A stretch of 56,251 bases of DNA, the filler included, from Fonticula-like sp. SCN 57-25 (taxonomy: Eukaryota), in NCBI GenBank assembly GCA_001724245.1. It is 2 parts of 2 records of this genome, joined end to end, with 100 filler letters (N's around TTAATTAATTAA, not from the genome) between each part and the next. Parts side by side here need not be neighbours in the genome. Positions count along the whole stretch, not along the records: positions 28,225 to 56,251 come from MEDX01000053.1; 1 more part is not named here. One strand, given 5' to 3'. Positions within the stretch are counted from its first letter, which is position 1, and each line of letters opens with the position of its first letter. Both the position numbers and the translations under genes were made by a program. Below the pieces are notes generated by a model that was given only the letters and a program-made list of their open reading frames with translations, was not told where the DNA came from and searched no databases. Positions 1-56,251 of the stretch are shown here, piece after piece.

Positions 1-54
1 ATTCAACCAATCAAAAGTCGCGAAAATCTTATTTATGCAAAACAAACGAAATCT

Positions 55-2853
<2,799 letters not shown>

Positions 2854-3015
2854 TTACACCTATGCTTATATATAGTGACCTCGGGTGGATCAAAATGAGA
2901 TCGATCCAACACGCGTTTGCGCCCACGTGGATGGGCCTTTTTCGCGGCGCCTTGCGGTCGTCTTTTCCTTCCTTTTTCCTTTCCTTGCCCGTCCGCGTGC
3001 GAAACACACTTGACA

Positions 3016-3431
3016 ATGGGCCACTCGGATGTCTGGTTCTCCCACCCCCGTACCTACGGCAAGGGCTCGCGCGAGTGGTACGTGTCTCCCTGATATTATT
3101 CTTATGGGAAAAAATGATTATTGGAGTGGAAATGGGCGCTGGAGCACGCGCTTTCTTTCGCATCTTTCGCACCATGATCCACGAGGGAATCTCTGCCTCT
3201 TTTTCTCTTGCCTCTTCCCCGTTTTTTATGTCATACGTCAGTGTGCTGACGGACGTGTCTTTTTAGCCGCGTTTGCTCCCACCGGATGGGTCTGATCCGC
3301 AAGTACTCCCTGGACATGTGCCGTCAGTGCTTCCGCCAGTACGCCAACGACATTGGCTTTGTCAAGGTGCGCTATTCGCTTTTGCTCTCTCGGCTGCACG
3401 GTGCTAACTTTCTTTTAATTAGTACCGCTAA
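3016..3431 (+). CDS. RPS29: 40S ribosomal protein S29 (uS14), 3 exons (3016-3077, 3267-3366, 3423-3431)
   Basis: Spliced protein [56 protein letters not shown] (56 aa, CxxC...CxxC zinc finger). Confidence 0.98.
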
Positions 3432-3775
3432 TTCGTATGTTTTTTGGCGCGGCCAAGTTTGTACAAATGTACTGTCGTACATGATCTTTTTTCCCTCTTT
3501 CCTTTCCCTGCTGCACGCACACGCGGCCCATGCCGATGTCCTTTGCGGTGCCGCTTTCCACGGAGCGCGCCTTTCTTGCCCGCCCGTCCACCGGATGCAG
3601 CTTGCAAACCACGCAACGTACATGCATACTTTTATTACTAGTAACTACACAAAAGCGACGACGAATCATATTCACATATCAATCAAACATATTACACACC
3701 AAACTGAAGAACAAAATGCGTGCAAAATTGAACTGTGTGTGGCGCTGCCTCTGCCTCTGCCGCAGCGCGCCGTCC

Positions 3776-4994
3776 TTACGTATGCCCCAGCGCATTCATT
3801 GACGCGTCTGCGTGCATAGCGGCGACGTGCATGCGGTGCCCGTGAAACGCCATTGGCAAGTGCCCAGCGAGCATTTGAAGCTTTGAGTTGCCGTCCACCT
3901 GCAGGTACTGCTGAATCTTGACGCACGAGCAGTCCCTGTGCGCGAGCAGAATCTCCCGCAGGATGTCGCTCTCGTTCTTGAGGCGCGTGAGCTGCGCGCT
4001 CAGCTCCGCGTTGGCGCCAGCGAGCTCCTTGGCGCGGTGCTCCATTTCCATCATCCACTTCTTCTTCTTGGCGCGGCACTTTGACGCCGCCACCTTGTTG
4101 CGGTCAAGGAACTGCTGGCGCTTGTCGTCGGGCGTCTCCTCGCGCACCTCCGCGGGAGGCGGCGGCTTGGCGACCCGCGCCTGCTTGCCGGCAGGCATCG
4201 CGCCGCCGGCAGCCTTGCGCTTCGCCGCGGCAGGCGCGTTCGCGACCATGCCGAGCATCCCCTTTTGCTTGTGCTGCTGCTGCTGCTGTTGCTGAAGCTG
4301 CTGCTGATGTACTAGCCGGTGCGGCTGGACGACGGCGTTGCGCGGCCGCCCCATCCTGCTGGCCGGCACGACTGCGCGCTTGAGCGGCGGCGCGCCGAGC
4401 GTGACCGCGCCCTGCGACATCGGCGCCTCCGCGAGCAGCCGCAGGCCAAGGTGCGGGTCGCCCGCCGGCGAGGTCGCAATCACGCTGCCGCCGTCCAGTG
4501 GAGTCCCAAAGTCCACCTTTGTAAAGTACGAGTCGCCGCCGTCTGCGCCGCCAGACTTGCCTGTGGGCGTCACCACGAGCGACGAGATGCTCGCGGGCGG
4601 TGTGTTGAGCAGAGAGGCGGACGACAGAAAGGGCGTCGAAGGGACCGCGTGCGACTCCTGTGGCAGTGGAGGGTAAGCAGAAAGCAGAGCAACGGGATCA
4701 CAAAGACTTCATCGACAGACCAAAGAGAACAAGACGAAATAAAAGGCAAGAGGGCGCACCTTGGAGCCGGGCTCGCCGTTGCTCCCGAGGCCGGAAACCG
4801 CTGCCTGCGGCCCCGACGCCTTTTGCCCCGCAAATACGGCATCAAAAGGGTTCTCCTCATAGTCGGACGAGAGGCCCGTCAGCTGCCCAAAGGCGTGCGA
4901 GGGCGGGGTGGGGAGCGGATCTGAAACGGACAAACATCGAAAACATCGACATTTAATAGACACGCGCATGACGTACGCGGAGCGCACCTGCCAT
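3776..4994 (-). CDS. ATF2/ATF7/Atf1-like bZIP transcription factor, multi-exon
   Basis: Basic region [23 protein letters not shown], leucine zipper ending [11 protein letters not shown] (ATF2-family hallmark), N-terminal EENPF motif and a poly-Q tract. ATG at 4994 with an intron 4987-4921. A probable 5'UTR intron acceptor lies near 5003-5018. Confidence 0.88.
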
Positions 4995-5261
4995 TCCCGA
5001 CGCTGCAAAAAAAAAAACTATACACGCGCCGCGTCACAGCCGCGAATCAGCGCAGCCGAGATGAATCTCAACGGACCGCACTCGGTCAGCACGAGGAGGA
5101 AGGCGTAAGCAGAGTCGGAAACGAGGAGAGAGCTGCACAGGAGAAGGTAACTCCTCGGGAGCGCCGCTGCAGAGAGGCCAGGTCCACGCGCGCCCAATAA
5201 AAGCACAGCCCCTGGACACCGGAGCACCTTCACGCGCGTTGTTCTTGGGCAGCTGTCAGGG

Positions 5262-5269
5262 TGACGTCA
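5262..5269. promoter_or_regulatory. Perfect CRE palindrome TGACGTCA upstream of the bZIP gene
   Basis: Exact ATF/CREB consensus about 270 bp upstream of the bZIP ATG; CCAAT at 5194-5198 nearby. Confidence 0.5.
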
Positions 5270-5596
5270 TCAACATCTGCCAAGGGGCGGCGTCGGCCGT
5301 CGGCGGCCATTTATCGAAACGCGTTTCAAAACTCTTTAAATGTGAAAGCGCAAACGAATATGGTCATTGTTTATATTCAACAGTACATAACGTCCATACC
5401 AGGCGACCTAAACACGCGCCAAGAGGCGGCGGCGGAGAAATGTACGAGAGCAGAATATGGCAAAATGGAAACAAAGAAGGGTAAAACCAATGGAAATATA
5501 AAGGAAACATCAAGAAATTGCTTTTTGGTTGCATCTCTGCATGGGAGGGGTCGTGGCGGCGCAGTCCGGCCAGCTTTTAGGTCATCATCACATAAG

Positions 5597-7453
5597 TTAA
5601 ATGGCCCCTCGTGGGTTCATCGTGTTGGACGCCCGCCTCGGCTTCTTTTGCTTCACCTTGTGGGCGTCTACCGGAACAAAAACAAAGGTCAGCACAAAGC
5701 ACATGTCAGCAAAAGCAGGCGCACCGCCAGCGACGGCCTCCCCGTGCGCCTCAATTGAGCCCACCGCGTGCTCCTCTGCCGGGCTGTTCTCGGCGGGCGA
5801 CACCTCGGCGGCGAAGAACGCCTTGACCGCGTCCGACTCTGTCACGTCGAGCGGCGTCTCGTCGTCGTCCGTGAGCGCGTGCGGGTTCGCCCCCTTGGAC
5901 AAAAGGTACCTGCACGCATCCACGTGGCCCATCCATGAGGCGTAGTGGAGCGGCGACCAGCCGAGGTACGTGCACAGCTGCACGTCGGCGCCGCGGTCAA
6001 CGAGGTACGACATGAGCTCAGCATTGCCGGCCTCGGCGGCGTAGTGAAGCGGCGCAATGCCAGAGAGCGTCTGCGCATTCACGCTGAGGCCGTCTTGCTC
6101 AATGAAGCGGCGGAGCTTTTCCGTATCGCCAGTGCGCGCGCAGTCAAGGTACTCGTACAGAGGCTGGAACCGAATGCTAATGGAAACGTAAGCAGACTGG
6201 ATCACGGGGCAAAGGGGTATAAATAACACCAAAACAGCGACAACAAGACCAAAAAAAGACTAAAATACACCGCAAAACCATCAAAACCAAGACCACAAAT
6301 CACTACAAAATTCCATCCCCACTCAACGCACTGCCTGTCCGTCTTGCGCGACTCCTTGAGCAATATGCTCTTTGTCGGCTTTGCGTTCTTGTCGTACGCG
6401 ACCTCACGGAACGTCGGGTCCCAGTGAAGGTTCACCACCTTGTGCGGGTCGTCGTGGTCGGGCCCGTCCTTCATGTGCATCGCGCGGTGCCACGACGAGC
6501 TCAGCAGCTCCTCATCGTCGTCGACCGACGGCGGCGTCGAGTCCCCATAGGGCGACTCGTCGTCATCGCTCCATTCCTCCCCAGAGTCGTCTTCTGTTAC
6601 GCGCACAGTCAGCAAAACACACTTTTCCGCGCGCGTTCGTACGCGAAGCGATGAGGTCGATGGATCTCCGGCGCGCCTTGGCGGGCGACAGCGGCGGCAT
6701 CATCGACGTGTAGTTGGGGGCCGGGATTGTGACGCTCGGCGTCTGCGCCGGCGGCGACAGGGCGTCCGGCGTCTGCGCTGACGAGTGCTCGGCGGCCGAC
6801 CCCGAGCGACTCGCCGAGTCGGCAATGTCATTATTGACGGCGGCGTCATCGCCGGCGGCCGCCTCGCCTTCATCTTCCTCATCTAAATAGAACGCAGCAA
6901 GAGTACTCTTGTCAAATGCAAAATCAATCGGGATATATCCTTCATTGTTTCTTGTGTAGCTCTCCGCCCCCTGCAGGATCGGGCCGCCGTGTGAGAAGAG
7001 CTAAAAGAGGGAAAAGATAATCGTACCCGTGTTAAAAGCTCGTGAATAACAGTGTCGAGCCCAGAAAACGAAGCATAATGGAGCGCCGTATTACCTCCGG
7101 TTGTCCTGCGGGTGACGTCCTCTGGCCTGCAGTACTTTAGGATCTCGAGCGCGCATTCGGGGCATTCCATAAGGCATGCGAGCTGAAGCGGGCTGAGCGG
7201 GCCGATCGAGGGACCGAGCAGCGAAACCTACGCGCGCCGCAGTCAGCGCAAGCACGTAAACAAAAAAAAAACGTACGGCGCTCGCTTCCGTGTCGGGGTA
7301 GTAGGCGGCCTCGGTGTACAGCGTGCGCACCAAAGTGGGCGTCTTTTCTAAGAGATCTCGTAATGTGTCCACATCGTCCTCGAGCAGCGCGTCATAAAAC
7401 GGCGTCGTCACGTCGGCCGGCAAGCTAAGCACATTCGAAACAAGAGGCGTCAT
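5597..7453 (-). CDS. Ankyrin-repeat protein with two ANK clusters, probable PP1 regulatory subunit, multi-exon
   Basis: GNTALHYASFSG, GIAPLHYAAEAG, GWSPLHYASWMGH and ETPLD ankyrin motifs with an acidic linker. Spliced KSILLK...RHIRF precedes the second ANK cluster. Start codon uncertain. Confidence 0.85.
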
Positions 7454-8519
7454 CGGTGAGCAGCGCGTCTCTGGGGAGGATGGGGGAGGATGCGTACGTG
7501 ACCTCGGGGGGTTGCGCATTTGTTGACCGCCCCATATGGGCAGGGTACTACAGCGGTGCTTCCGCTCCGAGCCGAAAATTGAAAAGGGGAAATAAAACGG
7601 GCGCCTCTCCCGACCACAGCGCGCCCCTCGAACTTGCCTTGGGTCACTGGATAGGCGAGCCGGCAGAGGGGATTCAAAACACGCACGCACGCGATGCGGT
7701 CAAACGAGCCCGCAACCCCAACGACACGCGTGCAACGCCTAGGTCGCTCGCGCCACAACAAAAAAAAGAGCACTACGAGTCGCCCAGAACGACGCGGGAC
7801 GCGCAAGCAAAGGTCGTCTCTCGGCGCTTCTAATAACGCAAGACCACACGCGCGCGCGGAATGTAAGGCACGCAGGCGGTTCCTTTCACGCCGCCCGTTC
7901 CCTCACTGATGAAACGAACAAGGACTTTATTGGTCAACTTTGAGCCGCTCTGATTGGCGGATGGCAGATTTGGACCAATCAGGGAGCACGGTGACACGCA
8001 GGGCGATTCCATGAAAGCATTGACAACCTATTCGGGCCATTAAAACGTGCAGCTGGCCGCGGCGTACTTTTGAGAAGATATGGGCGACAAAGAGTATAAA
8101 GGTTATGCAGCTGTGCATGCGGTTGGGCGGGTAGCGCACCTCCTTTCGACGATACACACGTGTCCGAAAGAGGTGTTTCAACCATGATTGACCACGAGGC
8201 GGGCGTCCACTGCGTCGCCTACCGGTCTAGTAAAAATTAGTAAAACTAGCCTAAATGCGGTCTATTTTATTGTGTCAATTGTGTCTTTTATGGTATGTTT
8301 ACGGGCTTTGTTCACAATACATGTCCCTGTAATTTAAAGGGCCATTGGACCACGTGGTATAGTAAAGTGAGCAGTATTACTTGAATATACACGGCAAGGT
8401 AAGCCAATAGCACAATATTCTATTTACACATCATTTATACACGATAAAGTAGGCCGGCAGCCAGGATAGTACAAAATAAATGGCGGGAAAATAGCACGAT
8501 ACCGCTCTCGCATGTACCT

Positions 8520-8967
8520 CTACTGCTTCTCCTTTGGTACGGTCCCCTTATCCTTTTCCACTACTTTCTTCTCATTGGCCTGCTTAAGAAGCACTTCTAA
8601 TTCCGCCACCCGGCTTGTGATCTCGGCGAGCTGTTTCTCTCGCGTCTCGGCATCGACCTTTGCCTGCTCCTCAAGCTTCTTACTCTGCTTGTCTCTCCTG
8701 GCCTCTGCCTTTAGCCGCTCCGCCTAACAGCACCATTACAAACTTAGTGCCCCGCCTATTGTTATTGTCATTTGTTTTAATGCGCACCTCCCCGCTTTCC
8801 TCCATGTAGTACTTGATGGCCGTTCCCGCCACGAGCACGAACGCCGCCGGGATGAGCGCGCCGACCAGATTCCTCCTGTGAAACGATCGCGAGACCGTTT
8901 TCTGCGGCCCGTCATTCCGGATCAGCGCAAGGAACGAGTCCAGCGTGACGCGCCCCCGCTCGCCCAT
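8520..8967 (-). CDS. Small single-pass membrane protein with C-terminal coiled coil (2 exons), unknown function
   Basis: ATG at 8967; hydrophobic LVGALIPAAFVLVAGTAIKYY; intron 8787-8724 (GTGCG..TAG) joins in frame to charged AERLKAEARRDKQ...; stop TAG at 8520-8522. Confidence 0.65.
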
Positions 8968-9186
8968 CGTTGCCCTCGCCCGATCGGCTCGCCGAGATGC
9001 CCGGCCAAGCACAAGCCACGGCCACGTGGTCGACTATTTACCTGTTCAGCCGAATCAGATCTGAGATAGCATTCCAGCGTGCGCCGAGCCGTGACCGAAG
9101 GCGGCCGTCGGTGCAAGCGTGCTTTTCCATCTACTTGCATTGCCGTGTGAAGCGAGCTAGTCAGGGAGAGAGACAACACGCTCAAC

Positions 9187-11762
9187 ATGGAGGGAACAGA
9201 AGTTTTCGACGAAGATGTTATGGGCTTCATCTATGTCGCGCTGGTCGACAAGTCGCGATTCAAGTTTGCCTTTAGGAGCACCACCACTGGCCCGGTACGA
9301 TCCCTCGCGCCCCTATGAAAAGGCTCTCTTTTGGCTTACCATGTGTGCCTCTATTGTGTGGCGTTGCGTTGTGCAGGAGCTCGTGAAGCAGGTGTGCGAA
9401 AAGATGGGCATTCGTCAACCGACGTACTTTGGACTGAAGCGCCTCCGTAATCTCCGTACCGAAGTGCCGGAAGATGGTGCGCTACCCTGCTCTTCCCCCT
9501 CTCTACACAAACCATATGCTCATATCACTGTTCAGCCGCGCAAAAGGTGTGGGTTGCGGAAAAGGCGCCGCTCTTCTCGCAGGGCTGCGACTCTACGACG
9601 ACGCTGTTCCTCCGCCACAAGTACTGGTTCTACGATGTCGAGGAGCTGTTTGACGAGACGACGCTGCAGGTCATGTTTGAGGAGACGGACCGCAAGCTCA
9701 TGTCGGAAAAGTACCGCGCGTCGGACGACACCAACTTTCAGCTGGCCGCGTGCCGCATCCAGATCGCGCACGGCGACTATGTCGAGGGCAAGCAGTTTGT
9801 CACGTACGTTTCACCGCCTTTCTGTGTATTGTGACCATTTTTGTCTCTTCTTTGCTGTGCTTTAAGCGCCTTTTTTCTGACGCTTCTGTCAACAGTACCG
9901 AGTCGATCCGCTACCTGATCCCGTCGTACATCCAGGACAGCCACTCGCTGCAGGACTGGTGCCGCCTCGTCGAGGTGTTCCACCAGAAGCTCGCCGGAAA
10001 GACCAAGGCTGGTGCGTCTCTCGCGACTTTCTTATGGGACTGTGGGTAATTAACATGGCCATGTTACTGTAGAGGCGCAGCGGCGCTACCTGGCGCTCGC
10101 CAAGGAGCAGGTTCGCCACCTGTCGGTCACCTTCTTCCCCGCCTCGGTACGCTCATTCGAGCCCCCAATACGTGCACCGACTGACACTGCGCTCATTTGC
10201 CTATCTTTCCCCAGTTTACTACTCGCGAGATGAAGAAAAAAGTGTCTATTTTCGTCGGCATCAACCCCGACGGCATTGGCCTGTACGGCATCAAGGGCGA
10301 GCGCCGCGTCCTTCAGCTCTTTTACCGCTTCCGCGAGCTCCAAAACTGGCAGATGAACCCTCTCTGGAACAACATGGAGGCGCCCGACTATGAGCGGCCC
10401 AAGCTGACGCCGCTCGAGCAGGAGCTCACCGAGATGCTCATCGGCCCGTACCGCGTCCAGATGTTTGTCAAGACAAAGAGCAAGAACGCAAAGGACCTCG
10501 AGGTCGAGGTCAACTCGTTTATCCCCGAGGACGACAACGTCATCATGTATATGAACTCGTACAACTCGCGCTTTGAGCAGTTTGTCAGCCTGCGCGAGCT
10601 CGATGATGGTACGCAGCATGTAATGATTGATTGTGGTGCTGACAAGAGTGATAGCCGACTCGAAGAACGAGTTCCTCTCGATCAGCACACTTGACGGTGT
10701 TGCCAAAAAGATTCGTATCACGGCAGACACGACAGGAAACGTGCGATTAATTTCTGCTGTTTGTTGTTGCTTACGGTTGCTTTGTAGGACTTGATTGCCA
10801 TGTTTGCGGAAAAGATCAACTTGCAGGACTCGTCGTACTTTCAGCTCAGCAACATTATCGATGAATACGGTACGATTATTGTTTGCTATTGGATTGCTTG
10901 TGTTTTGTTTTGAAATGGAGCACTTTTCCTCGTTTGCTGACTCTTTTCCTGCCTCGCAGACCGGTGGCTGCCGCTCAAGGAGCCCGTTTCACTTCAGGGC
11001 TGCACCGCCTCGAGCGAGATCAAGCTCAAGATGCGCTTCTTCCTCAAGGACCCGCACGAGATCACCGACCCCGTCGCGCGCAACCTGTGCTTCCTGCAGA
11101 TCCGCCAGACGATCATTTCCGGCGACGTGCCCGTGTCCGAGGAGGACGCCATCGAGCTCGCGTCGCTGTACCTGCAGACGGTCATTGGCGACTATGACAA
11201 GAAGAAGGAGAAAAAGTCGGGTTTCCTTTCAAACGACCTTCACAACTACGTGCCGTTTTACTTGATTGATTTCCATGGGTCGTCGTGGTGGGAGCGCAAG
11301 ATTGCAAAGGCGCACTCGACGCTCAAGGGGCTCGACATTGCTACGGTGCAGCAGCGCTACATGCGCATCGCGTCGACAATGCCAAACTATGGCATCTCGT
11401 ACTACAATGCTATCGTACGCACTTTTATTTTAAATATGTTTTTGTTGCAAATCCGCTGACCTTTTTACCTTTGCCAGATCCCAAAGACGCACGAAGAGTG
11501 CCTTTTGGGCATTGGTCGCCATGGTGTCGCGCTCTTCCGCGTCGAAAACTTCCAGCTCATTGCGAGCTACCGCTTTGGCTACGAGCTGCGCAGCTGGTCC
11601 AATGACGGCGAGTCAATCATGCTCACCGTCAAGGCGACGCGCAACGCAGAGGAGCGCACCGTGGTTGTCGTGTCGCTCCTGTCGGCAGAGATCCTCGACC
11701 TCATCAGTTACTACGACAAGATGCGCAAGTTTGAAAAGAAGCTCGCGCCAGAGAACCCTTAG
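9187..11762 (+). CDS. Protein with two tandem FERM domains, multi-exon
   Basis: Two F1-F2-F3 series: ELVKQVCEKMGI..YFGL / FQLAACRIQIAHGDY / FVGINPDGIGLY and LIAMFAEKINL..YFQL / AIELASLYLQTVIGDY..MPNYGISYY / LGIGRHGVALF. Many short GT-AG introns. Confidence 0.88.
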
Positions 11763-12103
11763 TTAGTTAGACATTATTACACCAAGCAGCACACTGGCAC
11801 TATTCATGTTTTCGCTTTCTTTTCCTTTTTCCATTTTGTCGATGGCGCGATTGCGGTTTTGTCACCGCACCGAGCCCCCGCTCTTTGATATTAGTAATAA
11901 TACTGCGATGATTCTGTATCCAGTGTCCACACAGACAGCTGCTATATGACTTGTAGCTCTCTTTGACATGTTAAACGCGTCACTTCGGAGTCTGTGCAAG
12001 TCTGTATAGAGAGTCTTCCGCTGCTGCTGCGCTGATTTTGGGTTTGTTTACTGGCATTTCCCGCCAAATTCATCACGTGTGGGTCTGTTTGATTTCGCGG
12101 GGG

Positions 12104-14364
12104 ATGGCGCGGGCGCCTCTCTCGCTGCGCGAGATATGCGCTGGGATCGAGGTGCTAGAGAGCACTTTAGCCCGATATTCCATGTACATTTTTCTATTAA
12201 GGAGACAGGTGGCCGAATGCAGGAGTCGTCTTTTGACGGATGGCGGTCTCGACGGTCTCGATACTGTGCGGCATCCTATGAACCCATGATGATCACTGAC
12301 CCTTCTGCCATTAGCGCGTCCTTTCACGGCTCGTGGAGGATCTCGGAACGAACCGTGACTCTGACGAGTACGAGCGCGCTCTTTCCGCCCTCCGCGCGTC
12401 CCTTTTCCGGGACCATCCACCCTCGCCTGCCGTACCCGATCCCCCGCCACCCGTGCTCGTGGAGGAGCCGGAGTACGTCGTCGTCGAGTCGCCTCAGCCC
12501 CCAACAACACCACAGCGCCGCCCATCGCTGTCAGACACATTGAGTTCCTTTTCTATTGGCCGGCTGCGTCGCCAGCGGTCTCTCTTTGTGCGACTGGACG
12601 CGCCCGCTATGGGCTCCTCGCCTCGCTCGCCTGCGCCGCTCACTGCGCCGCCCGCCTTTGAGTCTGTCCCGCTGTCGTCGCCCGCCGAGATGCCGCTCTC
12701 CGCCGCCGAGGCCGCCGACGCGTACGTGCGGCTTCACGACCAGCTCGACCGTCTGCGCCACCTGCGGGGCAAGGCGGCCAGCGACCGCGAGCTGCTCGTC
12801 GAGCACCTCCAGCAGGTCGGCGCAGCGTCTGCGGGCGCGCCACAGGAAGGCCGCGCGAGCAGAAGCAGCTCATTTATAGGCAGGGCCGCCGTCGAGATAT
12901 TCAGCATGCTGCCTGGCGCGCTCACGGCGAGGCCGCAGGAGGCGGCGGCGTCAGCCTCTACGGACGGCATCGAGCCGCTGAATTCTCCGCTGTCGCTCGA
13001 GTCGCTCATCAATCGCGCGGCAAGCTCGACAAATTTAAAGCAGTTTGAACAGTCGACATTTTCAGCCGTACGAACCGCCGCTTGCCTTTCTATTGCCACA
13101 GCTGAGCCGCTCTTTCTAGGTCGAGTTTGTCGAGCAGTGGCGGCGGTACGCGCACTCGCGCCACGAGCTGACCGAGGAGCGGTGGGCAGAGTTTGTAGAC
13201 GCCGACGGCATCGTTGTCAACGCCGCGCAGGTCCTCGAGTGCATCTTTTACGGCGTACGTTTCGCGCTTACTAAAGGCCGCTCGCTGACACGCGATGGCA
13301 ACTCAGGGCGCGTCGCAGGATGTGCGGCCAAAGCTGTGGAATTGCCTGCTGGGCCTCGAGGGGTTTGACATGAGCGCCGCCCAGCGCGCGGAAAAGGCCG
13401 ACGAGCGCGCGTGCGTTTGTTGTTTCACTTTGTTTTTTGGTTGTTTCTGATCAAAAGCAGTACGGCGTACGCGAGGTTGAGGCGCGAGTGGGGCTGTCGC
13501 CTGCAGCCGGGCACGGGCGAGCCGGCCATCGACGACGCGGACCTGACGGCCATCCTCATTGGCTGCAAGAAGCGCATCGGTGCGCTTCATTGTCTCATTT
13601 TCCTTCTCGATGCTCACGTGCGCGCGCAGACAAGGACGTTGTGCGGACCGACTCTGATACGCTCTTTTTTGCCGGCAGCGACAACCCGAATATCGCAAAG
13701 ATGACGGCAATTTTGCTCTCGTACGCCGTCCTACGCCCCGTCCCCGGTCCGTTCCGCGCCTCTTTTTCTGCTTGTATGGCTGACATGGGCTTCGCGCAGG
13801 GTACGTGCAGGGCATGAGCGACCTTTTGGCGCCCATCCTCGCCGTCATGGAGGACGAGTGCGAGACCTTTTGGTGCTTCACGCGCGTCATGGACCGCATG
13901 GCGATGCGATTTGACCACACACAGGCGTTCTTCAAGGCCGCGCAGAACAAAATTATGGGCCTTTTGGCGACGCTCGACCCGCCGCTCCACGCGCTGCTCG
14001 GTGCGTTTCCTCATTTTCCCGCCAAATTTGAATTGGGCCGCGCTAACGCACGTGTGCAGCCGAGCACTCTGCCGAGCAAATTCTCTGCTTTCGCTGGCTG
14101 CTGCTCGACTTTAAGCGCGACTTTTCGTTTTCAGAGGTGCTGCGGCTGTGGGAGGCGATGTGGACGTCGTACCTGACGCACGACCTGCACATCTTTGTTG
14201 CGCTCGCGCTGCTGACGCACGCGAGGGATGCGCTTCTCAGCGAGACGCGCGGGTTTGACGACATTCTTAGGATAACAAACGGCCTTTCGGGGAATGTCCC
14301 GGTCGAGACGATCCTCGAGAGCGCCGAGAATATCTTTTGGAGGCTGAGCAAGGTGCTGTTTTAG
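12104..14364 (+). CDS. TBC-domain Rab GTPase-activating protein (TBC1D15/16/17, Gyp7-like), multi-exon
   Basis: RPKLWNCLLG, I|DKDVVRTD (Arg finger), YVQGMSDLLAPI (Gln finger), FRWLLLDFKRDF..LRLWEAMW. Start at 12104 inferred from splicing into the 12333 frame. Confidence 0.88.
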
Positions 14365-14464
14365 GACGCATTTCAGGCATTATTTTTGTGTTGTACAAAG
14401 ACGTGGATTTCATCGTGTAATTCTCCATTTTTCATACTATCAATTAAACCATTTCAATACATAG

Positions 14465-15576
<1,112 letters not shown>

Positions 15577-15675
15577 TAATACAGAGTTAATCAGAGTACA
15601 TTGTGTATGGAATGCGTATATGCAGACATCATCATGGAGACAAAGGGTGAAAAAAGAGACAAAAGAGCGAAATAA

Positions 15676-16335
15676 TTAGAGAAAGACGCCGTCGTCCTGC
15701 GACTCGGCCGAATCCGGTTCGACGGATGCGGCGCCGCCCGCCACGATGCCGATCCGCGCGTCAACAGGCGCGATCGCCGCCGATACGGCCACGCTCGTTT
15801 GCGTCACCGTCATGTGCGACATGGTCGTCGTTGTCACCTCGATGGCCGCCTCCAAGAGCGCGTCGTTCGAGGCCGCCGACCGCGTGCCGCGCAGCTCGGC
15901 AAGCTTCGCCTCCAAGTTGGTCCGCCGCGTCTGCTGCCGCGCGATGACCGTGATGTTCTCCTGGAAGGCCAGGTCGAATTCGGGGTCCTCGAGCCGGACG
16001 GCCTCGAGCTCGTCGTTGGAGCGCAAGAGGTGCAAGATAGAGTTCTCCAGACGCGCAAGCTCAGACTATTAAACGCATAAGCAGCTGGTGGCACACGGGA
16101 AGGCGCAGGAGAATCCGCACCTCTATGAGATCTTCGTGCTGACAGATTTCCCGCGGGTACGTTCCGTTCTCGTAGGCAAGCTCGCTACGCACGCCACAGT
16201 CAGCAAAGCAGGCAAAGCGGCTGTCCAGGCAGCGTACCGCTGCTCGTTGACCTGCTGCGGGCGACCAACAAGGAAGACGCCCGGCATCAGCTCGAGCTCT
16301 ACCAGCCCATCATCGAGCGGCCCTGCGTCCGGCAT
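15676..16335 (-). CDS. TMA17: Tma17/Adc17-like coiled-coil protein, 3 exons
   Basis: Spliced ELARLENSILHLLRSNDEL...AFQENITVIARQQTR and C-terminal DDGVFL resemble, from memory, yeast Tma17 (EIENSINHLQRSN...VRENEIV, hydrophobic C-terminus). Confidence 0.6.
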
Positions 16336-16430
16336 CGTCACTGCGCGAGCAAATCAGTCACGATCAGACGCAATCAGACGCAATCAGATAAGCAAACTCT
16401 GCCTCGTGCGCGTGTGCTGTCGAGATCCTC

Positions 16431-18994
16431 ATGGGCCGCCACAATCACAAGCGTCGCCGGCCGAACCCGGAGGGCAAGGAGCCGCGCCCGGCTGCCGAGG
16501 TCGATGGTGAGGAGGGCGAGAAGCGCGGCTGGTCCAACATCATCCCCGAGAACGAGATGTTCTTCAAGTACTACAAGGAGGTGAACCCGCTCGCCGCCGA
16601 CAACTGGGACGAGCTGTACGCGCACCTCAAGGAGCCCCTGCCGTCGACGTTCCGCCTCTCTGGCACCCCGCGGTTCGTCTCCCTCACTCTCTATGACCGC
16701 TTTGTCTGCTTGCTGACTCGTGCCCCCCAGCGAGAGCGCCTACCTGCGCGATCTGCTCAAGAGCCGGTTCTTCTCGCACATGCAGGACACTGTCGTGGCC
16801 GGCCGCACGATCCCGCCGCCGACCTCTGTGCCGTGGTTCCCCGAGGAGCGCGTCTGGCAGACGAGCGCGTCCCGCCGCGACATTCGCAATGACGAGTACT
16901 TTGGCGAGTTCCACAAGCTGCTCGTCCAAGAGTCTGACGAAGGCAATGTGATGCGCCAGGAGCTTGTGAGCATGATCCCTCCGCTTCTCCTCGACGTCCA
17001 GCCCGGCCAGCGCGTGCTCGACATGTGCGCTGCCCCCGGCTCCAAGACTGCGCAGCTGATTGAGGCGCTCCACGGCGACGAGCAGCGCGGCATCCCCGCC
17101 GGCCTCGTTGTCGCCAACGACGTTGACACGCGCCGCTGCTACATGCTTGTCCACCAGACGAAGCGCCTTCAGTCGCCGTGCTGCGTCGTGACCAACCACG
17201 ACGCGACCGTCTTCCCTCAGCTGCATGTGTTTGAGGAAGGCAGTGACTCCAAGACTGTGCCGCTCCAGTTTGACCGCGTGCTCTGCGACGCTCCGTGCAG
17301 CGGCGACGGCACGATCCGCAAGAACCCGATGATCTGGCGCTCGTGGACGCCCAACAATGGCATGTCGCTCCACCGTACGCAGATCAAGATCGCGTACCGC
17401 GGCCTGCAGCTGCTGCGCGTCGGCGGCCGCCTCGTCTACTCGACGTGCTCGTTCAACCCCGTCGAGAACGAGGCCGTCGTCGCGTCGCTCATGACCATGT
17501 GCAAGGGCGCCATCCGCCTCGTCGACGTCAGCCACGAGCTGCCGCTCCTCAAGCGCGAGCCGGGCTGGACCAACTGGAAGATTTTCTACAAGAACGGCGA
17601 GGTGTACTCGCAGTTTGCCGACGTGCCCGAGAACGTCCGCGGCGTTGTGTACGAGAGCATGTTCCCGCCGACGGCCGAGGCTGTCGCCGCCGCCGACATG
17701 GACCTCTCGCGCTGCGTCCGCATCCTGCCGCACGCGCAGAACACGGGCGGCTTTTTCATCGCCGTCTTTGAAAAGGTTGCTGGTATCGGCGCCGTCGACC
17801 GCCAGGTGGCGCGCGCCGCCGCCGCCGCCAGCGAGGAGACTACCGAGGCCGCCGCGGCCACAACCGAGACGGACGCCCCCGCCACGGACGCCGCCGCCGC
17901 TCCCGGCCCAGTGTACGACCACTGGTTTTACCATATTATCTCCATACTCACGCAACAATTTTCAGACGTCTTGCAAATAACAACCCGCGCAAGAAGCCGC
18001 GCCCGCAGCATAAGGAGGACCCGTACATGCTTGTCGACAAGAACGGCGCCGAGATCGCGTCGATCCAAAAGTTTTACCAGCTCAACGACTTTCCGTACGA
18101 GCAGCTCGTGACGCGCTCCGAGAACGAGAAGCGTCGCAGCATGGCTGTCATCTCAAAGGACGTGTACGATATTTTCCGCTGCGACAGCGAGCAGCTCCGC
18201 GTACGCCAAACAAAATTTTTGATATCATTTCTGACGCAGTTTGAACGAAACTAGATTGTGAATATGGGCGTGCGGCTGTTTATGCGCCACGACGCGCCCG
18301 GCACGCACACGCTGTTCCGCATCATGCAGGACGGCCTCGAGTACCTGCATGGCCTCGAGGGCCGCACCGCCGTCGCCATCGGGCGGGAAGACCTCATCAA
18401 CCTGCTCGGCGACGACCCGGTGCCGTTCGAGAAGACCGCCGTCAAGTCGCTTCTCGAGGCGACCAGTACGAGCGGTGGTTGGTTTGTGAGTGGTGCTAAT
18501 GGGATGTGATAGGCTACGGATGCTGCATCTTTACATTTGACCTGCGCGACGCCAAGGGGTGCGTCTTGATTTAATTATTTGTGTCTGGATATGATGATTG
18601 GCGTGTGTGTGGATGTGATTCCCTTTGCTCTACATATATGTCTATCTGCATCTATATCTAATATCTTTCTTCTATCTCTATCTTTGTCTCTCTACTCACA
18701 CTTATTCTTCCCTTCAGTGACCTTGTGACGTCGTATGCGCTCAGTGGATGGCGCGGCAAGACGTCCGCGCATCTTCTCGTGAACAAGCGCGAGCGCCAGT
18801 CGCTGCTCTGGCGCGTCGACCCCGACTCGGCGAGCAAGCAGGTGCGCGAGCTCATCAAGGCCGAGCAGGAGAAGAAGGCCGAGGCGCGCGCGGCGCACAC
18901 GGCGGGGTCCGCCACCGATGCCGCCGCCGCCGGTGATGCCGCCGAGGAGGCGGGGTCTGCGTCCGAGGCGGACGAGGCGCAGGCCGAGGAGTGA
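16431..18994 (+). CDS. NSUN2: tRNA cytosine-C5 methyltransferase NSUN2/Trm4/NCL1, multi-exon
   Basis: RQELVSMIPPLLLDV, VLDMCAAPGSKTAQL, FDRVLCDAPCSGDGT, LVYSTCSFNPVENEAVV, RILPHAQNTGGFFIAVF. Confidence 0.96.
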
Positions 18995-19405
18995 AAAGCG
19001 ATTCTCTTTTAATTTGTGCCATTTTGATTTCATAAACAGAAACATTCGTATTCATTATCATTATGCGATAACAAGCAAGCACAATGGCGATGATCACTGC
19101 ATGAAAAAGTATGCCACAAAAGTTGGAATATGGCACAGCAAATGGTATCAAAACATGATAATATGGAAACCCACAGGCATAACTATAACACAGCTCAAAG
19201 TATGTACATGATTAAATGCTTATGCAATGGTGTCTACACCATGTCTACACCGGCAGGCGGTCTTGAGGAGCGTCGCTCAATGTGGATAGGTCGATTACGT
19301 ATTCGTCATCGCGGAGGACGGCTAGCGGGATGGCGGCAAGCCAGAGCTGCAGCAAAAGCGAGATTATTGAGTTGAAGCACAGAAAGGCCGGTCCAGACAC
19401 AGTTC

Positions 19406-19815
19406 CTATCCGGTCATCGACGTGAGCGAGTGGAATCCACGAGTCAACACCGAGTGCGTACGCTCGCCGACAAACACAAGGAAGAGATCCGGCACTGGCT
19501 CCATTAATACTTGCGAGAGTATTAACAAAACATTAATGACAAGTACCGTCGATATTGACCATGTCGTCGGCTTCTTTCCCGAACCCTGGAGACATGCTGT
19601 TAGTACTGAGCGGCCGCGGAGCCAAGCCGCGCACCGCCATGAGCATGCACACGAATCGCCCAATGACACCGGCTAGGCTGTTGTCGAGCAGGCATATGTA
19701 CGCCATCTGGATGTAGCACGCGTACTTGACTATGCCTGTGTACATCTCCATGACCGAGTCTACGGCCCTGGGCCTGTCCAGCCCTATGATCATGGTGGCC
19801 GCCTGGTGCATCATG
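19406..19815 (-). CDS. Possible small spliced hypothetical gene
   Basis: Open frame MMHQAATMIIGLDRPRAVDSVMEMYTGIVKYACYIQMAYICLLDNSLAG followed by an intron-like GTGCG...TACTAAC...CAG segment; no recognisable domain and 3' end uncertain. Confidence 0.25.
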
Positions 19816-20218
19816 GTGCTGGTGCCCGCCGACGGCTGATTGTGCCTGATTCTTCTGATCCAAATCAGTCGCAATTTGCTGACACCGCTCGCCCCTGATT
19901 CCGGGGCGAATTATTGCAAAGCCGGAACGCGATTGGCCGAGCCGCCTGCCACGCAAAGGAGGAAATTTCGGCAATTCACTCACACATAGGCCTGGGCGGT
20001 CAGTGGTTCGGCGACTCCGATCCTTTTCCGTGCGTTGACACCATCCGTCGCCGCGCGCTGCTAACCGGCGCCGTCGCTAGGTGAAAGCACTGTTGTTTGC
20101 TCCGGTTTAGCTCCGGGGTTCTTGTCGTCGGGGGGGTTGATTCTCGTCCCCCTTTTAGGTCGGGCGTTTCTGCTTTGTTTGAGGGGTGGAAAGTAGTCGA
20201 GGTGGAAAGGAAGGGAGC

Positions 20219-20787
20219 ATGATGTCGAGCCAGAGGAAAAGCGGGGGCGGCGCGAGGGGCGCCAGTGGCTCCTCAAAGCGCAAGAGCGCTGCGTCGTCGG
20301 GTTTGGCAAGGGCCGACGCGGGGCACGGCCTGCAGGAGGAGATGGCGCGGTATGACGTCGGCGGATCTGCGCAGGACGGCATGGACAGCGTCCAGGACGC
20401 GATGACTACCCCGACGGTACGCGTGCCTATTCAAACCTTTTTTCCTTGTTTGTTTTCCCGTTGCCTCGTGTGGGCTTACACGTGCGCGCCCCGGTGCAGA
20501 TCGACTTTGACAAGCTGGACATCGCCGCGCTCAAGCGGTACAAGGGGCACTACAACCTCCGCGTCAAGCACAATGCCACAAAGAGCGAGCTCGCTGCTGC
20601 CATCGCGCGCCACTTTGAGAACCACGCGGTCGAGGAGCTCGAGACGATCACCTACTTTTTGTACACTGTGAGGAATAACGGTACGTCATCCCTCGTGCAA
20701 CGTGGTGTGGGGTGGTGATGGTGGCTGACCTGATGGGTGCGCATCGCAGAGCGAATGGTCAAGGGCAAGGACGCCAAGCGCTCGTGA
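20219..20787 (+). CDS. SAP30: SAP30-like Sin3/HDAC complex subunit (Sin3-binding domain), 3 exons
   Basis: IDFDKLDIAALKRYKGHYNL..ATKSELAAAIARHF..VEELETITYFLYTVRN matches the SAP30 C-terminal Sin3-binding domain; no zinc finger seen. Confidence 0.85.
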
Positions 20788-21107
20788 CCGTCAAGCATGT
20801 ATTCTTAATGGGAGTGCAATGTCTTTTGTGCGTTTGTTGCGGTCCCGGCCAGAGGCGAGAGGCGCCTTTGGTCTCTTTCGGTTTCACGGAGGAACGTGTT
20901 GGTTGTACATGTCGGCCTTTTATATGTCAGTTTTCTTTATTCTCTTCAAATATATGAACAATAGTAATATTTTGTCATTATGGTACACAGGCCAAGCATG
21001 GTTTCTTCGCCGGGCATGCCCGCCGCCTCTAACGATCCCCGCACTCCATGGGCCATCCGCCGGATCACCCCAAAAAAATTCCGCCGCCAATTCACGCGCG
21101 CGCTCGA

Positions 21108-21574
21108 CTACTGAAGCCGCGGCTTCTTTGCCTCGCTACGCAGCTCGTAGAGCTGCCCCACCTGCTCGTCCGTCAGGCCACGCGACAGCGCCGGGTCAAT
21201 GACCTTGCCGAGCTTGCGGGCCCGCGTCTGAGAACATCATCCAAAGCAAAAGCAAGCCACGTCAGTAAAAGCAACAACAAAAATGACTTGCGCACATCAA
21301 CCTGCTGCTGGATCACCTGCGCGTACTCGCGCCATCCCTGCATGAAGGCCGGAATAAACTCTGGCTTGGCAGTGCTGTGGCTGTCGACGACGCCACGAGG
21401 TCAGTCACCAGGCCACAAAATACAACACCACCACCATAAATGACAAGCCGTGTACCGCTTAAACTCGTCGCGCGCGTACGCACTGCCAAGAATGCGAAAC
21501 TCTTCCGGCAGGAGCCGGTGCAGCCGCTGGATCTGCCGGAACAGCCGCAGCGCCTCCTCGTTGCGCACAGACAT
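21108..21574 (-). CDS. SDHAF3: Succinate dehydrogenase assembly factor 3 (ACN9/Sdh7, LYR family), 3 exons
   Basis: LRLFRQIQRLHRLLPEEFRILGSAYARDEFKR|H...FMQGWREYAQ...LGKVID..LTDEQVGQLYELR; stop TAG at 21108-21110. Confidence 0.9.
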
Positions 21575-21654
21575 GGCGATCACGTGATTTAGCGTGAATT
21601 TCCGCATCATTACGGTAACGTTACCGCGGTGTTCGTGTGTGGAGGGCGGCCGCC

Positions 21655-24569
21655 ATGACGAACGAGTCGGAGCTCAACAAGGCGACCAACACGTATCTGT
21701 CGCGGCGCCAAGTTAGGCCGTCGGAGAACGCGCGCGGAGACACATCGCTCGACGAAGCCGTCTTTAGCGTACGCGTTGCAGCTCGTTTCCGCGCAGAAAA
21801 TGGTGTCTTACGATGGCGCGCTAGACGAACGCCGACGCCGATGCGAGCGCGTCGTTTGTCACAGCGCAGGGCAACGGGAGGTTACATGACCCTACCACCT
21901 TTGTCGAGCAGTATCGCGCGCTGAGCAATTGGGTCAGCGCGTCGCTAGATCTCTACAAGGTCCGTCGCGTGTTGGACGTGGGCATGGCAACTAATCACTT
22001 TTGCAGCCCGAGCTCCGCGCGGTCCTGTTCCCGCTCTACGTGCACTCGTACCTCGACATTTTCCAGCAGAATGCCGACAAAGGTACGAATGTATGTTGCC
22101 TTCCTCCTTGTGCTCATTTGCTGCTTTAGGCCGCGAGTTCCTCGAGCGGTTCGAGGGCGATCACATTGAAAAGCACGCGGCCGAGATTCAAAAGCTTAAG
22201 GCGATCTCTGCTGCGCAGTTTAGGGAAAACGATCTAGTAAAAGCGATTCTGGCGAGCAGATACAATGTAAAGCTCTGCTCCTTTTCGTACGAGCTGCTCG
22301 TCTTTTTCCTCCACGACAATGGCTACTCGCTCATGATGAGCCTCATCACCAACCACCTCAACATCCAGAGTGCGCATCCCTCATAAATCGTGCAAAATTT
22401 CCCTTTTAACGCTCCTTTTCAGCGCATCCCGGCCGGCCAAGCATAAAGGTGGACGAAGAGTCGTCGTTCCTGAGCATGGGCCCCGGCATGAGCGTCGGCG
22501 AAAAGGCGCTCGTCCCCGTCCTCTGGGGCGCCATCGAGCCCGACATTGACGTACGCACATTCAATATTGCCAATTTCGCCATTTTGTGGCACATTTCGTG
22601 TTGTCTTGTGCCACATTGCACTCATTTGACGTCATTTATGCATAATTTTTGATGCTATTCTTGCATTTCTCCTTTCATTTCTCTGACACTTTTCCCTTCA
22701 GGCACCCGTCGAAGGCGCCACGAAGCGCAAGGCCAAGGCCGACGAGCCCGGCGCGCACGTCCCCCCCCCCGACCGCATCCCCAAACCCAAGCCGCGCGAC
22801 GAAGAAATCCAAGCCGACCTGAACGCCCTCAAGGAAATGCGCCAGCGCATCCACATTGGCCCGTCTGCGCTGCCGTCCATCTGCTGCTACACCTTCCACA
22901 ACACAAACGACACGCTGTCGTCGCTGACCATTTCTGACGACTCGTCGCTCATGTGCGCGGGCTTTTCAGAGTCGCACATGAGCATGCACAACCTGCGCGG
23001 GGTGCGTTTTTGGGGCCTGTGGGCGGTTAGAACTGACGTTGTTGATTGTAGGAGACGTTCAAGGCGATGAAGGCGCCGAATGAGTTGCCGACAATCTTGC
23101 AAATGGACGCAAAGGAAGGTGCGAAATTTACTTTTATTGAATTGGATAATGTGGAAAATAGTTGTAAATGACAATATTTTTGGTTCTCTTGTGAATTGCC
23201 TGTGTTTATACCTACCTTCTCTTGTGATTTTCCCATCCTTCTTACACACTTTCTTACCTATTCCTGTACATCTTTCTCACTTATTTCTTGCCCAGTTGCT
23301 TCTCTTGACCGCTTCATGGAAGACTCTGGCCGCTCCGAGCGCCGCCTCATCGGCCACGCCGGCCCCGTCTACTCGACCTCCATCAGCCGCGAGAACCAGT
23401 TCCTCCTCTCTGCCTCTGAGGACGCCACCGGTACATACTTAACATTACTTATCCACGTGGCCCACTGACGTCATCAATAGTGCGCATGTGGTCGCTTCAG
23501 ACGTGGTCGAATTTGGTTGCGTACAAGGGGCACAACTCGCCCGTATGGGACGTTCAGTTTGCGCCGATTGGGTTTTACTTTGCCACCGCGTCACATGACC
23601 GCACGGCGAGGCTGTGGTCATGTGATCATATTACGCCGCTGCGCATCTTTGCGGGGCACCACAGCGACGTCAACGTGCGTGGAACGAATTTATTATGGTT
23701 ATTTTGCTGACATTTCGACCCATTGGATGTTTAATTTTGCTTTTTTTGTTTGTAATTTTCTTTTTTCTTGCTTGTTTTTGCCTTGTTTACCTTTCTTTTT
23801 CGCCTATTTTTGCTTGTTTTCCTTCTATTTTTGCCCACTTTCCCTTTCATTTCCACTCTTTTTTCTCCCCCTTTCTGCCCTTCCCTTCACCAGGTCGTGC
23901 GCTTCCACCCCAACTCCAACTACATTGCCACCGGCTCCTCCGACAACAGCGTTCGCCTCTGGGACGTCCAGTCCGGCAACACTGTCCGCGTCTTCCCCGG
24001 CCACACTGGCGCCGTCCACGCGCTCGCCTTTTCCCCCGACGGCCGCTCGCTCGCCTCCGCCGGCGAGGACGGCGTCGTCATGCACTGGGACATTTCGTCC
24101 GGCAAGCGCATCAAGCGGCTGGCGGGGCACCGCGGGTGTGTCCAGTCGCTCAGCTTTTCGGTGGATAATGCAATGCTGGCGTCGGGTGCGATGGATAATA
24201 CGGTGAGGCTGTGGGATGTGCACCGCTCGGGTGTGCGCGAGGACAAGCCGGCTGAAGAGTACGTTTTTGATGTTTTTTTAAGCTTTTTTGAGGTTTTTTT
24301 TGATGCTTTTTTGATGCTTTTTTGATGGTGTTTGATGCAATTTTGATGCATTTGTGATGCATTTTGATACTTTTTTATACCTGTTTGATACTTTTTGATG
24401 CAATTTTGATGCTTTTTTCTTTTTGCTGACAACTCTGCACAGTGGGTCAAAGACGGAAGTGTCGGCGGATTTGCTGGGGACGTTTACGACAAAGGCGATG
24501 CCGGTGCAGCTCGTGCACTTTACGCATCGCAATATTCTGCTTGCGGGTGGGGCGTACAGCGGAATCTGA
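21655..24569 (+). CDS. TAF5: TFIID subunit TAF5 (NTD2 plus WD40 repeats), multi-exon
   Basis: [108 protein letters not shown]. Confidence 0.93.
24265..24420 (+). repeat. Degenerate ~11-nt minisatellite (TTTTGATGC-like) in the last TAF5 intron
   Basis: About a dozen imperfect TTTGAT(G/A)C units in tandem. Confidence 0.7.
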
Positions 24570-24874
24570 AAAGGCGTTTCTTTTTGTCTCGTGATGTTGC
24601 TTGTTGTACATGTCGGTGCTTTCGATGAATAAAAGCACGTTGATCTGATGAGGAAATTTTGATTAAAGTACATTTATTGCAAATGAACATGGTGAAAATG
24701 GACACTTGACTGCACTTTAATGCGTATCTGGGTACATTTACAGCCATTAATATTCAGTATTGCATGTCGACAAGTCCCAAAAGCTTTGTTTCATTGGTCA
24801 GACTACGTGCATTTGATCCATCAGAATTACTCTCATTAGATTATGCATGCACATTACATTACAACTACACTTTG

Positions 24875-26224
24875 TTATAATGAAGCAGGGCTTGCGAGGT
24901 TTGACGGCACCTGCGGCGTCGCGAGCAGGTGCGCAAACCTCGCCCACCACGCCTCCCTATCCCCCGCCAGCGGCGCGAGGTAGTCCCTCACCATATCCTG
25001 CCCCACATTGTAGTTGATGACGTACGCGCGGTACGCCCTGATAAACTTTAGCCGCTGCGCCGCCCTTTCCGGCGCCATCAGCGCGTACTTGCACAGCCAC
25101 TCGAGCGCCTTTTCCTCGCTGAGCGACCCGTCCATGACGCCACGTGCGACCTCGTTTCCCGCGTACGACAGCTGCTGCGCCTTTTCCTCCACGAGGTAGT
25201 ACGTGTGCGCGTCGGCGGCGTCCAGGCCGGCCAGCGGGAAGAGCACGGTGGACTCGAAGGCGACGCGCTCTTGGACGGTCGGGAAGACCATGCCGATGCC
25301 GTAGTTGGCGGTGCCTTCGGCGATCAGCGACTGGGGGGAGAAGAGGGGGTAGATGCCGAATTCGACAAAGCCGCGATCGACGACGAGCTTTTCTTCCAAG
25401 AGGCAGTTGAACACATGGTGGCCGGGGTAGCCTGCGGGGAGGCAAAGAGGGGTTTGGGTGAGCAGATGCGTGAGGAAAAGAGGGGCGCACCTTCGTGGGC
25501 GGCGAGATCGACGGCGCGGTCAATGTAGATCGGGAGATCAGTGTTGACCTCGATCACAGAGTGGAAGCTGCCTTTGTACCAGTTGTAGCCGCTCCAGGGC
25601 TTGTCAGTGACATATCTAATATCAAAGCTCTCTTGGGCGGGGAGCTTTGTCCAGCATCAGCATGCATGCACGTTTGATAGCCAAGCGTACCGAGATGTGA
25701 GCCTTGGTGCGCGATCGCGACTCTTCGATGGCCGCGCGGAAGACGGCGTCCAGGCGGTCCACAGGGATGACAAACTGGCTCTTAAAGGCAGCGTACCGCT
25801 CGGTGAGAGGCGCAGTGCCGCGGCCGGGGATCAGCTCGTCCACCTGATCGACCAGGCGCTGAAAGTGCGCCTCGTCAAACCGAGGGGGGGTCGCATCGTA
25901 CAGTTTGGACGCTTCCTCGTCGAACGAAAGAGGCACTGCGCCGGGCGATAGCATGAGCGCATACGTGCGAATGGCGACAAGCTGCTTCTTGAGGAAGAGG
26001 CGCCGAAGTACATTGATGGGATCCGCCGCCTCGTCGGCAGTCAGCTCGGGCATTGACGCCAGGACATTGCCGGCTCGGTCCGCAATTTCCGGAAGGCTCG
26101 GGAGAGGATTGCTGCCCAGGATGCTCACCGCGGGGCCATAAAGGGCGTCAATGTAGCCGTCCGAGTGCGCGCCGAGATCGCGGACAAGCACGACGTACTC
26201 GCGCGCTGTGGCATCGAGCGACAT
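24875..26224 (-). CDS. Bacterial-type DUF885-like putative zinc metalloprotein, 3 exons
   Basis: GYIDALYGP, YVTDKPWSGYNWYKG, EVNTDLP, AAHE|GYPGHHV, SPQSLIAEGTANYG, YRAYVINYNVG; two short GT-AG introns (about 25688-25622 and 25490-25432). Confidence 0.8.
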
Positions 26225-26741
26225 GTCGCTGGTCGTATTTGATTACGTCACTCTGAGGGCTACGTGGCAAAAAAGGTTGCTGTCGGTGATGAGCGGCCGC
26301 CGTCGGCTCGTTTTGTGGGTGTTTTGCGCTTTTGTTGTGCAGGGGAAACGTTCAAGGGCAAACAAATTCATTGCAGGATGAAATTGGAATAATTGAATTC
26401 GTAGTAAAAACACAGTGACAAACGGGCATGCCAATCGATCCGTCAAACGAGGAGCGGAAGCAACCTTGCTACAATGCAATAAAAGAAAGAGGAACAGGGC
26501 GAATCAAGCAGGCCCACGCACAAATACGCGCGAGTGAGCAGGACACAAGTACACTACAGGGGAGGTCGACAGGAAAACAGACGGTGGTGATGTTACATCA
26601 ACTAGAGGGTGACATCGGGCGTGCAGACGCATTGCCCAGACAGATGAGAATATATACACGAATGCCAATAAGCAAATGAGAGGAAACAGGCAGGCAGCAT
26701 GTCTGCGGCGGTAATCCCACGAAACAGGCCTTGCGTCGTCA

Positions 26742-27104
26742 TCAGCTCCGACGCTGGGTTGTTGACGAGCGTTTCGAAAGGGCGACGAGGACGGGCGACA
26801 TTTCGATCCAGACCTGGACGAGGCAGTACAGCCAGAACGCGGCGGCCATAAGGCCCAGCACAATGAACGTCGGCGGGCTGCTGCAGATGGCCGGCAGCTG
26901 CGCGTTCAGCATATTTGGCTTGTTCCACGACATCTTGCCGAGCCCGTCAGCAAGGTCGATGGTCTCGCCGGTGAGCGATGCCTGGTGGAGCCACCGCGTC
27001 GATGCCGCGGCGCTCTCCGCAAATTGATCATGGTGGCTCGTGCTAAGGTACGTCGCCGTACATACAACGACGAGCACAAGGGCTGCGTCCGACAGCGCTG
27101 GCAT
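26742..27104 (-). CDS. Hypothetical small membrane protein
   Basis: ORF with an N-terminal hydrophobic stretch (AALVLVVVCTA) and a second TM-like segment (TFIVLGLMAAAFWLYCLVQVWI); no recognisable family. Confidence 0.35.
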   Translation of the reverse strand: MPALSDAALVLVVVCTATYLSTSHHDQFAESAAASTRWLHQASLTGETIDLADGLGKMSWNKPNMLNAQLPAICSSPPTFIVLGLMAAAFWLYCLVQVWIEMSPVLVALSKRSSTTQRRS

Positions 27105-27391
27105 TGTCTCGCTACTCAAGTGCAAAACGCGGCGAACAACGGTAAACAAAGATTCGTTGGCGGGCAAACGGCAGTCCGACCAACACAATCGACTTGATCA
27201 AGGGGCACAAACGCTGTGCTGGGGGGCGGTATACACGTCAACTCGCTATCAGCGGGAATGCGTGTGTTGCGTCAAAGGGGGCCGCGGGGGGCAAACTCAC
27301 AGGTTCGCGCCGTCGGGGACCGAAGCTGGGGGGAGTGAGAGGGCGGAGAGGCGGTTAAAACGCGTTCCATTCGTTCGGACGGCGAGTTTTG

Positions 27392-27473
27392 ATTGGTCGG
27401 TCTGGTCTGTATACCTGTTTCCAGATTAGGACTACCTGGAAGGTGACGTCAGTGAAGCACGGCGCGCACCAAT
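27392..27473. promoter_or_regulatory. Promoter-like cluster: ATTGG, TGACGTCA, CCAAT
   Basis: ATTGG 27392-27396, TGACGTCA 27444-27451 and CCAAT 27469-27473 between divergent genes. Confidence 0.4.
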
Positions 27474-27939
27474 CAGGAGCGAGGATCGAAGGTGGTTAAC
27501 CCGGAGAGTGGCGCGAAAGGTGGCCGGCGGGTGTTTTACACAACCGGCAGCGTAGGGCATGAGGGCGCGGTGAGGTGGGAGGAAGGGTGGAGGGAGGAGC
27601 AAGGTGGGTGGTTGCTGCTAGCGTAGTCGTGGTAAACAAAGTCGAGCAGATCCCTTTTTGGAGTGCCAAGCATCGTCGCTACATATATGGCGTGCAACAT
27701 CATGATCCACTCTCTTTGTCACCACCATTCCCTTGTTTACATTCTTTATGATGTGTATTATACCACGTTGCCACAGCTGTGCCGCAGTTTGCATTCAGTA
27801 TCCTGCACTGTGCGCCTTTCTTTTACATGCACAAAGAGCAAAACAGGTCGCCGTCGGCAGCCGACATATGCCCCGAAATCTGGGGTACAGTTTGGGGTTG
27901 AATCCGCTCATCATTCGGTGACGCGCATAACAAGAGACG

Positions 27940-28124
27940 ATGTCGCGAGCAGCGGCCCTGCTGATCGCAGCGGTGCTCTCCGTAGCATCGCTGCCGTCCG
28001 CAGCTTCCGAGCAACAAGACATGCTTACAGGATATATCATTGCGCACTCTCACTGCGATGCGGGGTGGCGCGTTACGATTGAAGAGTACTATGAGACGAG
28101 CGTGCGCTCCATTCTGACGTCGAC
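27940..28124 (+). CDS. GH38 alpha-mannosidase, N-terminal fragment cut by the contig end
   Basis: Signal peptide followed by IIAHSHCDAGWRVTIEEYY..VRSILTS (GH38 HSHxDxGW zinc motif). Confidence 0.88.
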
Positions 28125-28224
28125 NNNNNNNNNNNNNNNNNNNNNNNNNNNNNNNNNNNNNNNNNNNNTTAATTAATTAANNNNNNNNNNNNNNNNNNNN
28201 NNNNNNNNNNNNNNNNNNNNNNNN
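28125..28224. other. Artificial contig-joining spacer (44 N + TTAATTAATTAA + 44 N)
   Basis: Symmetric N runs around a 12-mer giving stops in all six frames; intron-rich eukaryotic DNA on the left and intronless phage DNA on the right. Confidence 0.98.
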
Positions 28225-29011
28225 CAGCGTTGCCCAACGCCATACCCCGAGACATCACCGTCTCCCAGCAGTCTCCCCAATCGACGAGCCCGTCAGCGTC
28301 CAGCCAAGGGGATAAGCCATCATCCATTCGGCATACGATGCTGCGACCATGTGCCGTGCGGTCGGCAATCTCTCCCGCCCAGTCACTCCAGCGACGAGCC
28401 CCCGCAACCTCAAGTTCAAGTTCGAGGTGGTCAACCATGTCTCCTCCCGCCGGCAGTTGGAAAACCAACTGCCGTTCGGCGACCAATTGGTCTTCGTTGG
28501 CGTCGGCAGCAACTTGGGGATAGGCGACAATCCACAAACGCTCTCGTAGATGAGGGGCTCCAAAGGCTCTTGCAGATATAACCTGCCACTCCGCATCGTA
28601 CCCGATCGAGGCAAGCGACTGGAGAACTCGATCAAGGCCCCGATAGGTGAGGGCTCGTACATTTTCGCAGACGACAATCTCCGGCCGCAACTCGTCGATA
28701 ACCCGGAGCATTTCGAAGAAGAGGCCGGACCGCTCTCCGTCGAGCCCTGCACCCTGTCCGGCACAGGATACGTCTTGGCACGGGAAGCCACCTGTGAGGA
28801 GCCAGGGGCCTTGGTGACGAGAGCGGAGGCTCTGGCCATCGATGCCCTCAATGCCTCCAAGGAGTCGAGATTTCGGAAAGTGTCGCTGATACACCCTATT
28901 TGCGTAGTCGTCGATTTCTGAATGGTAGGTGTTTTCAAACGTCCAACCGGCTTGTGATGCAGCAAGATGAAATCCTCCGATACCGCTGAAGAGGTCAAGA
29001 TACTGAAGCAT
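28225..29011 (-). CDS. DNA cytosine-C5 methyltransferase, alpha chain (3' end cut by contig edge)
   Basis: DLFSGIGG (I), GGFPCQDVS (IV), ENV (VI), PHLRERLWIVA (VIII), ALGNA (X). Confidence 0.95.
28255..28839 (-). CDS. Putative nested beta subunit of the split C5 methyltransferase (alternative frame)
   Basis: Open alternative frame inside the alpha gene with RLPRSGTMRSGRLY, LLPTP and AEWMMAYPLGWT (motif IX-like); ATG at 28839 preceded by GAGG. Start is tentative. Confidence 0.7.
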   Translation of the reverse strand: MARASALVTKAPGSSQVASRAKTYPVPDRVQGSTESGPASSSKCSGLSTSCGRRLSSAKMYEPSPIGALIEFSSRLPRSGTMRSGRLYLQEPLEPLIYESVCGLSPIPKLLPTPTKTNWSPNGSWFSNCRREETWLTTSNLNLRLRGLVAGVTGRERLPTARHMVAASYAEWMMAYPLGWTLTGSSIGETAGRR

Positions 29012-29065
29012 GCCCTAGCTATGCCGCCCGCTCGATTTCTCCAGGCGAGCCGCATAGATAAGGTC

Positions 29066-29482
29066 ATGAACAACATCCTCAAGACAATCGACAAGTCAAA
29101 GCTCCTCAAGCTCCTTGGCCAAGCGGGTGCGGTCGGTCTCGCCGGAGCCCTCGCCTATCTGATCCCTCACCTCACCGCCGACGTCGTCGGTCCGGTGCTG
29201 GCCGCCCCGATCGTGGTCGCCCTCGGCTTCGCCCTCACCGCCCTCAAGAAGCACCTCCCCGCCGACGTCGAGACGCCCGTCGTGGGCTCCCTGAAGGCCC
29301 AGTCCCTCAGGAATCTGGAGAGGATCGAGGCTCTCGACGTAGGGCTCCAGACGGGGAAGGTCGTCCAGGCCGTAGCGGACCACCTGGACCCTTCCTCGGA
29401 AGAGCCTCGGTGGATGACGGAGGAGGACTTCGAGGAGGAAATGCGGATGCTGGACGAGCGGACGGCGAAGGAGGGCAAGTGA
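29066..29482 (+). CDS. Two-TM membrane protein, possible holin
   Basis: Hydrophobic AGAVGLAGALAYLIPHL and VLAAPIVVALGFALTAL with a charged C-terminus; ATG 5 nt after ATAGATA. Confidence 0.55.
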   Translation: MNNILKTIDKSKLLKLLGQAGAVGLAGALAYLIPHLTADVVGPVLAAPIVVALGFALTALKKHLPADVETPVVGSLKAQSLRNLERIEALDVGLQTGKVVQAVADHLDPSSEEPRWMTEEDFEEEMRMLDERTAKEGK

Positions 29483-29658
29483 GGCTCCCAGCAACCGCCG
29501 ACCTATCGACGATCACCTCAGGCGTCCTGGCGTTGTCTATCCCACACCTGCCATCCACCTACGACGAATGGGCTGCGGCGGTGGCGATCGTCTCGGGCTT
29601 GGTGGGGATCGTGCTGCACGTCTGGCAATTTTTTCGGCCGTCGAAGGAGAAGTCGTGA
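29479..29658 (+). CDS. Small membrane protein (holin/antiholin-like)
   Basis: GTGA overlap with the upstream stop; TM segment WAAAVAIVSGLVGIVLHVWQFF with a basic tail. Confidence 0.55.
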   Translation: MRLPATADLSTITSGVLALSIPHLPSTYDEWAAAVAIVSGLVGIVLHVWQFFRPSKEKS

Positions 29659-29996
29659 GCGAGGAGCACTTCGACGACGAAGAGGTCTTCGAGACCCCTT
29701 GGAAGACCTCGAAGAAGGAAGTCACTCGATATTACGACGTCTTCACCAGAGACTCGAAGAGAGACAAGTTCTATCACTCCCGTCCGTGGCGGGACTTACG
29801 AGTGAGGAAGCTGAAGCTCAATCGGCTGTGCGAGGTCTGTGAGTCGGAGCTTCGACTCCAGGCCGCTAAGCACGTACATCACCTTGAGCCGATCGACACG
29901 GAGGAAGGATGGAGGCGTCGGCTCAAACTCGACAACCTCCAGTCGTTATGCGTCCCGTGCCACAACCGGATCAAGCGGGGAATCGGAAAAGGTTGA
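29655..29996 (+). CDS. HNH endonuclease, terminase-associated (HK97 gp74-like)
   Basis: FYHSRPWRDLR, LCEVC, VHHLEPI, NLQSLCVPCHN; directly upstream of terS. Confidence 0.92.
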   Translation: MSEEHFDDEEVFETPWKTSKKEVTRYYDVFTRDSKRDKFYHSRPWRDLRVRKLKLNRLCEVCESELRLQAAKHVHHLEPIDTEEGWRRRLKLDNLQSLCVPCHNRIKRGIGKG

Positions 29997-30100
29997 CCAG
30001 GGGGGCTAGGGGGTGCCCCTCGGGGTGAGACAGTTCACCGACCACAAAGTTCTTGTGTCATCTCGGAGCACTTTTAGGGCAAAAAGATATACCTACTAGC
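29997..30100. other. Probable cos/packaging region
   Basis: G-run-rich non-coding gap (GGGGGGCTAGGGGGTGCCCCTCGGGG) between HNH and terS, the usual cos location in HK97-like phages; the cut site itself cannot be determined. Confidence 0.5.
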
Positions 30101-30505
30101 ATGGCACGACCCGGACCTAAACCGAGAGCTAAGGCCGATTTCCTGAAGGGCCGACCCCAGCCCCCCGCCCACCTCTCCGAGGCCGAGATGGAAATCTTCC
30201 TGGAGGTGGTCGAAGAACTCGACAAGCAAGCCGTCTTGGCCGAGACCGACACGAAGTTGATCGCCCTCTACGCCAATACGGAGGCGATGGTGCGGCGTAT
30301 CGGCCGTGAGCTATCGACGGACACTCTGACCAACACGAGCGAGATACACAACAAGGTTTCGGGCAACCCGCTCCTCCCCCAATACTTCTCCGGGATCAAG
30401 CTCGCACAGCAACTCCTCTCGAAGCTCGGGCTCACGCCGACCTCCAGGCGTACCGCCCCCGGTGCCGCAGCCGCAGACCTGGCGGACAAGTGGAGGCTCC
30501 AGTGA
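30101..30505 (+). CDS. terS: Terminase small subunit (P27-like)
   Basis: MARPGPKP, PPAHLSEAE, D..LIALYAN, NPLL, KLGLTPTSR. Confidence 0.9.
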   Translation: MARPGPKPRAKADFLKGRPQPPAHLSEAEMEIFLEVVEELDKQAVLAETDTKLIALYANTEAMVRRIGRELSTDTLTNTSEIHNKVSGNPLLPQYFSGIKLAQQLLSKLGLTPTSRRTAPGAAAADLADKWRLQ

Positions 30506-32070
30506 GCCGCAAGAAGGAGGACGTCCGCCACAGGGGGCACAAGGTCTGCGACTGGATCGAGAGGTGCATCCCGCTCGTGGGCGACAAGCTCGGGCAGTCC
30601 ATCAAGTTGCCGACCTGGCAACGCCTCATATTCGAGACGATTTACGGCACCCTCGACGAGGAGGGTAAGCGGATCATCCAGACCGTGTATATCCAGCTTC
30701 CCCGCAAGGCGGCGAAGACCTTCATCGCAGCATTGTTCATACTGATCGCCCTAATCGCAGAGGGCAAGGGCGATCAGGAATGCTATTGCGGTTCGTGGAC
30801 GACGAAGAACTCGGCACGCATCTTCCGCTACCTCTTGACGATCATCAACAGCGATCCATATCTCAAGGCCAACTTCCGTGTGAACCACGGGCAGAAGGAG
30901 CTTGAGTGGCTGCCGACGGGCAACACCTTCAAGAGCCTCTCGGGCAATCCCGAGAACACGCACTCGATCGCCCCGTCGGTCATGGTCATCGATGAGTTGT
31001 GGATGTTCAGGGGCGAGAAGGGGCGAGCCCTCTACGAAGGTCTCACGTCGGGCGATTCGGGGCGAGAAGAGCCGCTCACGGTGATCATCACGACGGCCGG
31101 CACCAACAAGCAATCCGTCTGCCACGAAGAATACCAGTACGCCAAGAAGGTGCAGGCGAAGCCGTCCGAAGATCCGAGTTACCTGCCCATCATCTATGAG
31201 ATGGGCGAAGAGGACGACCCCTTCGATGAAGCTAACTGGTACAAGGCCCAACCAGCCCTGTACAACCCGGAGACCGGCGAAGGGTACGTGAGCCTGGACA
31301 AGTATCGCAAGGTCGCCGAGAGGGCGAAGACCAATCCACGCATCAAGAACTCCTTCCTCCAGCTTTACCTAAACAGGTGGGTGGAGAGTTCCTTCGGCTG
31401 GATACCCTCGGAAAGCTGGGACGCCTGCAAGACGAAGTTCTCGCTCGACGACCTGAATGGGAAGAAGGCGTACGGCGGCTTCGACTTCGGCCTCACCCGT
31501 GACCTGGCGGCGTTGACCCTCATCTTTCCGATGCCGAACGGCAAGTTTCGTGTCCTCAAGTGGGCGTGGGTCGCCAAGGGGACCGTGAACGAGCGGATCG
31601 AGAATCAGGACCGAAGGTACGCCCAGTGGTTTGAGAATGGCTTGATCCGAGTCACCGAAGGAGAGGGAACCGACCACGAGACGATCGAGCGCCAGGTGAT
31701 CGAGATATGCAAGCAATTCGACGTCAAGTTTATATGTGCCGACCCGATGGCGTGCGGCGAGACCCTGAAGAATTGGAGGAAGGCGAAGCTCCAGACCTTC
31801 GAGTGGAGGCAGAGCAACATCCAGGCGACATCTCAGGCGGCGAAGCGGATCGAATCATTGATCTTGAACAAGAAGCTGGAGCACAACGGCGATGAGGTGC
31901 TGAAGTGGTGCGTGACCAACGCCACGGCAAAGACCGATATTTACGACAACTTGAAGATCGACAAGCAGTGTCCCGAAGGCCGGATCGACCCGTTGATGGC
32001 CATGGTCTTCGCCATGGGCGGACACCTCGGTGCAAAGAAGGTCGTGAAGCCCGGAATGATGAAGTTGTGA
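30502..32070 (+). CDS. terL: Terminase large subunit
   Basis: LPTWQ, Walker A-like PRKAAKT, Walker B VMVIDEL, IITTAG, nuclease GGFDFG..DLAAL and RIDPLMA. Confidence 0.96.
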   Translation: MSRKKEDVRHRGHKVCDWIERCIPLVGDKLGQSIKLPTWQRLIFETIYGTLDEEGKRIIQTVYIQLPRKAAKTFIAALFILIALIAEGKGDQECYCGSWTTKNSARIFRYLLTIINSDPYLKANFRVNHGQKELEWLPTGNTFKSLSGNPENTHSIAPSVMVIDELWMFRGEKGRALYEGLTSGDSGREEPLTVIITTAGTNKQSVCHEEYQYAKKVQAKPSEDPSYLPIIYEMGEEDDPFDEANWYKAQPALYNPETGEGYVSLDKYRKVAERAKTNPRIKNSFLQLYLNRWVESSFGWIPSESWDACKTKFSLDDLNGKKAYGGFDFGLTRDLAALTLIFPMPNGKFRVLKWAWVAKGTVNERIENQDRRYAQWFENGLIRVTEGEGTDHETIERQVIEICKQFDVKFICADPMACGETLKNWRKAKLQTFEWRQSNIQATSQAAKRIESLILNKKLEHNGDEVLKWCVTNATAKTDIYDNLKIDKQCPEGRIDPLMAMVFAMGGHLGAKKVVKPGMMKL

Positions 32071-33621
32071 GTGCAGGCCCCTATATACGGCATGCCAAAT
32101 CTGCCGAAGAAGAAACTGAAGGGGACCATCGATCGGCAACCGATCAAGACCCGCACATTCACAAGGGTGTTGAGCACCGAGGCCCTCTTCCCTCGTGTCA
32201 ACGGGCGGGCGAAGAATCTGCCCGCCGACAACTACTTGAACCATCACGCCGTCCAGGCGATCGTGAGCGACTTCGCCCAAACAATCGCCGCTCTGGACGC
32301 TTACGTATTTGAAGAGCGGGACGGCGTCAAGGTGCGGATCGACGACCACCCGGCCACGAAGACACTGGCCAACCCCTCGGCGAGGATGCCGGGCTTCGAC
32401 CAGCGTGGGGCGAGCGTCGTCGATTATTTCATCGAGGGAGAGGCGTTCCTCGAAGTGATCCCGACGGCCGACCCGACGCTCTCCAGAAGGAAGTATCCGT
32501 ACCTCGAAATCCCGCAGCGTGGTTCGGTGAAGCCGACGGTCAAGGATGGTCTCGTGACCTACACGACCACCAGGGGCGAGATCGGCCCCGAGGGCATCGT
32601 TCATGTGAAGATGCCCTCGGTGGACGGCGGTACGAGCGGCTCCAGCCTGTTCACCTCTTGCCGTCAGGCCCTCGATCTAGCGATGGCTGCGGAGGCATAC
32701 GCCACCGACATCCTCGAAAAGGGAGGCATCCCGGCGGGGTTCTTGGTCTCCAGCGAGGAGGTTGACGCCAAGCAGGCTCGCAGCATCAGGAAGACTTGGA
32801 AGAAGCTGCACGCCGGCCCCAACAACCGGGGCGAGATCGGCCTCTTGTGGGGCAGTCTCCGCTTCGAAAAGACTGGATTGACGCCCGACGAAGTGCAACT
32901 CAACGCAACCCAGGAATACGCCATCCGGTCTATCGCCCGGATCTTCCGATATCCGGCGAGCTACCTCCTTGGCACCCCACCCACCGAAGAAGATCGGGTG
33001 CAGTTCTTCCGAACGGTCCGTTCCCACCTGGAGCCGTTCGAGGCGGCGTACACCTTCACCCTATTGTCCGACGAGGACAAGGCGAAGGGCAGGTACATCG
33101 AGTTCGACACGTCGAGCTTGAACCGGATCTCGCCGGCCCAGATCGCCGCTATCACGCCGCTACTGGACTACGGCCTCTTCACCGTGAACGAGACCCGCAA
33201 TATGTTCGGCTACCCGCCGACGGCCGGCGGCGACGTCCGTCCCGTGGCAGTCAACAATATCAGGTATGTGGATGCGAGTGTGCCGCTTGATAGCGGTGTG
33301 ACCGAGCCCGCACCCATGGCACTCCCGGCCCCGGCCACCGAGCCGGCCCCGACTAACGAGCCCTCGAAGACCGACGCCCAGCGTGCCGCCATCGAGGACG
33401 TAGTCGGTCGGCTGCTGCGACGTGCCCGGAAGAACGTGGCCAAGGCAGGCGAGGACGTGGAGGCCATCGAGGCGAAGGAGATGGCGTTCGTCAGGACGAC
33501 GGCCGAAGTCTACTGCCCTGCCTTCGGCCTTGAGGTCGAAGCCTTCGTGGCGGTCATGAAGGAGGAAGTCTTCACGAATACGGCTATCGAGGAAGTGGTC
33601 AATCTCATGGAGGTGAAGTAA
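32071..33621 (+). CDS. Portal protein (HK97 family)
   Basis: Follows terL; HPATKTLANP, GEAFL, GIVHVK, GGIPAGFL, IARIFRYP, FTVNETRNMFGYPP..GGD. Confidence 0.93.
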   Translation: MQAPIYGMPNLPKKKLKGTIDRQPIKTRTFTRVLSTEALFPRVNGRAKNLPADNYLNHHAVQAIVSDFAQTIAALDAYVFEERDGVKVRIDDHPATKTLANPSARMPGFDQRGASVVDYFIEGEAFLEVIPTADPTLSRRKYPYLEIPQRGSVKPTVKDGLVTYTTTRGEIGPEGIVHVKMPSVDGGTSGSSLFTSCRQALDLAMAAEAYATDILEKGGIPAGFLVSSEEVDAKQARSIRKTWKKLHAGPNNRGEIGLLWGSLRFEKTGLTPDEVQLNATQEYAIRSIARIFRYPASYLLGTPPTEEDRVQFFRTVRSHLEPFEAAYTFTLLSDEDKAKGRYIEFDTSSLNRISPAQIAAITPLLDYGLFTVNETRNMFGYPPTAGGDVRPVAVNNIRYVDASVPLDSGVTEPAPMALPAPATEPAPTNEPSKTDAQRAAIEDVVGRLLRRARKNVAKAGEDVEAIEAKEMAFVRTTAEVYCPAFGLEVEAFVAVMKEEVFTNTAIEEVVNLMEVK

Positions 33622-34241
33622 TGGCGATTCAGCATAAGTCCTTGAGCAAGATCCAGGCCCAGAACCTCGAAGGCCGCACCTGGATTCACGGCGTCGGCTG
33701 TGTGTATGGCGATAAGTCCCTACCTATGGACGACCAGGGCACAAGATTCATCTTCAAGCCGGGGTGCTTCTCATCTTGGCTCGGCCAGGACGGTCACGAC
33801 GTCCGCATCCTCAAGCATCACAACGAAGAATACATTCTCGCCCGGCAACGCAACGGCACCGTGATCGTGGAAGACACCTCAGCCCAATTGAATCTCCGTT
33901 TCGCACTGGACTCGACCAACGAAGGGAAGGACACGGAGATCCAGGTGAGGGACGGCTTGCTCACGGAGATGTCGGTGGGGTTCATCCTCTTGGAGGCCGA
34001 GGAGATCGAGCCTAACGTCTGGCTCGTGACTGAGGCGTACCTCGATGAAGTTTCAATCGTAACCGTGCCGGCCATGCCCAACACGAACGTATGGATCGAG
34101 GAGAAGAGGAACCAGGCCCGACGATCCGCAGCCGCATTCGCACGGGCGAAATTCGAGAGCGTGTGCATAGATAATCGAAAGCTCAAGTGTGCAGTCATCC
34201 TAAGATCGACGGGCCGCTCGAACCAGTCCTCCAAGTCCTAA
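33621..34241 (+). CDS. Prohead protease (HK97 family)
   Basis: FKPGCFS, VRILKHHN, EMSVGF, LDEVSIVTVPAMPNT. Confidence 0.92.
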   Translation: MAIQHKSLSKIQAQNLEGRTWIHGVGCVYGDKSLPMDDQGTRFIFKPGCFSSWLGQDGHDVRILKHHNEEYILARQRNGTVIVEDTSAQLNLRFALDSTNEGKDTEIQVRDGLLTEMSVGFILLEAEEIEPNVWLVTEAYLDEVSIVTVPAMPNTNVWIEEKRNQARRSAAAFARAKFESVCIDNRKLKCAVILRSTGRSNQSSKS

Positions 34242-34286
34242 GACCTATGGCGGGCGATCACCAAACCGACTAAATCCCATAAATGG

Positions 34287-35609
34287 ATGGACAAACAAAT
34301 GACGGAAGAAGAGAAGCAGGCCCTCATCGCTGAGGCCGAGCAGATCGCAGCCCTTGGGGACCAGGCCAGCCCGGAGCAGATCGCCCGCCTGGACGAGATC
34401 ACCAAGGCCCTCGAAGAGGACAACGCCAAGGCCGCCGAGGTCGTCGCCGAACTCCAGAAGGCCGGCAGCATCGAGAAGTTCGCACGAGCCAAGGAGGCCA
34501 TGGTGAGTCTGAAGACCGAGACCGAGAAGTTCGCAAGCCGCCCGGCCCCTCGCAAGACCGAGGCCCCGGCCGTCCACACGAAGAAGTGGAAGTACGACCT
34601 CAAGCGGGCTTTCCAGGGGATCGCCAAGGAGAGGACCCTTGACGGCATGGAGGGCGAGTGGAGCCAGGAGCGCCGCAAGCAGTTCAGCGGTATCCGTAGC
34701 GTGGTCGGCGAGCTTGTCCCCACCCGTGCCTTCGCCAACTACGGCAAGGTGGAATTCGATTGGGTGACTGGCGACACGCCGACCTTGCTGGAGCCGCAGC
34801 ACGATGGCCGCTACGGCGACGTTCAGCGTGATTACGACCCCCTGAGGGACATGGGCGTCACGATCCACACCGGCAAGACGCACGCCTTCAGCAGCGGCGT
34901 CTATACGGCCGACCCGGAGCTTCATTTCCCGGGCGAAAACCAGACCGCCCCGGCGACCAAGCCCGAATATCGCAAGTACGACTTCAAGCCGCATACTGGC
35001 CAGGCCCGTGTAGCCGTCAGCCACGACGCCCTGTACAGCAACGAGAATGTCGATGAACAGCTTCGTCGGGCTCTTGATCCGTCCGTGCGTGTCGGTGCCG
35101 CCAAGATCGCCATCAGCGGCGACGGCGTGACCGAGCCTTATGGCCTGTTGACCGACCCGGACAACGCATCGAGGATTATCACCTCGATCACGTCCGTATC
35201 ACGGGCGAACCTCAAGAAGATGCAATATGCGGTCCGCAAGGGCAATTTTATCACCAACAAGTTCTCGTGGCTGGGCAATTACGACGTGTCGAGCAAGCTC
35301 GATAGCACGCCTGAGGAGAGCGGCTTCCCGAAGTATATCCTGGGCGACGACGGCAAGGTGTACGGTGATCCGTTCTACGGGACCAACATCGTGCCGAACA
35401 TGGGCTCTCCGGCCACCGGCGTGCTCGTGTACGGTGCCTTCGAGTTCCTGGAGGTCGCCTTCTTCGGCCCGGCCGACGCCGTCGAACTGATCGTGGACCG
35501 CAACACCCTGTCGAGCAAGGGCATGGTCCAGTACACGGCCCTCGTGTCGCTCGACGTCAATACGGCTCGCCCTGAGGCGTTCAGCGTGGCCAGCAAGATC
35601 GCAATCTAA
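34287..35609 (+). CDS. Major capsid protein (HK97 fold with N-terminal delta domain)
   Basis: Coiled-coil N-terminus, GENQTAP, ISGDGVTEPYGLL, C-terminal ARPEAF; follows the protease and precedes a strong hairpin. Confidence 0.92.
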   Translation: MDKQMTEEEKQALIAEAEQIAALGDQASPEQIARLDEITKALEEDNAKAAEVVAELQKAGSIEKFARAKEAMVSLKTETEKFASRPAPRKTEAPAVHTKKWKYDLKRAFQGIAKERTLDGMEGEWSQERRKQFSGIRSVVGELVPTRAFANYGKVEFDWVTGDTPTLLEPQHDGRYGDVQRDYDPLRDMGVTIHTGKTHAFSSGVYTADPELHFPGENQTAPATKPEYRKYDFKPHTGQARVAVSHDALYSNENVDEQLRRALDPSVRVGAAKIAISGDGVTEPYGLLTDPDNASRIITSITSVSRANLKKMQYAVRKGNFITNKFSWLGNYDVSSKLDSTPEESGFPKYILGDDGKVYGDPFYGTNIVPNMGSPATGVLVYGAFEFLEVAFFGPADAVELIVDRNTLSSKGMVQYTALVSLDVNTARPEAFSVASKIAI

Positions 35610-35631
35610 CCCATTGGTTAAGCCGATCACG

Positions 35632-35664
35632 AAAAGGGCCTGTCAGAGATGACAGGCCCTTTTT
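35632..35664 (+). terminator. Rho-independent terminator after the capsid gene
   Basis: AAAAGGGCCTGTCA-GAGA-TGACAGGCCCTTTTT perfect stem with T tract. Confidence 0.9.
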
Positions 35665-35688
35665 CGTTTCCAGAGCATAGATAACATC

Positions 35689-35922
35689 ATGAACACCAAA
35701 TACATCACCAGCGTGAAGCTGGTATCGAACTGCATCTACAAGATGAACGGCGAACTCGTGGAGGGTAAGCCGGGCGAGATCCTCGAAGCCTTCCCGAAGC
35801 CTGTCGCTCTCAAGATGGTCCGCAACGGCGTGGCCGTCCTGACCAACGGCAAGGGACCGAAGCCGAAGAAGAAGGCCGAAGTGGAGGTCGTGGAAGTCGA
35901 TGGCGAGACCGAGGAAGTCTGA
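35689..35922 (+). CDS. Small head-module protein
   Basis: 77 aa directly after the capsid gene; VKL..GEILE.FP..VA.KMV.NGVAV pattern with Lys/Glu-rich tail; ATG 5 nt after ATAGATA. Confidence 0.75.
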   Translation: MNTKYITSVKLVSNCIYKMNGELVEGKPGEILEAFPKPVALKMVRNGVAVLTNGKGPKPKKKAEVEVVEVDGETEEV

Positions 35923-36832
35923 TCAATACTGGAGCGGTGGGATAGGCGATTGCCTGGTCCTGGAGTCGCATTGGGAGACGCCTCCACGGGCCATCTATTG
36001 GAGGTGTCGAGCCCGGCCGGATCTTCAAAAACCCCTCTTTGAAGTCGCCTACCCGAAGGTGCGGCACGTCAACCTCCTCTCCCACCTGACCGAGGATGAG
36101 GAGCGTATGGCGGCCCTGAACGGCTGGGACGACGGCGGGGAGCACACCCCCGAAGGCGTCGAAGACTGGACGGTTCACACGAAGTTCCCCGAGTTCAAGA
36201 AGAACCCAGGTTCCTTCCGTCGCTCCAGGTTCCTCGAAGTCAAGCTCGCCGACATCAAGAAGTTCAACCTCCCCGAGCGGTACTTCGTGTGTCAGCACGA
36301 CACCCCATATAACGGCCAGTCGATGCGACAGCATAGACAGATAGCAGGCCCGGAATGGGAGGTCGTGCGTCGGCAGGCGTGCGGGCTCCCGGTCGTCGTC
36401 GTCGGCTCGAAGGGCTCGATCCCGTGTCCCGACTGGTGCCTCGACCTCGTGGGAGAGACCAGCCTCGCCGAGAGTGTCGAGATCCTGAAGGGGGCGGTCG
36501 GCTATATCGGGATCGACTCGGCGCTCAGCATCCTGGCAGCCCAACTCTTCGAGGCCGACAAGCTGGCCATCAAGTGGCACGGCCCGTGGCTCTGGCAGAA
36601 TCGCAGCGTGTACTACGCCCCGCACAAGTCCTTCGAGTTCCTGCACAAGCAGTTCAAGGCGTCGGCCGTGCCGCAGCTACCGAAGACGGTGAAGGTATTG
36701 AAGCCGCTCGTGTACAGGCTCGACATGATCGAAGCGGGCGTCGTCCTGGAGGACGTGCCGCACAAGTTGGCGTCGGACTGGATAGATAGGGATATGGCCA
36801 TGCTTACCGACAAACCCGAGGTATCAAGTTGA
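35900..36832 (+). CDS. GT9-like (GT-B) glycosyltransferase with extra C-terminal domain
   Basis: N-terminal GGIGDCL and DLVGETSLAESVEILKGAVGYIGIDSALSILAA match GT9 heptosyltransferase-family motifs. Confidence 0.8.
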   Translation: MARPRKSDQYWSGGIGDCLVLESHWETPPRAIYWRCRARPDLQKPLFEVAYPKVRHVNLLSHLTEDEERMAALNGWDDGGEHTPEGVEDWTVHTKFPEFKKNPGSFRRSRFLEVKLADIKKFNLPERYFVCQHDTPYNGQSMRQHRQIAGPEWEVVRRQACGLPVVVVGSKGSIPCPDWCLDLVGETSLAESVEILKGAVGYIGIDSALSILAAQLFEADKLAIKWHGPWLWQNRSVYYAPHKSFEFLHKQFKASAVPQLPKTVKVLKPLVYRLDMIEAGVVLEDVPHKLASDWIDRDMAMLTDKPEVSS

Positions 36833-37404
36833 TCGAGTTCGCAGTCGTTGAAACCCCCGAGGTTGAACCCGTTGACCTCCAGTACGCCCGCAAGTGGTTG
36901 AAGCTCCTCAACGACCTGGAGGACGATCTCCTCACGGATGGTCTGATCGCCGGACGTGAGTACGTCGAGACCTACTTGGAGCGGAAGCTCTTGAACACGA
37001 CGCTCGACATCGTCCTCGACGAATGGGACGACTTCGACGGGATCGTCGATCTACCCTTGGGCGGTATCTCCGAGGTCCAGGAAGTGGCCTACAAGGCCGA
37101 GGACGGCACTGAGACCGTATGGCCGTCCGACGCCTGGAGTTCGCTCTCAGGCTCTCCAGGGAGGTTTTGGAGCTTGTCGGGCGAATACCCGGAGATCGGG
37201 GCGAAGGCGGGCGGGCTGCGTGTCAGGGTGGTGTCTGGCTACGGCTCGACGGCCGACAAGGTCCCCACCAAGATCCGCCAGGCCATCACCTACTTCGCCG
37301 CTCACCAGTTCTCCACCCGTCTCCCGATCGCCTTCGGCACGCCGCAGGAAATCCAGATGACCATCCATGACCTGTTGAGGCAAGAGAAGTGGAGGCACCT
37401 GTAA
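36829..37404 (+). CDS. Head-tail connector (gp6/gp15-like adaptor)
   Basis: PEVEPVDLQYARKWLK..EDDLL...AGREYVE, VVSGYG..VPTKIRQAI; TTGA overlap. Confidence 0.9.
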   Translation: MIEFAVVETPEVEPVDLQYARKWLKLLNDLEDDLLTDGLIAGREYVETYLERKLLNTTLDIVLDEWDDFDGIVDLPLGGISEVQEVAYKAEDGTETVWPSDAWSSLSGSPGRFWSLSGEYPEIGAKAGGLRVRVVSGYGSTADKVPTKIRQAITYFAAHQFSTRLPIAFGTPQEIQMTIHDLLRQEKWRHL

Positions 37405-37730
37405 TGGCGGCACGAATCGAGCAACTCACCGAGCGGGTGAGGATCATGACGAACACCTCGCCCACCAAGCCGAACGGCTGGAAGCCCTCGGATACCTGGA
37501 CTCTCTTCCTGGAGACATGGGCACGAGTCGAATACAAGGCCGGTCAAGAGGTCGTGGCCGCCAATCAGGTGCAGGCGACCCGTACCCATCTCGTGACGAC
37601 CCGCTACTTCGAGGGGCTCAAAGCCTCCGACAAGATCGAGTGGGGATCGAGGACACTGGACATCGTCAACTACGGCGACCCGGACGGCTCCCGCACCTGG
37701 CTTGAGATCAACTGCACCGAGGCCAACTGA
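37404..37730 (+). CDS. Head closure protein (SPP1 gp16-like)
   Basis: LTERVRI, TWARVE..GQE, TTRYFEGL...DKI.W..RTLDI, LEINCTE. Confidence 0.88.
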   Translation: MAARIEQLTERVRIMTNTSPTKPNGWKPSDTWTLFLETWARVEYKAGQEVVAANQVQATRTHLVTTRYFEGLKASDKIEWGSRTLDIVNYGDPDGSRTWLEINCTEAN

Positions 37731-38206
37731 TGGATTGGGGCATGGATCTCGCCGGCTTGGAAGACCTGGAGTACAAGCTCAAGCAGTTGCCGGTCGAAGT
37801 GGGCGTGAAGGGGCTCACCGCCGGTCTCCGCAAGGCCGGCAAGCTCGTCCTGGCCAAGGCCCAGCAGACCGCACCCGTCGAGACTGGTGCCTACAAAGCC
37901 GCCCTCCGTCTCCGCAAGAGGAAGACCATGAAGGACGGCACCGTGGTCTTCACCGTGGGCCTTCGGAGGAAAGACCTCCAGGCGAAGAGCTTCTATGGTG
38001 CTGTCCTCGAATGGGGTGCTCCTCAGGAAGGAATCGTCGGTCAACACATCCTTGAGAACGCCGCCGACAGCACCCTCGATTCGGCCGTGGGCGTCGTCGT
38101 AGACGAGTGTAACAAGGCCCTCGATCGTGTGGCCAAGAAGGCCGGCATCAAGTGGATCGATCAGGGAGCGGCGTTCGACGACGTCCTCGATGAGATCGAG
38201 GAATAA
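37730..38206 (+). CDS. HK97 gp10-like neck/tail component
   Basis: GLEDLEYKLKQL, APVETG, FYGAVLEWG motifs and gene position. Confidence 0.85.
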   Translation: MDWGMDLAGLEDLEYKLKQLPVEVGVKGLTAGLRKAGKLVLAKAQQTAPVETGAYKAALRLRKRKTMKDGTVVFTVGLRRKDLQAKSFYGAVLEWGAPQEGIVGQHILENAADSTLDSAVGVVVDECNKALDRVAKKAGIKWIDQGAAFDDVLDEIEE

Positions 38207-38233
38207 TGGCCGTCGCCTGAATAGATACCTTTC

Positions 38234-38692
38234 GTGAAACCCTTTGCGTCGGCACCATTCGGAGTCCTGGGACGTATCCGTTCGACGGCGATAGTCGATT
38301 GGCTGGACGCCCTCGTAGCCTACGTCGCCACCGAGATCGACGTCCCTCTCTACCCCTTCTCTCGGCCCGAGAGGTACGACGGTCCGGTCATCCTCTACAC
38401 GCCCGGCATCGACGTCTACGGCTACACGCACGACGGTATCGAGCCGTGGGTCTCCACTCCACTCACGATCGAGGCCAACGCCAGCGACCCCGACGACGCC
38501 CGAGCCCTCGATGAGGCCGTGCGGACCGTCCTGGAGGGCTACAGGGGCTTCCTCCTGGGCAACCGGATCGACCTCGTGAAGAGCGGCCTCACCACCTTCC
38601 GGGTTGGTGCAGACTCCCGCCGCAAGTGGAGAGTATCCGTCCTCACGGAGTACACGGTCCTCCGCACTCTCAGGGAGGTTCGTGTTGCTTGA
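38234..38692 (+). CDS. Tail completion/terminator protein (DUF3168-like), copy 1
   Basis: PLYP..RPE...PVILY, THDG, TIEANA...ARALDEAVRTVLEGYRG; start uncertain. Confidence 0.65.
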   Translation: MKPFASAPFGVLGRIRSTAIVDWLDALVAYVATEIDVPLYPFSRPERYDGPVILYTPGIDVYGYTHDGIEPWVSTPLTIEANASDPDDARALDEAVRTVLEGYRGFLLGNRIDLVKSGLTTFRVGADSRRKWRVSVLTEYTVLRTLREVRVA

Positions 38693-39065
38693 CCTCTCCG
38701 TCTACACGAAGACCTTTCAGGCCCTCGATCCGGTGCCGGTGTGGCTTTGGATCATCCCCGAGGAAGAGGGCTACCCGTGCGTCGTGTATGCCCCCGTCAA
38801 CGACCTGCCTGGCCACGACCACGACGGCATCACGACCTATCGACGTGCGAAGTACCAGATCGATTGTTTTTCGGAGGACCCCACCGAGGTCAGGAAGCTG
38901 GGGGCGAAGGTGGTCTCGACCTGGGCCTTCTTCAAGGGCGAGGTGGAGGGCGTCCAGATCGGCCGTGCGAAGGTGGAGGCCAACGAACCCACCGAGGAAC
39001 TCGCCCGAGACGGGAGAGTCTTTCGTCAGCGGTTGTCTTTGCTCGTGGAATACGAGGCGTCGTGA
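38685..39065 (+). CDS. Tail completion/terminator protein (DUF3168-like), copy 2
   Basis: IPEEEGYPCVVY, DHDG, YQIDCFS..VRKLGAKV...FKG; GGAGG before the TTG start. Confidence 0.7.
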   Translation: MLDLSVYTKTFQALDPVPVWLWIIPEEEGYPCVVYAPVNDLPGHDHDGITTYRRAKYQIDCFSEDPTEVRKLGAKVVSTWAFFKGEVEGVQIGRAKVEANEPTEELARDGRVFRQRLSLLVEYEAS

Positions 39066-39097
39066 ATAGATATAGCATCATCCATTTGGAGGTATAG

Positions 39098-39538
39098 ATG
39101 GCGGCAGAGTACAACATGAACGCCGGGCACAAGCTGCACGTCTGGAACGGCACTGCTTACGTGCAGGTGAAGGGGTGTGAGAACTACTCGGGGTGGGGCC
39201 AGTCCTGCGGCGAGATCGACGTGGCCGACCACGACGACCCGAGCGTTAAGACGATCAACTCGGGGCGGATCGACTACGGCAACGTCACGGTGACGTATCG
39301 AGAAGTGCCGAGCGATCCCGGCCAGACTTACGTCTTCGGCAAGGTGTCCGTCCTGGACGACACGGGCGGCGTCCTCATCTGGAAGTACGTGTACCCGGAC
39401 GGCACGACCAGCAAGTTCTTCAAGGGCCACGTCACTTCTCGGGCCGAGGCCGATCACAACCTCGAAGGTCCGAAGAAGGGCACCTTCACGATCCGGCGTG
39501 TAGGCCCGGCCACGACCACCGACCCCAGCGACGACTAA
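39098..39538 (+). CDS. Major tail tube protein
   Basis: EIDVADHDD, SGRIDYGNVTV, DPGQ, YPDGT..FKGHV, TFTIR; strong GGAGG. Confidence 0.88.
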   Translation: MAAEYNMNAGHKLHVWNGTAYVQVKGCENYSGWGQSCGEIDVADHDDPSVKTINSGRIDYGNVTVTYREVPSDPGQTYVFGKVSVLDDTGGVLIWKYVYPDGTTSKFFKGHVTSRAEADHNLEGPKKGTFTIRRVGPATTTDPSDD

Positions 39539-39556
39539 TCACACAAGGAGCCAATA

Positions 39557-39865
39557 ATGGTAGACAACGTAAAGAATAGACTTATCGCCTTGAGCAAGAG
39601 GAAGCAGACCCTCCAGGCCGTGGAGATCGACGGCGAGTCGGTCGGCTTGTACGTGAAGTACCTGACTTCGGGCGAACTCATGGAGCTTCACGAGGTCGGA
39701 GACAACGCCTTCAAGGCGTGCGTGATCCTGGCTTGTGACGACAAAGGTCTTCGGGTTTTCGAGAGGCCCGAGGAGGTCTCACAGCTTGACCGGGCGATCA
39801 TCAAGTCGATCGTCGATGAGGGCGTGAAGCTCAACGTCCCTCCGACCGTTGACCTAAAAAACTGA
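39557..39865 (+). CDS. Tail assembly chaperone (gpG-like)
   Basis: Between tail tube and TMP; ends ...DLKN on slippery A AAA AAC (39856-39862). Confidence 0.85.
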   Translation: MVDNVKNRLIALSKRKQTLQAVEIDGESVGLYVKYLTSGELMELHEVGDNAFKACVILACDDKGLRVFERPEEVSQLDRAIIKSIVDEGVKLNVPPTVDLKN

Positions 39866-40143
39866 TCGAGGACGACCCTGAGATGCAGTTCGTCGGGCGG
39901 CTCTGTGTCCTGTTGGGCAAGTGGCCGTCCGAGGTCTTGTCACAGCCCCGTGAGGATATCGACCTCATGCGGGCGTACTTCTCGGTCGTCCCCGAACCCG
40001 ACGGCTACCTCGAAGCGGCCCTCATCCGTGATGCCATTTTTGCAGCGATGAGCGGCAAGCCGTCCGACCCGTCCAAGCATTACTTCCGCTTCAAGAGCGA
40101 GAAGGAGCAGCAACAAGAGTTCATCAAGTTCCTGGAGTTTTAA
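39856..40143 (+). CDS. Frameshifted tail chaperone extension (gpT-like, -1 frame)
   Basis: The -1 frame is open from the slippery site (KKLIEDDPEMQFVGRLCVLLGKWPSEV...) to TAA at 40143. Confidence 0.82.
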   Translation, partial: KKLIEDDPEMQFVGRLCVLLGKWPSEVLSQPREDIDLMRAYFSVVPEPDGYLEAALIRDAIFAAMSGKPSDPSKHYFRFKSEKEQQQEFIKFLEF

Positions 40144-42048
40144 GTGGCCGAACTACAGTCAGTCAATGCAACACTGAAGGCCAACGCCAACCCGTTCAAG
40201 GCGGCGATGGGCGAGGCTTCAGGTGCAGCGGCGGGCTTCTCCAAGGAGTTGAAGAAGTCTAAGAACGACCTCGATTTCTTCGGCGGCGGTATGAAAGCCC
40301 TCGCCGATACCGTCGCCAAGGAGCAAAAGAAGCTCCAGTACGACCCCAAGCACGGCTTCACGAAGGGCGTCATCGAGGAAGAGAAGAAGCTCGCCGAAGC
40401 TGCGGCGAAGATGCGATTCACGTTCAAGGGGTTGGGCGAGTCGCTCCAGACCGTGCATGGGCCTACCGACTTCCTCGGCAAGGGCCTGTCCAAGCTCAAT
40501 CCCACCCTGTTGGGCGTTGGTGCCGCAGCCGGTGCCGCCGTGGCCGGGCTCGCAGCGGTCGGCGTCGCTGCGTATGCGATGGTTTCTCCGCTCGTGGAGG
40601 CCCGTCAGAAGGCCAACGACCTCGGCATGCAGTTGGGCACCTCGCCAGAGTTTATCGAGAAGTTCACCAAGGCTGCGGGATCGTTGAGGATCTCCAGCGA
40701 GGACGCCGGGGACGCCATCAGCGACTTCGCCGAGAAGCTGGGCAAGGCCCAGATTGGCGACACCGACCTCGAAAAGTTCCAGTTGGTGGGCCTCAGCCTG
40801 GAGGACATCAAGGACGCCGATCCGTCCGAAGTCCTCATCAAGGCCCTTGGCCATATCAACCAACTCGGCACGGCTGCACAACGCCAGAGTGCGGCCGTCG
40901 AACTCTTCGGCGACAAGGGCAAGGAGCTACTCAGGGTCTCGCAGCTAGGCGAGCAAGGCATCCGTGACTTGCTCCAGGCCCAGCCCGTGTCCTCGGTCGG
41001 CGGGAGCCTGGACGAGATCACGAAGCACCTGACGACCATCACCGAGGGGGCGAAAGCCTTCGGGGCCGCTCTCGGCGAGTACGTCGTCCCGGTCGTGGAG
41101 ACGATCACGGGGGCATTGGCCGGAGTGGTTGAATACTTCCAAGGCCCGTCCACGACCTCCACCTCGAAGCCCAAGCCCATCCAGGAAGAGGTACGCAGGA
41201 CCATCACCTTGCAGTCCTCCGACGACCAGACCGACGCCCGCAAGGCCGCAGTCGAACAGGGCAAGAAGCTGGTGTCCCTCCAGAAAGAGGTTGTCTCGCT
41301 CTCAGATAAGAACGCCTCGCTATGGAACAAGATCAGTGAGGACTTCAAGGAGTCAACCCTCCAGGTGAAGACCATGGTCTTCGAGTTGGAGAAGGTCAAA
41401 GCCAGCACGATGGCCATCGAGGGGTTGAGGGCTCAGTCGGTCGGCGGTGCCGACGACGCCGCCTTCGATCAGATAAACGACCTCCGCAAGTACAGCGATG
41501 CGACCAAGGAGGAACTCCAGTCGCTACGTGTCCAGGCCGAGAACGCACTCAAGACCGGCCTCGGTGGAAGCCTCACTCCCGCCGACATCCGTCGTGAAGC
41601 CCTCTCCAAGATCGACGCCGACAGGTACTTGAACGATGAGGAGAAGGGCACGGCCCGGAAGAACGCCGATCGTGCCTACCTACGGGACCAGCGGGCTTTC
41701 CTCGAAGGTCTCGGCAAGATCACGACGCCGTTGGAATCGGTGTCGGTGAAGCTGGAGGAACTCGCCCATCAGGCCGAAATCGGTGCGATCACGGGCGACC
41801 AGTTTAAGGAGTTGGTCGGCAACCTGGCCAACGAACGGGCCGGTGATCGAGACAACAATCGGCTTGCCAACGCCTACGTGGTGGGCTCGACGGCCGCAGC
41901 CTCCAGGATCGCACAGTGGCAGGCGGGTTACGACCGCAACAACGACGCCCGACAGACCGCCAAGAACACGAAGGACATGTTGACCGAGTTGAAGACCCTG
42001 AACCGCAATCTGCCCAAGGCGGTGTCGTCCATGGAGGAAGACCTATGA
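40144..42048 (+). CDS. Tape measure protein (634 aa)
   Basis: Longest tail gene, Ala/Gly-rich and helical, N-terminal ATLKANANPFKAAM, AAVELFGDKGKELL. Confidence 0.88.
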   Translation: MAELQSVNATLKANANPFKAAMGEASGAAAGFSKELKKSKNDLDFFGGGMKALADTVAKEQKKLQYDPKHGFTKGVIEEEKKLAEAAAKMRFTFKGLGESLQTVHGPTDFLGKGLSKLNPTLLGVGAAAGAAVAGLAAVGVAAYAMVSPLVEARQKANDLGMQLGTSPEFIEKFTKAAGSLRISSEDAGDAISDFAEKLGKAQIGDTDLEKFQLVGLSLEDIKDADPSEVLIKALGHINQLGTAAQRQSAAVELFGDKGKELLRVSQLGEQGIRDLLQAQPVSSVGGSLDEITKHLTTITEGAKAFGAALGEYVVPVVETITGALAGVVEYFQGPSTTSTSKPKPIQEEVRRTITLQSSDDQTDARKAAVEQGKKLVSLQKEVVSLSDKNASLWNKISEDFKESTLQVKTMVFELEKVKASTMAIEGLRAQSVGGADDAAFDQINDLRKYSDATKEELQSLRVQAENALKTGLGGSLTPADIRREALSKIDADRYLNDEEKGTARKNADRAYLRDQRAFLEGLGKITTPLESVSVKLEELAHQAEIGAITGDQFKELVGNLANERAGDRDNNRLANAYVVGSTAAASRIAQWQAGYDRNNDARQTAKNTKDMLTELKTLNRNLPKAVSSMEEDL

Positions 42049-42971
42049 TTAGATACTACGACTACGACACCGACGTGTCTGCATATAACTTCGAGGTGAT
42101 TCCACGAAATACGGGGAAGCACCTCGCCGCCACCATGGACGGCACGAACTCCAGGACGCAAGCCTGGAGGGTCACTTCAAAGCCCGTGGAGGGCAAGTAC
42201 GCCCGTGAGAATCGGGTCATGATCGCCCTGTATCAGGCGGGCGTGGCCCTAGGTGCCTACTGGCAAGTTGACGACGAGATCGATGAAGCGCTGAGGTGCA
42301 AGAGTCTGTCGATCGATTCCGCTGGTGAGGACGAGCCCGGCGTCTGGGAGGTGAGCGGCTCCTACGAGGTGCTGACTTTCAGCGGCAGTTCCACGGGCGA
42401 GGGAGGGTTCACCCCGATCGACCTGGAGCCGGACATCGAGGTGGGCAGCGAGATCGAGGAAGTCCCCTACGATCGGGACGCCAACGGCGATCCGGTCGTC
42501 AATGCGGCCGGAGACAAGTTCGACCCGCCGCTCACCAGGCCCGAGTATTACACGACGGTCGTGTACACCCGCAACGAGTTGGTGTTCTCGGCGACTTACG
42601 CCAACACCTGGAAGGGCAATGCGAACCTCGGGGCCTTCAGCGGTTACGCCGAAGGCTATGTGCTGTTCAGGGACGTGACCGCCAGGAAGGTCAAGCATCC
42701 ACAATTGGGGTTCTATTGGAATGTGACCTACACCTTCGTGGTCCGTGTGGACGCCGACAAGATCAAGGTGCTGAACACGGGTTATAGATACAAGCCGGGC
42801 GGCACCGGGGTTCCTCAACGGGCACTCGACGAAAAGGGCCAGCCGACGGCCGGAGATATCTTGCTGGCCGCCAACGGCGACAAGTTGCCCGACGGAGGTA
42901 CTCCCACCTACAAGGAGTTCCAGATCGCCGAGAAGATCGACTTCACCTCCTTGAATATCATTATCCCGTAA
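42045..42971 (+). CDS. Putative distal tail/tail-tip protein
   Basis: ATGA overlap with TMP; beta-rich; PVVNAAGDKFDPP and VLNTGY motifs; function from position only. Confidence 0.65.
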   Translation: MIRYYDYDTDVSAYNFEVIPRNTGKHLAATMDGTNSRTQAWRVTSKPVEGKYARENRVMIALYQAGVALGAYWQVDDEIDEALRCKSLSIDSAGEDEPGVWEVSGSYEVLTFSGSSTGEGGFTPIDLEPDIEVGSEIEEVPYDRDANGDPVVNAAGDKFDPPLTRPEYYTTVVYTRNELVFSATYANTWKGNANLGAFSGYAEGYVLFRDVTARKVKHPQLGFYWNVTYTFVVRVDADKIKVLNTGYRYKPGGTGVPQRALDEKGQPTAGDILLAANGDKLPDGGTPTYKEFQIAEKIDFTSLNIIIP

Positions 42972-42979
42972 GGACGAGA

Positions 42980-43336
42980 ATGGCTTATTCACCCAGAGCG
43001 AAGAAGAGGATCAGGAACGCCGTCCGTCGATCGGAGCAGCTTGAGCGAGGTGCGGGTCGTGGCGATGCTGTTGGCCATCCTCAGCCCATGTACCCGTTCC
43101 TGCTCGGCAAGCCGGTCGATACCATCCCGGCCGGCGGCACGGGCAAGGTCATCCCGCAGACCTTCTCAGGCGACGATCCCGACTATATCCCCGAGGACGA
43201 AGAAGATCCGGGGATACCTGTGCTCAATACTTCGGAAGTCGATCTCGTGGACGACGAGGACCAGTTGTATCTGTTCGCATGGGTTCTGGGCGTCTGGATG
43301 CCGATATGGACCAACAAGTGCTCGGAGGGATCATAA
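42980..43336 (+). CDS. Hypothetical tail-region protein
   Basis: 118-aa ORF, basic N-terminus (RIRNAVRRSE), acidic C-terminus, TAATG-coupled to the next gene. Confidence 0.7.
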   Translation: MAYSPRAKKRIRNAVRRSEQLERGAGRGDAVGHPQPMYPFLLGKPVDTIPAGGTGKVIPQTFSGDDPDYIPEDEEDPGIPVLNTSEVDLVDDEDQLYLFAWVLGVWMPIWTNKCSEGS

Positions 43337-44904
43337 TGCCATTGAATGGATTCGGCGATGGACTTCAATGCTGCTGCGGCTGCTGCAAGGTTATTTGCTC
43401 CGGCTGTCATGTGCCTTGCTCCACGGCAACATTCACTTATACCAACGCAACGCTTGGCACCGGCTCCTTTCAACTGTACTGGGACAAGGCGAACAAGAAT
43501 TGGTCTACGGAGTGCATCCCATTCGGTTCTGGGCGAATCAAGGCAACCCTGACCTGCACGACCGATGCTGAGCCTGTATTCCGCTTCCGCCAGTGGACGA
43601 CCGGCGATTGCTCCGGAACGCCTACCGTGGATTGCAGCACGCATACCCTCCACTCAACGGCTTGCAGCGGCGGCTTTTGGAGGCGATGGACGCCGGGTTG
43701 CGGCCTCAATTCCTACGGCTGGAGTGCGTTCGTGGTGAACGTCTCGGGATGCACAACCTCGTCCAACTGTTGTTGCAATGCCTGCGTCAAGGTGGTCGAT
43801 CCATGCGTGTCTGGGACGCCTCCGCTTGCCGGCTCGACCGTCAAATTGTACGACCCGGCCACTGCGACCTTGGTCAAATCCGTAACGACAAATACCCTGG
43901 GGCTCGCCTGTGATTTGCCGATTGGGATTTACAACATCGTCGTCGAGAAGACCGGCTATGAGACCCTGAACAAGACGGACGTCACCATGCATTGCAATGA
44001 GACGTTGACCTACAACCAACGGAGTTTGGGGCGGGTGCGATGCACCGGGATGTCCTGCAACGCCACGGCCGGGCGAGTGCCGACGACGTTCACCTTCACG
44101 AAATCCGGGCAGCCCACAGTTAGTGGGACCACCGGCGGTAGTGGGTATGTTGATCTTTACTTGACGGCGACGGGGACTTGGGCCTGGACGGCTACGGCCC
44201 CGAAGTTCCTCCCGCAGAGCGGCAACTATAACTACGCCAGCACATGCGGCACCTACAACTTCGGCGTGACCTCGACGCCGATCTCCACCCACTTTTGTGG
44301 GTGCAACGGCTTTGCCAACTCTCCAGAGCCGTTCAATAAGGTCGCCACGATCACGGACTGCGGCGGATCGACGAGCCTGGATATTTCGGGGTATGGCACC
44401 TACTGCGGTGCGACGACCTGTGTGGATCGTCCGATCGGTCCGACGACCTCGGCCCCGAACATGCCATTGTCATACTGCTGGGATAACGTCAACTGGCGGC
44501 GGCAGCTTTGCGGTACTTTGCCCTACGACGACGCTGGTGTCGCCAGCGTCAAGATTGGGCTATCGATATACGCTTCGTCGATGGCCACGCCGAGCGGTGG
44601 GCAAAAATCGCCTCAGCTATCCATGACCTGGAACGCCAATTGCGTCGAAGACTCGGATACCTTGCCCAACTGCAACCCGCCCGACATGCAATCGCAGACT
44701 TGGCGAGACGGTCGATGGACGTGCGACAACATCACGGTTGGGGGTGTCCAGTGGTATCACACCGGCTATGCCATTCATAGTTATGACCCTGTAGTGGTTG
44801 AGGTGTTTTTCGATCAAGTGCCGGAATGGGGTCCGGTATCCGGCTCGACCGCTCCACCTGGAGGCCCGCCTTGTCCCTCGATCATGCTCAGCGTTATTCA
44901 TTAG
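43336..44904 (+). CDS. Cys/Thr/Gly-rich tail-tip or receptor-binding protein with Ig-like segments
   Basis: N-terminal CCCGCC, internal CCC, LAGSTVKL...TTNTLG...LPIGIYNIVVEKTGY (carboxypeptidase-regulatory-like fold); about 36 Cys in 522 aa. Confidence 0.75.
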   Translation: MPLNGFGDGLQCCCGCCKVICSGCHVPCSTATFTYTNATLGTGSFQLYWDKANKNWSTECIPFGSGRIKATLTCTTDAEPVFRFRQWTTGDCSGTPTVDCSTHTLHSTACSGGFWRRWTPGCGLNSYGWSAFVVNVSGCTTSSNCCCNACVKVVDPCVSGTPPLAGSTVKLYDPATATLVKSVTTNTLGLACDLPIGIYNIVVEKTGYETLNKTDVTMHCNETLTYNQRSLGRVRCTGMSCNATAGRVPTTFTFTKSGQPTVSGTTGGSGYVDLYLTATGTWAWTATAPKFLPQSGNYNYASTCGTYNFGVTSTPISTHFCGCNGFANSPEPFNKVATITDCGGSTSLDISGYGTYCGATTCVDRPIGPTTSAPNMPLSYCWDNVNWRRQLCGTLPYDDAGVASVKIGLSIYASSMATPSGGQKSPQLSMTWNANCVEDSDTLPNCNPPDMQSQTWRDGRWTCDNITVGGVQWYHTGYAIHSYDPVVVEVFFDQVPEWGPVSGSTAPPGGPPCPSIMLSVIH

Positions 44905-45065
44905 CGAATAACAAGCAAACATGCGAGCGGCGTACTAGCCGGGCGGTAGTTCACTCAACTCTAAAAAGAAGAATCAAAAGCGGATGGGAGTTAGAGACGG
45001 CGATCTCAACCCCGGTCGACCATCGGTTCGACTCTTCGCACACAAAGAGGGCCGAGAACCATTAA
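44904..45065 (+). pseudogene. Remnant of an HNH-type homing endonuclease C-terminus
   Basis: Start-less frame ANNKQT...STLKRRIKSGWELETAISTPV resembles the QANN...TL..R...GW..E.A..TP tail of phage HNH proteins. Confidence 0.55.
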
Positions 45066-45587
45066 ATGTGCAGACACGAATTTTGTCCCATTAAAGAAGG
45101 GAAGTGCATCTCCGAGAAACCCGGTTGGGAGTGGGCTGAGAAGTTCGGCTTGCCCGAGGCGAACCCGACCCAGCGGCAGTTCCTCATCGAACAGTCGGCG
45201 AGGTGGAACGAGATCGTCGTCCATGAAGGGGAGAACCGGCCGAATCCGGTCTCCGGCTCGGCCTGCGACGAGTCCAAGGTGGTTGATGAAGTACCAGTCG
45301 AGACGGCCGTCTCGACTAGTGGTTGCGGTTGCGGGGGCAAGTCCTACCCCTCGCTCCTCACTCAGGCCGGCAACCTCGCCCGCTCAATCAAGAAGCATGT
45401 TGCCAACGGTATGGCGGCGGCGACCAAGGAAGAGCAGCAACGCCGGTTGGCCATTTGCGGCTCTTGTCCCTTGCTCAACGCCGCAGCCGGCCGTTGCCTG
45501 GAGTGCGGGTGCGTGGTGTCGATCAAGACTTCATGGGCTTCTGAGGCGTGCCCCCTGGGTAAGTGGGGCGGCACTGAAAAGAACTGA
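45066..45587 (+). CDS. Cys-rich protein with C-terminal DUF6171-like metal-binding motif
   Basis: RRLAICGSC....GRCLECGC...KT....EACPLGKW; also GCGCG and N-terminal C..C..C. Confidence 0.75.
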
Positions 45588-45610
45588 GCATGTCGTGGAT
45601 AGATAACGGC

Positions 45611-46942
45611 ATGCCGAACCAGGAATACAACTACAGCAACAACCTCTATACCACGGTGGCGACCGTCAGGGCTCCAGGCGGCTCCACCATCCAGGTGGCC
45701 GACCCTGACAAGTTCGCCGCCGTCGAGTGGCCAGTCCGCCTATCGGTCCTCAGGGACGACGGGTCGTTGTACGGCCTCTTGATCGCCATCTTCCGGGCGA
45801 CGGGAATCGTCGGTTCTGAGATCGCCGTCGATGGCGTCCTCGAAGGGACCGTCGATTCCACGATCGAGGTGGGCGACTTGGTGATGGTCGCCCAGACGGC
45901 CGGCGACTTTGACGACCTGTGGAACGCCCTCGAAGAGATCGAGACCACTCCAGGCCCTCAGGGTGCTCCAGGTGCAGACGGAGGTACTGGTCCTCAGGGT
46001 GATCGAGGCTCTCAGGGCTTCCAGGGTGCGGCTGGTCTTCAGGGTGTTCAGGGTGCTACCGGACCTCAGGGCGATCGAGGCCCTCAGGGAGCTACTGGTG
46101 TCCAGGGAGCTACTGGTGTCCAGGGAGCTACTGGACCTCAGGGTTCCGCTGGTCTTCAGGGTTCCCAGGGTGCGACTGGTCCTCAGGGAGCCGCTGGTCT
46201 TCAGGGTGTCCAGGGTGCGGCTGGAGCACAAGGTCTTCGAGGCTTCCAGGGCGATCGAGGCCCTCAGGGCTATCAGGGATACCAAGGACTCGGTACGCAA
46301 GGCCCCCAGGGTGGCGGCACACAAGGCCCTCAGGGAGCACCTGGAGTAGGCACTCAGGGCAACCAAGGTACACAGGGAGTTCAAGGTTCCCAGGGCGGTG
46401 GCAGTAGCCTGGCCCTCGGTGCGGCCGTTTCTGGTGCCACCAACAACAGGTTGCTCAACATTACCTCGGGCAACCTCTCGCAGTCCGCAAACCTCTCCTT
46501 CGACGGCTCGACGCTCGAAGTCCAGGGTGCGGTGAACCTCAAGAACACCGTCGGCTCAGTCGCCAGCACCTTCGACGCCAATGGTTACGGATTCGTGTAT
46601 ACGATGTCGTTCTCCTTGGCCAAATTGGTGGATCTCGCCACAGGCACGGACCTCACCCGAGGTGGGCAGATCGCAGGCTTCGCAGGGACGATTTCCAAGG
46701 TCAAGATTCAGGCGACCACCAACGGCTCGTCGGGCGGGTTCACGCTCCAGATCAATAAGAACGGCACTTCGATCTTCACGAGCAATCCCACGGTGGCGGC
46801 ATCCACGACCACTGTCCAGTCCTTCACGCCGACCACCACGACCATGGCTGAGAACGACGTACTCACGGTGGATTGCACGTCTACCGGGACCAGCGTCCAG
46901 AACGTAATGGTGACAATCTATGCTCTTGTGAGGAATGCTTAA
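45611..46942 (+). CDS. Collagen-like tail fibre protein
   Basis: Long Gly-X-Y tract ([12 protein letters not shown]) then a Thr-rich beta C-terminal domain; start placed at ATG 45611 (5 nt after ATAGATA), alternative 45590. Confidence 0.85.
45953..46396 (+). repeat. Collagen Gly-X-Y coding repeat (9/18-nt period)
   Basis: Recurrent CAGGG units, e.g. tandem GGAGCTACTGGTGTCCAG. Confidence 0.9.
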
Positions 46943-47511
46943 TGGCTTCGGCTCAATTTCTAGGTTGGGATTACGTCTCACAGGGTGACTGGATCGGCAG
47001 GTTGGGGAGCGAGGGCTGGTGTATGCTGGGTACGTCCTTCGCCCTCGTCCAGCAGTTACCGGCGAACATATCTTCGGTGGTGGTCACTGGAGCCTCGACG
47101 TTTGGTGATGCAGTGAGCTACTCTCGTGCGATTCAAATGCCTCCATCGATCGGCGGCAGGAAGGCGACGCAATGGTACAGCAACACTTCGTTCACGATGG
47201 CCATTGCCGCTACGGATAGTGCCCCTCACCTCTTGTCGGTGTATGGTTGCGTTTTTGCCAACACCACACGAAAGGCACGCTATCGGCTGCTAGATCCGAG
47301 CAACGGCAATGCGGTCTTGACAAGTCAGGATATGCCCAGGGAGTACGCCACTGTTGGCGTTTGGGGGCGATTCCTATTCTCGGGGTCGGTCACGCTGTCC
47401 GTGAGTCCGTTGACCGGCATCAACCCTGCGGTGAACGGATTGTTGTTCGACGCCTGGCCGGGATCGAGCCTCGCTGTCAGCGGCAATACAGTCGGTCATT
47501 TTATCGCCTAA
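46942..47511 (+). CDS. Beta-sandwich protein resembling a bacterial surface-protein domain
   Basis: TAATG-coupled; D..SQGDWIG.LGSEG, RAIQ, R.ATQWYS..SFT, H.LSVY, SGSVT..V, NPAVNGLLFD. Confidence 0.7.
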   Translation: MASAQFLGWDYVSQGDWIGRLGSEGWCMLGTSFALVQQLPANISSVVVTGASTFGDAVSYSRAIQMPPSIGGRKATQWYSNTSFTMAIAATDSAPHLLSVYGCVFANTTRKARYRLLDPSNGNAVLTSQDMPREYATVGVWGRFLFSGSVTLSVSPLTGINPAVNGLLFDAWPGSSLAVSGNTVGHFIA

Positions 47512-47521
47512 GGACTACATC

Positions 47522-48004
47522 ATGCCTTTGATTTCTTCGTATACGGACGCCTGGGGGCAGACGCACCCCGACGCTTGGACGTATTGCGCCTCAAGTTCAT
47601 TTAACTGGGACGGCAAGCTCGCCCACCTGGAGTTTTGGGTATATACCAGCAAGATGTCCGCTTACTCGGGACGTCCTCCGATCGCCAAGCACTCAATCGA
47701 CCTCACGCCGACCGGCACCCCGGCGGTGTACTCCTCGGCGACTCTTATTTCTCCAGGGAGCCCGGCAGTCTACGGCGAGCCCGATCCCGAGACTGGGGAG
47801 AGCGAGATCGTCACTCCCGAGGTGCTCCCGGTGTACAGCGAGCCCGAGGTCGTCCGCCCGGCCGTCCCCAGCTTCTTCGAGGTCTTGGCCAGCAACGCCA
47901 CGGCTTACGGGCAGTTGGAGGCGTCGTTGTCGGGGTTGGCGGTGGAGGTGCTACCGGAGCTTGCTGGAGCTACCTGGGAGGCAGTTGACCCGATCAGTAG
48001 TTGA
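47522..48004 (+). CDS. Hypothetical protein, last gene of the late operon
   Basis: AAGGA RBS; 160 aa with repeated PAVY/PVY motifs; converges on the Dam-like gene. Confidence 0.7.
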   Translation: MPLISSYTDAWGQTHPDAWTYCASSSFNWDGKLAHLEFWVYTSKMSAYSGRPPIAKHSIDLTPTGTPAVYSSATLISPGSPAVYGEPDPETGESEIVTPEVLPVYSEPEVVRPAVPSFFEVLASNATAYGQLEASLSGLAVEVLPELAGATWEAVDPISS

Positions 48005-48812
48005 GCCACAAGCACTCGACCTTGACATCACGTACCGCCCTATACTCGATCGTCTCCTTACGCCAGCCTCGAAGCCGCTCGGCATAGAGAGGGCACTCGA
48101 AGCCCGACACCGCCACGTACCCTCGAAGGGAGCGTGCGGTGTCGAGTAGGACTTCGTGGTCCTTGGCGGCCATCTCCCTGGAGTACAACTTGGTGCGAAT
48201 CCGAGTGGAGTGCAGATACGGAGGATCGAGGTAGGTGAGGCTCTTGGGCGAGTCGAACTCCCAAACCCAATCCAGGCCGCACCCCTCCACCACCCTCACC
48301 CCCTGGAGCCTCTTGGCCGCACGGACCGCCTTCTCCACGAAAGACTGGAGCGACATCCTCTTGTTGATTGTCTTACGGCCGGCGTCCTCTCTCGCTCGGA
48401 AGGTCTCCCCCTTGCTGTACTGGCTCAGACAGTTGCGGATGAACTGGTACTTGGCTCGGTCGATGTCGTCGTCGTAGAGGTCTTCGACCTGTCGCCACCG
48501 GGCGAGGTGGAAGAGATGTCGCTCGTCGTCCTCGGTCTCGCCCAGACCGGCGAACCTGGAGGCGAACACCTCGGGCGAGGTGGCGAGGGCCTTGAGGAGA
48601 GCCGCTTGGTTCTCGCATTTCTCGATGAGGGCCTCCTTCTTGGCCCGAGGGAGGGCGAGGAGGATGGCGGCAGACCCCGCACACGGCTCGCAGTAGGTGG
48701 AGTACGAGCCGGGCTTGGGGAGGTGGGAGAGAATCCAGCTACGGAGTTGGCTCTTCTGCTTGGAGCCGGTGTAGGGGTGGAGGGCTTCGTAGCGGTTGTA
48801 CTGCGTCGTCAT
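47994..48812 (-). CDS. DNA adenine methyltransferase (D12/Dam class)
   Basis: PYTGSK, YCEPCAGSAA, YLDPPY, VAVSG, ECLWLNY; alternative start 48848. Confidence 0.92.
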   Translation of the reverse strand: MTTQYNRYEALHPYTGSKQKSQLRSWILSHLPKPGSYSTYCEPCAGSAAILLALPRAKKEALIEKCENQAALLKALATSPEVFASRFAGLGETEDDERHLFHLARWRQVEDLYDDDIDRAKYQFIRNCLSQYSKGETFRAREDAGRKTINKRMSLQSFVEKAVRAAKRLQGVRVVEGCGLDWVWEFDSPKSLTYLDPPYLHSTRIRTKLYSREMAAKDHEVLLDTARSLRGYVAVSGFECPLYAERLRGWRKETIEYRAVRDVKVECLWLNY

Positions 48813-48865
48813 GATGCGTCCTCGCATTGGCCGCATCAAGGATACCACCGTATTTCGGAGGCGAC

Positions 48866-50965
48866 CTAAGCCTTCACCATGTAAGTGATTTGAAGGACGG
48901 ATCGGAAGAAGTGACTAACATCGCATGGGGAACCCGAGACGTCGTTAGTCACGGCTCCGGTGCCGAACCTGGGGATAAAGGTGATCGAGGTGGGCACGGC
49001 CTGAGGGTACTTCTTCCCCGTCGGCTCGAAGGCCACCTCGATCCGGTCAAGGAGTTTGCCGACCTCATTGGCCAGCACCCGAGGGCGTTCCGAACCTCGC
49101 TCCCGTAAGGCTTCCTTAACCCCCGTGCAAAAGTCGTTGATCTCCCGGACAGTACCCTCGAAGTCGTCGTCCAGGGTGCCGAGGTGCCCTTCGATCGAGT
49201 CGAGTTCCTCGCCTACCTTGTCGATGTCCGCCTCCAGTGCGGCGAGCATTCGTTTGTTCGTCGTCCGGGTGAGGGCCTCCTTCAGGCTTTCGAACTCGGC
49301 GAGGAGTTCCTCACGCCGCTTCTGTAGCCGATCCCTGGAGCCACCGATCGCTCGCCGGTAAGCGGCCAGCAAGTCCCTCCGCTCTTGCTCGGTCCTCTCC
49401 CGGTGGCGATCGACCACCACCTGTGCCCCACGGAGGTCTCCGGCCTCCATCAAGGCTCTGGCCTTCTCGACGTCGGCTTCGTCCTGGAGGCCGGAGACTT
49501 CGAGGGCGTCCAAGTCGGGGCCGACCACCTTCATCATCTCCAGTGTGATCGACTGGAGGCGATCGAAGAGCGGATCGAGCCCTTCAGGTACGGTGCCGAG
49601 GAGATCGAGGTCCCCAGTCGAAGCGGCCTTCGCCAAGACCTCCGCAGCCTGTGCGGTGTCTTCGAGGTACTTCCACAAGTATTCCTCGATGGTTGTCTGG
49701 GAGATGGTGTTCCGATGACAGCCGCAACCGCCCGCATCCATCGCCTTTTCATAGGTGCTGCACATGTATTGAAAGTAGTTGGGGCGGTTCTGGCCACGCA
49801 TCTTCACGCCGCACCCCTTGCAATAGACCAGGCCGGCGAGCCATCCCGCCGCAGACTTGGGAGCCCTTCGAGGCCGTGCCGAGTCGTCAACGGGTAGCTT
49901 CTCCCGGACGGCTTCCCAAGTCTGCTTCTTGATGAAGGTCTCGGGATCGAAGATTTCCTTCTCGGCGATGAAGTGTTGGTCGGCCGTCCTCCAGCGACGA
50001 CCGTTGGTCTTTCCGACCGGCACAGCCTCACCGTCCACGTACTCAAGATGTTGTCCTTGACCTTGCTTGCTCCAGCTAGGACGTCCGATATACACGGTGT
50101 TCTTCAAGATGGACTCAACGTGGGTATTCAACCATGTATCTGAATAGGTTGGCTTCGATCCCATCTTGTTCAACTGGCGGGCAATCTGATACGTGCTGAT
50201 ATTTTGAGTGGCGTAGGTCTCGAAGATGAACCGAACCACCTCGATCTTCTTGGGATCGTGGGTGGGCTGGAGATAGAGGTGGTCCCCTTCTTGCTTTGAG
50301 GGGAAGGAGCCCCGTCCGTCGTACCGTTCGGTGCGTCCGTCGGGATAAACCTGGAGCCGCATTTGGTAGCCTTCGACGACGATCCTCCAACGCTCCGAGC
50401 CATCGGCACGAACACATGCGATATCGCAGCCGAAGGGCACGTAGCCGCCCGCATAAATGCCTTTCAATGCGTTCAGCTTCGCCGTCCTCATGGAGTCCTT
50501 GGTCCTGGACAGCACCTCCTCCCTGGAGGATGAGGCCGTCATGCCTCCCTGGAAAAAACTGAAGGCGTCGTCGGACGACAAGCACCTACCATCGGTATCC
50601 CAAACCTGGCAACCGGCTAGGCGGAAGTCCTGGATCTTCGAGGCGAAGTGCCACGGATCACCGCCTCCAAACCTCTTTTGGTTCCAGACAGCGACCCACT
50701 GGACCCGGCCCGCCTGAACTTCCTTCTCCAGCCGCAGGAAGGCGGGACGGTTAAACTTATGACGGGGCGTATATCCTTCACCGTCCTCGAAGACCTTCGA
50801 CTTCGGGACCTCTAGCTTGTGTTTCTTGCACCAGGCGAGGACGGCTTCCCGCTGCGACTCGATGTCCTGTTTCGAGTCGTCCTCGGAGATTCGGAGGTAG
50901 ACCGCTCCCGGTAGGTCTTTTAACCGCTCGATCGAGACCGGCTTCCCGCCCTGAGTTAAGTCCAC
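48866..50965 (-). CDS. Large serine recombinase (integrase)
   Basis: AVYLRISE catalytic motif, RPAFLRL, GGYVPFG, ILKNTVYIG recombinase domain, LAGLVYCKGCG..YMC zinc ribbon, long coiled coil, LLDRIEV. Confidence 0.93.
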   Translation of the reverse strand: MDLTQGGKPVSIERLKDLPGAVYLRISEDDSKQDIESQREAVLAWCKKHKLEVPKSKVFEDGEGYTPRHKFNRPAFLRLEKEVQAGRVQWVAVWNQKRFGGGDPWHFASKIQDFRLAGCQVWDTDGRCLSSDDAFSFFQGGMTASSSREEVLSRTKDSMRTAKLNALKGIYAGGYVPFGCDIACVRADGSERWRIVVEGYQMRLQVYPDGRTERYDGRGSFPSKQEGDHLYLQPTHDPKKIEVVRFIFETYATQNISTYQIARQLNKMGSKPTYSDTWLNTHVESILKNTVYIGRPSWSKQGQGQHLEYVDGEAVPVGKTNGRRWRTADQHFIAEKEIFDPETFIKKQTWEAVREKLPVDDSARPRRAPKSAAGWLAGLVYCKGCGVKMRGQNRPNYFQYMCSTYEKAMDAGGCGCHRNTISQTTIEEYLWKYLEDTAQAAEVLAKAASTGDLDLLGTVPEGLDPLFDRLQSITLEMMKVVGPDLDALEVSGLQDEADVEKARALMEAGDLRGAQVVVDRHRERTEQERRDLLAAYRRAIGGSRDRLQKRREELLAEFESLKEALTRTTNKRMLAALEADIDKVGEELDSIEGHLGTLDDDFEGTVREINDFCTGVKEALRERGSERPRVLANEVGKLLDRIEVAFEPTGKKYPQAVPTSITFIPRFGTGAVTNDVSGSPCDVSHFFRSVLQITYMVKA

Positions 50966-51109
50966 GGCCTTCTCCCGAATGTACTGTGCCTGGGGCCTCC
51001 GGTCGCACCCTTGTTACTTTAAACTAAAATCGGACCGCAGCCAACCACCTCTTAGAGGGGACGGCCCCACGCCGATCAAAGTCACGCATAACGAGCCGCT
51101 TAAACGACG

Positions 51110-51143
51110 ATGGGCCTGGATACAGCAAGGTATCCAGGCCCAT
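51110..51143. terminator. Perfect 14-bp inverted repeat (terminator or protein-binding site)
   Basis: ATGGGCCTGGATAC-AGCAAG-GTATCCAGGCCCAT, 25 bp downstream of the minus-strand MTase; weak T tracts. Confidence 0.55.
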
Positions 51144-51168
51144 TCTTGTAGTACATGAAGCCGAAGCC

Positions 51169-51987
51169 TCACTCTTCCTCCAGCATCTTCCTGTACTCGG
51201 CGTGGGCCTTCTCCAGCCGCTCCAGGGCGAGCCTGTGGTACGGCTCGTGGACCTCGAAGCCAAGGTAATACCGATCGCTTAGGAGGGCGGCAACGGCCGT
51301 GGTCCCCGCACCCGCAAGAGGATCGAGGACGAGGTCGAGCGGGTTGCTCCAGGACAACACCAAGTCACGGGCGAGGACTTCGGGCATCAAGGCCGGGTGT
51401 TGGTAAGCCCGTGAATAAGTTGTCGTGGACTTCCCGCCCGTGGCGACTCGCCAGATATTCCCTCTCACCCCGTACTCCCGAATCAGCACTTTGCGAATCT
51501 CCGATAGGAAGCCGTCCCGATCCCGGTTGCTGACTTTCATCCACTTCCCGGCATACTTGTTAGGCTTGTCCTGGAGCAGGTTGACCACCCTCGGCGATCC
51601 CTTGGAGAAAACGAAAACGAACTCGGGAGCGACCCCGTATCTGGTCCTCGAAGTACCTCGAATGACGGGTTTTTGGATCACGAGGGTGTTGTGGAGGTTC
51701 CACCCGGCACGTTGGAACTCCAGGGCGTGCTTGAAGCTGGTGAGCGTGTGCGAGCCCTGACGAATCTGATCTTGGACCACCCAGCAACAGACACCGCCAT
51801 CGACCGTCACCCGCCAGAGTTCGGCGGCCAAGGCGGCAACCTCCTCCAACCCAAAAGGATGCCCGCCATAGACCCTTAGGGAATCGTATGGTGGGCTCGT
51901 TATGGTTAGATGAACCGATTCGGCTTCGAGTGCGGGGAGTAGCTGGAGGGCGTCCCCGCACTCGAAGGAGTTCTTCTTCGCCATCAT
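51169..51987 (-). CDS. N4-cytosine/N6-adenine DNA methyltransferase (beta class)
   Basis: CGDAL, ITSPPY, HPALMPE.LA, SNP.DLVLDPLAGAGTT, LGFE; ATGA overlap with the upstream gene. Confidence 0.93.
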   Translation of the reverse strand: MMAKKNSFECGDALQLLPALEAESVHLTITSPPYDSLRVYGGHPFGLEEVAALAAELWRVTVDGGVCCWVVQDQIRQGSHTLTSFKHALEFQRAGWNLHNTLVIQKPVIRGTSRTRYGVAPEFVFVFSKGSPRVVNLLQDKPNKYAGKWMKVSNRDRDGFLSEIRKVLIREYGVRGNIWRVATGGKSTTTYSRAYQHPALMPEVLARDLVLSWSNPLDLVLDPLAGAGTTAVAALLSDRYYLGFEVHEPYHRLALERLEKAHAEYRKMLEEE

Positions 51988-52652
51988 GCCTTGGCGGCGG
52001 CACGGGCACGGATCTCTTCGATCTTGGCGGCGAGGGCTTCGAGGGCTTCGAGGTCGGCTTCGTTGAAGCGGTCCGATTCCTCGATCCACCGGATCGTCTT
52101 CACCACCGGCTGTGCCCAAGTGGACGGGATACGCATCTTCTTGGGCTTCTCCAGGCGGGTGAGCGTCTTCCCGCCTTCGAGCGACTTCGGCTTCTCCTTC
52201 TTCTTCTCCTTCTTCTGAAGCTCCGGCAGGATGCCGAAGGCCCTCAGCGCCGCCGTCTTCGTCTTGAAGAGACTGAGGTTCTCGAAGGAGCAGTTGTAGT
52301 AGAGCGAGCGAGCGTTGTTGGCGTGGGTCTTGGAGCACTCCAGTTGCTCGATAATCTTGCTCCAAGAACCGGGATCGGACCTCTTAGTCAGGTAGGCACA
52401 CATCTTTCCGAAACGCCAAAAGTTCTCAAGGATCTCCGTCTGAAGGCCCTTAAGCTCCCGGTTCTGCCTCTCCATGCCCTTGTAGAACCGGACCGCCATC
52501 TCCCGCACCTCGACGACGCCCATATCTTTGAACTCGGCGAACTCCTCCGAGTCGTCGGCGACGTCGGTGGCCGGGAGAACCTCAGGGGTGAGGGCTTCCG
52601 AGGCGACGACCTTCTTGTTGTCCTTCTTCTGGACGGCGACAGCGGTAGACAT
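51984..52652 (-). CDS. DUF3102-like hypothetical protein
   Basis: AGAAGGAG RBS; WRFGKMC..L...PGSWSKIIEQLECSKTHANNARSLY resembles the DUF3102 pattern. Confidence 0.6.
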   Translation of the reverse strand: MSTAVAVQKKDNKKVVASEALTPEVLPATDVADDSEEFAEFKDMGVVEVREMAVRFYKGMERQNRELKGLQTEILENFWRFGKMCAYLTKRSDPGSWSKIIEQLECSKTHANNARSLYYNCSFENLSLFKTKTAALRAFGILPELQKKEKKKEKPKSLEGGKTLTRLEKPKKMRIPSTWAQPVVKTIRWIEESDRFNEADLEALEALAAKIEEIRARAAAKA

Positions 52653-52889
52653 CTTGATGTGTCTCCTTCTTAGGGTGTGCATGGGAGTGTGTGCGGACCC
52701 AGAAGAAGATACCTCGAAAGGGAGTGGGGAGCCAACAGGGTGGTGAGGATTTTTAGCACGAACACATCTGTGGTCGCCATCCTCACCCTGTCCTCACCTC
52801 CCCTTCCCTTCAGAGTCTAAAGACACCGGCCGTCGAAGATGTCGACGTCCACCTCGATCACCTACTCCCTAAATTTGTTTCTGGAAAGT

Positions 52890-52919
52890 TTGACAAAAAT
52901 AAACATGGCAACCTATATA
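52890..52919 (+). promoter_or_regulatory. Sigma70-like early promoter
   Basis: TTGACA (52890-52895), 18 nt, TATATA in an AT-rich island, followed by AAAGGAGG and ATG 52947. Confidence 0.7.
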
Positions 52920-52946
52920 ACTCAGGACAACAAAGGAGGTCCAACA

Positions 52947-53435
52947 ATGAACAGCAAGATATACCGAATGGTCGATGTCGCCTCGGCGAGCGGGGTCTCA
53001 GTGCAGACACTTTACTCGGCCTTAAAGTCTGGAGCGATTCCCCCCGGCGACTTGCAGATCGGCAACCGCCGTTGCTGGAGCGAAGAGGGCATGGCCATCG
53101 TCAAGGAGTGGTACTCCCGGCCGAGGGGCTGGCGTCGAGATCACACCTATAGGGACCTGGACCTCAACAACAACATGGACAACAACAAGGAGAGCATCAT
53201 GGACGCAAATACAATTGAGTGGAGCAAGAGCAGGAGCGAGCCCAGAGCTAAGAAGGCCGAGTACAAGGGCTATAGCCTCTCGGTAATGCCGGGGGCCAAG
53301 GGGTGGTTCCTCCAGGCCAGGGATGGCCACGGCGACTTGTTGGAGGTCGCCAGCGAGTGGCCTACGGCGATCGAGGCCCAGGCGTCCGCTCCGGGACTGA
53401 TCGATAAGTGGATCGAGGTCAAGGAGGCCCAGTGA
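52947..53435 (+). CDS. MerR/Xis-like HTH protein in frame with a second domain (internal start at 53199)
   Basis: YRMVDVASASGVSVQTLY...GAIP...GNRRCWSEE; internal AAGGAG...ATG at 53199. Confidence 0.75.
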   Translation: MNSKIYRMVDVASASGVSVQTLYSALKSGAIPPGDLQIGNRRCWSEEGMAIVKEWYSRPRGWRRDHTYRDLDLNNNMDNNKESIMDANTIEWSKSRSEPRAKKAEYKGYSLSVMPGAKGWFLQARDGHGDLLEVASEWPTAIEAQASAPGLIDKWIEVKEAQ

Positions 53436-53707
53436 TCGCCGCAGGCCCCTCGCTCACAGTGGCAGCCGGCCGTCGTGAGTTCTGGCTCTTGTGGCTGGTA
53501 GGGGAGGAGGTTGTCCTCCCCGTCCGGGCCTACAGGGACCTCTGGAGGGCAATTGAGGCCGCAAGGGTCGTCCATAGGTGGGCGGCCCGTTATGGGACCT
53601 CGGTTGACGAGTTCCTTATGCGTTACTTTGAGAGCAAGAAAAATCTTGTTCCTCACGGAAATAAAAAACAAATTTTCAATGGCAACCTACTATATCAAGT
53701 GAGCTAG
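53432..53707 (+). CDS. Hypothetical protein
   Basis: GTGA overlap with AAGGAGG upstream; its 3' end overlaps an AT-rich promoter-like segment. Confidence 0.5.
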   Translation: MIAAGPSLTVAAGRREFWLLWLVGEEVVLPVRAYRDLWRAIEAARVVHRWAARYGTSVDEFLMRYFESKKNLVPHGNKKQIFNGNLLYQVS

Positions 53708-53721
53708 AAAGGAGGACTCAA

Positions 53722-53925
53722 GTGAGAGCTTACCGCAAAATTGAAGTAGCCGTCCTAAGCGGCGTGAGCCCGGCGACGATCACCCGGACGGTGCTCGAAA
53801 AAATCATCGAGGACGGTGACATCGACCTGGGCAATGCCCGAGTCTACACGGAGGCAGCAAAGGACCGGGTGGTGAATTATTTCGCCAGCCGTGATCGCTG
53901 GGAACGCAACAAGAGCAACAAGTGA
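53722..53925 (+). CDS. MerR/Xis-like HTH protein, paralog of the 52947 gene
   Basis: AAAGGAGG RBS; YRKIEVAVLSGVSPATI...GDIDLGNARVYTE. Confidence 0.8.
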   Translation: MRAYRKIEVAVLSGVSPATITRTVLEKIIEDGDIDLGNARVYTEAAKDRVVNYFASRDRWERNKSNK

Positions 53926-54091
53926 AGGCAACTTCATGCCCAGTTCGCAACGGCAAGGCACCATGGCGAATGGTTCGACCCGTCCACCCAGCTTCTCGAT
54001 CATATTCGGAAGCTCGCCTAACCAATTCGAGACCGGAGCGATCCGAGGGGGCAACCGGCCTTTAGCTTCTAAACCCTCAATAGTTGGAACC

Positions 54092-54829
54092 ATGAACATT
54101 CAGATATTCGATTTTGAAGACCAGCCCATCCGCACGCTTTGCGGGGACGATGGCGAACCGTGGTGGGTGGCCGCAGACGTGTGTCGAGTCGTCGGAATTG
54201 TCAATACGAGTGACGCCCTATCGAAGCTGGACGAAGACCAGAAGGGTATCGGAGAAACCGATACCCTTGGAGGCAAGCAGCAGGTGAACACCGTGAACGA
54301 AGCCGGCCTGTATGAACTGGTCTTCCGCAGCAATAAGGAAGACGCAAAGCGGTTCCGCAAGTGGATCACCACCGAGGTGTTGCCCACAATCCGTAAGACC
54401 GGCAGCTACTCTATCGGCCGGCTGGAACCTGAGTACGACAACACCGACGAAATGTCCGTCGTGTTGTCGAATATGCTTCGGCAGCGAACCGAAACCCTGA
54501 TGCTCAAGAGGCAGCAGGAAGCCCAGTGGGAAGCGATCAAGGCGACGAACACCATTGCCATTGAGGCCAAGGAGACTGCCGAGGCAGTTGAGGCCAGTTA
54601 CACCGGACGCACTGGATTCAAGACCTGCCTGGGATACTCGATCCTCAAGGGATACAAGATCGAGCGGAAGGACCTAGCCACCATCGGCAGGAAGATCAGC
54701 AAGTATTGCCGTGATGCAGGCATCGATCGCAAGGAAGTCGAAGATGAGCACTTCGACACTGTGAAGTCCTACCCCTTGTCTGTCCTCAAGGAACATGACG
54801 CATTGTTCCGTCACTACAACGCAGCGTGA
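54092..54829 (+). CDS. Bro-N domain protein (antirepressor-like)
   Basis: IFDFEDQPIR, GEPWWVAADVCRVVG, TLGGKQQV..VNEAGLYELVFRSNKEDAKRFRKWITTEVLPTIRKTGSY. Confidence 0.93.
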   Translation: MNIQIFDFEDQPIRTLCGDDGEPWWVAADVCRVVGIVNTSDALSKLDEDQKGIGETDTLGGKQQVNTVNEAGLYELVFRSNKEDAKRFRKWITTEVLPTIRKTGSYSIGRLEPEYDNTDEMSVVLSNMLRQRTETLMLKRQQEAQWEAIKATNTIAIEAKETAEAVEASYTGRTGFKTCLGYSILKGYKIERKDLATIGRKISKYCRDAGIDRKEVEDEHFDTVKSYPLSVLKEHDALFRHYNAA

Positions 54830-54852
54830 ACCAGCGCTGGCTAAATCGGCGT

Positions 54853-54923
54853 GGTCTTCGCCACGAAGACCGACTCGTCGTTGAACACGAAGAGCCTGGA
54901 GCGGTAACTCCAGGCTCTTCGTG
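54853..54923 (+). promoter_or_regulatory. Two adjacent hairpins (8-bp and 16-bp stems)
   Basis: GGTCTTCG-CCA-CGAAGACC (54853-54871) and CACGAAGAGCCTGGAG-CGGTAA-CTCCAGGCTCTTCGTG (54886-54923); no T tract. Confidence 0.6.
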
Positions 54924-54958
54924 CAACAGAAACTCAACACTGAAAGGTACTCAACAAT

Positions 54959-55888
54959 ATGGTAGCACTAGGATCGGCAATTGTCCTCGGAAATTTAAGC
55001 CAGAAGCGTAACCAAATTCGTAAGAAGTTCGCCGAGGCCATGAAGACATTTGAATATTGCCTCCTCTTCAGGCCGGCGGCCAACTCGCCCCTAGGCTGGA
55101 GGGAGTGTCTCGTCTTCTCGGCGATCGTCCACCTCGCCAGAAAGAAGGCTAGGGTGAGCGTGCGAGCGATCGACGCCCTCACCGGCCTCGATCGTGAGGC
55201 AATACCCAAGGCCCTGGCCAAGCTCAAGGAGATCGGCGTCCTAGACGACGACCTGGCGGTACTCAACTGCGAGCAACCGTCCCGCCATTTCGCAGTCGTC
55301 TCCACGCCCTCCGAGGGAGACCATTGGCTCAAGAGCCTGGCTTACGGCCGATATCTTCGGCCCGCTGACACAAAGACCTGGAAGCCCCTCCAGTCCTATT
55401 TCCTGGCGGTCCTCGTGGCGGTCGCACCCGTCGTGACAAGCGTCTCGTACCTGGCGACCATCACCGGCATCGACCGCAAGCAGATCCGAGACCTCCTTCG
55501 AGGATTTGAGGAATTAGGACTGGAGGCCAAGAGGGAGGACAAGCGACTCGTTCTGGATTACGGCAAATTCTCACCCGACGGCAACTGTTTCATAGAAAAG
55601 ACGATCGCAGCGAAGAAGGCCCCCCAGTACCCCCAGGTGCTCACGTCGCTGGTGGAGGCAGGTAAGATCCCCTCCTCCTACCTAGACGACCTGACGCACA
55701 CCTACAATCAGGTAAGCAGGTGTGTCTACGACCCTGACATCAAGAATGTCGTGAATGAGTGCGTCGAGATCCATAAGACCTTCGTGCCCAAAAATGGATC
55801 GAAGAAGCCGTATCCCTCCCTGAAGTTCATCGTCCGCAAGCTGGTGGGGATCTTCGAGAAGCGTTCCTCGATCACCGTGGCGGCGTAA
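54959..55888 (+). CDS. Putative replication initiator with two winged-HTH-like segments
   Basis: SVRAIDALTGLDREAIPKALAKLKEIGVL and SVSYLATITGIDRKQIRDLLRGFEELGL; iterons follow immediately; start may be 55040. Confidence 0.6.
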   Translation: MVALGSAIVLGNLSQKRNQIRKKFAEAMKTFEYCLLFRPAANSPLGWRECLVFSAIVHLARKKARVSVRAIDALTGLDREAIPKALAKLKEIGVLDDDLAVLNCEQPSRHFAVVSTPSEGDHWLKSLAYGRYLRPADTKTWKPLQSYFLAVLVAVAPVVTSVSYLATITGIDRKQIRDLLRGFEELGLEAKREDKRLVLDYGKFSPDGNCFIEKTIAAKKAPQYPQVLTSLVEAGKIPSSYLDDLTHTYNQVSRCVYDPDIKNVVNECVEIHKTFVPKNGSKKPYPSLKFIVRKLVGIFEKRSSITVAA

Positions 55889-55892
55889 GCTA

Positions 55893-56023
55893 CTGGCCGG
55901 GTTTGCCCACCACCTGGCCGGGTTTGCCCACCCCTAGGGGGTAAACTGGCCGGGTTTGCCCACCACCTGGCCGGGTTTGCCCACGAATAACTCTTTAATC
56001 TTCAGATCAAGTAATCTTGTTAA
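55893..56023 (+). repeat. Iteron-type replication origin: 4 x CTGGCCGGGTTTGCCCAC plus AT-rich tract
   Basis: Exact 18-mers at 55893, 55914, 55946 and 55967; central palindrome CCCCTAGGGG; AT-rich 55985-56023. Confidence 0.8.
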
Positions 56024-56119
56024 TGGGCGGGGGGCGAAGCCCCCGGCCCGACAAGAGATTCCCCTTCGGGGGGAAAGACAGAGAGCGGGCTCCGCCCGAG
56101 GTAGAGCAAGCTGTCCCGG

Positions 56120-56251
56120 CCAGGTAGTCCTCAGCTTCCCCGCCAGGTAGACCGCCAGGTAGTCCTCAGCTTGCTCCCCTCCTTCCGCCAGGTAGTCCTC
56201 CAGGTAGTCCTCCAGGTAGTCCTCCAGGTAGTCCTCCAGGTAGTCCTCCAG
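56120..56251 (+). repeat. CCAGGTAGTCCT 12-bp repeat, dispersed then tandem to the contig end
   Basis: Copies at 56120 and 56155, partial at 56143, then five tandem copies from 56188 and a partial copy at the end. Confidence 0.92.

Follow-up and report, generated by a model that had tools for sequence, protein, structure and literature searches.

What is a seven-letter word, repeated without variation and always on the same strand, doing among the virion genes of a small phage? The question is raised by the heptamer ATAGATA in a window of 56,251 bases (the whole stretch of DNA analysed here, from the Fonticula-like sp. SCN 57-25 assembly GCA_001724245.1), and an earlier note had proposed that it is a phage-specific late promoter producing leaderless mRNAs. 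The window consists of two contigs, the first of which (positions 1-28124) is eukaryotic and the second (28225-56251) a 28-kb piece of phage; the linker N44-TTAATTAATTAA-N44 that joins them (28125..28224, no strand) is not biology. The phage is an uncultured, probably temperate, HK97-like siphovirus; it looks temperate because its contig carries a large serine recombinase and a Bro-N/Ant gene. This contig is probably incomplete, being cut within a methylase gene and lacking most early genes; the first of the early genes present (198 aa) looks MerR/HTH_17-like by the Atlas, its single-sequence fold being poor (pLDDT 43). The virion genes form a co-directional block of about 17 kb on the + strand.

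There are exactly eight copies of ATAGATA in the 56,251 bases, starting at 29054, 34167, 35677, 36782, 38221, 39066, 42784 and 45599. All lie on the + strand, and none was found on the minus strand or to the right of 45605 anywhere in the window, just as the earlier note had recorded. The number expected is 1.18, and none of 100 dinucleotide shuffles reaches eight. All copies are confined to 29054-45605, the word being absent from the integrase, the methylase and the early part. For the background statistics the late block was taken as 29012-48004 (18,993 nt), of which 502 nt are non-coding under the gene list used; five of the eight copies fall within these few hundred bases, where base composition would predict 0.023. 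The remaining three are coding, and the codon-shuffled background that had been called for does not account for them: in 500 synonymous-codon shuffles the mean was 0.164 and the maximum 2, so that none reached three. These three copies lie in the last 68-190 nt of their genes and make use of rare codons (ATA, 7% of Ile; AGA, 5% of Arg). Seen from the side of the gaps, the late block has seven that lie between genes and measure 23 nt or more; a box is present in five of them and a one-mismatch variant in one. One-mismatch variants in the phage part as a whole number 10 on the + strand and 10 on the minus strand, which is background, implying that the enrichment is limited to the exact word. The observation itself is confirmed; its statistical weight rests on location and not on the crude Markov observed/expected ratio, since values near the 28 obtained here are nothing out of the ordinary for 7-mers in related loci.

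An ATG follows the box after exactly 5 nt at 29066, 35689, 36794 and 45611 (for an ATG at this spacing in at least four of eight copies, P is 6.5e-7), while GTG 38234 follows after 6 nt. The spacing that had been claimed is thus correct, but one of the four ATGs cannot be kept as a gene start: ATG 36794 is in frame inside g9 (35900-36832), opening only its last 12 codons before the stop, and was rejected on that ground. The four genes that do begin 5-6 nt after a box (at 29066, 35689, GTG 38234 and 45611) have no Shine-Dalgarno (SD) sequence, in keeping with the suggestion that the box leaves little or no room for one, whereas an SD is present in three of the four genes whose box is further off, the capsid gene being the exception.

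Copy 1 (29054..29060) lies in the 54-nt gap between the C5 methylase gene (minus strand, start 29011) and the divergent g1 (29066..29482, + strand, 138 aa), the first gene of the late block and a candidate for leaderless translation. The g1 product has hydrophobic stretches resembling two membrane helices, and is in that sense holin-like, while belonging to no Pfam, PHROG or NCBIfam family; apart from the self match and four long repetitive proteins the only homologue found is P0085 (46% to g1), and the assignment of ATG 29066 as the g1 start is supported by the fact that P0085 begins at the same MNNI residues. Copy 3 (35677..35683) is followed after 5 nt by ATG 35689, the first start of the open reading frame of g8 (+ strand, 77 aa, no SD, likewise a leaderless candidate). 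Copy 5 (38221..38227) occupies a 27-nt gap after the neck gene and is followed by the leaderless candidate g13 (38234..38692, + strand, 152 aa, no SD), whose GTG can have no earlier rival because the TAG inside the box closes that frame. Copy 8 (45599..45605) stands 5 nt before ATG 45611 of a collagen-like tail fibre gene (45611..46942, + strand), the fourth leaderless candidate; were the alternative in-frame ATG at 45590 used, the box would fall in codons 4-6. When the four candidates are folded from the start codon, their first 6 nt are predicted to be unpaired with probabilities of 0.61-0.99; 22 other genes average 0.54, so that the difference is weak at n=4.

The other four copies are further from the next start. 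Copy 2 (34167..34173) falls inside the prohead protease gene (33621-34241), at its 3' end, where it is read as the rare codon ATA and then GAT; the capsid gene, starting at 34287 or 34299, lies 113-125 nt further on. Copy 4 (36782..36788) is within the 3' end of g9, where it is read as ATA and AGG, both rare codons; the TTG at 36829 (SD GAGG) that starts the head-tail adaptor gene and that the g9 stop overlaps is 40 nt further on. Copy 6 (39066..39072) comes directly after the stop of the tail-completion gene, 25 nt before ATG 39098 of the tail tube gene (SD GGAGG), and copy 7 (42784..42790), inside g19 (42045-42971), takes in the rare codon AGA and precedes ATG 42980 (SD AAGGA) by 189 nt. It had been stated that the copies without an adjacent start precede the capsid gene, the tail tube gene and gene 42980, and at these distances they do. 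Equally well founded is the statement that one copy directly follows a terminator after the capsid gene. This intrinsic terminator (35629..35667, + strand) has a 10-bp G+C-rich stem at 35636-35659 followed by five T, folds with a dG of -32.9 kcal/mol (z -6.34; none of 200 shuffles is as stable), and copy 3 starts 12 nt past its T-run.

The box cannot, however, explain every start that lacks an SD sequence, since the capsid gene lacks both an SD and a box next to it, and one copy some 5 kb upstream would have to serve the genes for HNH, both terminase subunits, portal and protease. The small terminase gene starts at ATG 30101 without an SD; a one-mismatch variant 11 nt ahead of it, AAAGATA (30083..30089, + strand), may, uncertainly, be a weak copy. 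A search of the gap between g1 and HNH found no terminator, and in the capsid leader no special structure was found.

Directly upstream of five of the eight copies (2, 4, 5, 6 and 8) there is a TGn (TG at -3/-2 from the box; P 1.8e-5), which corresponds to the geometry of an extended -10 element, with TG at -15/-14, when ATAGAT is taken as -12..-7. In the housekeeping extended -10 consensus, TGnTATAAT, A stands at -11 and T at -7. The hexamer departs from TATAAT in either register, having T at -11 if it is ATAGAT and A at -7 if it is TAGATA, and it does not fit TANNNT either (ATAGAT has T second, TAGATA has A sixth). A search for a -35-like element gave none: within -40..-4 the most frequent position-anchored 5-mer is shared by five of the eight copies, while 200 random sets give 5-7. 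The description of the box as a single element therefore holds, the TGn of five copies apart. A search of the + strand of 28225-48200 found no promoter of sigma-70 type. Weak A-rich and then T-rich columns at -19..-14, and an A at +18 in seven of the eight copies, are unconvincing given the number of columns inspected.

Taken together, these positions and statistics, with the SD dichotomy, the upstream TGn, the lack of any -35-like element and the terminator, lead us to favour, with moderate confidence, the reading of ATAGATA as the central part of a phage-specific promoter of -10 type that has no -35 partner and gives rise to both leaderless and leadered late mRNAs. That the exact word keeps to one strand, to the late block and to gene junctions supports, indirectly, the behaviour of a promoter element as opposed to a by-product of coding or composition. 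We infer that RNA polymerase reads it, with +1 on the start codon, that transcription of these units is late, and that recognition falls to a specificity factor which is either alternative or made by the phage. On such a scheme the box, often preceded by TGn, would divide the 17-kb virion-gene block into about eight transcription units. At g1, g8, the g13 GTG and the fibre gene, the first base transcribed would be the A or G that opens the start codon, the box ending only 5-6 nt before it, and the resulting leaderless messages would account for the missing ribosome-binding sites of these four genes. The remaining copies, 25-189 nt upstream and in three cases inside the 3' end of the preceding gene, would yield leadered mRNAs; copy 2 and the capsid terminator would bound a separate capsid unit, and copy 3 would restart transcription just past that terminator. 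Eight promoters in 17 kb is an unusual number for a small siphovirus, and this counts against the promoter reading, as do the misfit of the hexamer, the failure to find a factor, the fact that 36794 is not a gene start, the capsid exception, and the position of the box where an SD would normally be.

If +1 is the A of the ATG, then the box lies at -12..-6, which is the place of the T4 late box. According to the portion of PMC1524935 used here, the latter, TATAAATA, lies at -13..-6 with the core ATAAATA, has no -35 element and is read by gp55 together with gp33 and the gp45 clamp, while the Aeh1 late-box variant CTAAATA begins at -12. The likeness consists in a lone, short, strongly conserved A/T-rich box without a -35 element, present in many copies before virion genes and sometimes inside the upstream gene, and ATAGATA differs from the T4 core at only one base (G at -9); the match in position depends, though, on +1 being the A or G of the start codon, as suggested by the spacing of five in four cases and six in one (PMC1524935, in part). 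Unlike the T4 box, that described here has TGn upstream in five of eight copies, belongs to a small, probably temperate HK97-like siphovirus instead of a large myovirus, and is associated with four candidate leaderless starts. Leaderless starts are not known to be the rule in T4 itself. The boldest version of the promoter reading would have the whole virion module of a small temperate HK97-like siphovirus transcribed from eight or more single-box promoters of near-T4 sequence and geometry by way of an unseen phage-encoded factor, half of the units being leaderless, with transcription starting anew behind the capsid terminator, and with the last 12 codons of g9, as a leaderless message, feeding ribosomes into the overlapping TTG of the adaptor gene. 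As a complete package we regard this as rather unlikely, and hold it only tentatively; if true, it would mean that gp55-like late transcription is not limited to T4-like giants.

The textbook model for small integrase-bearing siphoviruses is of one late operon under antitermination, which the earlier note would have a T4-like network of boxes replace. Should the box be a promoter, late genes would in a phage of this kind, too, be transcribed one by one from lone boxes of -10 type, with leaderless messages; such a layout has so far been mapped in Thermus phages and inferred for T4-like phages. In the available part of the report on Lalka27a, 16 late promoters with a special -10 box (TAGGGT plus C at -25) give mostly leaderless transcripts, its authors inferring that there is no lambda-type antitermination, and phiYS40 is another Thermus phage case (bioRxiv 10.64898/2026.04.20.719267). 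Shared features are the integrase and, if the present box is a promoter, the dense late promoters with a class-specific -10 box; in the Thermus phages the transcription start is fixed a few bases past the box, so that the A or G of the start codon is the 5' end, which is what is predicted here (same source, in part). Differences are that the present box is not of TANNNT type and has no conserved upstream C, that only four of its eight units are candidate leaderless ones, and that its promoters are predicted whereas those of Lalka27a are mapped. A second parallel comes from Deinococcus, where a -10 motif (TANNNT) lies 6-7 bp before leaderless open reading frames and genes carry either this motif or a ribosome-binding site (PMC12340547, in the part drawn on). 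The same split between box and ribosome-binding site is seen here, the hexamer ATAGAT lying 6 bp from ATGs (three gene starts and the internal 36794) and once 7 bp from a start; a -10-like box 6-7 bp before the start combined with the lack of an SD sequence is found at g1, g8, g13 and the fibre gene. In Deinococcus-Thermus, though, the motif is read genome-wide by the host housekeeping sigma, whereas here the word is confined to the late block of a phage and does not fit TANNNT (PMC12340547, in part). Two further gains would follow from the promoter reading: a compact promoter word together with a natural comparison of leaderless and SD-led genes within one operon-like block, and the correction of gene starts (29066, 45611 and 34299) that gene callers had placed elsewhere.

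As to what might read such a promoter, PHROGs, Pfam and NCBIfam searches of the open reading frames in 28225-56251 gave no sigma factor or activator, and no gp55, gp33 or gp45 was found on the incomplete phage contig. The earlier statement that none is identifiable in the window is accurate as far as it goes, but as evidence it carries little weight, since the contig is cut inside a methylase gene and most early genes are missing. The TGn suggests a factor of the sigma-70 family with region 3 rather than one of gp55 type, and would also fit an ordinary host promoter that is not phage-specific, recognised either by an alternative sigma of the host or, in a host phylum whose -10 element is unusual, by its housekeeping sigma. 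Such a host promoter would be in keeping with the lack of a phage sigma on the (incomplete) contig; the nearest named large terminases (31-36% identity) sit in Planctomycetota bins. We nevertheless think it improbable, because the phage's own early and lysogeny genes, the first that host polymerase has to transcribe, do not contain the word, and because of the -10 forms compared it fits neither TATAAT nor TANNNT nor the T4 late box.

Just as improbable, in our judgement, is a signal acting at the level of RNA, by which AUAGAUA within one long late transcript would be an endoribonuclease site, the site of a translational regulator or a substitute for the SD sequence, creating or controlling the downstream cistron starts. 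The restriction of the box to one strand and to cistron junctions would suit this, as would its sitting, at the 5-nt spacing, in the usual SD place. There is also a precedent in the start-associated sequences of cluster K mycobacteriophages, which in the part of PMC3203893 consulted are 13-bp words containing AGGAG, found in the non-structural half, always 3-7 bp before a start, and suspected of a role in translation. What they share with ATAGATA is that the word is exact and asymmetric, keeps one orientation and stands close before starts that are mostly ATG (PMC3203893, in part); unlike them, ATAGATA has 7 bp and no SD core, is in the structural half, and has four of its eight copies 25-189 nt from the next start. 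These four copies cannot be ribosome-binding sites. In addition, there is no evident complementarity to the anti-SD sequence at the 16S 3' end, no Rfam family was found in 28225-56251, and the copy right after the terminator would seldom be transcribed without a promoter there, while TGn is natural in the recognition of DNA by sigma and is not known to have a meaning in RNA.

The boxes might also bind a phage DNA-binding protein with no part in starting transcription, for instance an immunity repressor that would silence virion genes in the lysogen through stoperator-like roadblocks; this seems to us distinctly improbable. The L5-type stoperators of cluster A mycobacteriophages are asymmetric 13-mers in short intergenic gaps, oriented with transcription, that double as operators at early promoters (PMC9283540, in the part used), and the exact, asymmetric ATAGATA, in short gaps and one orientation in a phage that looks temperate, resembles them. 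It has, however, only 7 conserved bases (10 with TGn) against 13, and a fixed distance to start codons, where none is given for stoperators in that part of the source (PMC9283540). No copy lies in the early part or in the divergent region 52683-52838 by the putative regulator genes, where one would look for the matching operator, as far as the incomplete contig shows, and a roadblock would leave unexplained both the exact 5-nt distance to ATG and the missing SD sequences of those genes. Chance, codon usage or a strand bias of the Chi-like or restriction-avoidance kind is very improbable indeed: codon usage commonly gives related loci 7-mers that have crude observed/expected ratios of 20-30 and favour one strand, but most copies here are non-coding and the coding ones, in rare codons, beat every synonymous shuffle, an excess is seen and not avoidance, and Chi-like sites would not be expected to be linked to start codons and gene junctions. 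Also considered and set aside were Chi-like sites as such, methylase or restriction targets, terminase recognition sites (which are clustered, whereas ATAGATA is dispersed), and sigma-28-like and sigma-K-like boxes, whose consensus forms do not fit.

No close relative in which the word might be compared was found. A megablast search of 29000-46000 against phages gave no match; the capsid protein had no match among viral contigs, one (24% identity) among phage records, and only itself in a set of 5.8 billion proteins. For the large terminase the best matches are 55% on a 3.1-kb contig and then 36%, and terminase-profile scans yielded 80, 60 and 80 loci, all about 22-38% identical in this protein. 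With tblastn, no locus among 140 (L001-L140) gave more than four weak matches to the 26 late proteins. These 140 distant loci (1.76 Mb) hold ATAGATA 32 times on the + strand and 54 times on the minus strand, with at most three on the + strand per locus, and none of the relatives compared, which are only about 30% identical in the large terminase, shows enrichment of the box. Nor was an analogous A/T-rich word found 5-6 nt before at least three long open reading frames in loci of at least 6 kb among L001-L220, where that place holds SD-like or common G+C-rich words; at the 5-nt spacing the box occupies the usual SD place, and related loci carry there words like GGAGGTG. A scan of viral contigs with an 18-letter pattern gave 43 matches, about the number estimated for chance, mostly in A+T-rich contigs and with no clear enrichment. 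Scans of viral contigs for P0085 and for P0090, a relative of the integrase at 75%, were empty; both proteins come from metagenome contigs. Of two further DNA sets, X1 is identical and may be the source, while X2 has short contigs about 90-95% alike, one of which spans 34146-34339 and includes copy 2.

The heptamer ATAGATA (the box) occurs eight times in the 56 kb of the window, at 29054, 34167, 35677, 36782, 38221, 39066, 42784 and 45599 (copies 1–8 in what follows), always on the + strand and exactly where an earlier note had placed it, with no further copy. The expected number is 1.18, and none of 100 shuffles reaches eight. A simple Markov model gives an observed/expected ratio of about 28, but related loci hold many coding-strand heptamers that reach ratios of 20–30 and favour one strand, so that figure alone is unremarkable and location was tested instead. 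Within the late block of virion genes (29012–48004, + strand), only 502 of 18,993 nt are non-coding under the analysis's own gene list, and these 502 nt hold five of the eight copies, where base composition predicts 0.023. Synonymous-codon shuffling, the background that the earlier note had proposed as a yardstick, gives a mean of 0.164 copies over 500 rounds and never more than 2, fewer than the three copies found in coding sequence. The codons that spell these copies are rare (ATA is 7% of Ile and AGA 5% of Arg; AGG is used too), which, taken with the shuffle excess, points to selection for the word itself, in DNA or RNA, in spite of codon preference. Variants with one mismatch are equally divided in the phage part (10 on each strand), so that only the exact heptamer is enriched. 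The pattern is thus real and strongly non-random.

The proposal in the earlier note was that ATAGATA-N5-ATG is a phage-specific late promoter producing leaderless mRNAs. An ATG does lie at this spacing in four of the eight copies (P = 6.5e-7), three of them, copies 1, 3 and 8, being 5 nt before the gene starts 29066, 35689 and 45611; the fourth ATG (36794, 5 nt past copy 4) is correctly spaced, but is an in-frame codon within the last 12 codons of ORF 35900–36832, whose TGA overlaps the TTG start of the adaptor gene, and so is no gene start. Copy 5 lies 6 nt before GTG 38234. All four box-adjacent starts (29066, 35689, 38234 and 45611) are without a Shine-Dalgarno (SD) sequence, in keeping with the suggestion that little or no room is left for one. 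For 35689 and 38234 the ORF offers no alternative start upstream, in the latter case because a TAG within the box closes the frame, while for 29066 a search of 1.84 billion representatives found a single small homologue, P0085 (106 aa, 46% identical), whose first residues are the same MNNI; gene callers place the start of the phage gene 15 codons further upstream (P0083). When the four candidate leaderless transcripts are folded from the start codon, their first six bases are predicted to be mostly unpaired (probability 0.61–0.99, where 22 other genes average 0.54), and this modelled accessibility may lend weak support to leaderless starts. The first of these genes, which opens the late block (29066–29482), encodes a 138-aa protein with hydrophobic stretches resembling two membrane helices (holin-like), and sits upstream of the HNH and terminase genes rather than in an end lysis cassette.

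The remaining copies lie further from the genes they precede: copy 4 is 40 nt from the adaptor gene (SD GAGG), copy 6 is 25 nt from the tube gene (GGAGG), copy 7 is 189 nt from gene 42980 (AAGGA), and copy 2 is 113–125 nt from the capsid gene, whose leader (34242–34298) is A-rich, unstructured (z +0.4) and without an SD. A relative from metagenome run X2 lacks 1 nt at 34296, though this is seen in one contig at a depth of 2.6 and could be an assembly error; if real, the deletion favours ATG 34299 over 34287 as the capsid start. A strong terminator follows the capsid gene (dG -32.9, z -6.3), and copy 3 begins 12 nt past its T-run, bearing out the remark that a box stands directly behind it; copy 2 and this terminator would then frame a transcription unit containing the capsid gene only.

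As to the flanks of the box, five of eight copies have TG at -3/-2 relative to it (TGn; P = 1.8e-5), and seven have G at -2. No position-anchored word stands out between -40 and -4 (the best is present in 5 of 8 copies, against 5–7 in random sets), and when the + strand of the block was scanned with the consensus, no sigma-70-type promoter was found. Copies 1, 3 and 8 belong together in a family of 24-nt repeats (D16; 71–88% identity, ATG included). An A lies 18 nt past the first base of the box in seven of eight copies, which is not significant allowing for the columns inspected; this would be promoter position +7 if +1 lies 12 nt past that base.

Judged from the sequence, a promoter is the most economical reading of the box, and a promoter with leaderless transcripts the best-supported one, which on balance is probably correct, if by no means securely so. 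The first transcribed base would be the A or G with which the start codon opens, placing the box at -12 to -6 and the TG, where present, at -15/-14, which with +1 so placed is the geometry of an extended -10 element. It is unlikely that a housekeeping sigma factor reads the box unaided: -11A and -7T matter for -10 recognition by such factors, and the hexamer conforms to neither TATAAT nor TANNNT. As the earlier note had it, the phage contig shows no recognisable sigma or activator family, but this says little, since the contig is without most early genes.

One alternative is that the box acts at the level of RNA, as a cleavage site, translational operator or SD substitute. Its confinement to one strand and its placement at gene junctions fit this equally, and the start-associated sequences of cluster K mycobacteriophages (PMC3203893) provide a precedent; what such a signal leaves unexplained are the four distant copies, the TGn and the copy just behind the terminator. 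Stoperator-like repressor sites, which share the asymmetry and orientation of the box (PMC9283540), would account neither for the exact distance to ATG nor for the missing SDs, and the regulatory region available on the contig holds no copy. A less likely possibility than the main reading is also that the box is a promoter for an alternative sigma factor of the host. Chance or codon usage as the source of the box is excluded by the non-coding placement and the synonymous shuffles.

If a promoter it is, the box would work like a T4 late or a Thermus-phage late promoter by analogy, but is not filed as a member of either type because TGn would be a better match for a factor of the sigma-70 family than for one of gp55 type. 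The T4-like network in place of antitermination that the earlier note proposed is a hypothesis. The T4 late promoter TATAAATA lies between -13 and -6 with a poorly conserved T at -13, and the Aeh1 late box is CTAAATA from -12 (PMC1524935); at -12 to -6 the present box would have this geometry if +1 is the start codon. In Deinococcus a -10 motif lies 6–7 bp before leaderless ORFs, and genes have either this motif or a ribosome-binding site (PMC12340547), an alternation between box and binding site that recurs in this phage. The closest worked example (bioRxiv 10.64898/2026.04.20.719267) is the integrase-bearing Thermus phage Lalka27a, in which sixteen late promoters carry a class-specific TAGGGT box, transcription starts six bases downstream of it, most transcripts have the initiator codon's A or G as their first base, and the authors conclude that there is no reliance on antitermination. 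Lone-box late promoters read by phage polymerases also occur in jumbo phages (AACA-N6-TA/G in AR9 and TATG in phiKZ; PMC5312081). This kind of system is already known, having been mapped in Thermus phages; what is new here is the ATAGATA word, its TGn, and that both occur in a siphovirus that is small and carries an integrase.

Profile scans for relatives, run over contigs from metagenomes, genomes and viruses, gave 220 loci with large terminases about 22–38% identical. No nucleotide match to the phage contig was found in phage records; the capsid has, besides itself, one match at 24% identity, and the best large terminase matches are at 55% (a 3.1-kb contig) and then 36% (a Planctomycetota bin). 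By tblastn none of the first 140 loci (1.76 Mb) has more than four weak matches to the late proteins, and these loci show no excess of ATAGATA (32 on +, 54 on -, with at most three on + per locus). Among loci of at least 6 kb in the full set no analogous A/T-rich word lies 5–6 nt before starts, a place occupied by SD-like words such as GGAGGTG, and a pattern scan of viral contigs for a box-plus-start word gave 43 matches, about the estimated chance number, with no convincing second case. Two viral contigs of 40–41% G+C (L244 6188–11157 and L252 4694–8156), with three identical ATAGATA sites in common, have five and four copies, in each case all on a single strand, and two of these lie 5–6 nt before an ATG; the word may be in use there too, or its copies may have arisen by chance in DNA rich in A+T. 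Closer relatives are a 13.5-kb contig carrying P0085, an 8.6-kb contig with an integrase 75% identical, the X2 contigs (90–95% alike) and a 12-kb contig from X4, another run of the same study (about 80% alike over 43565–45193). In the latter, segments of 355 and 510 letters are replaced within distal tail genes, so that the contig belongs to a phage of the same kin in which tail modules have been exchanged.

The left half of the window (1–28124) is a eukaryotic contig: all genes that Pfam recognises in its first 24.3 kb are eukaryotic and intron-split (CDC5/Myb_Cef, bZIP, ankyrin, FERM, RabGAP-TBC, NSUN2, SAP30 and TAF5-type WD40). It ends at the N44-TTAATTAATTAA-N44 linker at 28125–28224, which we take to be a spacer for stringing separate contigs together. 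The phage (28225–56251) is thus a separate, mis-binned contig, and its adjacency to the eukaryotic DNA an artefact of concatenated bin contigs rather than integration. Identical capsid, terminase and integrase proteins are found in the protein database on four contigs (the longest 28,141 nt), and bioreactor metagenome run X1, which may be its source, contains the phage stretch almost in full. The genome is probably incomplete, because the left end of the contig cuts through a C5 methylase gene (matching Pfam model positions 2–163 of 324) and the contig holds only the beginning of the early region.

By PHROGs and Pfam the late block is of HK97-like siphovirus type, its + strand genes being HNH (start 29568), small and large terminase (30101, 30502), portal (32071), protease (33621), capsid (34287 or 34299), adaptor (36829), head closure (37389), neck (37730), tail completion (38682), tube (39098), tape measure (40144) and a collagen-like fibre (45611), the last with long collagen-like 9/18/27-nt repeats at 45940–46400 (13 copies of a 68-nt register). 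On the - strand, 3' of the block, lies a D12 methylase (47994–48848), then a large serine recombinase (48866–50965) and an N4/N6 methylase (51169–52365); on the + strand follow a MerR/HTH_17-like gene (52839–53435), a Bro-N/Ant gene (53891–54829) and an HTH protein (54959–55888). Three classes of DNA methyltransferase are therefore present on one 28-kb contig, namely C5 (28225–29011, truncated by the contig end), D12 N6-adenine and N4/N6. Directly 3' of the HTH gene, at 55892–55984, stand two copies of a 40-nt unit, 100% identical and 53 nt apart, each an internal doublet of about 20 nt, and these repeats look like replication-origin iterons. Finally, a tandem 12-nt repeat runs from 56139 to the window end at 56251, within a minus-strand ORF open at that end, and is probably the reason that the contig ends there.

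What the first reader, a model, noticed from the sequence alone, without database searches (positions are those of the whole stretch)
35689..36832. Head-operon glycosyltransferase ending in a copy of the neighbouring small head-protein domain
Seen: a GT9-like gene sits between the capsid gene and the head-tail connector, overlapping both neighbours. Its last ~50 aa (36683-36832; KTVKVLKPLVYRLD..AGVVLEDVPHKLASDWIDRDMAMLT) align by eye with the upstream 77-aa protein (TSVKLVSNCIYKMN..PGEILEAFPKPVALKMVRNGVAVLT), sharing VK....Y, G..LE..P...A and A.LT. Established: some mycobacteriophages glycosylate their virions with phage-encoded glycosyltransferases; bacterial GT9 enzymes are LPS heptosyltransferases. 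Inference: the shared domain may dock the enzyme on the capsid or portal, giving a virion-glycosylation system that could use host nucleotide-heptose.
Basis: partly seen in the sequence, partly recalled or inferred. Interest (0 to 1): 0.8.

Follow-up and report, generated by a model that had tools for sequence, protein, structure and literature searches.

The report
Phage glycosyltransferase carrying a gpFI-like domain
A phage head-gene cluster encodes a heptosyltransferase-like enzyme whose last 50 residues are a diverged copy of the small protein encoded just after the capsid gene; that fold resembles lambda's capsid-binding packaging helper, so the enzyme may be steered to assembling phage heads, though this is unproven.

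Summary
ORF 35900-36832 (310 aa) is a compact GT-B enzyme closest to family GT9. It lies between a 77-aa ORF and the head-tail adaptor and overlaps both.

Its residues about 258-305 are homologous to the 77-aa protein:
- Smith-Waterman score 46, reached by 0-3 of 1000-2000 shuffles.
- Profile-profile probability 96%.
- The same pairing, stronger (z 10.5), in a second, distant phage.
- One shared best PHROG family.

The shared domain folds confidently (pLDDT 86). It resembles the lambda gpFI C-domain, YqbF and DUF7210-type small phage proteins, and it sits at gpFI's gene position.

A controlled complex prediction supports binding of the 77-aa domain to the capsid protein (0.74; best control 0.00). 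However, the enzyme's copy keeps only 2 of those 20 contact residues, so docking of the enzyme itself stays open.

Donor sugar, acceptor and host are unknown. The eukaryote-like DNA in the window is a separate contig glued on through an artificial spacer.

I reached the gpFI reading before seeing earlier notes. This scan had already noted the same theme (a post-capsid domain fused to glyco-enzymes) on other DNA (e1-5987623, e1-6097982). My three literature searches found no paper describing it.

Verdict: a new variant of phage virion glycosylation. It is plausible but untested.

The parts
34287..35609 (+). Major capsid protein (HK97-type), 440 aa. It is the predicted binding partner of the 77-aa domain.
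   Evidence: Pfam PF05065, E 1.4e-13. PHROG major head protein. Predicted interface residues 277-299, 370-379 and 434-437.
35636..35664 (+). Terminator-like hairpin (10-bp G+C stem, GAGA loop) followed by TTTTT, between the capsid gene and the 77-aa gene.
   Evidence: Sequence read. RNA fold of 35612-35690 gives -31.7 kcal/mol, z -6.15, with 0 of 200 shuffles as stable. The consensus scan did not list it.
35689..35922 (+). 77-aa protein. Residues 6-52 form a small beta-beta-beta-beta-alpha-beta domain (gpFI-C / DUF7210-like), followed by a Lys-rich then acidic tail.
   Evidence: GC3 0.83, like its neighbours. AF2 pLDDT 86.4. Fold matches. phrog_2616 E 0.015. Complex prediction with the MCP.
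35900..36655 (+). GT-B, GT9-like catalytic part of the 310-aa protein (residues 1-252). It carries the invariant GGIGD and GIDS motifs.
   Evidence: GGAGG lies 12 nt upstream of the ATG.
36671..36832 (+). C-terminal tail of the enzyme (residues 258-310): a diverged copy of the 77-aa protein's domain, with a shorter beta2-beta3 hairpin.
   Evidence: An ESM Atlas structure search of residues 255-310 gives a DUF7210 cluster at TM 0.76, and the same 57-aa, 105-member cluster that the 77-aa protein gave.
36829..37404 (+). Head-tail adaptor (gp6-like). Its TTG start overlaps the enzyme's TGA stop.
   Evidence: PF05135 E 5.4e-4, just under the cut-off. phrog_442 head-tail adaptor E 1.4e-11. Sequence.

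Best explanation
This is the late (head) operon of an uncultured temperate siphovirus-like phage. After the capsid gene and a leaky terminator-like hairpin come two translationally coupled genes.

The first gene (77 aa) is a gpFI-type post-capsid protein: a small folded domain that binds the major capsid protein on assembling heads, plus a charged flexible tail.

The second gene is a soluble GT-B glycosyltransferase of a virus-specific, GT9-related family. In one clade of head-operon phages it acquired a copy of that same small domain at its C-terminus. My reading is that this copy works as an address tag. It would bring the enzyme to procapsids or heads, either directly or through the 77-aa protein, so that the enzyme glycosylates a virion protein late in infection using a nucleotide sugar from the host pool.

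Shown in silico: the gene layout, the GT-B/GT9-like fold, the homology of the two segments, the fold of the domain, and predicted binding of the 77-aa domain to the capsid protein.

Inferred: docking of the enzyme itself, catalytic activity, donor sugar, acceptor, and any benefit of the glycan.
For: - Layout and coupling.
- GT9-like GT-B fold. There are 26 invariant columns across 8 family members, including G14, G16, D17, E191, E194, K197 and G204-I205-D206. This fits an enzyme under selection.
- Tail and small protein are homologous.
- The three tail-bearing enzymes (window, L001, P0002) form one clade with 100/100 support among 12 family members. This points to a single, retained fusion.
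- The same order, MCP - small domain protein - enzyme with tail - gp6-like adaptor, is kept in L001/L006 although the MCPs are only 25% identical.
- Domain fold: lambda gpFI C-domain 2LSM (Foldseek probability 0.99, TM 0.67/0.61, E 0.2; VIA Z 5.8, 51 residues aligned, rmsd 3.1) and YqbF 2HJQ (Z 4.3).
- Weak sequence match to the gpFI C-end in the same register: hhalign P 1.4e-3; P0002 tail against FI-C reached by 2 of 1000 shuffles.
- gpFI's gene lies at the same position, E-FI-FII.
- gpFI is thought to act through the major head protein (passages in bioRxiv 10.1101/2020.07.16.206755, PMC13595911 and PMC4493119).
- Complex prediction of the 77-aa domain with MCP residues 111-439: 0.74 against a best control of 0.00. 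The mark was reached by 51 of 78 solved complexes and 2 of 108 mismatched pairs, the runs agree in at least 95% of contacts, and the partner's pLDDT is at least 82.
- Phage-encoded glycosyltransferases do glycosylate capsid and tail-tube proteins in mycobacteriophages (passages in PMC12363180 and PMC11256854).
Against: - The enzyme's tail keeps only 2 identical and 6 similar of the 20 residues by which the 77-aa domain is predicted to touch the MCP, and it lacks 4 of them (the hairpin tip). What the two copies share is mostly the fold's core.
- In that tool's own test, 7 of 44 neighbouring gene pairs drawn blind also pass.
- The fold is a common small one. GINS B-domains score higher (Z 7.2), ribosomal L9 N-domains score about 5, and no Foldseek PDB match reaches E 0.001.
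- The Pfam models for gpFI (PF14000) and DUF7210 (PF23843) find nothing in these proteins.
- The window's enzyme is below Pfam's GT9 cut-off, and its model has a mean pLDDT of only 60.
- The MCP has no obvious Ser/Thr-rich C-terminal extension; it ends ...EAFSVASKIAI.
- Relatives of the enzyme in large viral contigs sit in other contexts. One lies between two DNA methylase genes and one lies next to sugar-nucleotide genes. The family as such is therefore not tied to heads.
- No glycan, activity or expression data exist.
Confidence: 0.45

Rival explanations
1. The tail does not bind the capsid. Instead it pairs with the homologous 77-aa protein (like-with-like pairing of small beta domains). 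The 77-aa protein would then be either the adaptor that carries the enzyme to the head or the acceptor that gets glycosylated.
For: The two copies share the fold's core but not the predicted MCP-contact surface. The genes are adjacent and overlapping. In the second phage the small ORF and its own enzyme tail are markedly alike (score 65, z 10.5).
Against: No pairing was tested. The 77-aa protein has no Ser and a single Thr in its flexible tail (sequence), which makes it a poor O-glycosylation acceptor. The 5-sequence domain tree is unresolved, so there is no evidence that the two copies co-evolve.
Confidence: 0.17
2. The 310-aa protein is the phage's gpFI-type packaging chaperone. As in lambda gpFI, the small domain sits at the extreme C-terminus. 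The N-terminal part (here a GT-derived module, possibly no longer catalytic) would take the place of gpFI's N-terminal region and bridge terminase-DNA and prohead.
For: It has the same topology and the same gene position as lambda FI, just before the head-tail joining genes. gpFI bridges the capsid and the terminase-DNA complex (passage, PMC13595911).
Against: The GT core is better conserved than the capsid protein between the two phages (42% against 25% identity), and the motifs typical of GT9 active sites are invariant (their role is recalled, not tested). The 77-aa protein, a domain plus a charged tail, already looks like the chaperone.
Confidence: 0.12
3. The enzyme glycosylates phage DNA (a base hypermodification), and the gpFI-like tail places it at the packaging site.
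For: Phage glycosyltransferases that hypermodify DNA are known (abstracts seen for bioRxiv 10.1101/2023.12.21.572611 and PMC13326640). One relative (L004) lies between two N6_N4 DNA methylase genes. gpFI acts at the terminase-DNA-prohead step.
Against: Among the ORFs scanned on the phage contig there is no C5-cytosine methylase, TET/JBP-type dioxygenase or hydroxymethylase. Its methylases are D12 N6-adenine and N6_N4 types. The contig is only 28 kb and may be incomplete. GT9 relatives act on LPS or protein, not DNA (recalled).
Confidence: 0.08
4. The enzyme modifies the host envelope (for example the LPS core) as a conversion or superinfection-exclusion function. The similarity of its tail to the neighbour would be a by-product of a local duplication with no addressing role.
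For: The best-known GT9 enzymes are LPS heptosyltransferases (WaaC and WaaF matches).
Against: The gene is embedded in the late head operon and translationally coupled on both sides, with the operon's own GC3 (0.82), so it is not a moron with its own signals. Its relatives are all from viral or metagenome contigs, and none was found in 185,579 bacterial and archaeal species genomes by pattern search. The tail has been retained across a clade whose capsids have diverged to 25% identity.
Confidence: 0.06

Closest known systems
Phage lambda gpFI, DNA-packaging chaperone (Pfam PF14000; C-domain PDB 2LSM), and B. subtilis prophage protein YqbF (2HJQ)
   Same: - Both are small domains with the same beta/alpha fold.
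- The gene lies directly after the major capsid gene and before the head-tail joining genes.
- There is a weak in-register match to the gpFI C-end motif G..VA....GLA.
- Capsid-protein binding is proposed for gpFI (passages in PMC4493119 and bioRxiv 10.1101/2020.07.16.206755) and predicted here for the 77-aa protein.
   Different: - There is no HMM-level membership. PF14000 finds lambda FI at E 2.2e-60 but nothing in L001 and nothing in the window proteins.
- In the 77-aa protein the folded domain is N-terminal and the flexible tail is C-terminal, the reverse of gpFI.
- A second copy is fused to an enzyme, which I did not find described for gpFI.
Mycobacteriophage virion glycosylation (Che8, Corndog, Myrna; Freeman et al. 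2023, seen only as cited in PMC12363180, PMC11256854 and PMC12582341)
   Same: Phage-encoded glycosyltransferases modify the phage's own capsid or tail proteins. Here the enzyme lies in the structural gene block.
   Different: - In cluster F1 phages those enzymes lie near the 3' end of the genome (passage, PMC11256854).
- They are not described, in what I could read, as carrying a capsid-partner domain.
- The enzyme family differs (GT9-like here).
- No glycan has been shown here.
- The primary paper was not held, so its details may bear on this comparison.
GT9 heptosyltransferases: LPS enzymes WaaC and WaaF, and the protein O-heptosyltransferase TibC
   Same: - GT-B fold with best structural matches to this family.
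- TibC is the only PDB sequence hit of the family profile (E 0.1).
- Conserved N-terminal G-x-G-D and C-terminal G-I-D-S motifs.
   Different: - The core is about 250 residues, against 320-400 in these enzymes.
- It scores under Pfam's cut-off.
- It belongs to a virus-only family.
- It carries an extra C-terminal phage domain.
- Donor and acceptor are unknown.
gpFI-like domain joined to other head proteins (TP901-1 MCP3; capsid C-terminal extension by -1 frameshift in Listeria phages, as proposed by Popovic et al. 2012; passage in PMC4493119)
   Same: The post-capsid small domain is used as a portable module attached to another protein of the head pathway.
   Different: In those cases the carrier is the capsid protein itself. 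Here it is a glycosyltransferase, joined by ordinary gene fusion with no frameshift.
DUF7210 (PF23843), DUF7302 and phrog_2616: small uncharacterised phage proteins
   Same: - These are the nearest predicted structures for both the 77-aa protein and the enzyme tail (TM 0.55-0.76).
- Many BFVD small phage proteins match at TM 0.73-0.78, some annotated as virion structural.
- phrog_2616 is the shared best PHROG family.
   Different: No Pfam HMM hit. The PHROG E-values are only 0.0016-0.025. None of these families has a known function.

Membership tests
CAZy GT9 / Pfam PF01075 Glyco_transf_9 | HMM score above Pfam's gathering cut-off (22 bits) | tested here: not met
   The window protein scores 18.6 bits, E 1.3e-3, over residues 176-215 only. 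Relatives do pass: P0007 31.4 and P0006 28.0 bits, 2 of 5 scanned; L002 26.5 and L003 35.7 bits. The protein is thus a distant relative by transitivity, not a member by Pfam's own rule.
CAZy GT9 / Pfam PF01075 Glyco_transf_9 | GT-B fold (two Rossmann-like halves) closest to solved GT9 enzymes | tested here: met
   Foldseek: TibC E 1.7e-5, WaaF 7.7e-4, 3tov 2.2e-3. VIA: 3tov Z 10.5 (206 aligned, rmsd 4.5), WaaF 10.1, WaaC 10.1, TibC 9.6. The model's pLDDT is only 60.4, and other GT-B enzymes follow within 1-2 Z units.
CAZy GT9 / Pfam PF01075 Glyco_transf_9 | Active-site motifs: N-terminal Gly-Asp (catalytic base in WaaC) and C-terminal Asp-Ser/Thr nucleotide-sugar motif. Their roles are recalled and come from no call. 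| tested here: inconclusive
   G14, G16, D17 and G204, I205, D206, S210 are invariant in 8 of 8 family members. In the HMMER alignment the GIDS stretch aligns to TibC's IGLPSGLS. No residue-level structural superposition was available.
CAZy GT9 / Pfam PF01075 Glyco_transf_9 | ADP-heptose as donor | not testable with these tools
   There is no donor-specific signature that I could test. A relative (L002) lies beside genes for an amino/deoxy-sugar pathway, so donors in this family may differ.
Lambda gpFI family (Pfam PF14000 Packaging_FI) | HMM match | tested here: not met
   PF14000 finds lambda FI at E 2.2e-60 and nothing in the L001 record at E up to 10. Pfam scans of the 77-aa protein, the tail and all 5 domain sequences at E up to 10 gave no such hit.
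Lambda gpFI family (Pfam PF14000 Packaging_FI) | Fold of the C-terminal domain (2LSM) | tested here: inconclusive
   Foldseek E 0.2, probability 0.99, TM 0.67/0.61. VIA Z 5.8, 51 aligned, rmsd 3.1, below GINS B-domains at Z 7.2. hhalign against the FI C-domain gives P 1.4e-3 and probability 18%.
Lambda gpFI family (Pfam PF14000 Packaging_FI) | Gene directly after the major capsid gene and before the head-tail joining genes | tested here: met
   Window order; lambda E-FI-FII; the same order in L001/L006.
Lambda gpFI family (Pfam PF14000 Packaging_FI) | Interaction with the major capsid protein or prohead | tested here: inconclusive
   For the 77-aa domain with MCP 111-439 the prediction supports binding but does not show it: 0.74 against a best control of 0.00. 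The mark was reached by 51 of 78 solved complexes and 2 of 108 mismatched pairs. The enzyme tail was not tested and keeps 2 of the 20 contact residues.
Lambda gpFI family (Pfam PF14000 Packaging_FI) | Stimulates terminase-prohead DNA packaging | not testable with these tools
   This needs an in vitro packaging assay or genetics.
DUF7210 (PF23843) / phrog_2616 small phage proteins | HMM match | tested here: inconclusive
   PF23843: no hit. phrog_2616: E 0.015, 0.025 and 0.0016 for 3 of 5 sequences, the best family for each, and none for the other 2. Structure look-alikes at TM 0.55-0.76.
Mycobacteriophage-type virion glycosylation system | Glycan covalently attached to capsid or tail proteins | not testable with these tools
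   This needs virion or co-expression glycoproteomics. The phage is uncultured.
Mycobacteriophage-type virion glycosylation system | Phage-encoded glycosyltransferase expressed with the structural genes | tested here: met
   The GT-B enzyme is translationally coupled inside the head operon. Expression itself is not shown.

The most novel reading that the evidence does not exclude
The gpFI-like post-capsid domain is a portable 'head address tag'. Unrelated phages would fuse it to different sugar enzymes (a GT9-like enzyme here; a GT4 enzyme and a heptose-pathway multi-enzyme in two earlier, unchecked notes of this scan) to deliver them to procapsids. That would make capsid glycosylation a recurrent, addressable step of head assembly rather than a peculiarity of mycobacteriophages.
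Probability: 0.3. Interest if true: 0.75.

Novelty: new variant of a known kind. Interest (0 to 1): 0.6.

Why it matters
Virion glycosylation by phage enzymes is so far established only in a few mycobacteriophages, where it shields particles from antibodies. How such enzymes find their targets is not described in what I could read.

A glycosyltransferase that carries a copy of the capsid-partner domain would give a concrete, testable targeting mechanism. It would also give a simple genomic signature (enzyme plus post-capsid domain) for finding such systems in metagenomes. Finally, it would assign a second role to the poorly understood gpFI/DUF7210-type proteins that follow capsid genes in many phages.

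Tried and rejected
- BLASTP of the two proteins found nothing. I replaced it with Smith-Waterman plus shuffles.
- MAFFT put the tails out of register when whole enzymes or long tails were aligned. Only the trimmed 5-sequence alignment A5 was used.
- The 77-aa protein has no relatives by word-index search. The full HMMER scan of 1.84 billion representatives gave only itself plus P0010, a repetitive 513-aa protein that I judge spurious.
- The MCP search found only the MCP itself.
- Pattern scans found no relative of the enzyme in genome contigs, none of TerL in genome contigs or viral contigs, and only L001 itself for the tail. Alignment A5 was too divergent to scan with.
- tblastn of the P0002 tail against 50,697 phage records gave E 4 or worse.
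- tblastn of the enzyme and the MCP against the same records gave one distant hit each.
- I considered the idea that the two copies within a phage are more alike than orthologues between phages (concerted evolution). Local scores hinted at it. On the fixed alignment, however, the scores overlap (21-52) and the domain tree is a star, so I dropped it.
- A first reading that the phage sits inside a eukaryote genome was rejected. The two N runs flank TTAATTAATTAA, a six-frame stop spacer.
- Runs X2-X4, which hold 52-63% of the sampled words of the eukaryote-like stretch searched (16000-25999), show only ~20-base scraps of the phage piece. Contigs show presence, not absence.
- The ESM Atlas feature search of the tail gave no usable hit.
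- The Popovic 2012 and Freeman 2023 papers are not held.
- Literature searches found no paper on a glycosyltransferase fused to a gpFI-like domain, or on a phage heptosyltransferase in a head operon, among the rows listed. The searches were 'phage, glycosyltransferase, capsid, glycosylated, virion' (58 papers, 15 listed), 'virion glycosylation, mycobacteriophage' (24 papers, 10 listed) and 'heptosyltransferase, bacteriophage, capsid' (30 papers, 12 listed).
Full report
**What is there**

The right-hand 28 kb of the window is a siphovirus-type late operon. In order it holds:
- small terminase 30053-30505
- large terminase 30490-32070
- portal 32071-33621
- S78 prohead protease 33621-34241
- HK97-type major capsid protein (MCP) 34287-35609
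- a 77-aa ORF 35689-35922
- a 310-aa ORF 35900-36832
- a gp6-like adaptor 36829-37404
- head closure, gp10-like, tail terminator, major tail and tape-measure genes

Further right lie two DNA methylases, a large serine recombinase and a Bro-N/Ant-like gene.

Between the MCP stop and the 77-aa gene lies a strong hairpin followed by TTTTT (35636-35664). It folds at -31.7 kcal/mol, z -6.15, and reads as a terminator-like element of the kind that often follows capsid genes.

The 310-aa ORF overlaps the 77-aa ORF by 23 nt. It has GGAGG 12 nt upstream of its ATG. Its TGA stop overlaps the adaptor's TTG start. All three genes share the operon's high GC3 of 0.82-0.83.

**The enzyme**

Pfam gives only a sub-threshold GT9 match: PF01075, 18.6 bits against a cut-off of 22, residues 176-215.

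A word-index search of 5.8 billion proteins found 7 relatives (E 1e-35 to 1e-16), covering about 78% of the query, that is the first ~250 residues. Of the 5 relatives that I scanned, 2 pass Pfam's GT9 cut-off. So do the relatives on two large viral contigs.

The 8 sequences share 26 invariant columns, including G14, G16, D17 and G204-I205-D206.

An AF2 model from this shallow alignment is mediocre (pLDDT 60.4) but shows two Rossmann-like halves:
- Foldseek ranks TibC first (E 1.7e-5), then WaaF, a Veillonella GT9 enzyme and WaaC.
- VIA-align gives Z 10.5, 10.1, 10.1 and 9.6 for these GT9 enzymes over model residues 5-252. Other GT-B enzymes follow closely.
- The family profile's only PDB sequence hit is TibC at E 0.1.

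I conclude that this is a compact GT-B enzyme of a virus-borne family distantly related to GT9. Its donor and acceptor cannot be read from the sequence.

**The shared segment**

BLASTP saw nothing. That score was reached by 3 of 2000 shuffles for the whole proteins, 1 of 2000 for the two segments, and 0 of 1000 in a second run.

Independent support comes from relatives. A viral contig (L001) and a near-identical metagenome contig (L006) show the same order: MCP, small ORF, enzyme with tail, gp6-like adaptor. An extra 283-aa ORF is inserted before the enzyme. There, the small ORF against its own enzyme tail scores 65, z 10.5. Protein P0002 has the same tail.

A trimmed alignment of the five domain sequences is in consistent register. 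hhalign of the two small proteins against the three tails gives probability 96.2% and E 2.5e-9.

phrog_2616 is the best PHROG family for the 77-aa protein and for two of the three tails, with E between 0.0016 and 0.025. The window tail and the L001 small ORF gave no hit.

In a tree of 12 family members, the three tail-bearing enzymes form one clade with 100/100 support. This points to a single fusion event that was then kept, even though the capsid proteins of the two phages have drifted to 25% identity while the enzyme cores remain 42% identical.

**What the domain is**

With only five sequences AF2 folds it confidently: pLDDT 86.4, four strands, a helix and a short strand.

Matches among solved structures:
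- Archaeal and eukaryotic GINS B-domains: Z up to 7.2.
- Lambda gpFI C-terminal domain 2LSM: Foldseek probability 0.99, TM 0.67/0.61, E 0.2; VIA Z 5.8.
- Ribosomal L9 N-domains: Z about 5.
- B. subtilis prophage protein YqbF: Z 4.3.

So the fold is a common small one, and structure alone does not prove kinship. However, gpFI is the one match that is encoded at exactly this place, between the capsid gene and the head-tail joining genes. Its C-terminal end also aligns in register with the domain's G..VA....GLA motif: hhalign P 1.4e-3, and the P0002 tail against FI-C is reached by 2 of 1000 shuffles.

Among predicted viral structures, dozens of small uncharacterised phage proteins match at TM 0.73-0.78, some of them annotated as virion structural. 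The ESM Atlas points both the 77-aa protein and, separately, the enzyme tail to DUF7210-type clusters, including one identical cluster.

Neither Pfam's gpFI model nor its DUF7210 model detects these sequences. I therefore describe the domain as gpFI-C-like or DUF7210-like in fold and position, not as a member of either family.

**How it may work**

Passages that I read describe gpFI as a packaging chaperone that bridges the capsid and the terminase-DNA complex through the major head protein (PMC13595911; bioRxiv 10.1101/2020.07.16.206755). They also report that Popovic et al. proposed gpFI-like modules attached to capsid proteins in other phages (PMC4493119). The primary paper was not held.

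The result:
- Score 0.74 in all three runs; best of 3 controls 0.00.
- The mark was reached by 51 of 78 solved complexes and 2 of 108 mismatched pairs.
- The runs agree in at least 95% of contacts, and the partner's pLDDT is at least 82.
- The tool's own verdict is that this supports binding but does not show it, and 7 of 44 blind neighbour pairs also pass.

Against a simple transfer of this result to the enzyme: of the 20 contact residues of the 77-aa domain, the enzyme's tail keeps 2 identical and 6 similar, and lacks 4 (the hairpin tip). By contrast it keeps 9 identical and 18 similar of the 27 other positions.

The tail may therefore bind the capsid differently. It may bind the 77-aa protein. 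Or it may bind something else.

My best reading, at 0.45, is a capsid-addressed virion glycosyltransferase. The rivals are pairing with the 77-aa protein (0.17), a gpFI-type chaperone with a GT-derived N-part (0.12), DNA glycosylation at packaging (0.08) and host-envelope modification (0.06).

**Context and caveats**

The eukaryote-like genes in the left part of the window (Myb/Cef1, bZIP, ankyrin, NOL1/NOP2-type methylase) are not linked to the phage. The two 44-N runs flank TTAATTAATTAA, a six-frame stop spacer of the kind used to glue contigs together.

Three runs that hold half or more of the sampled words of the eukaryote-like stretch searched (16000-25999) show only ~20-base scraps of the phage piece. 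The probable source run covers all 30 bins of the phage piece.

The host is therefore unknown, and nothing can be said about a host heptose pool.

Relatives of the enzyme in large viral contigs sit in other settings. One is fused to a methyltransferase beside sugar-nucleotide genes, and one lies between two DNA methylases. The head-operon role would thus be specific to the tail-bearing clade.

**Comparison and novelty**

Phage-encoded glycosylation of capsid and tail proteins is established in mycobacteriophages (passages in PMC12363180 and PMC11256854). In those phages the enzymes lie elsewhere in the genome, and I saw no mention of an addressing domain.

My three literature searches listed no paper on a glycosyltransferase fused to a gpFI-like domain.

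After I had reached the gpFI reading, a look-up showed that this scan had noted the same theme on other DNA: a GT4 enzyme (e1-5987623) and a heptose-pathway multi-enzyme (e1-6097982). These are unchecked AI notes, not evidence. If they hold, the architecture recurs with unrelated enzymes.

I rate this a new variant of a known kind, with interest 0.6.

Noticed in passing
window 28125-28224: Two runs of 44 N flank TTAATTAATTAA, a six-frame stop spacer. The window is therefore two contigs glued together: a eukaryote-like contig (1-28124) and a phage contig (28225-56251, 28,027 b). The longest contig on record for the enzyme is 28,141 b.
   Followed up: yes
window 1-18111: Eukaryote-type genes: Myb_Cef 55-1125(-), Myb 2335-2844(-), bZIP 3776-4576(-), ankyrin 5597-6232(-), GT2 14510-15115, RsmB/F-type methylase 16720-18111. 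Earlier notes of this scan call the genome an uncultured protist. Runs X2-X4 hold 52-63% of the sampled words of the stretch searched in this contig (16000-25999) but only scraps of the phage contig.
   Followed up: partly
L001 1056-1907 (same as L006 3394-4245): A 283-aa ORF with several ~50-residue internal repeats is inserted between the small post-capsid ORF and the enzyme gene in the related phage. It has no Pfam family and may be a mobile, homing-type insertion.
   Followed up: partly
window 35845-35919; L001 2780-2902: The charged flexible tail that follows the small domain sits on different proteins in the two phages. In the window it is on the 77-aa protein (Lys-rich, then acidic). 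In L001 and P0002 it is on the enzyme's tail (helical, then Lys-rich).
   Followed up: no
L002 5986-9493; L004 5143-7574; L003 5110-6738: Relatives of the enzyme in 115-511 kb viral contigs. L002 is a fusion with a methyltransferase next to epimerase/dehydratase, DegT aminotransferase and WbqC genes. L004 lies between two N6_N4 DNA methylase genes. L003 is a 542-aa form.
   Followed up: partly
window 45590-46942: A tail-fibre-like protein with collagen triple-helix repeats (PF01391, E 3.5e-16). It is another conceivable glycosylation acceptor.
   Followed up: no
window 34287-35609 vs L006 1471-2814: Between the two phages the capsid proteins are only 25% identical, while the enzyme cores are 42% identical. 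The enzyme is thus the better conserved gene of the head module.
   Followed up: no
window 35636-35664: The strong hairpin plus T-run after the capsid gene was not listed by the consensus terminator scan, although it folds at -31.7 kcal/mol.
   Followed up: yes
window 48866-50965 (-): A large serine recombinase (Resolvase, Recombinase and Zn-ribbon domains, 699 aa) lies in the middle of the phage contig, with early-type genes to its right. The contig is probably an incomplete or permuted temperate phage genome.
   Followed up: no
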